From Amphiscolops sp. MND2022 (taxonomy: Eukaryota): a stretch of 64,000 nucleotides of DNA. The stretch is from the NCBI GenBank assembly GCA_964187785.1, contig OZ076409.1:17238001-17302000 (forward strand), read 5' to 3'. Positions 1 through 64,000 of this stretch are shown in pieces (position 1 is the first letter of the stretch; every line of letters begins with the position of its first letter). A model generated the notes under the pieces. It searched no databases. It saw only the letters and a program-made list of their open reading frames with translations, and was not told the DNA's origin. A program made the position numbers and the translations under genes.

Positions 1-2520
1 AATGCTTCTGTAGTTTTTGAAACAGCACCTATTTTTGTGGACTTCAAATAACGACTTTTGGTTGTTGGATTTTTTGTTAAAATATAAATGTTTGAAACTT
101 AGTTTAGTCACATTAGAGAAATTCCTTGAACAAGACGCCCGCTGAGCAGCGAGATAATTTCCACCCCCAAACTGTTCTACAACTAAATAAACTTGAGGCT
201 CAAGAATAGCCTATGCAATACAAAATCAGGAAGTTCGAAGCAAGGAAAGCTTTGATTCATTTGGTCAAAGAGTACCCCCTTGCTTTGATAGCTGATTTCG
301 GCTTGAGAAAGTAGTGTTGTGAGCTGAAATCGTTTCACCATCATAGAACTTTACCGGAAAAATCAAAAAATGGATTTTTGTGATTCCTGTTGGGCAAAAA
401 GTGGTTACCTAATGTCAGGCGTATGTCTTGAGGTATGTTTTGGCACTGAGAAAATGTTAAATTTTCCTGTTGGGCAAAAAGTGGTTACCTAATGTCAGGC
501 GTATGTCTTGAGGTAAGTTTTGGCACTTAGAAAATGTTAAAAGCTTGAAACTAGGTCCTTTGCAAATGTAGGAAAGTTGAGCGATCCCAGTTTGTTATAA
601 TATTGCACATAGTTTCACCAGAAGTGTCAAAAGTTGGAAATAGTTTTGACAAGCTTGGGGTCAATTTGAGGAACTTTTCTAACATGAATCTACAGATGTC
701 TCTTCAAAATTACGCCAACTGGACGCCGAGTTTAGCTGTCGTTGAATGTCTACACCTTTACACCATTCTAACTCACGAAGTAGGTCGAAACATCTTCCTT
801 TGGAAGGTGTACTCCATATCTAGTGATTTTGCTTGGAGGTTTTTGAATATTAAATATCGGGTAAATGAGGTCGAAATTTACGTTTTCGAGTAAAGTTTTT
901 GAAAGTTGGGCAAATAAACTTGTCTGATATTTTTTCAGAACACTGCCCGTAGCTACACGTTTCAATCATGAGCCTATGGTGTTTCTGATTGAACTAAATT
1001 TTCGGAAAGGTCCAAAATTGGGACTATGTTGTTGAAAATGAAAGTTCGGAAACTTTGACACCTTTGTTGTAAACTAAATGAACTTCATCCCACTTTTTCC
1101 CCAATTGCGTTTTGGATACCCTATTGTTTTAACTTTCAGGTCATTGGAAATTCTATTCTTCAAAAACTTTTGTGGTTTGAACAGAAATTGTGATTAGTTT
1201 GTCAAACAACGTGCTTTTTTGTTGTTTCATGTATTTTTGGGTGTTTTTAGGCCAATTCCAACAATCATGCAGTTATCTCTTCAAAATTGCCTACTGGAGA
1301 TTCCCGGATGATTAGTCATTGTTGAGTTATTTAAACCATTTTATGCAAGAAAGTAGCTCAAAACTTGTACAAAAAACTGCCTGAAATTGTAGTTTCAGTT
1401 TTTCCAATATTTTGTTCATTCTGAGGAATCTTTCGACCATAAATTAGGCTTTTTTTGAAAAAACGTGCTTCTGACTTAGTTTTGTAATCTGGAGCTTTTT
1501 GAAGCTTTTGTTTCACCGAAACGTTCCAATCTCAAAAAAAATTCCCTGAAAATGTCGGAAATCGATACAAATTTCGATATTTTCGACTTTTTGCGGTCAA
1601 TTTTGAGCCATTCTCCAACCGAAGTCTACAAATATTCCATTGAAAGCCTACTGGATTATCAGTTCAGTCTTTGTTGAATGTTTGCCATTTTTTTTAACTC
1701 CAAAACGATTCAAAAAGAAAACAAGATGCACAAAAACGAAGATGTTGAAATTTTTCGACTCCTTTGGAGTCATTCTGAAGTGTTTTTGAAGCAAAACGCT
1801 GCAACGTTTTCTTCAAAAAAATGTAATGCAAAGCTCGTTCTTTTGTTGTTGAGTTGATTTTGTTGGAACTTAGAACGAACTCTCTGGGAAAAGTACAGCA
1901 ATTGCAGCAAAAACGTCAAAACTTCGAATTTTTTGACAGTTCAGGGTCAATTTGAGGCATTTTTCTTTAGGAAAATGCAATAAACTCTTCGGAAAAGCCT
2001 ACTGGGCAACACATTCTTTCGTTGTTGACACTTTTCAACGTTCCAAACCACAAAGTCCGTCGAAAATTTGGAAAAAAATACATATAAACTTTTGAAAATT
2101 GGAAAACTGGAAAATTTTAAATTTTTTGACTTTTCGGTGTCAATTTGAGATTTTTTCAGATGGAAATCAGCAATTATCTCCGGAAACGCCTACTGGACAA
2201 CGAATTTTGTGCCATGTTGAGCATTTTCGACATTCTAATCCACGAAGTCTATCGAAAATTTGACAAAAATTGCATAAAAACGTTAAAAATAGGGAAAGTT
2301 TTTGGTTTTTTGTTATTTATGGGTCTATCTTTCCAAAAAACCGCATTTATCTCTTCATAAACGACTACTGGACAACAAATTCTTACCTTGTTGGACCTTT
2401 CCAACTATCTAATCTACGGCATCTATTGAAAAATTGCAATAAAACGTAAAAGTAAAAAAATTGATAGTTTTTGCAGTTTTTACTATTTTTGGGGTCAACT
2501 AAAGAAGTCCAGAAATCTCC
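1..2520. repeat. Long degenerate interspersed repeat (family C) with internal ~170-190-bp subunits
   Basis: Recurring (a/c)gcctactgg motif near 713, 1289, 1645, 1996, 2187, 2362; segments such as aacaagacgccc and ttgaggctcaaga recur at 44595-44680; near-exact 80-bp tandem duplication at 384-543. Confidence 0.6.
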
Positions 2521-2738
2521 ACACTTACAAATCGCACGAAGCTAAGTTTATGTGAGTTGAATTCAATGGGTAACACCCTTAAAGTTAAATATAAATTTGG
2601 TACTTGGGAAATTTTGTAAAAAAAACAACCCGTTTGATTTTAAATATGAAATATGGGCGGAAAATAAATTGTATGTCTTTGAGATCTCATTTGGTGAAGG
2701 ATTGGACGAGGGTTTATATTGTTGGTAACTCATTCTAG

Positions 2739-4335
2739 GGCCTCACAGCTCTCTTGGGTCGACTATTCTTCCAAGAGCATATAAATTTGCACGAAATGTC
2801 GGAATGGATCATCGGGCATAATTACATCGGAAGTGTGCTGAAAACGAACAATTCAGGACCCGATGGCGATGAAAGCGACTCGGAAGACTTGGAAGCTGAT
2901 CTCGATGACACAGTTTATGGTGTAACCACTGTCATCAGTTTGAAATCTCCGAATGGTATATATTTCATGAATTGGAAGAAACTTATTAAACTATGTAATG
3001 AATAATTTTCGAGTCGCCAGTCTACATTTGAAAAAAAATTCGGTTGAAGAGAGTATAATTTCCGCCTGTGAGATTCTCGAAGCTTTGACCCCTTTTGTTT
3101 GACTCCTTACTGATTTTTAGGAATTAGACTCCTGACCTCTCGGTTCCGACGAATGTGAAATAATTTTGTGCTGGAATCCACTAAAATTGGCCTAGAAAAA
3201 AATCAATTTCTGGTATTTTGCTAATCAATTTAACCATTTGATTTGACTCCAAGCATGAAAAGATACATGCCGCAGATTTTTTCCGGAAAGGAAAATGAGA
3301 GCGCAATGAAAAGCTCATCTTGAATTCCACTTCAGTGCGACTCACATTGCCCTGGAAACTCACATTGCTGGTGTGTAAAGGGGTTATCATGATTCACGAT
3401 TAAGCTGCTTGTGTTATTCAAATACTATATTTAATCATGTGTTAAATGCGGCTTATATCTAATTAGGTTGGTATATGTTGAAATCATTGGTATACTGCTT
3501 TTCACATTGTATGCCTTCAACGCGTGTGTACAATACTGCCGAAGTCGGGAAAAATTTGAGGTGAAGATTAATTACGGACCTATTAGAAAAAGTATTGGCA
3601 TTCATTATCTGTCTCTCCCAGTGTATTATTTCCTAATTTTTGAAAATTATGGTGTAGTTTGAGAAACAAAAAATCGACGGTCATGTTCCATCAAACGTAT
3701 AATTTTTGTATCACCGCCCGAAACTAAACCTAATTGATTTAAAATAGTTTGCTATTGTTGTTTCAGGACCACAGAAAAACTTCAAAAAACAGCTTTTGGA
3801 ATATTTGGAAAAGAACCTCAAAAATGGCCCTGTCATGGATATTTTGAACAACTCCTCAAATTCAGTGGGTCTTATTTTAACGGAACGCTTTGTTAATATC
3901 CCACCGTTGCTAGCTCCCCCAATGCTGAAGTGTCTCAATAAAGAAATCGAGAGTGCAATCAAGAAAAAGATGCCTTACAATTTTACCCACTACATGATCA
4001 TTTCAAAATCGTATGATGTGTCTGCTGCCCAGGATTCCGGTAAGAAGAAGGCTTCCATAAGCACGGACGGCTTGCCACCTTGTTTGGAGTTTATAAACCC
4101 CGAAGATGAAATTTTCCAGCAGTACGCTGATGTAGTTGTTAGTTTCCCCTCTAAAAGCGAGGACCTCGTGACCGGCTCTTGGGGTCCGAAGGACAAGTCC
4201 ATGCCTCAATACAGAACAGTGCTGCTGCTCAGTAAAGCCAAATTCAAATCTGCTGTCGCCAACATCTGTTCTGTCTTTACTGTAGAAAATATGATGTCTT
4301 TAATGGCCGCCAATGGATCAGCTACATCTCAGTGA
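2739..4335 (+). CDS. BCCIP: BCCIP/Bcp1 family protein, last two exons (2739-2955, 3767-4335); 5' exon(s) not found in window
   Basis: Translation GLTALLGRLFFQEHINL...YIGSVLK...VYGVTTVISL and VGLILTERFVNIPPLLAPPM...FTHYMIISK...FINPEDEIF match BCCIP motifs; acceptors ttctag|2739 and tttcag|3767, donor g|gtatat at 2956, phases compatible. Confidence 0.9.
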
Positions 4336-4844
4336 CGTCGTTTTTCCTGAATTTTTGAGAGATGGAGATATTTTCTTGTACAGTTGAATTTTCATAAACT
4401 TGTTTTCTCTGATATTCAACGGATGAAATTGTGAGACCGAAGTTCGCATTTGCTTTCTCAGACCTTGAAAATCATGAAGGTCGCAAGAGCAAAGCGCATT
4501 ATAAATTCGCAAAATGAAAATCAGCCCAGTTTCTTTTTCCACTCGGTTCGGGTTCGAGAATTCATCCATTTGATGTTTTTGTGGACATCCCGATTTGTTC
4601 GTCGAATTACCGCGGTTTTATAAACAACTTTTATCATCGAGTGATGTTTATTGATGTAGTGATGCTTTCATTTTCTATTGATGCTACTTTCATTTAAGTT
4701 CTAGACCGACGTGTTCTTACAATTGTTTTTTGCTCGTAATCAGTTATCATTTAAATACTGTTTTTGCATTGTTTTATGCCCGGCCAGATATCAATTTAGT
4801 TGCTAGAGTTAATTGTTGACTTCAGGGGATGTGATGATGTAGTA

Positions 4845-7800
4845 ATGGAAGAAAGTCCAACATATACAGACCTTGACGCTGAGTCGTCTCGCAAGTATAC
4901 GAACCTGGACTCCTTCGAAACAGCTAGAGCTCCCCACGGTCAACAGTACCCCCAGATGACGGCTCCCACGGGTACTTCTCAGCCTTCTAGTTACCATTAC
5001 GGAACGGGTCCTGGTGCTCCTTACCAACCACCAGGAAATAGTCACTTGGATTCCTCTTCCTATTACAACAATGGCATGATGTCAGTTCCCAGATACCCCA
5101 GTCATGGGGCACCCAGTTCCGCTATTCCATTTCAGCCGCAATCGGGTGCAACAAACCCAAGTTTTGGATACCCCACAGAACACGGACCCACCCCGTTTCA
5201 AAATCCACCTCAAAGTCAATATCCCATGCCTGCTATGGGAATGCCTGGTACCCAGCAGCCGCCTCAGCAGTACCCGCCAAATGTTAATCATCAATATTTA
5301 TCGCAGTTGCATAGTGAAATTGAGTACTATAAAAATGAGATCAATAAAATGTATGTCATGCCCCCTTCTCAAGACCTAGCTGCGAAAATCCGCGACTTCC
5401 AAAACCGCGTGTCATATCTAGAGGATAAAAAACACTATTTATCAATGAATGCGTCTCAAGCTCCTTTGCCGTCTTACAACCATGGAACCCCAACACCTCA
5501 GAATATACCCCCTCATGATCCTAGAATGAGCTATCCTTCACATGATACTCCGAGCTACAATAATGTTCAAGATTACCGAAATCAGTGTGCATATCCTCCT
5601 TCGAACCCCACTTACCCCATGTACGACAAAGCGTCTGGTCAGCCACCCGCTAGCTATCAACAACCCTATGGCAGTTATCCGGGCCATCCGCCAGGACAAC
5701 CTGTTGGTTCTGTTCCGATTCGACCGCAAGTTCCGGTGCAGCCTCCTGGAAGCTACCCAAGTCCTAGGCCTGCCCCTGGTTACCCAAACCCTTACTCAAA
5801 CCACGTCCCATCTAATCAAACTCCTCATTACGGCTCGAATGTAATGCCTGCAGTATCTAACTCGCCCAATGTTATTGGGCATAGCGGCTATTCATACCAA
5901 GATCCTTCCCTTGCGAGTAAGAGTAGCAACCATACTGCTGTTGCTGTTAAGCAAGTACAGCCACCTGGGCAGAAACCGAGTGTAGATGGAAAGAAAACAC
6001 CGAAACCAGAAACCAATCCACCCAAGCAACAGTCACCGGCGCCTGCGGCTAACGATAGACCAAAAGTTGCGTATACTCCTCAAGCAACATCGTTTGTGTC
6101 AAGTTTTGTACAAAATGCTTTTCAGAAAACAAAAGAAAACAGTGTAATGGATCCTTGTGCAATTGTTAGTGAGCCTGTACCTATTGAGAAGGTTGCCTTT
6201 AGATCAACTAAACCAGAAGTAGTTGTTCCCGTAAGTGGATCAACTGATGATTTGACGATGGGAAATGTTTCGAAACCAGAAGATGAAGAATTATCCATTT
6301 CCAGAGCAAAACAGGAAGATTTTGCTAAACAGCTCTCAGCACCACCAGAGGCTCCAGCAGTTATGTCTCTATCTTCTGTTGCGAATGATGCTGAAGAGGA
6401 CTTGCCAAAACCAGTTGACCAGCCAAAACCTAATTTTGAAAAACCCACGGAGCGTCACGAGAGTGTGAATGATTTGGAATCTCCAGCGATAGATCAGAAT
6501 ATTGTATCTACGCAAAACGCTTCAGATCCCAAAGTACCCGATGGTGCATGTAAATCGGATAGGTTTATACAAATTGAAAACTCAGGTAATGAGGAAAAAA
6601 ATCCGCAAATCTCTCAAAACTTCGAAGAGTTCAAAGCATCAGAATCAGCAAGTCCTTCTAGTACATCACCAGCAATACCAACGAAGTGCGTTGAAAACGC
6701 CGCGAGCAATGAAGATGTGCAAGGAAATCAACCAACAGAAAAAACATTCAGTGCAATTTCGTCTTCTTCGGCCAACGAAACTACCGAAAAAACACCACCT
6801 TCTATACCGATTCCGCCATCTTTTGACCCCTTGCCTGTGGTGGTTACTTCCACGTCCAATCAACCAGTGGCCCCAATATACCCTGGAACAACCATGTCTC
6901 AGACTGGCACTCCTTTGGTACCTGTTCATGTAGCTCCTCCCTTGCAATCGAGAGCCCCTGTTCCTACAATGTACCATCAGCCTGGCTTTAACCCTGGTGC
7001 TCAACCTGTCCCACAACCCTATGCTCCCCCTGGGATCCCACCAGGACCTCATATCAGGGGGCCCATGCCTCCTACAGGGCCATATTCAGGTCACTGGGTC
7101 GCCTCTTCGGGTCAAATTCACGGTTCTCCTTGGGTGACAACTACAAGTTACCCTGCGATTGCTCCCGCTGGACCTCTACCTCCTCGTCAACCGACCGGAC
7201 CTGTGGCTATTGCTCCTCGCTGTCATTTGAAAAAATCCTCGATTTCAAACAGAAGTACCCATACGCCCGATGGGAAGAGGATCAGAAAGAAGAAGAAAGA
7301 AACCGAGGAAGCTGTTCCGGATTCAACGACGTCGGAACTTGGCGAACCCATTACAAGCAGCTGTGACTCGTCATCTGTGAACGATTTGAATTTGGCCGAT
7401 CAAGGTAGTCCATACGAAGAGCCTACTAGTTCTCAAACTGACATTGGTTCTGCCTCAACGAAGACAGCCCGTAAGAAGAAAACCGATGGCACGAAAAGGC
7501 CCAAAAAAGGAAAGAAGGTGAAGGATAGCAACGAAGCCGAAGGTATTGATGTCAGCAGTGCAACTCTGAACTCGCTTGAACTGAGCTCCAGTTTTATGGA
7601 CAGCAATATGGATGCAAGTGAGCAAGAATTGCCCAGTCCTTCAAAGACAGAGAACTGTCCTGTGTCGAAAAGCTCAAATAGACGCCCTGTGAAAAAGTTA
7701 GCCACGAAAATAGGCTTGAACAAAAAGAAGCGAAAACGTTTCGACTCCAGTGACGAAGATCTAATGCCTCCTGTAGAAGCAAGTCTGATTCCCGAAGAAT

Positions 7801-10800
7801 TCGTTGAAAAACGTCGGTCAGAAAGAAACACAGGTTAGATTTTTGGTAAATTAAAGTAGGCGCATATTGTAAAGTGTACCAGACTATTACAGTGAGTAGT
7901 TTTTCTCCTTCAGATAACAGAACGTATTTGAATAGTCCACTAAGATGTAAAGTGTATCCATAGAGGCCAAAGGGTCCGCCCTTTGATACTTACATTTTAC
8001 TGGCTATAAACGAGCGAAGGGATTTTCGACACTATGCGACTTTTTCGACTTTTTCTTCATTTTATCGAAGTGTCCCCTTTTTTCGAAGATTTTTTAGTCT
8101 AAAAAGCCTGTTTTGAAGCTTATTGGAAGCAATTATTAAATCAACAAATTTTAAAAGGAAGTTAGTGAAATTGTCCTAGTTCTGGAGTGCTTAGACGTGC
8201 TTTTGATCTTTTTTGAGTTGCCTTCATTTCAGCCAAAACTCGCAGAAGCTATCTCACTGACGATGTAATCGACTACGCCTTGTTGGGCGGAAGCGATGAC
8301 GACGAGTTAAACCCATCTGTTGTGAGATCTTTTGTCGATGAAACCAGCTCTTCAAAAATCGAAGATTCAAATATGGTTGAAGAGAGTGCGAACGACACCT
8401 CAGCTACTTCGAACTCCGCCATTCAAAACCACGACTCGGTTGAAACAAGTAGTTGTTCCACCATTGCGGGCATTGAAGATGGCAACAGCAATTCTACCAC
8501 ACAGCAATCCTTCAACTCCACAAACAATGCCAACACAAACAGTGCAAAAGATGTTACTTCATCTTCGGCCTGCAACAATTCGGCCCCGCAGTTGCTAATT
8601 CCTGCCACGATAGAAAGTGATACATGTGTTGTCGAAAAGATTTTGACATCTAGAACTGTTTCTCCTAATCAGAAATTGAATGAAAAACCGGTCTTGGTGA
8701 GTAGAAATTGTGAAATGTTTGGTCCTGTCAAAGTTGTGGAAATTTCCGACAGAAGTCTGTGCTTAGCATTATTCTGCCAAAAGAGAGATTAAAATTCTGT
8801 TGAAAAGTTGAATTGTCTCATGGAATTTTCTGCAGCTGCTTAAACGTTACTGAACTCCGAAGGACCAATTTTCCAGTCTTTGGTTTTTATTTTTTTTCAA
8901 TCCACACGATTGACCAAAAAATTTTACACAAGTTTTACAAAATTTTATTATCTTGAAATTTTTACGTACATCCGAAGTAAATTGCGTTTTACTAGGAAGG
9001 AGCCGGAGGTTCGAAATTATTGCGCTAAATCCGAAGTTTTGACGTTATATCGTAAGTATATTGCGTTTTACTAGAAAGGAGGCGGAGGTCCGACTCTTAT
9101 CTGTTTCGATTCTTTGTTTCCTTCCAAAGTCGAAAAAAGCACGCTGTTTCCGAATTTTGACGTTATTTTCAAAGTAAATGATATTTTTGGTGAGAGTAAA
9201 AGCTAAAAAAGTCCTTTTAGGCCCAAAAGGGTCTCCCTTTGGGTCTTGTTCGGCGCTCTGAAATTGAAAAAAAAATCTCATTGATGCTTTGAAGTACTTT
9301 TGATCTTTTTGAGCCTTAAGCGGGACGCCGACTTATGCCGTTCCTTGCTTTTTAAATGGTAAAATCAATCGTTTTTTCGCATATGATACCTTTTACAAGC
9401 GTTGCGTATCTCTGTGGTTTATTGACTTACCGTAGAACTCGTTTATAATGAACACCAATATGCCTTCTGAATATGTTCATTATAAAAATTGTTCATTATA
9501 TGAGGATCATTTTAAAAATAGAAAGATATTAGAAAGATATTATCACTTGTTCGCTATAGAAATTATTCATTATAAAGCTGTTCATTATAGACGAGTTCTA
9601 CTGTATATAACGTTCAAAGCAAATAGGGGAGAGACTTTCTTGACTTGAGAAGAGCCAGTGTTTTCGGATTACTCCTTAGATGAGAACTTCGCCTGCATTC
9701 AATTTAGATGCAAAACGTCATCAGCACAAATCGTATAGTGCCAGATTTGAAGACGACGGTGTGTTGATTTCAGTAATTATTGGTTCTTCGAGAATTTTTG
9801 AAGTAAACCTCACTTGTAGCGTAGCATTACCTTATGTTCAATTGGACAGATTTTTTGTCCTTCATTCATGAAACAAAAAATTAAAATAATTAAAAGGTTT
9901 CGTTGGGAGTTTGAAGATTTACCTCCGGATATTTGTGTAGATTAACTGCCGAAATTATTTCTGGAAATGATAAATCAACTTTGTGGAACCTGTTAGGAAA
10001 GTTTTCGCACTTGCTGAATTTCTTCCCGATTTTATTGATATTCGTCTCATTCGAAAGTTAACCGCCTTCTGATTGATCTAATTGGAGCCAATTTTAGTCA
10101 GCTCTTTCGTAGAACGAGACGACTATAGCACTGGCTTTTAAAAAAAATTAAGACCAACGAAATGACAGATTTTATAGGCTTTATAAGCTGTAACGTATAC
10201 CGGATATAACGTTCCTTCGAGAATTTTCAAAGCTGTAAAATGTGGTAAGGAGTCTCCTTCGACAATACCACAACCCATACCGGAATTTACGAAAATAGGA
10301 TATAACGCATTCCGGATATAACGTTTTTTTTGGAGAATTTTGCAATGTTATTTCGGCTTTGAGATTTTTTTAATGTCTGCAAAGGGTCCTCCCTTCAATT
10401 TTTTCAATATTTTGCAACAAATTGGATTTTCAAAAAGCCGGAAGGGTCCCCCTTTTACAATTTTAGGCGTTGTGGGATTTTTCAAAATGATTATTTTTTG
10501 TCGTAAAGTTAGGTTTTCTCATCACGCTATATCCGATTTTTTCAAGACCGGCGTTTTTTCCATGTGACTTTTTTCTAACTTGCTTTTATCATTTTTTACC
10601 AGGAACGAAACGTTTTGCGAGCATACAGGACTCCTTATGGTTTTCGGCACTATGCGACAATTTTTCGTTTTTGAAAGTCTCCAGTTCGGGAAAAAGTTGT
10701 TTTGAGTCTTATGCTTATCCATTTGGGGTATTTTTGGCTCTGTAAAGTCGATGAAATTTTAACAAAAGTGTCCTTTCGCATATTTAAAATACTTTGCTTT

Positions 10801-13800
10801 TTTAACCTTGAGCGGCGCGCCGACATCCCGGTTTGCTAAAGTTCTTTGAGAAACGCTATATTCGAATGCAGAGATAAATGCCGTTTTGGAGTACTTCAAA
10901 CTTTCACCTAATTGACTCCTCAATTTTTTTTACAAATCAATCCGAATCCTGTGATACGGAGATTGAATTAAGTCAACCAGTACTGCTCAATTTTGGTTGG
11001 AATGGATCCGGAAGATTTATCGTTCAAAAATTGTACTTTTGAGAAATGCCTCCATTTGAGAGGAACACCCTTTTGGCTGACATAAGTTTTTTGCAAGCCT
11101 TCAATTGTCAAGAATACGGATCCTTCTGTTGTGCACAAAAGCATTTTGCCTTCAATTTTGGAGAAATTTCATGTAAAGAGAAGTCGTTTGTTGCGAACCC
11201 TGTATCGGAAGATGTCACTGATGACTCAAATACAACTTTTTGAAATTTAAATACCTTTAACGCCATAATGTACTTTCAGGCTCCTTCTGATGAAACCAAA
11301 GATAAAGAAGAAGGAAAAAAGAAAGAAGACAAAGTGGATGAAAAGGTTTCTCCCAAAATATCCAAGGATGCTCCGCCAAATGATCAAGCCCCTATCACTG
11401 AATATTTTGTAAAGTATAAGGGCTTGTCGTATCTCCATTGCGAATGGGCCACCGAAGAAATCCTCGCATCCAAAGACAAACGATTTTCTGCTAAACTCAA
11501 ACGCTTTCTGCAAGTTAGTTTCACAACTTTACGGAAGTTGTTTAATACCATTAACATGGATTCGACGTTTTCAATAGTTTTTCAGTGATCTTTATTAGCG
11601 ATTCATTCAAACTAAGCAGTGAATTCAGTTGAAATTTGAAGATTGACAAAATTTCCAATTCGTTCTCGTTTTTGCTTGTTAAAAGAGTAGAGTGGTTCCA
11701 ATAAAAGATGATCCTAAGTCGGGCTTCGAAGAAGTTTCACTTTTCAAAGTTTGACTTGGTTTTTCTGGCTGGTACGGTGGTTCAGTTATCCATTAAACTT
11801 GAGTTTCCTTTTCAAGAAGAAACTAGATTCAAGCGGGGGTACACGGGTCGAGGACTACAACGAAGAAGAGCCGTTCAACCCAGATTTTGTGGAAGTAGAT
11901 CGAGTGCTGGATTGCATGGACTCAGATGAGATGGACGAAGCCACTGGGCTTCCAAAACGCAATTTTTTGGTCAAATGGTGCTCTTTGCCTTACGAAGAAA
12001 GCACGTGGGAGCTAGAAGAAGATCTCGATGTGCAGAAGATTCAGCAATATTTCAGAGTCAATAATTACAATAAAGTAGGTGTAGTTTTACGGATTTCTTA
12101 TGCAATTAATATTTTATACTCAAGATGACTTCGTTACTCCGAGTTTCAGGAAATTGTGCCATGCTCGTTATTTTTTTTGAACGATGATGTGAAAAAGTTG
12201 CCTATTTATTTGAGCTCAACGTTTTGCTGTAATGTTAGAGTAAACTCTTTGTAATTATTTTTTTGCAAAATTTCAGGACAACACTGAGAAGGGTCTGGTT
12301 CGGCAACATCGTCCTCTTTTCAAGGAGTGGAAGAAGATGGAAGAAACGCCAGTGTTCAAAAATAACAATGAACTACGTGATTATCAACTAGAGGGTATTA
12401 ACTGGCTTCTCTACTGCTATTACAAACAAACGAACTGCATCCTAGCGGACGAAATGGGTCTGGGCAAAACTGTGCAATCAATCACCTTCCTGGAGTCTGT
12501 ATACAGACTGGGAATTAAAGGCCCCTTCCTCATAATAGCTCCCTTGTCTACTATTTTGAACTGGCAACGGGAGTTTGAAGGCTGGACCGACCAAAACTGT
12601 ATAGTCTACCACGGCTCGCAAACCAGTCGCAATATGATTCAGCAGTATGAAATGTTTCACAAGGACCCGAAAACTAAACACCCCAATAGAAAGAAGTTCA
12701 AATTCACAGCTTTAGTCACGACTTACGAAGTCCTTCTTGCCGATTGCTTGGACTTATTCCGAGAAATTGATTGGAGGGTCTGTATCATTGACGAGGCGCA
12801 TCGCCTGAAAAACAAAAAATGCAAACTCATGGATGGTCTCAATATGCTTTCTCTCGAACATGTGGTCTTGTTAACTGGAACTCCATTGCAAAATAACGTG
12901 GATGAGTTGTTTTCGCTGCTCAACTTCTTAGATCCGTTGAAGTTCAGCAACAATCACGACTTCTTGCAAGAGTTTGGAAGTTTACAAACAGAAGAACAGG
13001 TCAGTCCAAAGTACTTTTGTTGCTTCACTTGAATCGATCGAAGCTGCTGATGTAAGCGGCCATACCAATTGTATCAACGCCACCTTTCGTTCGGTGAGAA
13101 ACTCCAGGAACCATTTCAAGCGGCAACCCCAAAAACATGCAAATCACTGGAAGAAGTTTTATGTAAAGACACTTCGTTTTTGTTTGATTATGATTTTATC
13201 CGGATATGAAAGTAACGCGTCTAAACTTTTTATAATGTTGAAACGGCTCATCGGTATGACTAATGAAACTGGCTGGTCGGCATGACTAAATTAGACAATT
13301 AAGTCCAGTAAACAATGAAGCATTTAATTCAATGTTGAGTGATGTATATTGGTTGTACGACCCAAGTCTTCTTCCTCCGGGGGCGCTTCGCACCCCTTCA
13401 AGTCGGCCTTCGTCAGAATCAGCCGCGGGTCAGGAATGGTACGTCGTTCCGCTTCTCTCAGCTCTTTAAATTTAGGACACTTTAGGAAATCGCCATGTTG
13501 GTATTTTGTCCCCGTGGTATTCCATCCGCTAGTATGTTTTTTTTGGTATTTTGACCATATTGAATGATGATTAGTGTGTTTTTAGGTGAACAAAATAGCC
13601 TTATAGGAGGACAGGTTGAAGTCCTCGTATCACTTTTGTTTTCGGTTTGTAAAAATCTTTTCTAATCACGAAAGTTTCTTTTATTCTTTTCCACGCTGCC
13701 CTCGTTTATGTAAGTCAGTGTTTTTAATTATGTATTAAGAATGATATGTATGTACTTTGGTTCTGTAAAATTGATGATGGTGCGTGTTAATTTAATCATT

Positions 13801-16800
13801 TTTAGTCGGCGCTTTTCTTAAGAAAAGAGCCCGACTATTACAGTCACTCGTTTTTAGTCGGCGCTTTTCTTAAGAAAAGAGCCCGACTATTACAGTCACT
13901 CGTTTTTTTTCTTTTTTTTTATTTAAGACAGACTCGAAGCGACGAACGTTAAAATTAACGTTCAACTACTAAATACAGTACTACTAAAATACTGGCAGCG
14001 CATTTGAGATAGTGCAAAGGGTCCCCCCTTTCAGTAAGTCCATTTTTATCGTAAGATACAAAACAGGACGAGACTATAGGGTCCCCCCTTTGAGTTTTTT
14101 TCGGCACTATGCGACTTTTTTTGAAAGAAAAAAATTTTTCAAAAATTTCAATTTTTTTCCAAAAAAAATCTTTTGCGCTTTTTGAGCCTTAGATATGGCG
14201 CCGACTTTAGACGTTCCCGTCTTGTTTTTTTCTTTTTTTTTTAATTTAAGACAGACTCGAAGCGACGAACGTTAAAATTAACGTTCAACTACTAAATACA
14301 GTACTAAACTACTGGACCGCTAAAGGCAAACGGGGAGCGCATTCATTTACTTTTTAAACGTTACCTACAAACCCGGACGGGACTAAAGTTCCCCCCCTTT
14401 CGATTTTTTTCGGCACTGTGCGACTTTTTTTCGAAATTTTTTTAATGTCCCCAAAGGGTCCCCCCTTTGAGTTTTTTGTTATTTTGCTACAAAATGCGTG
14501 TTTATAAATCAAAAAGGGTCCCCCTTTTACATTTTTCGGCACTGTGCGACATTTTCTGAAAGAAAATTTTTTTTCGAAAATTTCAAGTTTTTTTCCAAAA
14601 AAAATGTTTTGCGCTTTTTGAGCCTTAGATATAGCGCCGACTTGAGACGTTCCCGTCTTGTTTTTATTTATATCTACGACGATGTATGATGTTGAGTACT
14701 GATTTTAATTTACCTTTTTTATCCCTTTTAGGTGAACAAGTTACAAGCAATCTTGAAACCCTTAATGTTGCGTCGACTCAAAGAGGACGTGGAACGCAGT
14801 ATTGCACCGAAAGAAGAAACTATCATTGAAGTTGAGCTCACAAACGTGCAAAAATCGTGGTATCGTGCTATAATAGAAAAGAACTTTTCACACATTGCCA
14901 AAAGCAGTTCTTCGGGAGTGAGAGCCCTCCCTAATCTAATGAACACTATGATGGAACTGAGAAAGTGTTGTAATCACCCTTTTCTGCTGAATGGAGTCGA
15001 GGAACAGATTCTTCAGGAGTTCGGAACGAGTGTTGAAGGAACCATTGACGCTCGATATTTAGATGCTCTCATTCAAAGTTGCGGCAAAATCGTATTGATT
15101 GACAAGTTGTTGCCCAAACTGAAGGAAGGCAACCACAGGGTCCTCATTTTCAGCCAAATGGTGAAGTGTCTGGACATCATTGAAGACTACATAAACCATA
15201 GAAACTATTCATACGAAAGAATCGATGGTGGGGTTCGAGGCTTGATGCGACAGGCAGCTATTGACAGATTCAGCAAACCTGGTTCCGATAAATTTATCTT
15301 CTTGCTATGCACAAAGGCGGGAGGCTTGGGCATTAACTTGACTGCAGCTGATACAGTCATCATATATGACTCAGACTGGAACCCCCAAAACGACCTGCAA
15401 GCCCAAGCTAGGTGTCACAGAATCGGACAGCGCAAGCATGTGCAAGTTTATCGCCTCATTACTCGGTAATTTCCTTTTATTTAGATATAGTTTTTCGTGG
15501 GCTAATTAAACACTTTGACCCAAACTCTCGTTTTTTGGGCGTCAAGTCTTGTACAGCTTTTGTTTAACTTTTTTAATTTCATCAGGAATACCTACGAGCG
15601 TGAAATGTTCGATCGAGCCAGTCAGAAATTGGGTCTGGACAAGGCTGTTCTGCAGTCGATGGCTGGCAGAGGCGGAGTGCCTGGATCCGAGACTCAGAAT
15701 GCCCAGAATAGTCAGCTGAGTAAGAAGGAAGTGGAGGACTTGCTTAAGAAGGGTGCCTATGGTGCTGTTATGGAAGACGACGATGCAGCTCAGAAGTTCT
15801 GCGAAGAAGACATTGATCTCATTCTCAAAAAACGAACACAGGCAAGTTGAAATACTCCCGTGCAGGACTACGGTTCTTAACCAAATATCGAAGTTGCATG
15901 TATGGTTTGTTCATCAAATTCCCTGGGGTATTTATTGCTTCAAATGAAACTTGAAATCCTGAAACTTGCTGTGGATATACTTCGCAAAGAAATGAACGTT
16001 GTTTATTTTTCAGGTCATCAAAATCGAATCCGAGGCTGCCGGTTCAACTTTCAGCAAAGCATCGTTCACCTCAAATGATGCTAACAATGATATCGATTTG
16101 AATGATCCAAACTTCTGGGAGAAATGGGCGAGAAAGGCCAACGTAGACTACGATGGAGCTTTGAAAGACGATCGCATTATTGATGTTCCACGTCTACGTC
16201 GGCAGACGCGCAGGTTAACTTAAAATCACACGAAAACCTCTGACCTCAATGAGTTTTTTCAGTCAACTTTTTCGGCGAGCAATATGTGATAACTATTTCA
16301 GAGTTATTAGGACAATACTTTAGGTCTATTGTATGGTATTTTTGCAATCTGTTCCTTCGTTGTGTGGATTAGTTTCTTGTACGATTAGTTATGAGTTGTC
16401 CCACAACTCCAGGAATCCTCGATACTTTGAGGTTTTAACGTTTCATTGTACAGGAGCACATTTCAGTCAAAATGTGTTTTCGGGTTGATCAGGTTTTTTA
16501 AATATCAATATCTGGCATTGTGAAAAGCTTATTTTCGTTTAACATCAACATCGAATTATCATGAGTTTTGCAATTTAGATTTGAGTACAGTCAAGTGAAC
16601 GAAGACATGTACGGCATTTCTGACAGTGACTCCGATGGCAGTGGGTCTGCGGACAGTGCGGGTGCCAAGGGCTCCTCTCAGAACGGGAATGGGTCGAAAC
16701 GCTCAAACAAGAAGAAAGGTGGAACCAATACTGACGACAACAGTTCAGACGGCGGCCAAGAATTTGTCAGATCTGATCTCTATCAGTGCGAAAAGGGTCT

Positions 16801-19800
16801 GCTTACTTACGGATGGGGCAATTGGGTGCGTATCATCGAAGAGTACAAATTTCGCCGTGACATGACAACCAAGTTGGTGGAAGACTTATGCAGATATATC
16901 CTTGCTTATGCCCTGCTGTGGTATCAAGGCGATGAAAAGATCCAAACTTTCATCCGTGAGTTGATAGCTCCTGAAAACGATGACATGGAGTGTCTCAAAT
17001 CCCACGCAGCCCAGTCCAGTGTTGCCCCCAGGGGACGTAAATCGTCTCGGAAACAAGACAGTAACAAGCCGGAAAAAGAAGAGAAAGAGATTGATGACAG
17101 TCATTGGTCAAGCACAGAGAACTTGGAAGCAATTCTTTGCGACAGTACTTTCAGGAAACACGTCAGATATCAATGCAACAAGGTGCTCATTCGTGTTCGA
17201 ACTCTGTTCTACATACACCACGAGGTGATTGAAGACTTGGCTGAAAAAGTTAATTCTGGTGCACACCACAAAGACATTCCACTCGATATCCCACACGTTG
17301 ATGTAATCAAACCGGCCGAATGGTGGGATGAAACTTGTGACAAGTGCTTGTTTCTTGGGGTGTTCAAGCATGGATACGACCAATTTGCTAGAATCAGAAA
17401 TGACCCCAATCTTTGCTTCCTTGAAATAGTTGGAGAAGCGTTCATTGGTGCTGAAGGCAACGAGGAAGATCTGGAAATTGAAGAGGGTGAAACTGCCAAC
17501 AACGCAAACGTTGAAGACGAAGATTCGAAGCCTAATAAAAGTAAAGACGAAACTGAGTGTGATAAACCGACATCAGTAGGAGCCGACGAAAAGAAACAGG
17601 ATGAAGAAGCAAAAGAAAAATGTAAAGAAGAATTGGGTGAAAGCGCCGACACCGAAGACACCTCACAAGATGAGGTCATCTCTCAGGAAAGTAAAGACTC
17701 TGCCGACATCAAAACGGAGACGGAGTCCGAGACTAATTCAAACGATGCTGAGAAGAACCTTTGGCCAGCAGCCTCAGCCATTAACAACCGACTGCGGAAA
17801 GTGATATCTGCATTACAAAAGTTATCTAAAAAGCAAAAGGCTATGATGGAGAAACGAAAAATGCGGATGGACAAAATGGCAGTTCTCAATCCAGTTCCTA
17901 AGCCTCAGGATATTCGTGAGAAATGGGCGAAACGGGAAGAAAATGACTTCTACAAAGTCATTTCTACTTTTGGGTTACAGTATGCTCCAAATGGGGACAT
18001 AGTTTGGAACAAATTCCGAATGTTGGCAAGTTTGCACCGAAAATCAGACATCGCTCTAAACCAGTATTACGAAGTGTTCAAGTCGATGTGCGAAAAGGTC
18101 TGTGGTGTGCGAATCATCGAAGAAAAGCCTCCCGAGGAACCTCCAAGCTTCAATCAGATGAATCCAATCACAGTTGAGCCTATCACAGAAGACCGTGCTA
18201 GGCGAACTTTGCATAGAATTGAACTGATGAAACGTATCAGATTTGATGCTTTGAATCATCCTGAGTTTGATAAGCGTATCCAGTTGTGTCAACCCGGTTT
18301 AGACATGCCTTCGTGGTGGATTGCCGGAGAGCATGACAAAGATCTCATGATTGGCGTTGCAAATCATGGTTTGGCCAGATCGGAGGTAAATCTTCTGCAA
18401 GATCCCCAGTTGTGTTTCTGTAAAGTGAAAGATCATATTATGAAAACGGTACAAGAGAATCATGATGAGAAGGTAGCTAGGTTTAAGAAGGAAAAGGAGA
18501 TCAGTCAGTCAGTTATCTTGAAAGACCCGCCTCTAGTGGAGCAAGGAGCCGAACAAGGTCCCGTAGGAACAGAAACAATCAATGAAGTTGCACCTGAAAA
18601 GCAGGAAGGCTCTCAAAAAATTAAAGTCGAAGGAGCGGACAATACAGACGCAACTGTTGATAAAGAGGTGGCTGATGGTAAAAGTGAAATGGGTGAAGAA
18701 GTTGAAACTGACAAAGTCGGAACAACACAAACAGTCGAAACAACGCCAGAAGTCGAAACCACTCTAAAATACGAAACAACTAAGCAAGACGAAACTATCG
18801 AAAAAGACGAAACTGCCCAAAAAGAAGAAACAATTAATAACGACGGAACCAGTAAAACAATGGAAACTAATAAGTGTGAGACTGAAACAAACCCAGTGAC
18901 TGTTGCCACTAAAGAAACTGTTGAAGACGTAAAGGAAACTATACAACCGCAGTTGGAGAAAATGGAACCCTCTGAGATAGTTAAAAGTGAAATCAAGATG
19001 GAAAGTGACATAATAAATCCAATGAAAACAGCTTCCCCGGCTCCAGTTAACATAACTGATATGCTTGGAATAGCCTATTTAGTGCAGTGGCCTAAAGACC
19101 GGGTGTTAGTTTCCAGACTTGAGAAGATATGTCATTGCATTGAGACTGGAAGTTGGCCTTGCTTCAAGTGGAATCAGCCTATAGTTGTGAATAACCAACC
19201 GATGTCGCAGCCTTTTGCTGATAAAGATGGCGTCATATGTCACCCCACAGCAAACGAAGACCCTGGTGAAATTGTTGCGGGAGCGTTGAGCAAACAACAA
19301 CAGCAGCAATTGCATAATATGAACCTCATTCATGACATGTTCGGTGCAGCTGTTAATCGTGGCCCCGGTCCCGAAGTGAACACAGTGGTTCCTCCTCAAA
19401 TTCCCACTAGCAAAGGAAAAGGAAGGGGCCGCGGATCGGCAAATTCAACACCTACTCATTTGCCTTCCAACCTTCGTCGTCAGAATAGCGCAACTCCTAC
19501 GGGAGGCAATTTGAAAGAAGAGGCCATTTCAAGGCTGCGAGACTTGTTTGAGAAGCAAAATGGATCGTTGGAAAATGAACTCAATCTCAGTAGTACTAGC
19601 AGCAGTGCTGGCGGCAGTGGAACAGGTATGGGTGCTGGTATAATGGACTTGTCCATGAAACCACCAATTTCAGGTGCAACTGCGGGTACAATAAGTGGCA
19701 AGTATACGAATAGTGAACGATCAACACCTGATTCCAGGGCTGACGATGCTGACATTTCTGACCAAGGTTCTGGAACTTTCGCTGGCAGTGATTCGACGGA

Positions 19801-21541
19801 GATGAAGAAACGGGCAATTGGAAGTGCGAAGCGGAAGCGTAAGCAAGCACATACGACTACAATTATTGATCCTTCGAAGCTAGACCTGGACAGTATTAAT
19901 GGTAACGAGCATGTAGCAGTGGTTGACAGAATCTCTGGTGTCAAGGTTGAAGGTAACGATGCACCAATGTTGAACAACATCATTGACTTCTTGTACAAGA
20001 ATCCAATGTTCGATATTGCTCCAGAATGGGAAGTTATCGTGAAAGCGCAGAAAAGTTATCCAGCCGATCTTTTGAAGAGGGTAGCAAATGTTTCTTCCAG
20101 CGGTGTTGGAAGTCCTGATTCAAAGAAACTCAAACAAAGTGGCAAACAACTGTACTCACCTGCAAGGTCGACTCAGTCGTCGACTCTCACTTCTGATTTG
20201 CTCTCACAAGCAGGAATAGCACCAAATCTCATGGGTGCATTGACCAGTAGCCCCAATCCTTTCGGAGTCGCGGGTTCGCTGGGAAATATCCCATCTTTGA
20301 CACCCGACCTGGCAACTTTAGGGTTGTTCAATCCTATGTTGTCTGCAGCTATGTTTCCTTCGCCTCTATCCGGTACCTCAAGCAACGATCAAAAGTCAGC
20401 ATCTTCTATTGCCGCAGCAGCTGCCCAAAGTGCAGCATTAAATTACCACTTAGCTAGTTTAGCGGCTGTTTCTTTGAATCCTTTGTTAGCTCAGTCACTC
20501 AATCCCTTTTCTGCGTCAATGCCGGGTCTGAATCCATTTGGGCTATCAAATCCCGGAACGGATGCAGCTTCTTTCAATCAGTTAGCCAGTCTTTCCGCGC
20601 TCCTTGGAGGTTCTATGCCACCAACAATGACCCCTGAGAGTCTTCTGGGATCTCTTACACCTCAGCCATCGAATACGCCTATTTCCTTGTCGGAAAGCAC
20701 TCGCGCTACGAGTGTTTCTTCTCCTACTAAGCAAAACAACAGTATGTCTCCCACTGCTAATACGAGTAGTAGACTCGATAGCTCGCCTGGATCCTCGGCA
20801 ATCAGCAGTACCAATGCAGCTTCGCCGCCTGTGTCAAAGCTAGTAACACCGCCATCTACACCCAGTAAACAGTCCAGCAGCAACACAGGTACACCTCAAA
20901 ACTCAATAGGAAACCAAAAGTCCCAAAGCAGAACTTCTTCACCTGCTGTGGCAGTAACTTCCACCCTTGGCGCAAGCAGTTCCATATCTGACGCTTCATC
21001 GTTTCCGGGCATCTCACAGTTATCTGCTAATGATTTGCTGACTGCAGCATCGTTGGGATCACTTCCGTTTATGTTGCCCAGTTCCATGCCCTTTCTCCCT
21101 CCAAACCTTTTACAATCATCTGCCTCTAGCTCATCAAATGCTTCAGTTCCTTTCCCAGGGTTGGATCTGGGAGCTGGACTGGAAGCAGCCCAACTGGCTG
21201 CCTTGGCCAGTCTTTGCGCCGGAAATTCAGCCCCGTCTGCGACCAGTGTGCCAACTTCTAGTTTAAACAACAGTACCAGTCCTTTATACCCGCACCCGGA
21301 CCTTTCCAGACTTGGCCAAGTTGATTCTCTGCTGAATGAGCAAACTCAGATTCTGGAAAGAATGCAACGCGAACTTTTGAGTCAACAGGCGTTGGAACTG
21401 GAAAAGAAAGAATCGGGGTCCAACAAAAACGTTAACCCCGTTGCTGCAGGTTTGGCAGAAGCTATTGCTGCAGCAGCTGCTGCGTCGTCCAGCAGTTCCA
21501 ACACAAAAGGAGAGGGTACATCAGCCGATAACAATTCTTGA
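4845..21541 (+). CDS. CHD7: CHD subfamily III (CHD6-9/kismet-like) chromodomain helicase, ~3606 aa; exons 4845-7833, 8233-8696, 11280-11513, 11817-12074, 12277-12999, 14732-15465, 15586-15841, 16014-16213, 16579-21541
   Basis: P/Q-rich N-terminus; tandem chromodomains ([32 protein letters not shown]); SNF2 ATPase ([23 protein letters not shown]); helicase C ([21 protein letters not shown]); BRK-like segment ([19 protein letters not shown]). All junction phases close. The symbol marks the subfamily; one-to-one orthology is not shown. Confidence 0.92.
8955..9185. repeat. ~80-bp tandem subrepeat (ttttgacgttatatccgaagtaaattgcgttttactag...gcggagg), also at ~37115-37255 and ~43815-43935
   Basis: Direct visual match among three loci. 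Confidence 0.6.
9430..9603. mobile_element. pogo/Tigger-type (Tc1/mariner) MITE
   Basis: 25-bp TIR CCGTAGAACTCGTTTATAATGAACA vs reverse complement CAGTAGAACTCGTCTATAATGAACA (23/25); TA on both flanks. Confidence 0.85.
13799..14662 (+). mobile_element. Family A non-autonomous element (Helentron/HINE-like), tandem composite copy
   Basis: 5' TTTAGTCGGCGC...CCGACTA hairpin (duplicated, 52-bp period), internal AAGGGTCCCCC repeats, 3' GCGCCGACT plus AGACG-ttcc-CGTCT hairpin at both 14209-14222 and ~14645-14658. Confidence 0.75.
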
Positions 21542-22774
21542 AGATCTCCCAGTTTTTCACGCAGCTTATTAACGGTGTTTGGACCAAAGCAGGATGCCTC
21601 CCTTTACGGCATTGATTATTGTGTCTATCCGGGTCAGGTTTCTGAAAAAATACTTATCGCTTCAATTCCTGTCTAACATGACTTTGTAAATTTAATCTTC
21701 ACGAAGCTATTGTACTGGAATTGGTGTTCATTATAATCACTAAATCCTTGATGTTGGCAACTCAGTATTTACGACGTCGGAAAACTTTTGAGGTATTTTC
21801 CCGTTTTTGGAAGAACTTCTCCAGTATGAATTTTCGGGGATTTAAATCGGAAGTAGTGGAATCGGAAAACAATAGGTTCTTGCACTGGTATACAGAAATC
21901 TCGATAGTACTAATGGCCGGCAACGGTTGAGAACTGAGTTAGCTTCGAAATGTTTCCGGAATCCGTTCCCATATTTCATTATCATGCAAGCTGTAATAGG
22001 TTGATTTTGTGTATTTAGTTTACAGTTGAAGTTCATTACACTCCTCACCTGAAAAGTTTGGCAGTATTTTTAATGTCTTGATTCTATCTTTTTCTTTTCT
22101 CTCATTTCTGTGCCACAACCATAGTTTGTTTTTGCCTTAGAAAACCTCATTTACTTATTGCTAATATTATATTGCCAATGGTTCTCATTCTCCATTTCTT
22201 GTGTTGATTCAACATTTTCCCGTTTTTATCGTTCGCACCCCAAACACCCCTCTCCCCCCCCACTTTATTAGGTTCACCCACTCACCCACACCAGACCGGA
22301 TTTTAGGGCAGCACCTGTGCATCTATAATTGTACTCATTGCTTTCTAGTGATGATTCATTATTACCTTTGTAATTATTATTAACCATTGATTGAGCAGTT
22401 CACATTTTAATGTTGATTTTTTGTATAACGTAGATTAGAATGGTCGTTTATATTGTTAATATAATGACTTTGTTAACGCGCTTGAGCGATTTGAAATGCT
22501 TCCAGCATACCATAATATCATTTGATTCAAATTATTCATTTTTATTCATTTATTTATATTTGACGTATTAGTGCAATTTCTGTGTTTAGTGCAATGCTTG
22601 GTCTTAGTATGGAAGTTGAGGCCTCGAAACTCCTTTCAATCGAATTTCCTTTGAAAAGTTCATTCAAAAAACATTCTAACAAATACAATAGAAATCAAAC
22701 CGTTCACTACTGATAATGAAAACATATTTCAGGTATTTCAATAGTTTTTTGTATGCCAATTTTGGTATACCTAT

Positions 22775-22977
22775 CAGGGTTTTGACTTCGCTATTTTTTC
22801 CGCTTATCGGTGGGTTTTGGAAAGGTTATGGAATTTTTCAAATATTACTTCGAAATCTTGATTCGAAATATTACTTGATTTTGAATTTGTACATTCTATT
22901 AGTTGCCGCTAATTTGAATCGCTTATGAAATCGCTGGAAAATTGCTGCGCGACTGCTTATTAGCGATGTCAAAACTG
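22775..22977. mobile_element. hAT-type MITE
   Basis: TIR cagggttttgacttcgcta / tagcgatgtcaaaactg; 8-bp TSD atacctat / atacctac. Confidence 0.8.
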
Positions 22978-23327
22978 ATACCTACTAAACTCAATCTTGC
23001 ATAGGATTAACGTGGCCTTGATTTTTAAATATGATTATTTGAAACAAATAAAGAGGCAAATTTAACTTAAATTTAACAATAATCGTCTAATAACTTTTTT
23101 ATTGTATTTCGAAAGTGTCAGACATCAGTTGAGAGAAACCAAAATAGTTTTTGACAATTGCGTCAATAAAGTTCGATGTTTTGCTGAGACTTGTTCTCAT
23201 ATAACTTACAGTTTTCAAGGTCTAAATCATGTTGTCCCTGTAACTCAAAGTTTGCAATGATTTCCCAGCCAATCAGTATTGGAGTGGGTATCCACCAGGT
23301 CCACGTCGTATATACAACCCGCTGTGA

Positions 23328-23655
23328 TTTTTTAGTCGGCGCTTCATGGAGTGAAACGCGACTATTATAGTGACTTTTTTCTATCCACACGAACTGACCA
23401 AAATAGTTCTTAAAAGTTCTACAAAATATTATTGCACCATTTGGCCTAGCGAACTGAACCAAAAAGGGTTTTCCTGTTTTTCCGCGTAACATACCATACC
23501 GGGCGAGACCAAAGGGTCCCCCTTTCATTTTTTTCGGCACTGCGAGACATTTTTTTGCTTTTTCGATTTCCAAGTACTGTAAATTGACTCGTGGAAGTCC
23601 TTTTGCTATTTATGAGCCTTGGATATGGCGCCAACTTGGGCCGGTCCCGGCTTGC
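23328..23655 (+). mobile_element. Family A HINE-like copy
   Basis: tttagtcggcgc start; ggcgccaacttgggccggtcccggcttg end. Confidence 0.75.
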
Positions 23656-24033
23656 TTACAGTCAATACCCCGTACCGTACACGATAATTTTTTTACACGA
23701 TACCGATGCACTATAGGAAAATATAGGAAGAACACGACACAAGATTTTCAGTGCACGAATCAATTTACTGCTATCGAAAGCACCTATAGATATTCTATTG
23801 AGATTGTAAGTTTCAAAGTTCAATCCAACAAGCTATTAATCCAAAATCCCTAAATAGTATATTGTTGGATTTTTAAAATCCCATAAGCTTAAATATATTG
23901 CTGGATTTTCATCACCCAAAAGGGGGATTTTGAATGGCTTTTTGGAGCCCTGAATGCTTACATGCATGAACTAGTTTCTAGATCAAAATATGCATTTTTT
24001 TCATAATGTGGCAAAAAGAGTGCAGAGTCTTCA

Positions 24034-25045
24034 TTTTTAGTTGGCGCTTCATGAAGTGAAAAGCGACTATTATAGTGACTTTTTTCAATCCACACGAACT
24101 GACCAAAATAGTTCAAAAGTTCTACAAAATATTATGGTGTCAAATTGAATCCCTTCGCCTAGCGAACTAAACCAAAAAGGTTTTTCCGCGTAACATACAG
24201 TACCGGGCGAGACTAAAGGGTCCGTCCCCCTTTCAGTTTTTTTCGGCATTGAAACTTTTTCTGAAAAAAATTTCCCCAAAGGGTCCCCTTCAATTTTTTT
24301 GATGTTTTGCCACAATAGATGTTAACAAGCCGGGAACGGCATAAGTCGGCGCCATATATAAGGCTCAAAAATAGCTAAAGGACATAAAAGTGTCAAAAAA
24401 CTCAAAGTATCAAACTCACAAAAAGAGTATCAAACTCACGAAAAACCCAAACGAACGAACTAGCTAAAACAGGGGATCCTTTTGCATTTTTTAACATCCA
24501 TTGTTGCAAAACATAAAAAAAATTGAAGGGTGAAAAAAAATTAGCGAAAAAAAATTCTGAAAAAAGTCTCACAATGCCAAAAAAAACTGAAAGGGAGACC
24601 CTTTGAGACATTTCAACATCCATTTTGTCGCAGAACATCAAAAAATTGAAGGGGGACCCTTTGGGGAAATTTTTTTTCCAAACAAAGTCTCACAATGCCG
24701 AAAAAATTTGAAAGGGAGGACCCTTTAGTCTCTCCTGGTATTGAATGTTACGCGGAAAAACATTTTAAAAATCCTTTTCGGTTCAGTTCGCTAAGCCAAA
24801 TGTTTCAATTTGGCACCGTAAAATTTCGTAGAACTTTTAAGAACTATTTTGGTCAGTTCGTGTGGATTGGAAAAAAAAAGAGTCGCTATAATAGTCGTGT
24901 TTCACTTCATGAAGCGCCGACTGAAAAATCCGAAAGGGTCCCCTGGCGCGCCAGTTCGTTTGGGTTTTTCGTGAGTTTGATACTCTTTTTGTGAGTTTGA
25001 TACTTCGAGTTTTTTGACACTTTCATGACACGTTCCCGGCTTGTT
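24034..25045. mobile_element. Family A + strand copy with an inverted family A copy (24324-24927) nested inside
   Basis: Host motif gatgtt|aaaaatccgaaaggg is split by a minus-strand copy starting aacaagccgggaacggc and ending gcgccgactgaaaa. Confidence 0.75.
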
Positions 25046-25189
25046 CTTATTTATCGACACTATGCCACTGTTTCGAACCTTCACAAAAAGTTTTTTGGAT
25101 GACTTTGTTTTTCGAATATTAAGCGAATGGTGTTTTTAAGGATGACATGTCCTGTCACGGAAACTGAAAGTGAAGAATGATCGGATCTA

Positions 25190-26779
25190 ATGGAAAGTAC
25201 GGGGAACGTCATTGAACAAGCAGCACTTCTTCAGCCGGAGACGGAGCACTCCGTACCTAAATTAGGGTCTTCCTCTGACGATGAACCCCTTCAGTTCGTT
25301 GAAGGCTGGGAGCTGGTTGATGTTCTCGGCGAAGGTGCTTACGGAGAAGTACGTCTGGCCAGACATAAGGTGCACGATGAGCATATAGCTGTAAAAATAG
25401 TGGCAATCAATGATAAAAACAAAGACCTCATTAGAAAGGAAATCGGAATATTAAAATTAGTAGAACACAATAATGTCATCAAGTATTACGGAGATCGTTC
25501 TGTAACCGGAAACAAACAGGTTTTCATATTTTTGGAATATGCTGAAAATGGCGAGCTATTCGACAGAATCGAACCTGACATCGGAATGACAAAACGAGAT
25601 GTTTTCCGCTTTTTCTCACAGCTTTTGGACGGTGTCGAGTATTTGCATGCTCAGGGGATAGTTCATCGAGACATTAAACCGGAAAATTTGTTGCTCGATC
25701 GTGAAGATGTGCTTAAAATATCCGATTTCGGGTTAGCAACTCTTTTTCGGTGCCGAGGCAAAGAGAGAAAGTTGACGACAGTTTGTGGGACTCCTTCTTA
25801 TTGCGCCCCTGAAGTTCTTAATGGAGGGTCATTTTATGCGGAACCCATTGATGTATGGTCTTGTGGTATAGTCCTTGTAGCCATGCTCGCCGGAGAGCTT
25901 CCCTGGGATGAGCCGAAAACAACATGTTCTGAGTTTATGGACTGGAAAAGGAAGTTTTTTCTCAATACACCTTGGTCCAAACTTGAAACTTTGTCACTAA
26001 GCTTATGTTTGAAAGTACTCAATCCGAGTGCTGTAGAGAGAGCTACCATTGCTTCCATCAGAAGCGATATTTGGTTTGTTAAGCAATCTGTTTCTTCGAG
26101 CTCCAAAAAACGACAGTTTTCGCCTAGCACGTCTCCTGGTGCAGCTTCTCCCAGCAGGCCTTACAAGATGGTATGTTCCAGAATTGAGAACTCGCCGTCT
26201 AGAGCTCTGCATGAATCGTCCATGATGAACAGTAGTAATTGCAGTTTGACAGCTTACAGTCAGCCACAGCCCTCCAGCCCTATCACTAAGACCCCGAGCA
26301 GAAGTGAAGACGGCAGTAAGAGCTCAAAAACAGCAGCTGGTGTGTCTTGCTTGAAAGATCTGCAGAATGTTTCTGTGATGAGTCAACCTGTTGACCTCAG
26401 GGCGCTTACAGTGACCCAGGCTGGGGTGGGGTCACAGAGGTTCAAGATGGTGAACCGAATGACCAGGTTCTACTCCAAAGTTACTCTATCCGAAACTTTG
26501 AACGTGATCCAACGTTATCTGGAGCATAATGGTGTGAGCTACAAAGTTGTTGATAAAGTCGTGACTGCAACCATGAAAGATTCAAGAGGACAGAATCTTG
26601 TCTGGAAGCTGACGCTCATCAATGTCAACAACATACTACTGGTGGATGTTCGGAGGTCGAAGGGCGATGGCATTGAGTTCAAAAAACAATATGTGAAGTT
26701 ACGCAACAAGCTCTCCGACATTGCATGTGATGGTTTTTCAGTATCAGCCGCAGCTGTTGCAAAAGTTGTTAATTGTTAA
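25190..26779 (+). CDS. CHEK1: Serine/threonine checkpoint kinase Chk1, single coding exon, 529 aa
   Basis: LGEGAYGEV, LEYAENGELFDRIEPDIGM, HRDIKPENLL, DFGLATLF, MLAGELPWDEP; SQ/TQ sites (YSQP, MSQP); C-terminal RMTRF and RRSKGDGIEFK (KA1-type domain). Confidence 0.95.
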   Translation: MESTGNVIEQAALLQPETEHSVPKLGSSSDDEPLQFVEGWELVDVLGEGAYGEVRLARHKVHDEHIAVKIVAINDKNKDLIRKEIGILKLVEHNNVIKYYGDRSVTGNKQVFIFLEYAENGELFDRIEPDIGMTKRDVFRFFSQLLDGVEYLHAQGIVHRDIKPENLLLDREDVLKISDFGLATLFRCRGKERKLTTVCGTPSYCAPEVLNGGSFYAEPIDVWSCGIVLVAMLAGELPWDEPKTTCSEFMDWKRKFFLNTPWSKLETLSLSLCLKVLNPSAVERATIASIRSDIWFVKQSVSSSSKKRQFSPSTSPGAASPSRPYKMVCSRIENSPSRALHESSMMNSSNCSLTAYSQPQPSSPITKTPSRSEDGSKSSKTAAGVSCLKDLQNVSVMSQPVDLRALTVTQAGVGSQRFKMVNRMTRFYSKVTLSETLNVIQRYLEHNGVSYKVVDKVVTATMKDSRGQNLVWKLTLINVNNILLVDVRRSKGDGIEFKKQYVKLRNKLSDIACDGFSVSAAAVAKVVNC

Positions 26780-27421
26780 GTTTCCGTCATTGCTTTTTGT
26801 TCAACGTCTTCAATTGCTGTTTTTCTGCGAATTGTAAATTTGAATTGTTATTGATCTAAATTGGGATTTCCTTGTACTTGATGTTATTTGTTTTAGGAAT
26901 TGAAATTTTGTCTTATTAATTTAGCTACCGTTTATCAGTCTCAAGGTTTTAGTCTCGACTTTAGTGATGAGATTATAATCAGAATTAATATCAGAAACAA
27001 GTGTGTACTTGGTATTTGACTAGCATGACGTTTTAAAAATTGTCTCTAAGTATTCGTTACAAGTGAAAAATTCTACATGCTATTGAGTATCAGGCCAAGT
27101 TGAAATCTAGACGAAAATCCAGGTTAAAATCTCCTTAATTGGGGAATTGTGATAAGCTACGTTCACATACAGATAGTGCCCTAAATGCAGGAGCAAAGCA
27201 GCGGAGCGATGTGCCACTACTAGTCCGACCTGGAAGGAGAAAGCCCGAGACATACTAATGTTTTTGCATTTTAGATTTTAACCTCGATTTTCGACTAGAT
27301 TTCAACGTATAATTTTAACCATTGAGATTTTGACATGTAACCATGTATGCGTCCATGAAGTATGTGAAAGGTTCGTTTGCAAAGATTTTTCATATCCTTC
27401 ATCGATTTCAGATGAAAGATA

Positions 27422-30400
27422 ATGTTGACAGCATCAGTGAACTTCAATCGAGATCCGATCTTTTTGGCTGGTGAAACCATTCAAGTCGAGGTCGTGTTAG
27501 AGAACACTTCTCCTGGCGACAGTGAGTCCCTTGCTATATGCACGGGCCAACTCAGCTGCCGATGTGCTGTTAACGGTAACAAGGTCAGCAAAGATGTGAT
27601 CGAAAGCCAGTCTGCTCATTTGTTCAGTTCTACTTCATCCAGCAAATCAAAAGCCAACTACGAAATAGGATCTAACACTGCCTTCAATATAGCACAGGTT
27701 GATACTATTTGACTATTTTATGCTCCTAGTTTAGATGTATCGCTGTGAGTTTAGTTCTCAGCTCTAGGTAATATTCTTGTTTTATAAACATTTGCCGTAG
27801 TTTTAAAGCCCAGCGTTGACGTTTTTTTAAAGTTTAGTTTCATTGTTGGTAGATAATATCATTAGAAAAGGGTTCCTTCGTTTCAGGGCGAGAAAGGCTA
27901 CAATGTGTTTTGCACTGACCCTGAGATCATTTTCTGTGACTTGAGGCTGTTGCCCCAGGAAAGCACTACATTCTCGTTTGCAGTGAGAATACCCTTATCT
28001 TCCCATCTTATAGCTCCTTCCTTTTCTGGAAGCTTCGTCCGATTCACCTACAGATTAGTGTTTGGTTTCCAACGTGTGGGTCTGCCCGTGCAGTTGCTCA
28101 AATGTCCAATCAGAGTCCTTGTTTTATGTGACAAAACCCACGGTGAATCTATTGCATCCATATCTGAGTTAATGCCTCGTTCTCCTGTTGGTAAGCTTTG
28201 TTCGTTTTTATTGTAGTTTGCTGCTATTATCAGTTAATAAATAGATTATGTGCCCGTAAGAATTCTAGATCGGTTCTTTTTTGTCGGCGCTTTTTTGAGA
28301 AAAGAGTCGAGTATAGTTATGGCTTTTCGTCAGTATTTTTTCGATACACCTGAAGTGACCAAAATAGTTCTACAAAATTTTAAATTGTATCTGTTGATCC
28401 AGGCAACTGCACCAAAAAGTTTTGTGACAGAATGGATGTTGAAAATCCCAAAGGGTTTCCCTTTCAGTTTTCTCAGCATTGTGAGACTACATTAGAAAAA
28501 TTCACCAAAGGGTCCCTTCAATTTTTTGATGATTTGCGACAGAATGGATGAAAATTCTCAAAGCGGCTTCCTTGGCGCGCCAATTCGGCCCAACTTGAGG
28601 GTTTTTCGGGTGCTGTAGAAGAGAATACTTTCCCGGCTTGTTATATGGTGTCGAAGTTTTCTTGTGTATTCCCAATAGTGTTCAAACAGCAATTATTGAA
28701 ATGGATCATCAGTTTCTTCATTGCTTTCGGTCACAACCCAATCAAAACTCGGACGCTACTAGATATTTAGTCGCCTAGAAGCAGTCTGCAACGAGTTTGG
28801 GGTAGAGTAACTTCAAATTGGAGGTTCAGGTAGTTCAAATGTACTCTAGTTGAAATGTTTTATATGCTACGATTGAAAAATATTTATAGGCGACATGATC
28901 ATGATCATCTTTCCGAGTGGTTCATAAATCTTCGTTTGTATAATAGAAAACCATCGTTTGTGGAATTTCAGTGATTATTTCAGTCTGAGTATGTCCCTTT
29001 CGAAGGAGAAGCTCCGAAACTGAGCCGGATTTTTGCTTTTTTCTACTGTTTGTGGATGTTTGCGTCAACTTCCGCCCAGCCTAGGTCTTCAATTTGGTCT
29101 TTCATTGCTTCTCTTTTTTCCTGCTGTAATCCTTCAGTACCCCTGGGTTCCTCAAGTGCTCTGTCTGACTCTTGCTCCGCCACCTTAGCTGTTGCAGTAC
29201 CGCGGGGAGGGGGTTACGTTGATAACCACCTGTTCTAGTTGGTGGTCTGAGAACGATCCTTCCGCGAGCTCATTTACTTTTTACTAGCCACGTCATCTGG
29301 TTCATTTTGTGATAAATCTATCCAGCTCGTGTCATTTCTGGTTTCTGTGATAACATGTTCCACGATTCATCTGACACCTGGTGGCGTCTTCTCCCAGTTG
29401 ATCTCTTCGGCCATGACCAAAGCAAGAGGAGGCTATTTCATCCCCTGTTCCAATAATGGAATTGTGATCTCTCCCAGTCAGAAGCCACTTTTTGGTAGTA
29501 CCCCGGGTCATTTTCTCAAGTTTTCTGTGCGTGTCTCTGTTGTTGATTTGCGTCACCATAATGGTTGATATGGTGCCACGAAACGAATGTTCATGACTTC
29601 GATTGCAGTTACTCTGTTTCCGGTCCACTTCTCCTGACCTTCACTGATCCTCGTTTGTTTCCTCCATGCTCGGCACAGAGTAATGGCACTTTGTCTTCCG
29701 TGTGGCACCCGAAGTTCTCAATATTTTAGATGGGGAAAATTGCCGCCAAAAAGAAGAAAAGACATCAAAGGAAAAAGACCATTGTTTGCAAAATCAATTA
29801 AGTCAAATCGGTGAAACAATTTGAAACAAAATTGGTGACCAGTGGTGTGTATCAATTTCCACCGGTGACGACCGATGGAACATTCGGTGGCCACCGGTGG
29901 GATCAAAATTTTTCCACCGTTGGGACTCCGGTGGATCATCGGTGACCACCGGTGGACTGCGATTGGTTTCCATCCCGGGTGTCCTAGCTTCAAACCTCTG
30001 CGAAATTTTTGCTGCCAAATTGCTTTCGATTATCATCTTTTTTTTGCTGATGGCTTTGTTTTCGTTTTATAAAAGGCTTGAGACATTTATTTACTCGGAA
30101 CCACCGACCCCTGCACTCCGATTTGTCTTTATTTGGAGCATCCGAACTACTGGTAGACTTCCAACGAGCATAGCATGAAGTATAAACCCGCAACAGTGCT
30201 GACAACCCCGTGTTGGACTTTGACTTCCAGGCGTTAAAGACTGACATTGATAACACAGTGATAGACTTGGTCAACTTGTTTCTCAAACTCAACGTTAAGA
30301 TGAGATATACCGGAAACAATTTGATGCATAGTCAGGTTCAGAACGTATAAATTTCTTTGAACGGAACACGTGTATCTTCATCAAACAATTTGTCCCCACA

Positions 30401-33400
30401 AGGCATTGGTCGAAGCAGAACTGTCGCATAACGCTTCTTGTAAAGAGAACTGGTTGCGTTGCCAGTACTATCAGTTCGAAAATAATCTGGGCGATGTTGC
30501 AGATGGTTAATCGTTTTCCAACCGTGAAAAGCTTGGTGAAAAACTTACGTCAAAGTAGAGCTTATATGGGCGGCTTGTTGATAGTTTCCTAGCAGACAAC
30601 CACATTCTTTCTGTCTTGCGTTGAGGTACGAATCAAACTATACCGAGCTCCAGATCAGTTTGTTACACAGCGATACTTCGAAAGACTCACAATGGCCTTT
30701 GAGTTTCAGTTTTCAATTCAGAATTTTCAGTGCCTCGCGACTTGTACACATGCTAGAGCTGAGGAACGAAACTTATTGACAACTGAATGAATATTGTCGA
30801 GGAAATCAGCTCATCATGATTTTCGGGAAACAGTTCCAAAATCATTCCTTATTTTTTTGCAGTACCCATTATTAAAGATGACTTTTTTAATGGTGCCCCA
30901 TCTGTCGAATCGTTTTGTTCGTGGTTTCCGGAACAAGTTCCAGTAGAAATTTTTGGACGAATCCTTTCCATTTCCAACAATTAGATATTGAAGTTGTTCG
31001 CTTAATCCGAGAAAGCGCATTTTGTCGCAACGCCGATGAACTTGAACGAACATTCGGGTCGATCACACTATAACACGCTCGAATCTTTAGGATTTGGGAT
31101 GAATATGAAATAACCTTAGACAACTTTGACAATCATTTCTGTCTCGTGTTCAAACTCGCTGCAAATTATCATATAGAAGACGAGACAGTTCTACGAGAAC
31201 TCACTGGCGCACGACTGGTGTGGAGCTCGAGTTTTCGAAAGCTGTGGCAAAACCAATTCGTCTCATTCCGTTGGGTGAGAGGCGTTCTGTGGTGCTGATT
31301 GATCGCAATCAAGAAGTTTTCGAAACTTCGAGCATTCACAATGGCTGACAACACCCAATTAACTGACATAATCAGCAGAGACCGTTGCTGAAATTCAACT
31401 TCCAAGAAAGTTTTTCACGTGACACCTTCCTCAAATAATCGCAACATCAGTTTATTGTTAATTTCGACTCTTTTAACCAAGCAGGGGAGCCTTGGCTACT
31501 TTTAGCTTCCAAAACGACAGTTTTGCTCTATGACAGCTTCGGTCGAGATGTTGAGCAGTTCTTCGGTGTAATATGGATGGTGGAGAATGGACAAAGTCGA
31601 CCAAACAAACAATTCATTAATGTAAACCATCTCACAACCATGTTACAACCAGTTGAAATGTAAACCATGTTACAACCAGTTGAAAGTCAAATCTTTTTCC
31701 TACACTCGATTTATGTTTCTCACTTTTCATAGGACTATGGAGTCATTGGAAGCAAATCAAAGTTTATTAGATTTTTTCCCCTTCCCAGCTTCTAATAATT
31801 AAGTAAGTGAATTAATATTTGTTTGTCAACTACTTGGTGCAACCTTCAGTTGTTTTTTAGGGTTTTTCTATTGATTGAATTGTACGTATTCCTTGTTCTT
31901 GTGCCCCTCGTGTAGGGCAGCTTTGTCGGAAGGGTTGCTGTCTCAGAGTCAGCTGCCAGTACTGGCAACGTCGCTTTCCAGTAATAATAACATTGCCAAC
32001 CACGCTGCTACGTTGGGCGCCTTACTGCAATTATGAACAGGTTGCCAGCAACAACAGCTCGTTTCTCCACCTTTTTTTGCTCTCCGAGATAGCTGTCTCT
32101 CCGCCCATCGTCGTGGAGAGCCCCTCAACTTCCCCTGTTGCAGCTGATCCTTCGTCTTCAAGAAGGCGGGAAGTGCAGTTTTCACAGTCGGAAGTGAGGA
32201 CTGCTGCAGTTAGCGGTGTGATTTCGGTAGTAGCTAGCCCGTTGGATTAAAGCTTGTTTGCAGAGTGCTCAAACCTGGAAAGAATATGCGAAACACTTCG
32301 AGTTGAATTCTCCCAACAGAAAAAGGTGGCGTTGGGAGGCAGATTTTTCTACTGTCCAAAAACACGCTGTTTTCCGCACTCCGTATATGTTACATCGTAG
32401 TACCCTTTTCGGATTTGGATTGGGGGTTCTTGTGTTTATTCTGTCTCGCTGTCTCTGTTTCTGCGTCTATGAATGAAGCCTTCGCTTGCCACTGCGAGAC
32501 ATTGCTAACCAGATGGGAGAGTATTCAAAGTAGCTACTCTGAAGTTTTTTGTCTCTTTCGCTTGCAGAAGCTAGCTGTATTCAATCCAGGGTGTAACTGT
32601 ACTAAGCATTGGATAAGCTGTGAAGGTTTTCATCGACTTAGAAATGTATGAGAGTCTTTAGAGCTGCACCTAATTAAAATATTTCTTTTCTTCAGATACC
32701 GCCAAATCTCCTGGTTTCGCTAACAACCCTTTCGTGAGCAGTGTAGACGTTGAAATTAGCGGTCATCGCTTGACGGCGAAAGAGCGGGAGGACAATTTGA
32801 TAGAAGAATTGGAACTAGTGATGCAAACACTCGCCTGTAAACGCAACCTCAATGGAAGGTCTACGCCCGTAGCCTACAGTGTGCGGCAAGAACAAATTGA
32901 AATAGCAAAGTTCTCCCTGTCCAAGAACTGCTTCAGGATTGGCGAAGAAATTAATGGTTAGTAAAATATTAAAATATTTGCTTAAATTACTCCATTTTTG
33001 CTGTCCTGTTGATTTCCGTTACAGCATAGGAAAGAAAAAATTAAGGAAATGAAAGCAAACAGTGAGGTATTTCTTTCTGAAAATGGTATTTCCTGTATAT
33101 GGGCTGACCGGTAATGTCTGTGGGCTCGGAAAAATTCCGGTGATCATACGTTTTGTCTCAAAAAATTTGCTCTGAAGATGTGATTGTAATCTAAATGCTT
33201 CCAATTATTTTGAAACGATTTGTTGAGTTTTCAGAAGAAATCGATTGTTTCACCAAATGTGCTTTTTCGTTTATTCAAATGTGCTTATGCAATTGAATAC
33301 GACTGTTAATGTCTTTTGTTTACAGGAATATTTGACTTCAACGAATTCCCAAAGTACTGCCTCCAATACACTGTTACTTTGCAATGTGAGGAAAAACTGA

Positions 33401-33795
33401 CGGATGCTTTTAAAATTGAAACATCGGCATCTGGCACTCAAATACATATCTTCGGCTCCAAATGCGATTACGTAGCAGACGTTTGTCAAACTGAGCTGTC
33501 AATTCCCATTCCACATTCCGTGTGTCCTTCATTTTCCACAGACATGGTCAGTCTGCTGTGGAGTCTGCAGTTTTCTTTTGTGATTGCGACAGAAAGTCAC
33601 CCAGACATTGCCAGTAAATTCACCAACACTTCATTCGATGATGAGAACGATGATCAGATTGTGAATTACAAAAGACCAACTAATTACGAAACCTTTTCTT
33701 GGTCTCTGCCTATCACTGTTTTGCCCAACAGTCCCTTCAAACTACAAAACAGCTCTTCGGCTTTGAAGAGAAACCATTTCTTAATTCTGCAATAA
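27422..33795 (+). CDS. RGP1: RGP1 (RAB6 GEF complex partner), ~436 aa; exons 27422-27697, 27887-28190, 32696-32956, 33326-33795
   Basis: IFLAGETIQV, GEKGYNVFCTDPEIIFCDLRL, PSFSGSFVRFTYRL, FRIGEEINGIFDF, CLQYTVTLQCEE, PSFSTDMVSLLWSLQFSFV, ETFSWSLPITVLP; canonical GT-AG sites, phases consistent. Confidence 0.88.
28277..28642 (+). mobile_element. Family A HINE-like copy, 3'-deleted
   Basis: ttgtcggcgc start, aagggtccc core, tcccggcttgtt end. Confidence 0.65.
29830..29980. repeat. GC-rich palindromic minisatellite (CCACCGGTGG / GGTGACCACCGG units)
   Basis: Repeated ccaccggtg variants in both orientations. Confidence 0.6.
30050..31315 (+). pseudogene. Decayed Polinton/Maverick (adintovirus-like) major capsid protein gene inside RGP1 intron 2
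   Basis: Fragmented translation LHSDLSLF...VIDLVNLFLKLNVKM...NNLMHSQVQNV*ISLNGTRVSSSNNL...LYGRLVDSFL...VEVRIKLYRAPDQF...PFHFQQLDI...FCLVFKL follows Polinton capsid motif order as recalled; contains stops and frameshifts. Confidence 0.75.
31341..31860 (+). pseudogene. Decayed adenain-like cysteine protease of the same Polinton remnant
   Basis: FIVNFDSFNQAGEPWL (cf. IVNTD...GxHW), LYDSFG (cf. FDSxG), LQPVES; frameshifted, with a 27-bp-period duplication at 31636-31685. Confidence 0.7.
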
Positions 33796-34197
33796 ATAGA
33801 ATCTTGCATTTTCAAATGCAGTTTTTGGTGCTTTTTGAAGTTCTTTAAACATTATCAAGTATTTAGATTTGAAATATGCTGGTTGCAATAAATAAATTCA
33901 ATAAAGATAATCAAAGATATGTTCTTTCGAATATCGTAGTCACTGTGTAGATTGGTTTTCGCTAACATAGTTTTCGATTAAGTCAGATCGAAACACATCA
34001 AGGCGTACTTTATTCAGCCGTGAAAAACCAATACTGAGTGAACATTTTGAGAAAACAAGTAGAGGAAATGTGTTCTAAAAATCGAAGGTACACACCGCTT
34101 CGTGTTGATTTAATTTTCTATATTAGATAATAAAGGAAAACTGGTTTTCGTTTTCCATGCAGCCTCGGTTTCTGACGTTTCAAGACCCTTTCAGGTC

Positions 34198-35095
34198 ATG
34201 GATGTTGCAAGTAGCTCCAAAAGTGTCAGCTTCATGGACGTTGACAAGACTGCGCCAGTAGCCAAGGCGCCTCCCGAAATGAAGGCAATCGCTCCAGAAA
34301 AGTCGAAATTTTCAAAATCATCCAAAAAACAGCAGCAGCAGTATCGGTCTCTCCGTGTTCCCTCCAACCGATACACACCTTTGAAGAAGAATTGGATGAA
34401 AATTTGCAGTCCTATTGTGGAGCACCTCAAATTGGAAGTTCGATTTAACACAGAGTCTCATTGCGTGGAAATCAGAACTTGCAAAGCCACTGGTGACATA
34501 AACGCTATTCAAAAGGTAAGTTGCCCAATTTCGCCCATTAATTGGCTAAATATCTTCTGCCGGTTTTGTTCGAGTTCTTGGAAGCATGCAAGTACTGAAA
34601 TCTTCCAAGATTCTGGAAGAAGCTCATAATTTTCTGATGGTGATCCAAATACAAGTCTCTGATGGTGATACCGAGCTACTGAAACGAGGCGTTTGAAAGT
34701 TTTATTGCTTGTTACTCGCGTTTTCATTTCAGGCAGAAGATTTTGTGCAAGCATTTTTGTACGGCTTCGAAGTGGATGACGCTTTGGCGATCGTGAGATT
34801 AGACGATCTTTTCGTGGACTCTTTCGAAGTGAAAGATGCTAAGACTCTAACTGGCAATCATTTGGCTCGTGCTATCGGAAGAATAGCTGGTAAAAACGGC
34901 AAGATCAAGTACACCATCGAGAATGTTACCAGAACCCGAATTGTTGTGGCTGACTCTAAAATTCACATTCTCGGAAGTTATCAGAATATCCGCACAGCTA
35001 GAAGAGCCATTTGTAATTTGATTTTGGGAAAACCTCCATCCAAAGTTTACGGAAATATGAGAGCTGTTGCTTCAAGACTTGCAGAGAAGTTATGA
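34198..35095 (+). CDS. PNO1: PNO1/Dim2 KH-domain ribosome biogenesis factor, ~226 aa; exons 34198-34515, 34733-35095
   Basis: [87 protein letters not shown]. Confidence 0.95.
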
Positions 35096-35339
35096 GTTAT
35101 CTCAATTTTTGTCAAATGTATCTGATTTGAGCTGCGTTTTGGTTTGAAAGAGTAAAATTTAGCTTTGGATTGAGTCGAACAGTTTTTCAGGTTGTGAAAT
35201 TTAGCTATGCATGCACGAAAGAGTTACGAGAAGAGCTAACATCGTCGACACTCTTGGTACGATCGAAGCAAAAGTTTTTTTCTGAAAGAGTATCTGACAT
35301 CGTTCTTGTGTATTCGTGATATTTTAGTCGGCACAGTTT

Positions 35340-35847
35340 TATTTATGCGATAGCAGGAATATTATTGAAATCTCCAGAATTCAATTTTTTTTCAGTACGA
35401 TTTTGCCGTGATACTGGTGATACTGAAAATTCATATTATTTGTTCGGCAGTGAGTATAAGCGTCAGATTTAGGTTTCTTAAGCTGCCGACAACAATTCGT
35501 TTCTCGTGCTATGAAACGAGCGAGTGGCAATTATGCATTCGTACGCTGACGTCATTGAGATGAAGCGAGTGAATGTTCGTAATGATGCTTTCGTACGCCG
35601 AGTTATTGAGATGAAGCCAATGAGTGTTAATTATTCGTTCGCCGAGAGCTTCGCCTGCATTCAAATGCGAATACGAAACTTCGTCTACGCTTCGTACTTA
35701 TATTTTCTTTAGTCTGAGAAGAATTAAAGGCGGTGTAAACTGGTAGTGATTAATTGTGCGCTATATAAATGATTAAGCTATGCTTCTATTATTGAACATG
35801 AAAGCCTAAAAGCAGAAATAATACTGTGCCCCACATGGGCTTATTTT
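35340..35847 (+). mobile_element. Family B non-autonomous element (HINE-like)
   Basis: Shared core attgagatgaagcga subrepeats; 3' gcagaaat plus gccc...gggc hairpin then tatttt. Confidence 0.75.
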
Positions 35848-36197
35848 GACAAAATAGTGGCAAGTTTTTTTTCGTCGTATAACAATGTATGCGGACACTT
35901 TTTACAGAAACTACGAAGTCACTGGACTGGCCATTGGAAACTCATCTCATCTAAGTTAGTGCAAAGGACCGACCCGTCTTTCATTTATTCCATTTTTAAC
36001 GTAACATACTAAACTGGACGAGGCTAGAGGGTCCACATTTCAATTTTTTCTGCACTGAGACTTTCAATTTGTTTGATATTTTGCAACAAATTGGATGTTG
36101 AAAAAGCTCAAAGGGGCTCCATTTTAGAGTTTTGATACTATGGGACTGTTTCAAATTTTTCATTTTTTGCCTGAAATTAGGTTTTCTCAATATATAT

Positions 36198-37079
36198 CAG
36201 AGTTTTGACACCGCTAATTAGCGAATTAGCGGCCGAGCAAAATTTTTTCAACGATTCTATCAAATTCTAATTAGCGGCAACTAATAGATTGTACAAATTT
36301 AAAATCAGCTCGATGCATACTTTTAATAACTTTTAAAAATTTCGAAAATTTTAACGTTTACCCACACGGTATAAAAATTCCTGTTTTAGTCGGCGTTTTC
36401 GAAAATGCACGACTCTTGCAGTGGCTAGATTTTTTTTCGTCAGTTCAAGGCGATCGGTCCACTTTTTTGTTCATTTGTTCAAAATCATCAACTTGAACTA
36501 CAGACGTCCAAAACATACTCGAAACGCTAGAACCTCGTCTCCAAAACAAAAACATCGACGTCCAGAACCTCGAAAACATAGGACCCCCCTTTGGTGTTTT
36601 TCACTCTGATTTTTTTTCGGCACTATGCGACTTTTTTTTGACTTTTTTTGATTCCACCAAAGGTCTCCTCTTCGTTTGTTTCGACATTTTGCAACACAAT
36701 GGATGTCAAAAAATCCCAAAGGGTCTCCTTTTCACATTTTTCGGCACTGTGACACTTCAAAAATCTCAATTTTATTTTTTTTTCGGAAATTTTTAAAAAT
36801 CTCTCGGGTCCCCCTTTAATTTTTCATATTTTGCAACCAACTGGAGTTTCACAAAGCCCAAAGGGTCCCCCTTTTACAATTTTGAGCCTTAGATGTAGCG
36901 CCGACTTTGGCCGTTGTGGGCTTGTTTTTCTTGCAAATGAATTAAAGTATTTCTTTTTTAAACATACGTACTTGAAGTCGAACATTTAATAGTTTCAAGA
37001 AAACGTTTTTCAGCGAACTAGCGATTTTTCATCCAGCGATTTTGATATTAGCGAAAAAAATAGCGATGTCAAAACCCTG
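36198..37079. mobile_element. hAT-type MITE, same family as 22775, carrying a nested family A copy
   Basis: TIR cagagttttgacaccgcta / tagcgatgtcaaaaccctg; 8-bp TSD atatatat / atttatat. Confidence 0.8.
36384..36929 (+). mobile_element. Family A HINE-like copy nested in a hAT-type MITE
   Basis: ttttagtcggcg start; gcgccgactttggccgttgtgggcttgtt end. Confidence 0.75.
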
Positions 37080-37773
37080 ATTTATATCGACCAAAAATTC
37101 TTTCAATACTATCCAAATTTTTGACGTTATTCGACCTAAGTTGCGTTCCACTAAAGAGGAGGCGGAGGTTCGAAAATATTGTGCTATATCCGGATTATGA
37201 CGTTATATCCGAAATAAATATGTTTTACTAAGGAAGAAGTAGAAGTTCGTAAATAGCGGTAAATGTTACCGTTGGATTCCTTAGATACCGTTTTGTTCAA
37301 ATGAAAACCAAAAACCATCTCGAAAAGCCTCCGAGCAAACAAATTTTTGACCAACAGTAGTTTTTTGACAAGCAATCAGTTGTCAAGTTAACCATTTCCT
37401 GTGTCGCGTATCGTGAGCATTTCACCTCTACTTTCATTTTGTTCCTTTTTTGCCCTAGTGAGTCCTGATAGTCTATTCAAAAATTTGAGTCTTTTTTCCA
37501 TCAATTTTTATAAAGCAGAGACCGGAATTTTATAGGGAATAGTTTTTTCAGCGTATCAAAATCCTTTTTGTTCGGTTTGCTCAACTTCGTGAGTTATTCC
37601 ATGTCGTCGTGGAGCAAGTCGAAAATGCATTTAGCTTTCTTCAATTTTTTTTTCGACCCGTTAAAGACTCAAACATTGCAAAGACTTTTGAATATACCCC
37701 GGGCCGTGTTTAGGAATTTTCTAATAAATCTCTCGATTCCTTTTTAAAAGTTTTTTGGCGACTTTCAGATTTA

Positions 37774-40700
37774 ATGCTGACTACGAGTCACGATGATGTA
37801 TGTATGGCTCCCGAGCCGAGTGCTCCCCGATGGGTCCCAGTCAAACTCGCATATGTAACGTACCCTGAAGGAGACCTAGTGGGGCATCTACTAGCCTGGA
37901 CATCCCTGGCACCCGTTCTCCTCATATTCGCGTCACTTTCTGTGTTCCTGTTCAGACGCGAAGTCCAAATTGTGGTTTTCTTGGCTGGGATGTTTGTCAA
38001 TGAAATTATCAATATTGTAAGAACGTTAATTTTCAACATCAAGCAATAATGATATAAAAAATTTAGCGCTTTTGGTTGTCGAAACTCAGATGATGCAGAA
38101 ACTTTGCTCGTCAGTTGATGCAGTGTATAATGAAATGCGCGTGTTCAAAATATTGAACGCAAATTGATAGTAGTTTTGCTGATTTTTTGCTATCGCTGTT
38201 TTTTATCATGGATGAAATGAAGGTTTTAACTGCATCAGCAAATGTGAGTTTTCCACCCATTTCCCGAATCAGTTCTGTGTCAATGAAAGTGACTTCTTAT
38301 CTTTTGTTTTTCACAGACTCTGAAGAAAATGATTGGACAGCGGCGACCTTGCTCACAGCATGACATGACATTACAACACACGGACTTGGGAATGCCCTCG
38401 AGTCACGCCCAGTTCATTTGGTTCTTTTCCTTCTACTTATCTCTCTTCGTCACCCTGAGGGTGGCTCACTTATCTCCAGTTTCCAACTTACAGGGTTGGG
38501 TGAAAAATCCTTATTTATCACTAATTTCATGCTTAATCCAGGTTCTATTCATGTAACCTTTGAAATTTTCAGTATTTTTCGAATTTTTAGTCATAAAATA
38601 GAATTCATTGTCAAACTATATGAATCACTATGAAGAAGAATTTATTTATTCATTTGTAGGCCATTACATAAGTAATAGGATTCATTAGCTGCAACTCTCA
38701 AAAATGGACTTTACATCTTTAGGGTTACACAACTTCTAAATAGTCCCCGAAAGCTTCATTTAGATGCTAAGTACGGAATAATATAAATACTTCACTGTTG
38801 GTAATGAAATTTATGCCATGTGGCACCTCTCAACTTTGTGCACCTTTCAGGCTGTGCCCCCTCTTTTTCACACTCGTCCTCGGCATCATCAAATTCATCC
38901 GGTTCTCAAGTCCAGTTCACCTCAGTGACGTCATCCGCGTTTAGCTTCAACAAGTTTTTCGTCTGCTGGTGGAAACTTATCATCATCATCGTGCTTTTCG
39001 TCTTAGCTGCAGTTGTCTCTTACAGCCGGGTTTATCTACAGTACCACGACTGGCCCCAAATCATAGCAGGAACTTGTTGTGGGGTGAGCTGAGTTTTACT
39101 AGAAATGTACTAAGAAGAAAAGAACAGGCCAGGAACGGCCAAAATTGGCGCCCCGCTAAAAGCTCAAAAAGACAAAGTACTTCAAAGCGTCGAAGAATCT
39201 TTTCTTGAAAAAGTTCATTTCATAGTGCCGAAAAAAACCGCAAAGGGGGACGCAAAATATATATTTTTTTGAAACAGAAAGTGGTACTCTTTGGAAAATT
39301 GAAAAAAGTTGTGCAGTTCCAAAAGTAACTCTGAGTAAGTATGTGGAAATACAAATGGGGAGATTTTCCGACCAATATGCTAATTTGTGGAATTTTTGAA
39401 AAAAGCATTCTTGAGAAAAGCATTTGATCTGCTGTTGTTTCAATCAAGTGCAAAGTTAGGGATTTTCCGAAAGATTTTGATTTTATACATCCAAATGCCG
39501 AAATTTTCATCTTTTTAGAATATTGTTGTATTCATTTTTTTTCATTTTCTGGGTTTTAACAAGGTTTTTAGAAAAGATTATCATTATATTTTCGACTGTC
39601 GAAGTTGGATAATTTTCAAGAACATTTTCTTTTTTCCAGAAAATCGTTCAGATTGATTCATGTGGGGCTGAGTATTCGCATTTGGTTTTGCTTAAGGGAA
39701 ATCTTTTTTCAAAGATAGTTTTTTCCGACGATGTCCAATTTAAGAAAAAAAATTTGTTTCTTGACCGCAAATTTTCGAAAACGGTTCCTAAACGATTTGA
39801 AGTACTTATAGCTTTTTGTTTCTTGAGCTGATCGCCGACTAACCAGTTCCTGACTTCGTTAGAAATTGTTGTTGCTTAAAATTTTCGAATGTTTTTTTAA
39901 GTTTCCGTCTTTTGTTATGTCCTCCAGAGTTAAGATTACAAAAGTGGCAATGCGATATTTTTCGTATATTGTTACCACCGAAAGTCTTCATTGGGAGATT
40001 TTCCATGGTAGGTGTAATTTTTCTTGACTGAATAAATGACGAAATCCCAATTTCGTGATTTTTTCCTGAAACGTTTTGTTCGGGAAAATGGCACAATGAA
40101 CTGAAAACATTTTAAAAACCAAAGCAACGAACCTGTAGTGAGAGAAATCCACCGGACCAAAAAAAAAGATATCGCCCTTGAGACTCCGAAAATGGTTTTA
40201 TTTCTGCGATAGCAGGAATAATACATAAACTGGAAGAAGTTTTTTCAGCCGTGTCTGTTCGTTAACCGAGTACCTACTAAAAAAGGATGCTATTTTTTTC
40301 GGCAATGACTACAAGCGTGAGATTTAAATTCCTCAAGCTGCCGACGACAGTTCGTTTCTCGTGCGATGAAACGAGCGAGTTGAAATTATGCATTCGTACG
40401 CTGAATTCATTGAGATGAAGCGAGTGAATGTTCGTAATTATGTTTTCGTTAGCCGAGTTATTGAGATGAAGCGAACGAGTGTTAATTATTCGTTCGCCGA
40501 GTGCTTCGCCTGCATCCATATGCGAATGCGAATGCGAAACTTCGTCTACGCTTAATAGTTATATTTTCCCTAGTCCGATTAAACGCGAGGGATGAACTGG
40601 TGCAGAGATTAATTGTGCGGTATATAAATGATTAAGATATGCTTCTAGTATTGAACATTGAAGCCTAAAACAGAAATGCCGTGCCCCACAGGGGCCTATT

Positions 40701-42176
40701 TTCCCTAACAGAAAACCTCGAAGTACCAAAAGTAACAAAAAATCTAAAAATACCCTCGGTAAGTCGCACAGTGCCGAAAAACGATTCGTTTCTGCTGAAA
40801 ATCAAAGGGGGTTTTTAGATTTCAAAAAAAATCAGAAAAAAGTGGCCGAAATCCCAGAAAAGGGACGCTTTTGCGTTTTCTGTACCTTTGCAAGCATAAA
40901 ATTTTGTCCAGTGCGGAATTCGAACCCACGGACACACAGAGGAACACACGTTAAAACGAAATTAATAGCGTTTTCTTAACTCGCTGAACGGTACTATGCA
41001 AACTGTGCTTATCTATTACTGCATCAATTTTTGATGAATTGATTCAATTACGCTGTTTAACTAAATACGTTTGCTTTGTGCAGCAGAAGTTAATGTCACC
41101 ATCATCTTCAAATGTTGCCAAATACTATTTTCATATGAAACTTGTCTGTGGCGCAGTAGCTGATTTTCGAACGCTTCGTATATTCATCGTATTACATTCG
41201 TAATTTCTCGACTTGACTTGTAGCTTTGTACTGCTGATAAATTGTTACTCGAATTTAGACGCTTTTACTTGGGCCCAGTGTTGTACAATTGAAGGATAAT
41301 ATAAAGGATCATTTAAATGATCATATAAATTTTCCAACCTTAAAAGCGATTCATTTAAAGAAATAATCAACTAAATGAATAGTAATAGTTTAAATAAAAA
41401 GAAACTGTACTCTCAATGTGAATCGAACCTCGACGATAGAGACGGGAGTCAACTCGATCTATTTTTTGGGAAGTTTTAATACCTAATATTCAGAATTTTC
41501 AAGTTAAAGTATTCAATCATCAGGAAACAGGGCCTCAATACTTCACGGAAAATCGGAAAAATCGATTGTCCATCAATAACATTAGGCTTAGATCTTAATG
41601 CGAATTGCAATTTTAGTCTGAAATACTGTTGTGATTTGTGTTGCAAATACAAAAATCCTTTTTAAAATTTTTAAAAATAGAAATGCACCACACTGTTTGG
41701 GCCTTCAAAATTATTAACAACCAGTAGAAGAAGAAATGATAAGACATTGGACAAAAAAGGGAAAGTAGGACGCGTTTTGAAAAATTCTTTTCAAAATGTT
41801 ATTTCACTCTGGAAATTGAAATCAAAGTGTTAGGTTTCATTTCATTTGAATCCACTATCGATGTTTGATCACTGTTTTTAAACATAGTTTTTCTTCTAAA
41901 TTTCGTCGAATGTTTTCGGCAGGCTGGTGTATCAAGATATTTTTATAATTCCGGGGTTACCTTTTGTTACAGATTGTGGTAGCGTGCCTATGGTATGTAG
42001 TCACCAGTCGCTACTTAGTGCCTTTCTACCCCCGAATAGTGTCATCTCCCTTAGCCGAGTTCCTCATGCTCCGAGACTCCAGTCTTATTCCCAACATCTT
42101 AGTGTTCGAGTACGTCAAAGCCCGTGCCGAGGCCCAGACCAGGATGCGCAAACAGAGCTCATCTTTGAGAAATTGA
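37774..42176 (+). CDS. DOLPP1: Dolichyl-diphosphatase 1 (PAP2 family), ~285 aa; exons 37774-38016, 38317-38494, 38851-39083, 41973-42176
   Basis: YVTYPEGDLVGHLLAWTSLAP; PAP2 motifs KKMIGQRRP, GMPSSHAQF, SRVYLQYHDWPQI; C-terminal LRDSSLIPNILVFEY. Confidence 0.92.
40200..40702 (+). mobile_element. Family B copy
   Basis: tttctgc-gata-gcaggaa 5' hairpin; gcccc-aca-ggggc 3' hairpin. Confidence 0.78.
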
Positions 42177-43530
42177 TTCTGGCGCTTTCTATTTATTTGG
42201 GGAGCAGGAATAACGTAGAAAATTTAAATCTTTCTCGAGAATAACGTCCAAAGCCACTTCATTCCCATTCTTTTTCCTAATACATTGAATTCAAGAGGTT
42301 ATTCGCGAAACACTTTTAATCCTTATTTTTTAGACATATTCCAGCCCCCTACGTTCACTTGTTTTTTTCGTCTCTTAGAAATCTGTCCACTTAGCTGAGC
42401 TCATGAGTTCTTCACAATCTCTTTTGGTGGTAATCAGTTGCAACTGGAAGCTCTCAACCAACCTTTTTGCTGTCTACGAAGTCCTTTACTTGGTCATTTA
42501 CGCGATCGTGATTTCATGTTCCCTATCGATTCTACGTAAGCTGATTTTGGCCGGATTTCCACAATAATTACATGGTGTAAATAGGTTCCCTTTTCTTGGT
42601 AAGTTCTATCAAGTGTATTAAGATTCTCTGAGTGGGCGAAAATGGAATATTTCAAAATCTGAAATTATATAAATAGTTGATTGACGGGATCAAAATACAG
42701 AAGTTATCTGATTCTCGGAACATTCGCTCATCTGATTTTCTTCCGATATTTTCAAGCTCAACAAATACGCGTTTCTAATAACCCGTTTTCATTCCTGCTA
42801 AAATTGTCTACAATGTTTTCCGTGACATAGATTTCGTTTTTTGTGCCTAGTTGCGGTTTTAAATGTGAATTCTATTTTTCAAGGGAAACAATTTTGACTG
42901 GAAATGCATCTGTTTTTAAAGAACAATTTAGCAAGCAATAAACAATTTCTGATTCTTGTCCTAAATATGAGAAAAAAAATATTTCCGAAAGTTAATTGCA
43001 GTCAATCTCCTTCGCGCAGTGCTCTAATCGGAGAAGTCATTTGTTTAGATCGAACAATTGCATTTGAGATTTGGAGCATGTTTTATGATAAGAAGAAACT
43101 CAGTTACTAGGAGGTTCGATTCAAGTACAATTCAATATCCTACGTTTTGAATAGCAGTTGCAGCTGATTACCACTGCCCTACCACATCGTTATTTATATG
43201 TTCATTTTGGATCACTTCTATTATTGATCATTCAATGGTTATTTATAAATCGTTGTTACCAATTGTATTCCTTTTTCATTATCATACAAATTCCTAATTC
43301 AAAAATTGAAATGACTCTGCTTCAGAAATAACCCACTCTTTTGTCGTGCTTCCCGTTGAAATAATTATTCATCGAACAGTTTCAGATACAACATGATGTT
43401 CATACGTAGTGAAATATTGACGTCACATTAAGAAGAAAAGCAGCTGCCAACAAACATTTCGAGTTTGCCTCACAAGTTGTGAGCACTTCTCTGGCCATAC
43501 TTTCTGTGCCGATCTGAATCAGTAGCAACT

Positions 43531-46500
43531 ATGCGTTCGGACACAGCAACTAGTGCTGACGAGCGTCAACGTCGTCTTAGTTCTAAGTGAGTATTGCAGA
43601 TGTATATCAGAATTGTGACTTTTTGGATTTTTCCTAGTAACTAAAAATCAAATGATTTGGGACGAAACTGCAAGTGATAAATATACACCATTTGCCGCTG
43701 ATACTCAGCATTTTGGCGCTGAAACTAAGTTCCTAAGAACATTAAATCAGCCAAATGAGGTCTTTCGATATTTTTGATCTGCGTTTTCAGTAAATTTGTA
43801 AAAAAAAATACTATCCGAAATTTTGACGTTATATCCGAAGTAAATTTCTTTTACCACTAAAGCCAAGGGGGCGGTTCTGAAAAATTGGGCTTTATCCGAA
43901 TTTTTGACGACGTTCTATCCGAACTATATTGCGTTTTTAATATTTCTGCTTTAGCAGGAATATTATTGTAACCTCAAACTTTCTACTTATTTTTTTTCAG
44001 AACAATTTTTGTCGTGATACTGAATAATTCAGATATTTTGTTCGGCAGTGACTGTAAGCGTGGGAAAGCTGCCGACAACAATTCAATTCTAGTGCGATGG
44101 AACGAGCGAGTGGTAATTATCCATTCGTATGCTGACGTCATTGAGATGAAGCGAGCGAATGTTCGTAATTGTGCTTTCGTTGCCCCAAGTTATTGAGATG
44201 AAGCGAATGAGTGTTAATTATTCGTTCGTTGAGAGCTTCGCCTGCATTCAAATGCGAATGCGAAACTTCGTCTACGCTAAGTAGTTATATTTTCTTTGGT
44301 CCGAGAAGAACTAAAGGCGGTGTAAACTTGTACAGTGATTACATGTAATTGTGCGCTAAATAATGATTGAACAAGAGTGTATTGGTATTCCAGATATGAT
44401 TCTTTTATTAATGATTTTTTTTGTTTCAAAAAAAAAATAAAGATTAGAGCAGAAATAGTACTGAGCCCCGGGGGGCCTATTTTCTTAAAGAGAAGGCGGC
44501 GTTTTCGAAAACAAGCGCTCTCATTTGTTTGATAACTCACTATATTCGAAGATTTGCACCGTTTTCCGAGCACGATTTTTGTGAGTTTTTCAAAAACAAG
44601 ACGCCCCCGCCTGACCTGCAGAATATTTTCCGTCCAAACTGTTCTAGCAAGGACATACTTTTGAGGCTCAAGAGTAGCCAGTGCTTTATGAAAACCCAAA
44701 GAGGTTTGACTACTAAAAGTTTTGACACTTTTTCACTTTTTAGTCGGCGCATTTTAGTAGAAAATGTGCCCGACTATTACAGTGGGTAGTTTTTTTAGAC
44801 GCGTAAGGTCCACTTTTTTGTTCATTTGTTCAACAACGTCAAACCTCAACAACTCCAACCTCAGAAGCGCGTCCAAAACGAAAAGAAAAAACAAAACAGA
44901 CGTCCGCAACCTCGAAATCACACTAAGGATTCCCCCACTTTTTTCGGAACTATGCGACTTTTTGAAACTTTTTGGATTGAATTTTTTCCCCAAAGGGCTC
45001 CCCTTCATTTTTTCTGATGTTTTGCAACACAATGGATGTCAAAAAATCACAAAGGGTCCCCCTTTTACATTTTTCGGCACTGTGACACTGTTCAAAAATC
45101 TCATCAAAAAAATTTTTTGGGGAAATTTTTCCATGTCTCCAAAGGGTCCCCTCAATTTTTTAAAATTTTTTTGCAACCAGCTGGATTTTCACAAAGCCCG
45201 AAGGGTCCCCCTTTTGAATTTGGAGCCTTAAATATGGCGCCGACTTTGGCCGTTCTCGGCTTGTTAATTAATGTCATCCCATCTGAAAAGGAACACTAAA
45301 TACCTAGTTGTTTTGTCAAATTGTATGTGGATACCAAAACCTAACTTACCAACTTTCTTGCACGAAAAGTCACTAAAAACGTCCAATTGCGGTCATTTTG
45401 AGGCACTTTACGTACGAAATTGCAAATTTTTAATATACGTACTTATTGCAAACCTAATTGAATCCTTTCGAGTTAATTGAAACTTCTCAATTCCAAAAAC
45501 TGCCAACTTTTGTTTTTTTTTCGACCTCTTCGGTGTCATTTTAATGCTATTTTGTAACGTGAACTTTCAATTGACCTTTAAAAAGCCTAGTGGATAATGT
45601 CTTTCTTCGCTGTTTAAAGTTTAAACTGATTTCGACGCCCACACTGCAATTCTCTCTTCAAAAAGCATTATACATAGCTAGTTTGTTCGTCTTTGAATGT
45701 TCGAAAACTTCTTTGCCATAAGAACCTTAAATTATAGTACTCAAATTGCATGAAAAACTACAATAACTGAATTTTTTTTGGATTTGCGACTTTTCTTCGT
45801 CAAATGGTGTTTTTCAGAAATACTGCATTTATCTTTCCAAAAAGCCTACTAGACAACGGATTCTATTGTTATTCAACAGTTTCTGAGTTATAGTTCAGTC
45901 TCTCGAAAATTTGATTTTAAAAAATGCATAAAATCCTAACTCGGAATTTTTTGTCATTTTTGGTCGCTAGTTAAGGTATTTTTTCAATACGTAACAATAA
46001 CTTCGGGGACAACTGATTCTTTACTTGCTGAGCGGTTTCAAGATTCTAAGCCACCAAGTCCATCGAAAAATTGACCTAAAATTGCATGAAAGTGTTAAAA
46101 AGCTTGAAATTTTGGACTTTTTTTCAATTTCGGACTGAATTTGAGGCCTTTTTTTTCTGCGGTAGCAGGAATATTATTGAAACCTTAAGATCTCTACTTT
46201 TTTCAGTAAAATTCATCGCATGATACTGAATAATGTTTTGTTTGAGGCCAGAGGACCGAAATGTGCCTGGCCAATTAAGCGTTGTGTTCTATACGCGTGT
46301 CCCATGTCCTAATTGAGCGGCTTCATTTCTATAACATCCCCGAGTACGACTATAAAAATTCAGATTATTTGTTCGGCAGTGACTATGAGCGTGAGTATTA
46401 ATTTTCACAAGCTGTCGGCGACAATTCAATTCTCGTGCGATGGAACGAGCGAGTGGCAATTATGCATTCGTACGCTGACGTCATTGAGATGAAGCGAGCG

Positions 46501-49500
46501 AATGTTCGTAATTATGCTTTCGTACGCCGAGTTATTGAGATGAAGCGAATGAGTGTTAAGCTTTCGTTCGCCATCATTCAAATTATGCATTCGTATGCTG
46601 ACGTCATTGAGATGAAGCGAGCGAATGTTCGTAATTATGCTTTCGTTCGCCGAGTTATTGAGATGAAGCGAATGAGTGTTAAGCTTTCGTTCGCCTTCAT
46701 TCAAATGCGAATGCGAAACTTCGTCTACGCTTAGTAGTTATATTTGCTTCAGTCTGAGATTCAAAGGCGGTATAAACTGGTACAGTGATTAATTGTGCGC
46801 TAAATAATGATTAAACAGGATGTATAGGTACTCCAGATTTGACTGTATTATTAATGAAAGATTGAAGCAGAAATAATAGTGTGCCCCGGAGGGGCCTATT
46901 TTTCCTTTGAAAATTGCATGTATTTATTTGTTCAGCGAACCCTCTTGGGCGACGATTTTTTTCCTCTTTTAGAATTTTCAAGTCTAATTCACGAATGCTC
47001 TCGCAAATTTGGCAACCTATGCATAAAAACGTTAAAAATCGAAAAGAATTGCAATTTTGGTCTTTTTAGGGTCATTCTGGGGTATTTGGGGTCAACCAAA
47101 AATTCTCTTCAAATATATCGCATGATCTTGAATTTACGTCAGTTGAATTCTATGGTTAAGTCCTTTATTTTGGATATAAATTTGGAACATGGCAAATTTT
47201 GTTTGAAAAAATGCGATTGATTTAAATATTTTTTTATCCCTTATGAAATATGGACGGAAAATCAAAAAGTCCTGATCTTTTCTTTGAAACTGCGCTTTTT
47301 GAGCCACAAGTGTAGCGCAGACTTGAGACGTTTCCGTCTTGTTTAAATGATAATTTTCACATTTCTCTTGTGAAAAGTGTGCTAAGTAAGAAATTTTGTT
47401 TTTCAACTCCCTGATCTTCATACAGAAGGACACATCCAAAAGTTTTACAAAAACTTCTTTAGGTTCACTTTTCTGAAAACTCCTCAACTCTGGTTACAAA
47501 AATATGCCACTATGTAGATAATCATATCCGCTAAATTTTTAAAGAATTGCTTAACGCGCTTGAAATTTGAAAAATACAATTTTAAGAGCAATTTTCGGAA
47601 CGAAAAACTATACATTCACTTCAGTGTAGAAAGACCTTTCATTAGGGTATAAAATTGGAACAAGGCAAAGTTGAAAGAAAACACAGCTTATTTAGTAGTT
47701 TTCTTTTTTCATATTGAAAATTGGGCAGAAAATATTAATTAAAAGTTTTCATTTTGTTTTAGAGGCGAAAGCTTGTATCAAATCCTTAACATTGAGAAGT
47801 CAGCCACTCCTGAACAGATTAAAAAGAGTTATCGCAAGGTAATTTCTATATTTTTGTCATTTTTCTCTCTGAGTTTGCAAGTGTTTTAGCAATTTACCAA
47901 ACAGAAACCAGCTGTGACCTCTAGGTCGTCAGTTCATTCGCGACTCATATCAGCCGCCATCGAAAAACTACTTTATATTTCAACTTTTGTACGTCATCGA
48001 AATGATTCTAATCACACGATTCCAGTAGTTTTTAGAAAACACCCTACAAATTCGGTGGTTTGAAAGATAGTCCTTTAGTGATAAGCAACTTCCAAACCTC
48101 GATCTTGATTAAATTCTTTATTTAACGCATTCATGTGTGATATCATCTGTTATTTGTGTGATTTCAGTTAGCTTTAAAGTATCATCCTGACAAAAATCCA
48201 GATAATGCTGAAGCTGCCGAAACAGTTAGTAGTATTCCACTAGATCCTCTAGTTTCAACGAGTTCAGTTAGCTGTGTACAATTTGTTTACAGTTCAAGGA
48301 AATCAACAGAGCTAACACAATTTTATCAGACGAAAAGAAAAGAGAAATTTATGACAAATATGGAAGTCGTGGGTTACAGATATTGGATCAGATGGGACCA
48401 GAGGTTCGTTTTGATGTCTTGTGTTTTATTGTTTCTAATGTACGATGGAATTCACACCTTCAATGAAAAACTTTTCCAGGTATCTTCGTGTTAATGTTTA
48501 GCGAATTGCGCTTTGCTTTATTTTGTTTTGTTCTATTTTCAATAGTAAAACGTTCATGAATATTGAGTGAATATAAGCATAAGTTTTTGAAAATTCGAAG
48601 GATGCTCTCAAATCAATTCAATACAATCAACTCCGTTTATAACGATTACGGTTATATAACGATTTATATTCCGCAATAGTTTCACGGTCCCGGCCGCGAT
48701 GCTAGTATATAACGATTTTCGCCTATAACGATATTCGGATATAACGATTAACAAGCCGGGAACGGCCAAAGTCGACGCTATATTTAAGGCTCAAAATTGT
48801 ACAAGAGAGGACCCTTTGGGCTTTGTGAATTCCAGTTTGTTGCAAAATTTGAAAAAAATTGAAGGGGGACCCTTGGGAGATTTTTAAAAATTTGCGAAAA
48901 ATTTGAAATGAGATTTTTGAACAGTGGCATAGTGCCGAAAAATGTAAAAGGGAGGACCCCTTGGGATTTTTTGACATCCATTGTGTTGTATAATATCGAA
49001 ACAAACGAAGGGGAAAACCCTTTGGTGCAATCCAAAAAATTTCAAAAAAAAGTCGCATAGTGCCGGAAAAATCAGTGAAAAACACCAAAGGCGAATCTAA
49101 GTATGTTTTCTGTTTTCGATGATCGGGACGTCGATGTTTTTGTTTTGGACGAGGTTCTGGCGTTTCGAGTATGTTTTGGACGTCCGTAGTTCAAGTTGAT
49201 GTTGTTGAACAAATGAACAAAAAAGTGGACCTTACGCGTCTAAAAAAACTACCTTTAGTGTAGAGAAGGTCAATAATGTGGCTGTAAGAGTCGCGCACAT
49301 TTTCTAAAATGCACCGACCAAAAACTACCCACTGTAAGAATCGGGCTCATTTTCATCATTTTCTATTAAAATGCGCCGACTAAAAACGCCGGTTCCAGGC
49401 AATCGTTGTAAGCGGAGTTGAGTGTATAATGTTTCCGCTGATTTTTTAAATTGTATGCTAGTACAGTATTGTATTATAAATTATCGGTCGCTTTATTTTC

Positions 49501-49652
49501 AGGCTGCTGATTTGTGGTTCCGACTGAACAGTCCCTTGGCAAAGGTTAGCTTGTCACCTATTTTATTAATCGTGACTGTTTTTCAATGTCCAGTAGTTTT
49601 TTCAGTTTGTTTTTTGTCTAGGGTTGTCTGATCTTTTGCGTTATCATCACGG

Positions 49653-49687
<35 letters not shown>

Positions 49688-50696
49688 AACTGCTGTTGTG
49701 GCAAGTTCAAACCCAAAGTGGACGAGGAGGTCGACGAAGATTTCCTGGCCCAGTTCGAGAAAGACTTCATGAAGGACAACGAGGAAGGTAACGACCGCAA
49801 TGGCACCGGAGGCGATGGACCCATCACTGCACAACCGCGTAAGTTGCTATTCCCTTCTTCTTAACAATCGCCCATAATGTCAATACCGCCTAATTTGCGT
49901 AGAGCCAGGTACTGGACAAGCATACATTCTCCAAGACATGCGACAAAATAAATAAGTACGCTTTTTTAAATTGAGAAACCTGAAGTTTTTTGAAGTGCCT
50001 AAAATGAATAAGAAAAGCAAAAATGTCAATTTTACTAATATTCCGAATTTTTCACGCAAGTTTCGTTCGTAGTTTGATGGCCACTCTCGAGCACTACAGC
50101 ATGTTGCTAAAATAATTAATGGTGGAAAATATCCTGGTGTTCAGCAAGCTTCTTGTTAATCAATCCAAAGTTGAATGTCAGGTCATCAGTAATTAATCTG
50201 ACGAGACGAGTTCCGAAGTACTCAGAAAACTCAGCTGCAAACAGTGGTTGACATCGCTAGTCTCCGAATCGCCAACTTCAGAATCGCTAAGTCGATGATT
50301 TCCTTTCAATTTATAAAATCGAGTGTTTTTTTTTAGAAAAATTATTGGAAAAGTCATGTGTGTAAACGAAAAGAAAAGATTTCCGCATTCCATGGCGAAA
50401 AAAATATGGGAACTGGGAACATTCCATCTTTTTGCAGTTTTACGATTTTAATGACTAGTTCTTTTTAAATCGGTAGTGAAATTGCTGATTGTTTCGCTTG
50501 TGCCCGCTGAGTTGCTGATTAGCATGTCGCCAACCTTGATACCAGATTATTCATAAATAACGAATGATTTCTGGACTGGTGTGGTACCGTCTTCGCTACT
50601 TGCATTTTTCCACACATTTCTGTGTCATCCTGTCTGAAATTTGTTCAACTTGCTGTCGTTTCAGAGAATCTAGGGTCACAAGATCCTGTGTGCTAA
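43531..50696 (+). CDS. DNAJC5: Cysteine string protein (DnaJ C5), ~196 aa; exons 43531-43586, 47763-47838, 48168-48224, 48293-48403, 49503-49544, 49622-49838, 50665-50696 (alternative stop exon 49903-49955)
   Basis: Not in the ORF track, read manually: MRSD...[19 protein letters not shown]...[20 protein letters not shown]...|[13 protein letters not shown]...YDKYGSRGL; cysteine string ITG-C11-N-C3-GKFKPK; the terminal exon is less certain. Confidence 0.9.
43942..44483 (+). mobile_element. Family B copy
   Basis: Same termini and core as the other copies. Confidence 0.78.
44737..45265 (+). mobile_element. Family A HINE-like copy
   Basis: tagtcggcgcattttagtagaaaatgtgcccgacta 5' hairpin; gcgccgactttggccgttctcggcttgtt end. 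Confidence 0.78.
46149..46902 (+). mobile_element. Family B copy with internal ~123-bp tandem duplication
   Basis: aattatgcattcgta units at 46458 and 46581; GCCCC-gga-GGGGC 46883-46895. Confidence 0.78.
48624..49424. mobile_element. pogo/Tigger-type MITE interrupted by a family A copy
   Basis: TIR caatcaactccgtttataacgatt / aatcgttgtaagcggagttgagtg; TA flanks. Confidence 0.8.
48750..49386 (-). mobile_element. Family A HINE-like copy nested in a pogo/Tigger-type MITE
   Basis: Reverse-complement termini aacaagccgggaacggc and gcgccgactaaaaa; 5' terminus tandemly duplicated. Confidence 0.75.
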
Positions 50697-51562
50697 ATAT
50701 GCGAGCACTCGTGAACAAGTAATGATCATTTCTTCATCGCTTTCTCAACTGCTCTGTTCACGTTCACTTAGTGCCGCCAGTACAGTCGTGTGATATTGTG
50801 TCGAAATTGTGTGCATGATCAGGCTTGTAAAAATAAATATATTCACTTGTTGGTTTCTGGCCAGCAGTAAATATATTAAATATATTGAGGGAAAAATATA
50901 CTGTTCGAACAAAAACCTCATTTGTATACTTCTTGGACTGTATCCACCAATAATAATAATACCAAACTTTGAAGTGGATGAACGAATTTTTCTAAATGTC
51001 TAGTAACCAAATCCAAATACTTCATAATAGTTGGTCAAGAAATATAATTGAGTTGAATTTCGTGTATTTCGAGTATACGACTATTACACCGTTTCCACGT
51101 TAAATGAAGCACATCAGATGTTAAATGAACAACCAATAGAAATTGATTAGCTTGCTACAGCAAATCTCAAATAATGTGAACGAAATCGCAGCTTGAATGA
51201 AAGTGTAAGCGAATGCCGCATACGATTTTGTGTACATGTACAGCACTCTTTGGTCAGCGTTTGTTAAATTTGAAAGCGTCGTTGGTGATTCTTATTCGCT
51301 AACTCACTTGGAAGCTGATATAGTTCACTTGAATTCTGATTGTAAAGCACTTTTAGTTTGGTGGCCGGTGATTGGCTGAAAATTTGGAACGAAAGCCGAG
51401 ACGATTCACTTAAAATCTGATATGCTTCACTCAACGCGGAAACGGTGTATCATACATTTGTTGCACATGACGAAGTCAATGTGCATTGCAGTCCAGCTAA
51501 GAAAGTTTTTTTTTCCACAATAGCCAACTTCATAATAAGCGCCTTTTAGAGAAAAGCCAAAA

Positions 51563-51632
51563 CCCCAGAGAGATTCGAACCTGAAGCCTTCCGATTGCGC
51601 GGCATAAGTGTTAACCACTGTGCCATAAGGAC
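51563..51632 (-). pseudogene. tRNA-derived sequence (pseudo-tRNA or SINE head)
   Basis: Minus strand GTCCTTA-TGGCACAGTGG (A box)...GGTTCGAATC (B box); T and anticodon stems pair poorly. Confidence 0.6.
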
Positions 51633-51678
51633 GTTATTGAATAAAGTTGAACTGTTGAATATATACGCATGCGATTAA

Positions 51679-51682
<4 letters not shown>

Positions 51683-51727
<45 letters not shown>
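51683..51727. repeat. (TA)n microsatellite
   Basis: About 22 AT units. Confidence 0.95.
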
Positions 51728-51728
<1 letters not shown>

Positions 51729-53371
51729 GCATATTAAAATAATCGTTGTCTTCATGTGTTGCGAAGCACCGCTTCGCCTCTGTGTGTAAATACTTGCCAA
51801 CCTTGAAATAATATCAAAATCCCTAGGGTATATAGGCCTAATACTAATACATCGGATTGAAAAATAAGTATATTGTATTCTATGAAACCAAAAATGTTTT
51901 TTGTCAATATATTTAATACAATAATTTTTTTGCATCCCTTTGCATGATTATTACCTGGCCAGCACGTTTAATACGAAGCAGCTAGTTTTTGCTTGGCCTC
52001 TAGATGAATGCACGCGATTTTTGAACCACGATCATGAAATGTGGCGATGTCTGACGGAGTAGTATCATAACCCAATTGAGTTTTGTGTTGGATCGACTGC
52101 GTTCACTGCAAGCTTGGATTGTTCTTCCAAGTTGTTGATGATTTTTGCATGTTTCAGGATGATGAGTGGTCGTTGCCTTGATGGTAGCTGTGGTTGGACT
52201 GTTCGGTTCCAGTTGCAGGTCAGGGAGCAGTCGATCATCTGCTTTGTTGCCTTTACTATTCGTTTCTCCATAAATTCATGAATCGATGTTTCAATTCCGA
52301 CTACTTTTAATTCATAAATGTTATTTTTCTATTGTAAACTAAATTAGTCCAAAATCTATTGCTTATTGTAGCGATATTACCGCTTCCCCATCTAGCCTGT
52401 CGTTGCATCAGTAGTTTTTGGGTAAATGCGATTTTTGTTTTGCAGCATTTTCAAAATTAACAAATGTTTCTGTAGAAGTTCTGCACTTTGAACCGCGTTT
52501 TTATCAGTTTTGTGTTGAATTGAAAGATGTGTGTCAGTTGTGTGACCGCTAAGCGTAATTCAGCTATTGCTACCGCTAGCTATCGAAAGATGTAGATTGC
52601 TGTAGCTGAAAAACAAGTGGAAGAGCTCAATTTGCTTATCAATTTTCTCGCCTTGAAATTTTTCTGATAGGCGCAAGAGAAAGAAATAACCATAGATTTT
52701 TTTTAGAAATGAGAACCCCTCTTCGAATTCTTGAAAAAGTTAGTGCCGGAACGCTCGGTTCAGCTACCGAATTCATGTTTTGGGAACAAAAAGAGAACAA
52801 ATTTGCGGGAAAAGTATTTGAGAACATCGGTAGCTAGCGGTAGCGATGATTTCAAAGAGCGATAGTAGTGTTCAATCCACTGATAAGTATCGTACTGATG
52901 CAACAAATATATTTGTATTGCTGAAGACATGATGCGCTGCTGTTTATGTTGATAAAAGTTTGATATTATTGTAAATACAATTGCACATCGCCGGTATTTT
53001 GTCTCGAGAAATGCTGAGTTGGTGCTTAGAAGCTGTCTGTGCGCCTAGTTTAACCTCTTGTCTCAATTTTTTTACTCAGCTCGATGTCAAATTAGTCCAC
53101 CCAAAGGTGCCAATTTTCCTCACTTTCCGAGGTATTCCATTTCTGAGAATAAATTTCGAGGTAGTATTTCAGTTTTTTAAGAAGACACTAGCTGAGAATT
53201 CTAATGGCTGAGAAGTTACGTCATTCTGATAATCAGGTGATTTTTGTAGTATATTTTTCAGAAAGATATAGAAACATTCAAGAACGTTTCGACTCGCTTG
53301 AAAGAATCCAGTTTCGTTTGGGCTGAAGTAAGGCACTGTGGTCATAATGTGAATATATCTCGTCGATTATT

Positions 53372-54799
53372 ATGAGCAAGTGGCTTAATCAGCAAAACTC
53401 GTGGGGCAAGCACGGGAGGGTGCCTGGAAACGTACAGCCCGTAGTATATGGTGCTCAGCACCCACCTTTGGGTGCGCAGAGCAGCAGTAGCAATTCTCCT
53501 GGAAAAACCCAGAAGGCTAAAAATTTTGACGAGTTTGAACAGAAAACCCACGATGCATGGGAATTCTCCAATGATGATCTCTTGGCCCTGGGGTTGGGCA
53601 AAGTTTTGCAAGATGTAGCGGAGTCTACGGCCAATACAGTGATAGAAAACCACCGAAAGAAGTCAGAAATATCAGAAAATGCACAAAATTCAAACAGATC
53701 GACGAGTCACGGTGATAATTATGTCGCATCGTCTGGAGCCCCTCTCGAGTTTGACCCCGATGACCCAAAATCTTATCCCAGGCCAAATTCCAGGGAACGC
53801 GACAAAACGGAACGAGAAGCAACCAAATTGAAGAGGTTTGAAGAAGTGTTGGAGGAAGATCCCATCAGCTTAGAACGATTGAGGGGTCTGTGTTGGAATG
53901 GAATTCCGGTCAAACTTCGACCGATTGCTTGGCGACTGCTGACGGGGTACTTACCAGCTAGTAAAATAAGACAAACAGAAACTCTAGAGAGGAAGCGGAA
54001 AGAGTATTTTCTGTTTGTTGATCGGCTTTTTGATACTGCCTCTGATTTCAACCAGGAGACCTATCGTCAGATAAAAATTGATATCCCTCGAACCAAACCA
54101 CTCATTCCCTTATTCCAAAAACCTGAAGTTCAAGGAATGTTTGAACGGATTCTGTACATATGGGCTATTCGTCATCCTGCAAGCGGCTATGTGCAAGGAA
54201 TCAATGACCTCGTTGTGCCATTTTTCACGGTTTTTCTATCAGAAGTGAATGGATTCAAATACGTCGAAGACTTAGAGGTTTCCAATTTCTCCCTATCTCA
54301 TTTACAAAATATCGAAGCTGACTCGTTCTGGTGTCTAACCAAACTGCTTGATGGCATCCAAGACAACTACACGTTCGCTCAACCAGGTATTCAGCACAAA
54401 GTCTCCTTGCTCAAAGACCTCATGAAGAGAATCGATGTGGAGTTGCATCATCATCTAGAAACGCATCAAGTAGAATATCTACAGTTCGCATTCAGGTGGA
54501 TGAACAACCTCCTCATGCGTGAAATTCCTTTGCAATGTTCTATCAGGTTATGGGATACGTATCAGGCCGAGCCCGATGGTTTTTCCAATTTTCATCTCTA
54601 TGTATGTGCTGCTTTTCTCAAGTACTGGTCAAGACAGTTGAAAGAGGAGAAGGATTTCCAAGGGCTGCTTTTGAAGTTGCAGAATCTGCCCACGTACCAC
54701 TGGCGGGACAACGAAATCAACCAGATTCTTGCCCAGGCGTATGAACTGAAGTGCATGTTTGCCAATGCCCCTAGCCATTTGAACTCTCACACAAGTTGA
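53372..54799 (+). CDS. TBC1D22: TBC1D22/Gyp1-type Rab-GAP, single coding exon, 475 aa
   Basis: WNGIP...RPIAWRLLTGYLP, QIKIDIPRT, WAIRHPASGYVQGINDL, EADSFWCLTKLLDGIQDNYTFAQPGIQ, QFAFRWMNNLLMRE. Confidence 0.95.
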   Translation: MSKWLNQQNSWGKHGRVPGNVQPVVYGAQHPPLGAQSSSSNSPGKTQKAKNFDEFEQKTHDAWEFSNDDLLALGLGKVLQDVAESTANTVIENHRKKSEISENAQNSNRSTSHGDNYVASSGAPLEFDPDDPKSYPRPNSRERDKTEREATKLKRFEEVLEEDPISLERLRGLCWNGIPVKLRPIAWRLLTGYLPASKIRQTETLERKRKEYFLFVDRLFDTASDFNQETYRQIKIDIPRTKPLIPLFQKPEVQGMFERILYIWAIRHPASGYVQGINDLVVPFFTVFLSEVNGFKYVEDLEVSNFSLSHLQNIEADSFWCLTKLLDGIQDNYTFAQPGIQHKVSLLKDLMKRIDVELHHHLETHQVEYLQFAFRWMNNLLMREIPLQCSIRLWDTYQAEPDGFSNFHLYVCAAFLKYWSRQLKEEKDFQGLLLKLQNLPTYHWRDNEINQILAQAYELKCMFANAPSHLNSHTS

Positions 54800-55713
54800 C
54801 CTTTGATTGTTGAACTCCGACCCCCCAATGATGTCTGTATGAATTTCAGTGACCTGTGACCTGACTTCTCTTGACCGAGCTTGGCCCCGTGGATGCGGTC
54901 AAATGGCAATTCCTCTGTTTTATCTTTCAAACCGAACCTTTATCACGAATAGTCAACAATTTCAAATTAATCACTTACTGCGTATTTTTATGCGTTCCGT
55001 CTCAATATTTGAGGTACCTATTGGTTTGTGAAATATCTATATTTAATTACAGCCAAACTAGATCATGAAAATTCAAAGTGAATTTTTCAAATAACTATTA
55101 CTTAGTTTGTCCATTCCTGTTTGAGAATCTATGATCTTTAGGATACAATTGTATAGAAAAGAATGTGCTTTAAATTATAAATATCTTTGTTTGAAACTCA
55201 GTTGATATTTTTCCTCCAAAATTCACCCTAGCATTTCTACACTAAGCGCCGCCTCAATATTTTTTGTTGGTTTTAAACAAAAGGATTGCTGTATGATTGT
55301 ATCGAATAATTTAGGACTCGATTTAATCGACATCGGTAACCTTTCAGCAGCTGAATCGATACAAACTTAGTTATAGAAAGTAATCGGATATTTTCTCTGC
55401 ATTCATCTCGGCAGCATGCCATTTTGGACATTTATCTTCGTATTAAGAGAGACTCTTGCAAGATATTGATGTGAATTTTGGGTCAGATTTTGGGAGTGTA
55501 ATGTAAAAAGGAATAGTTGCAAAATATATTTCGATTTTTCTGTTCAGTTTATTATATAAATACTGTTGATAAATTGCAATACATATATCTCAAGTTCTCG
55601 TTCTCAAATTTACTCCAAACTGTCTGGAACCGAAGATTCAGCAACCATTTCATGTGAGTATCAGTATTTCGAAAATATTCTTTTTCAGATTCACTGCTCA
55701 ATCTGTTTCAAGC

Positions 55714-58700
55714 ATGTCTCTTTATCCAACATTGGAAGATATGAAGGTGTCGCAAATGCAGCAGGTTAATACTTTAACCAACAACTTTTAATAATTTGAT
55801 GGCATTAAATTGTATCATTTGATTTCTACGGAAGGTTTTCACGGCAATACAATCTGTCGTAGCATGCTTTTTTTCATTTGCTATTAAATCGACAGTTTTC
55901 ATTGAAAGTGAATTTTTACTTCAAAAAAGTTCTCACTATAGCCCTAGTTTCTGTTTGCCGGCGGTACTAATTGCTTGCAATTCACTGGAGGATTTGAGAC
56001 ATCAATTTGGGGCTCCCAAAAAAGAGTGAACTGCTATTGCACTATGGGTATAAGTTTTCATTTTCCGTCCATTTGGGAAAGGAAAATTACTGAGCCGCGT
56101 GTTTGTTACAAAATTTGTCATTTTCCAAGTTTATACCCAAGTACTTCCTCAAAATTCAGCTTCCATAAAGTTTCGTTTTGTGGGATTTGTATTTCTAGAG
56201 ATATTTGAACTTTTTGGAAGTGCTTAGAGAGAAAAGTGCCCAAAATAGCTAAAACTTTCCAGTTGCACAAATATTAGTGAGCCTCAATTGGTACAATTTT
56301 TGAAGTTTGACGCGAGATTGGCTCGTAGCTATTTCTTGAGGTTTCTGGCAAAAAGTTCGCGGATTGGACACATACCAACCTTTTTGCCTTTTCAGTTGAA
56401 TTTTTGAAAATTCCCTGGTTGTTTCTCTAATTTTCGAGTTGCATGGAAGAATCTGACCCAAAAACATTCGAGCAAGTCACCAAATCTTCATTAATTTGAA
56501 GAGATGCTGTAATATTACAAACGAGTCTAATCATTTTATCACTTTGGCAGTTTCTGGCCTGATTTTCATCGAGAGTATTAATTGATTGTTTTCACCCCTA
56601 TTTCACATTTTTCAACATTGTGGAAATTTTAGTTTTTGGCGTGCACAAAAATTCTCATGGCTTTTGTACGAAGTACATACGATAGGCAGAACTATGTTAA
56701 TCACGTTTTTGGACCGCCGGAATAGTGAAAACAGCTGAAAAGGCTGACAATAGCGTGTTTTATTACAACTCATTTGGCAAACCTGATGTTTACTTAGTAA
56801 ACGAATGTTCTTAGGTAGAATTTATAAGTTAGCGAGTGACGTCAGCGATGAAATGAGTCGAATCGGCTAAGTCAGAGTTGATCTCTGAGAGCGAATTTTA
56901 CTAAGTCCCACTTAAGAGCGAAAATATTCTAAGATACCACCCAGAAAATTCAAGCGTGACAAATCTTTAAACCCCCCCCCCAAACGCTTTTTCTCAGAGA
57001 CTATCAATCGTAGAGACTTGAAATTTGGCACACGTATACCTAAGCTGTTATGCTACTGATCCATAAAAACGGAACCGAGCCGAGACCCCCCAGTCCCGGG
57101 CTATTAGCACCGGAAGTGACCTAGGTCGACCCCCCTACGAACTCGTCGGCCAAGCTAGGAATAAGCCCGATTATATATGGAATGGATAGCCCATGGGAGA
57201 GTAAGCCGTTTGCGCATGTTTTCGGAACCCTACGATGCGTGTAGGAGGAGCACGGACCCTAAGTAAATAAACACCTAACGGTATGTAAATCGCCACCGGA
57301 TGACCCAAAGATCATGAAACTTACCCAAGATGTTCAGCTAGTAACCCTAAGTAGTATACATGAAAGATACATTAATCGGTCCACCACGCGCGGAGTAATG
57401 TTTGTTTAAGGCACGCGGGACCGGACGCGCGGGCCCGACCGATAAAAGACATTTGACCTTGGCTTGTAATACCTCAAACGAACCGGAATGATGAATGTTG
57501 TCGATTAATACTGTGAATGAGACCGTATTTGTAACCCATGCGGGGGTAGCCGCCTTAAGTAAACAGATCATACGCATATCATGTAACTCGAAGACCATTG
57601 ACCCTAGGACGATATAACTTGGCATGCAGCAACTCTGGACGAGGACGAATAACTTCAAGGTCACTGATGGATCTCAAGGTCATTTTAGATGCAACCCATG
57701 AACATATGGAGAGACTTATGATAAAACATGTAAATCAGCGCCGTTAAGTGATAATTTATGCATTTCAGTCAGGCGAGAGAATTCGCGATGCATTGCGTCC
57801 AAAAGGACGGAAAAGTAACCCTCATACGTAGAGAGCATGTAAACCATGTAACTGAAGGTCATTAAACTATTTTCTCGATATTAGAAATATCTCGGGTGAC
57901 ATGAATTAATATTGAAATGTGAACTTTGTACAACCTTTGTTGAAGTATTTGTCGTTGGCGGCGAAGAATGTCTGGCCGAAACATGACTAGGGCGCTACCA
58001 TGCCATAAAAGGAATGAAACTACATGAAGTCAAAAGCATGCAAAATAAAAGAGCGACATCGGTACAACAAAAATGCGGGCGATGAACAAATATGATTGAG
58101 GCGGGATTGGAATATACTTGAATAGACAGAACCGAGTTAGAAAGCTGGAATTAAGTTGAGTCTCGCGGAGGCAAGATACTTGTTCGAATTAACACTCGCG
58201 TTTCTCGACAAGCGAGTAAGAGAACTAGAAGAAAGTTGAGTCTCGCGGAGACAAGAGACACTTCTAGATTACATTGTCGCCAGCAGAAGAGATTAACCGA
58301 CAAGTCAGGGACTTGTAATTTTGGTTGAAGTTTGAGCTTCAACAAGATTGAATTGCGCCTAACGCACCTGGCTGAATCGTGGATTCGATTGTTGTTGTAC
58401 CCTTTCACTGAGAATTGTAGATAGTACTTGATGAATATTAGTTAGTTTGACTGATTGGAATTACTTAGTGTTATTGTTTTCGTTAGAGAAGTAATTTTAT
58501 TATTCCATTATTCAAAGCTTTTGGAAACCGTGAGCCGAAAGAGCACTATTTGGAGAGAGAAATTGACAGTAACTTCAAGAGAATCGGCTAACTCACTAAA
58601 ACAACCTTTTTGTCTGTTAAGCTTCTAATCCGAGGTAAAACTCTCTCCGACCCCCGAATTGGATTTTCTTACAAACATTATCATTTTGCAGGAACAATAT

Positions 58701-60120
58701 ATTTCATTGGAATCGCCAAGTTCTCTTTCAATTTCAATACACTTGTACGTATTCATTGGTAAATTTTGCACACTATTTTCTCGAATTGGATCCAAACCTA
58801 TCGCAATTTCAGAGTCGAAAGCGTGTAACGAAACCGGTACTTGACCACGGAGCTAAGGATCAATCTTTTTTATTAGCGCGACAGAAGTGACAGCACCATA
58901 ATATGAAGTCCAAATTCAACTACTCGAGTGTTATCATTTTTGGTTTCATCAAATTGAGTTTCGTGAACATTTTCTACTGTTCACTGCTGTATTGGTAACT
59001 TCATTTTTGATCGCAGTTTGTTAAAACTCATTTTTAAATTACCGAGTTCAAAAGTTATTTGATGTGCGCATTCATTTTTCTCTTTTGCCACTTTTGTGAC
59101 AATTCATCGGGATGACTTTTCCAGGTGCTGTTAACTTTTCTCACATCCTAAATGGAGTCCTTTTGTTCTTGCCTGCTTCATGACACGTGGAGTGACATGG
59201 ATGTTTTAGGCTCAATACGTACCCCCGCCTTCATATTCACACTATCCCGCGCCACCCGCCTACCCTGCGCAGCAGACGAGCAGTAGCGGGGGATACCCCT
59301 GTGTGGACAACCAAGCCGCATCGGTGGGGGTGTCAACTGGTAATGCTGTCATCGCCTACCCCAGTCTCAGTGACTACATGGGTCTCAGCTTGCAAACTTT
59401 CGCCGCCCCGCAGGTTAGTGCATAACAAGTTCCTTCATGTTCTATTTGCGACCTTGGAAACCCTATGCGGGATAATTTGGTATCTTGAATGAAGCTTTCT
59501 AGTCAAAGTTTTCAGTTTTGGGTCATAGTATGTTATCTCAATTTGTTTTTTTTTTCAAAGATTTTTTTCGAGCTATCGCCAGGATTTGTACGGGGGTTTT
59601 CTTTTAGTTAGGGAGATTTATATGATAATTACAACAAAACATATTTAGGGAACTTGGCGTCAAAATGAGACCGAGTATAACTCTTCAGCAACGTTGTAGC
59701 TCAATATTTGGAAATGAACTTCTAAATCGAATATTTCAAGACCCAAAAATTCTACGTCACAATGCAATCTCTTATTTGATAGATTACAGCGATGTTTCAA
59801 CAGGGAAAGATGTTCTTTCCAAAGCCACGGGAAGCACATTGACTATTGCGTATTGTCAAAATGATGCTAATGTTCGAAATATTTTATGTTGTTAGCGCTT
59901 CGGAGTACTACCAAATAGTCCAAATTTAATTCTGTGTTGAATTCAGGCTGGCGCAGTTGTTCATGTGTCTCCCAATCAGCGACAGGTGGTGAAGGCTCCC
60001 GTGACATCAGCGAGTTTGAACAGCATCAAACGAGCTGCCATCAAACCGGGAGTCACCGAAGTGATTCTCTGCAAGGACGAGGACGGCTTGGTTGGGCTGA
60101 AAGTGAGAGACATCAGCAAG
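55714..60120 (+). CDS. SDCBP: Syntenin, first three coding exons (55714-55764, 59210-59413, 59947-60120); continues beyond window
   Basis: MSLYPTLEDMKV start; YPSLSDYMGLSL; IKRAAIKPGVTEVILCKDEDGLVGLKVRDISK (start of PDZ1); phase-0 GT-AG junctions. Confidence 0.9.
56985..57700. repeat. Probable interspersed repeat remnant in syntenin intron 1
   Basis: Recurrent aaa(t/c)ttggca, tgaccttg and caaggtca motifs, higher GC than flanks; single copy in window, so unconfirmed. Confidence 0.35.
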
Positions 60121-60247
60121 GTTCGTTTTCAGTCTTCAGTTTTTATACAAAATTGAAATCTTTTATGAGACTTTCACACTGTCGAAGGAAATGGTCTGTC
60201 GGTTGACGGCGACTGCGATTTCATCTTTTCATTCGAACTTCCCCAAC

Positions 60248-60693
60248 TTTTTTTAGTCGGCGCTTCATGAAGTGAAACGCGACTATTATAGTGACTTTTT
60301 TCAATCCACACGAACTGACCAAAATGGTTCTACGAAATTTTATGGTCTCAAATTGAACCATTTGACCTAGAAATAGAATCAAAAAGGTTTTTCTTTTTTT
60401 TTCCTCGTAACAATACCGGGCGAGACTAAAGGGTCCCCCTACAGTTTTTTCGGCATTGTGCTACTTTTTTTTCGAAAAAAAATCCCTAAAGGGCCCCCTT
60501 CAACTTTTTGATGTTTTGCAGCATCGGATCTTTAAAAGTCCGAAAGGACCCCCCTTTTAGCGCACCAGGGGCACCTGGCGCGCCATTTCGGTCGTTTGGG
60601 TTTTTCGAAAGTGCTTCGAAACTCTTTTTGGAAGTTTGATACTTTGATTTAGGAGCCTTAGATATGGCGCCGGCTTATGCCGTTCCCGGCTTC
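60248..60693 (+). mobile_element. Family A HINE-like copy
   Basis: tttagtcggcgcttcatgaagtgaaacgcgacta start; gccgttcccggctt end. Confidence 0.75.
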
Positions 60694-60696
60694 TCA

Positions 60697-61226
60697 TTTT
60701 TTCTGCGATATCAGAAATAATATAGAAATCTGAATTATGCAACTTTTTCTCAGCTGAATTTTGTTAGCGATTTCGAGTACCCACTGAAAAATTCAGATAT
60801 TTTGTTCGACAGTGAGTATAAGCGTCAGATTTAAATTTCTCAAGCTGCCAACAACAATTCGTTTCTCGTGCGATGGAACGGGCGAGTGGTAGTTATGCAT
60901 TCGTAGGCCGAATTCATTGAGGTGAAGCGAGCAAATATTCGTAATTATGCTTTCGCACGCCGAGTCATTGAGACGAATGTTAATTAGTCGTTTGCCGAGA
61001 GCTTCGCCAGCATTTAATTGCGAATGCGAAACTTCGTCTACGCTTAGTAGTTATATTTTCTTTAGTCCGAGAAGATTTAAAGTCCGTGTAAACCGATACA
61101 GTATTTAATGGTGCGCTGAAAGATATAACAGGAGTGTATAGTTATTCCAGATTCTATTGATTATCCTTCTATTTCTGAACGTGAAAGCCTAAAAGCAGAA
61201 ATAATACTATGCCCCGCAGGAGCTTT
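60697..61226 (+). mobile_element. Family B copy abutting a family A copy
   Basis: ttttctgcgata start, same core, gccccgcaggagc end. Confidence 0.72.
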
Positions 61227-61350
61227 GTTCTGATCATTGGTTTTATTTGTGAAATACCGGACTAAAAATAGCCAAAGACATCACTGTTTGACGAATTCAA
61301 AATTATTTTCTCCTCAAATTGATCTATTTCTTCAAAACGAACTTTTTCGA

Positions 61351-61724
61351 TTTTTAGTCGGCGCTTTTCGTAGAAAACGCAGACTATACCAGTGACTTTT
61401 CTTTCTTTTTTTTTCAACGAAGTGACAGATTTTATAAGCTTTAGAAGCTGACTTGCAGTAACACTAACTGCCGCACTACTTCTACTGGCACTTGAGATAG
61501 AGGTTAATTAGGCTTTTTTGAGGTCCCCTTTTACATTTTTCGGCACTATGCGACTTCCCGGGGACCAAAAAAATTTTTGAAAAAAAGTTCAAATAAAATT
61601 CGGATTTTTTTTCAATTTTTTCTTCACGCGGATACTGTAGAAGCGAATACTTGACACTTTGAAATCCTTTTGCTATTTTTGAGCCTTAGATATGGCGTCG
61701 ACTTGGGCCGTTCCCGGCTTGTTT
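61351..61724 (+). mobile_element. Family A HINE-like copy
   Basis: tttagtcggcgcttttcgtagaaaacgcagacta start; GCCG-ttcc-CGGC hairpin 61707-61718. Confidence 0.75.
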
Positions 61725-62879
61725 AAATATATTAACTCTTTCAAGTGGAGCAGTTTCAATTTAACTTTCAAAGTATTTGCCCTCCAGTTTACAGTAATAG
61801 CATATGGCATTCTTGATTTGATTGTCGTCACTAAATCTTTTGTTGATCAGAAATTTCAATCTTTCCTCAGTATTCTTCTCACAATTTTCCTCAGCATTGC
61901 CTTATTCGGAAAAACTACCTCTAGATCGATTTATTAACAATAATTGAGCTGATTTTTGAAATTATTCTTTTTTCGAGAAATTATTCGTTATCGACTAATC
62001 AAATCCTAGGTGCGTAGATTTAATCACGATAACCAGATTTGCAAATTTTTGTTTTATAGTGGGCACTCTTCTAGTATAAAGTGCCCGACTATTACAGTGG
62101 CTAGTTTTTTTTCGTCAGACCAAAAAGCTCACCCTGTATGTTCCAGTTTTTGTGCATTATGTACTTTTACCATAGGCACTCAGTACTTCATTTTGGACGC
62201 ACCCAAACCCTCTAACATGAAATACAAAACCATTCCGAAGCAGAAGTGTCCCCTTTCCAATTTTTTGTCACTATGAAACTTTTCGGCTTTGAGACTTTTT
62301 TTGAGTTTTACAACAAACTGGATTTCCAAAAAGCCTAAAGGATCTCCCTTTTTCAATTTTAAAAACTTTGCGCTTTTGTTTGAAATTTCGTTTCAAACTT
62401 TGCGTTTTTTGTTTCCGTTTGTTTCAAATTGTATTGTGAATTTCTTATTAATTAAGTTTAATCTGACAAAATTAAAATGTTTTGAGGAGGACACAAGGTT
62501 GTGGAAAGCATCCGTTTGCCCTGGTAGAGGTATCCAATTGACATGAGTTCCGATTTGTTTCACGATTTTGATTTTGCTTGCTGTGTTTCACATTGTTTGA
62601 AGTTGCTTTCTTGTTCTTCTAACTAAGGAGAGGATAACGTAAAATCATACAATTTTGAGTGCGCTCGGGTACATTTTTTCAATCTTGTCAAAAATTTTTA
62701 AATTTAACGAGAAAATCCTTAGATTAGTTTTTTTCTCTTCACCTATTAACTTCAACTGTGCGCTTACCACAAAGTACGTTGGTAGTAGACGAAGTTTGAG
62801 TTATAGGAACGAAGGCGGTCTTTATGGATTCGGCCCCGTGGTTTTCACGAATCGACTTAAGTTATTATACAAGATGGTA

Positions 62880-64000
62880 CAAACTCACTCCTGAAAAAGC
62901 AACAGATAGATGTCCCACAGGTTTTCGAGAGTTATAAAGGTCTGGTTCAAACTATACTTGACAAATTTCACCCGGACCATCTAGTTCTCTGCGAGGTGCC
63001 TTTGATAAAAGAATCTGAAAGAAACAAAGTAAAAAATAGTCGTATCATGGAATACAATGAACTGATATCAAAGTTTGCTGAATCGGCAGATATCAGTACA
63101 AAACTGAGGGTACTGTCAGTGGCCAAGAGTATGCAGAGTTTCTCCAAAATGAATGATCTTTTCTATGATGAAATTCATTTCAATTATGAAACTGGGCTAA
63201 TTTTCCTTAAAAATGTACTACTATCAGCTCTTCTTACAACATCAAATGGGCTCCCGTCCGAGCAAAGACAGCACCACCAGACAAGATACCCTCATTAAAG
63301 ACAACAAATGTATTCTTATGGACAATACCGGTATCCGCAGCAAACTTACAATTATCTGTATTGTTTTAACACAGTTCTAATCAATGGGAGTTACTTGAAC
63401 TACGTTCCTGGTTCTAGACTACTAAATCATGGTTACCTTCCTTCTTCTCCTAACTGGAATGTCCGCGTACACAAGAGATGGAGACTCGGACACATTCTAC
63501 TTGTACTGTAAAAATATGAATGTTAATCCCCCAACAAACAATGTTTTTCGTACAGTAAGTTATGGGTTGAAATCCTTTTGAGATGAACAAAGTTTTTTGT
63601 ACAGCTTTTTGATAATGCTACAATCTGGTGAACTAAATCCTGGACCCTTGAATATATACAAGGAAGTCACAAAAAATTCAAAAAAAATGAGTGTAATCTA
63701 AAATTTTTCTTGTAAATTGCCAACGCATTGTACAGAAAAAGGGACAACTAGAAGTAATAATGCAAGATCTTGGGGTAAACATTGTCTATGGCATCTCTGA
63801 AACCTGATTGAAAAGAGACAATGGAGCCCCTTTCTGGGAGCTCAACAAAGACAACTTCAAAACTTTCCGATCCGATAGAAAAATGATGAGTAAGAATAAA
63901 GGTGGTGGAGTAATGCTTTTTGTACCCAAATCTCTGAATTCTAAAGTTCGTAAAGATATAAACTATTTGGATAAGGAATCATTTGAAAGCCTATGGGTTG
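62880..64000 (+). mobile_element. Decayed CR1/L2-type non-LTR retrotransposon: esterase-like ORF1 remnant and start of ORF2 APE endonuclease (from ~63700), in a syntenin intron
   Basis: ORF1 ...LVLCEVP...IMEYNELI...LFYDEIHFNYETG (SGNH-like DxxH); ORF2 IFLVNCQRI...GISET*L...FRSDR...GGGVMLFV...FESLWV with TGA at 63805 in place of the conserved W; left boundary approximate. Confidence 0.8.

What the first reader, a model, noticed from the sequence alone, without database searches (positions are those of the whole stretch)
2739..60120. Nine unrelated housekeeping genes co-oriented, with splice acceptors just before start codons: operon-like cluster
Seen: all 9 genes are on +. Acceptor-like sites precede each visible ATG: ttcag|4826 (ATG 4845), ttttaag|25141 (25190), tttcag|27412 (27422), tttcag|34195 (34198), tttcag|37769 (37774), tttcag|43386 (43531), tttcag|53262 (53372), tttcag|55689 (55714). 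Stop-to-acceptor distances are 399, 490, 632, 889 and 1209 nt where TEs are absent; the longer gaps contain repeats. Established: this layout is typical of spliced-leader trans-splicing operons in nematodes, tunicates and flatworms. Inference: a polycistronic unit of 57 kb or more. Alternative: each gene has a small non-coding first exon.
Basis: partly seen in the sequence, partly recalled or inferred. Interest (0 to 1): 0.8.

Follow-up and report, generated by a model that had tools for sequence, protein, structure and literature searches.

The report
Giant operon-like gene run in acoel
In an acoel worm, nine housekeeping genes are the middle of a run of at least 21 same-strand genes, each preceded by the kind of splice site at which this genome is shown to attach its spliced leader, so the run is likely read as one or a few shared transcripts (operons), an arrangement our searches did not find described for acoels, though RNA proof is missing.

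Summary
Observation confirmed and extended. The host is an acoel (best named hit Symsagittifera roscoffensis, 78%). The leader published for that species has 2,601 matches in this genome and 0 for the control. They include SL RNA genes in tandem with 5S rRNA and leader-headed retrocopies. For 5 of 5 host-mRNA copies traced to their parent gene, the leader is joined exactly after TTTCAG, so such acceptors are real trans-splice sites here. The window's 8 acceptors lie a median 22 nt before the ATG, against 286 for the null (P about 2e-5). The + run continues outside the window: 21 genes over about 145 kb, 25 over about 258 kb, beginning head-to-head with an ASXL gene. Chk1, TBC1D22 and TKT stay linked in two related acoels. 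Not shown: trans-splicing of these nine genes, or co-transcription. Spacers (399-3,599 nt, UTR included) are long for operons, so promoter-plus-outron per gene remains possible. No acoel operon was found in six literature searches. The scan noted operon candidates before, in other, non-acoel genomes.

The parts
2741..4335 (+). BCCIP/BCP1, exons 2-3 (2741-2956, 3767-4335); first exon lies about 400 nt upstream of the window, after a cttcag acceptor 26 nt before its ATG
   Evidence: Pfam BCCIP; flank sequence
4336..4825 (+). Spacer BCCIP to CHD7, 490 nt, repeat-free, no strong donor motif; ends in predicted trans-splice acceptor cttcag
4826..21541 (+). CHD6-9/kismet-type chromatin remodeller (ATG 4845)
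   Evidence: Pfam SNF2, Helicase_C, HTH_CHD6-9, BRK
21542..25140 (+). Spacer 3,599 nt, 1,550 nt repeat; a repeat ends 113 nt before the acceptor tttaag
25141..26779 (+). Chk1 kinase, one coding exon (ATG 25190)
26780..27411 (+). Spacer 632 nt ending in tttcag, no strong donor motif
27412..33795 (+). RGP1 (ATG 27422)
   Evidence: Pfam Rgp1
33796..34194 (+). Spacer 399 nt; AATAAA cluster 295-308 nt before the acceptor tttcag
34195..35095 (+). PNO1/DIM2 (ATG 34198)
   Evidence: Pfam KH_PNO1_2nd
35096..37768 (+). Spacer 2,673 nt, 1,854 nt repeat, ending in tttcag
37769..42176 (+). PAP2-family gene, DOLPP1-like (name recalled; ATG 37774)
   Evidence: Pfam PAP2; last exon read from sequence
42177..43385 (+). 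Spacer 1,209 nt, repeat-free; holds one strong donor-like GGTAAGT 788 nt before the acceptor
43386..49864 (+). DnaJ protein with cysteine string, DNAJC5/CSP-like (name recalled; ATG 43531); true last exon uncertain; nearer AGs exist just before the ATG
   Evidence: Pfam DnaJ; sequence
49865..53261 (+). Spacer about 3.4 kb with a 0.7-kb repeat (51082-51797), ending in tttcag
53262..54799 (+). TBC1D22, one coding exon (ATG 53372); single copy in the genome
54800..55688 (+). Spacer 889 nt, repeat-free; donor-like GTGAGT 35 nt before the acceptor tttcag
55689..60120 (+). Syntenin-like gene (name recalled; ATG 55714), continues beyond the window to two PDZ exons
   Evidence: Pfam PDZ

Best explanation
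These nine genes are the middle of a long same-strand run of housekeeping genes in an acoel whose genome trans-splices a 31-nt leader onto TTTCAG-type acceptors, and the run is likely transcribed as one or a few polycistronic RNAs that would be cut into single mRNAs by 3' end formation plus leader addition at the acceptor before each start codon. Shown: SL RNA genes; leader joined after TTTCAG at five other genes; the same acceptors before 21 of 21 examined start codons in the run; co-orientation; linkage in relatives. Inferred: that these particular acceptors receive the leader (about 0.9); that polymerase reads through at least the short spacers (about 0.75); promoter in the gap between the divergent ASXL and UBE2J2-like genes. 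Least certain: that all nine (about 0.4) or all 21-23 genes (about 0.25) form a single unit rather than several operons in tandem. Repeats accumulate in spacers as they do in introns because only the branch point and acceptor would need keeping.
For: (1) Acoel host; trans-splicing published for S. roscoffensis, 30.2% of genes (PMC9911081, passages). (2) 2,601 leader matches, control 0; copies followed by GTAAGT, two stem-loops and an AATTTTTGA Sm-like site (z -3.1), next to 5S rRNA in a 904-bp repeat about 0.8 Mb from the window. (3) 5 of 5 traced leader-headed copies start at the first base after TTTCAG in a single parent gene: WDR36, eIF2A, SLC28, CSE1L, ACSL-like; two lack the parent's introns. 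(4) Acceptor median 26 nt before ATG in 21 of 21 genes examined in the run (0 of 200,000 null draws); branch-point-like CTAAT upstream in 11 of 26 sites vs 3.4 expected (top of all 5-mers tested, not corrected for that). (5) Run of 21 genes UBE2J2-like to TKT, 25 to GALE, no minus-strand host gene recognised inside. (6) T-over-A skew in unique mid-spacer DNA +0.112+-0.011, introns +0.066+-0.012, divergent gap +0.027+-0.014, SLC37-COX10 gap -0.011+-0.011. (7) Repeats reach to 63, 113 and 120 nt before three acceptors. (8) Chk1, TBC1D22 and TKT homologues share contig lengths in two other acoels: 361,390 bp (84-93% identity) and 762,986 / 84,699,996 bp (59-78%). (9) Elsewhere a 155-nt stop-to-acceptor spacer (NDUFAF3-like to CHCHD).
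Against: No leader-headed copy of any gene of the run among the 38 and 44 copies listed (patterns covered only first exons starting AT or G). Spacers are long: 399-1,209 nt without repeats, up to 3.6 kb in the window and 7 kb in the flank, against about 100 bp in C. elegans and Macrostomum operons and 517 bp in Trichuris; trans-spliced monocistronic tunicate genes have medians near 2.2 kb. The values here include unknown 3' UTRs. The skew also fits long UTRs or outrons. Two of five short window spacers hold a strong donor-like motif and a third a weaker AGGTA. Gaps of about 20 kb follow TKT and SLC37, and the skew vanishes after SLC37, so the outer genes may be separate units. Three zinc-finger genes are tandem paralogues. 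Two other clusters followed downstream were short (about 6-7 and 3-4 genes, then repeats). Microsynteny among related acoels is expected without operons; same contig is inferred from equal lengths, and order was not seen. Small or divergent minus-strand genes could be missed.
Confidence: 0.7

Rival explanations
1. Each gene is trans-spliced but has its own promoter: transcription starts in the spacer and a short outron is replaced by the leader. Co-orientation would be a relic of old operons or of chromatin domains.
For: Spacers of 400-3,600 nt leave room for a 3' end, promoter and outron; in tunicates and flatworms many trans-spliced genes are monocistronic; fossils prove trans-splicing, not co-transcription; for 2 of 5 traced parents (eIF2A, CSE1L) no upstream host gene was identified.
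Against: Does not by itself explain 21-25 genes on one strand starting at a divergent pair; skew continuous through spacers but not the divergent gap; spacers of 295-490 nt in the run and 155 nt elsewhere.
Confidence: 0.23
2. Ordinary genes with a small non-coding first exon spliced in cis to the acceptor before the ATG.
For: Donor-like motifs occur in 7 of 11 short spacers of the run; donors here are degenerate, so one cannot be excluded; shared cis/trans use of acceptors is common in parasitic flatworms (PMC12582326, passages).
Against: Needs a 5' UTR intron in 21 of 21 genes; 4 of 11 short spacers, including two in the window, have no such motif; identical acceptors take the leader at 5 of 5 tested genes.
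Confidence: 0.05
3. Chance: a gene-dense patch with accidental AGs and accidental co-orientation.
For: Nine co-oriented genes are expected about 49 times per 25,000 genes; TTTCAG is common.
Against: Acceptor proximity P about 2e-5; extended run expected 0.006-0.024 times.
Confidence: 0.02

Closest known systems
SL trans-splicing in the acoel Symsagittifera roscoffensis (PMC9911081; passages and supplement search seen) and Convoluta pulchra (PMC2481426 Table 4; passages seen)
   Same: Same leader sequence, found exactly in this genome; SL RNA genes in many copies.
   Different: Neither text of the S. roscoffensis paper has 'operon' or 'polycistron'; the 2008 table lists acoel operons as '?'. 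5S linkage and leader-headed retrocopies were not in the passages seen.
SL-resolved operons of Macrostomum lignano (PMC8629364; passages seen)
   Same: Conserved housekeeping genes, repeat-invaded spacers, single leader type seen.
   Different: Mostly 2-3 genes, maximum nine, repeat-adjusted spacing peak about 100 bp; here 21-25 co-oriented genes with longer spacers.
Chaetognath (PMC12460157), C. elegans, Trichuris, Ciona and Oikopleura operons (PMC7986045, PMC8629364; passages seen)
   Same: Unrelated housekeeping genes in one direction, acceptor shortly before each ATG; SL/5S repeat as in C. elegans (recalled).
   Different: Largest reported 7-9 genes, spacers about 1-500 bp; no SL2-like second leader was looked for or found here.
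Trypanosomatid directional gene clusters (recalled; named passage)
   Same: Long same-strand run beginning at a divergent strand switch.
   Different: Here genes have introns, clusters are separated by repeat deserts, and other clusters sampled were short.
Dinoflagellate retrogenes with leader relics (PMC5585692, PMC12014239; search listing and abstract start only)
   Same: Genomic copies of mRNAs headed by the leader record trans-splicing.
   Different: Here most leader-headed copies are LINE-type retrotransposons, and host mRNAs are captured by an LTR element.

Membership tests
SL trans-splicing system | SL RNA gene: leader, 5' splice donor, stem-loops, Sm site | tested here: met
   (Sm consensus recalled); Rfam SL1 model gave nothing over cut-off
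SL trans-splicing system | Leader joined to unrelated mRNAs at a 3' splice site | tested here: met
   5 of 5 traced retrocopies; 5 of 8 host-like copies were traced
SL trans-splicing system | Leader on the mRNAs of these nine genes | tested here: inconclusive
   no copy among 38 + 44 listed; acceptors match the proven ones
Eukaryotic SL-resolved operon | Adjacent genes on one strand with none opposite between | tested here: met
Eukaryotic SL-resolved operon | Acceptor just before each downstream start codon | tested here: met
Eukaryotic SL-resolved operon | No upstream cis donor paired with that acceptor | tested here: inconclusive
   motifs in 7 of 11 short spacers; donors degenerate
Eukaryotic SL-resolved operon | Short intercistronic distance (poly(A) site to acceptor) | tested here: inconclusive
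   stop-to-AG 399-3,599 nt including unknown UTRs; 5 of 7 measured window spacers under 1,000 nt after repeat removal, the Macrostomum threshold; one AATAAA cluster about 300 nt before an acceptor
Eukaryotic SL-resolved operon | One promoter and a polycistronic pre-mRNA | not testable with these tools
   no RNA or chromatin data in hand; skew is indirect
Eukaryotic SL-resolved operon | Gene linkage kept in relatives | tested here: met
   three genes, equal contig lengths in two other acoels; order not seen
Nematode SL2-type operon | Second, operon-specific leader | not tested
   searches used the one published leader only

The most novel reading that the evidence does not exclude
The whole run from the UBE2J2-like gene to the SLC37-like gene (23 genes, about 175 kb) is one transcription unit: a trypanosome-like directional gene cluster in an animal, more than twice the largest operon (nine genes) in the papers read, and the first operon in Xenacoelomorpha. 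The same read-through and leader system has been taken over by many LINE families that begin with the leader, lack an obvious promoter of their own and are re-capped by trans-splicing, and by an LTR element that captures leader-bearing host mRNAs.
Probability: 0.25. Interest if true: 0.88.

Novelty: new member of a known kind. Interest (0 to 1): 0.68.

Why it matters
Acoels sit at a key place in the animal tree and are models for regeneration and photosymbiosis; whether they have operons was left as '?' in 2008 and not addressed in the 2022 genome paper. This locus makes the question directly testable with named AG positions and short RT-PCR spans. Operons here would add a lineage to the debate on independent origins of trans-splicing, change where promoters are sought for transgenesis, and warn of fused gene models. 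If the run is one unit it would stretch the known size of animal operons. The leader-headed retrocopies give a way to map trans-splice sites from DNA alone.

Tried and rejected
RNA runs: no RNA holder listed, so no reads were laid. Rfam SL1 model: nothing over cut-off in the genome; no Rfam match in the window. Retrocopy of a cluster gene: none among 38 and 44 listed; TBC1D22 single copy. Leader-like sequence in the 464-kb region: none at 3 mismatches or fewer. Donor scan: inconclusive. Spacer motif search: only CTAAT and GGTTAT stood out, uncorrected. Upstream ATGs in the predicted 5' UTRs are at chance level (26 vs 21 expected); not counted against trans-splicing because two proven leader-bearing mRNAs (eIF2A, ACSL-like) also have early ATGs and main starts 200-300 nt downstream. 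Nematode origin, suggested by TTTCAG, rejected. A RAD50 search to extend synteny upstream gave no result in time (ticket); the atlas look-up for the TRUB2-like gene gave no result, so that name is recalled only. Extending two other clusters found only short runs. Literature searches for acoel operons: none found; for leader-headed retrotransposons: none on acoels in the listings. Subscription papers and bioRxiv supplements were not visible and could hold an operon analysis.

Full report
Observation. The nine genes are confirmed on +, and 0 of 105 leftover ORFs reached a Pfam cut-off. The five short stop-to-acceptor distances reproduce. Acceptor proximity is beyond chance: median 22 nt against 286 nt for 1,611 non-coding ATGs, P about 2e-5. 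Nine co-oriented genes alone are not: about 49 such runs are expected among an assumed 25,000 genes.

Organism. The window is G000:C1:17238001-17302000 of a 1,067-Mb assembly. The best named relative of TBC1D22 is from the acoel Symsagittifera roscoffensis at 78%; Chk1 relatives cluster with S. roscoffensis and Convolutriloba macropyga proteins at 58-59%. The host is therefore an acoel, neither of those two species. S. roscoffensis is reported to trans-splice 30.2% of its genes, and the paper prints the leader (PMC9911081 and its preprint; passages); 'operon' and 'polycistron' occur 0 times in both texts and 'operon' 0 times in the journal supplement. A 2008 table lists acoel operons as '?' (PMC2481426, passages).

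The leader in this genome. The leader has 2,601 matches at up to 3 mismatches, the reversed control 0. Of 15 loci read, 4 are SL RNA genes: leader, GT donor, stem-loops, an Sm-like AATTTTTGA, beside 5S rRNA, in a tandem array of mostly 904-bp units about 0.8 Mb upstream. The other 11 are complete leaders fused to non-donor sequence at dispersed sites. Of about 50 such copies examined most head LINE-type elements (reverse transcriptase in 4 and endonuclease in 2 of 8 ORFs scanned); 8 look like host mRNAs. I traced 5 of the 8. Each has one parent, the match starts at base 1, and the parent has TTTCAG immediately before it: WDR36, eIF2A, SLC28, CSE1L (Pfam) and an ACSL-like gene (name recalled). 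The eIF2A and ACSL-like copies lack the parent's introns. This is DNA evidence that this species trans-splices at exactly the type of site seen in the window. Nested LINE copies show the same: leader plus TTTCAG plus X in one copy, leader plus X in another. No copy of a gene of this run was among 38 and 44 listed.

Extent. In 200 kb on each side, the + run reads: UBE2J2-like, LRR, three zinc-finger paralogues, TRUB2-like, ATRX-like, a small ORF, RAD50, the nine window genes, BLM-like, zinc finger, transketolase (21 genes, about 145 kb); then after about 20 kb a zinc finger and an SLC37-like gene (23, about 175 kb); then after about 23 kb COX10-like and GALE (25, about 258 kb). Several names are recalled from domain content; the TRUB2-like gene, the small ORF and two zinc-finger genes have no Pfam hit. 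Upstream lies an ASXL gene on the minus strand, head-to-head across 14 kb; downstream come minus-strand ORFs and a TRPM-like gene. All 21 genes whose starts I fixed (8 in the window, 13 in flanks; BLM-like, ZnF5, COX10-like and GALE left out) have an acceptor within 249 nt of the ATG, median 26. Runs of 20 or 22 genes are expected 0.024 or 0.006 times; collapsing the paralogues leaves 19 to transketolase and 23 to GALE.

Read-through. T-over-A skew in unique mid-spacer DNA is +0.112+-0.011, in introns +0.066+-0.012, in the divergent gap +0.027+-0.014, between transketolase and ZnF5 +0.089+-0.014, between SLC37 and COX10 -0.011+-0.011. This fits transcription through the spacers with a break after SLC37, but long UTRs or outrons would give the same. 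Repeats come within 63-120 nt of three acceptors. Donor-like motifs occur in 7 of 11 short spacers, which is inconclusive.

Conservation. Chk1, TBC1D22 and transketolase homologues share contig lengths in a closer acoel (361,390 bp for all three; 396,170 for two) and in S. roscoffensis-cluster records (762,986 bp; 84,699,996 bp). Same contig is inferred from equal length; order was not seen.

Other clusters. Parents of the traced copies sit among co-oriented genes: USP39-WDR36-aminotransferase; eIF2A-ERGIC-NDUFAF3-like-CHCHD-NIPSNAP with one 155-nt spacer; CSE1L and GET4 with an opposite-strand sulfotransferase between; a SNARE gene upstream of the ACSL-like gene. These runs are short and end in repeats, so the window's run is unusually long among those seen.

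Mechanism and verdict. Most likely (0.7) the run is one or several SL-resolved operons; the main rival (0.23) is one promoter and outron per trans-spliced gene; cis first exons (0.05) and chance (0.02) are unlikely. Against the operon reading, spacers are longer than in C. elegans, Macrostomum, tunicates or Trichuris, though they include 3' UTRs. The largest operons in the papers read have 7-9 genes. Six searches found no paper on acoel operons; subscription journals and preprint supplements were not visible. It works like a known kind of system in a lineage where it was left open; its length could make it a new variant. Interest 0.68.

Noticed in passing
L003-L013, L058-L077, L106-L125 (dispersed in G000): Many unrelated LINE-type retrotransposon families begin with the complete spliced leader at their 5' end; nested copies show re-trans-splicing at an internal TTTCAG. 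Suggests elements without their own promoter that rely on host read-through and trans-splicing. Not found for acoels.
   Followed up: partly
L003:leader+1-27, L009:leader+1-34: Several of these elements carry the reverse complement of the leader directly after it, folding into a long hairpin just before a second acceptor, like stem-loop 1 of the SL RNA; function or origin unexplained.
   Followed up: partly
L123:1-7917; also L058, L064/L122, L075, L108, L118, L127: A gag-only LTR element with 1,014-bp LTRs holds, at one fixed site, the leader plus the 5' part of different host mRNAs (eIF2A, WDR36, SLC28, CSE1L, ACSL-like, one unnamed), 98-100% identical to their parents; likely template switching at the shared leader.
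   Followed up: partly
G000:C1:16.23-16.42 Mb (L014-L017): Tandem SL RNA + 5S rRNA repeat, mostly 904 bp, about 0.8 Mb from the window.
   Followed up: yes
L040:8366-8720: Small intronless ankyrin-repeat ORF on the same strand inside an 18-kb GALE intron, with acceptors upstream; could be released by trans-splicing.
   Followed up: no
L044:3859-5766: COQ6-like gene (name recalled) on +, apparently inside an intron of a minus-strand TRPM-like gene, with an acceptor about 170 nt from the flanking exon and little room for a promoter.
   Followed up: no
L066 (G000:C2:2346450-2349100), L059: Leader-headed copies of a Chk2-like kinase (tandem array of at least five) and of an RPL41-like ORF; names recalled, parents not traced.
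   Followed up: no
L138:4935-5090: A leader-headed LINE sits co-oriented a few kb upstream of the proven CSE1L trans-splice site.
   Followed up: no
window 25190-26779, 53372-54799; L030:6178-8064: Chk1, TBC1D22 and transketolase have intronless coding regions, whereas their vertebrate orthologues have many introns (recalled); would fit old retroposition of leader-bearing mRNAs into the run.
   Followed up: no
window 28970-32650: 3.7 kb of RGP1 intron with broken reading frames on both strands, not masked as repeat and without Pfam hits; probably a decayed element.
   Followed up: partly
window 62861-63298: GDSL-lipase-like ORF (weak Pfam hit) in a syntenin intron, resembling the extra ORF seen at the head of some leader-bearing LINEs.
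   Followed up: no
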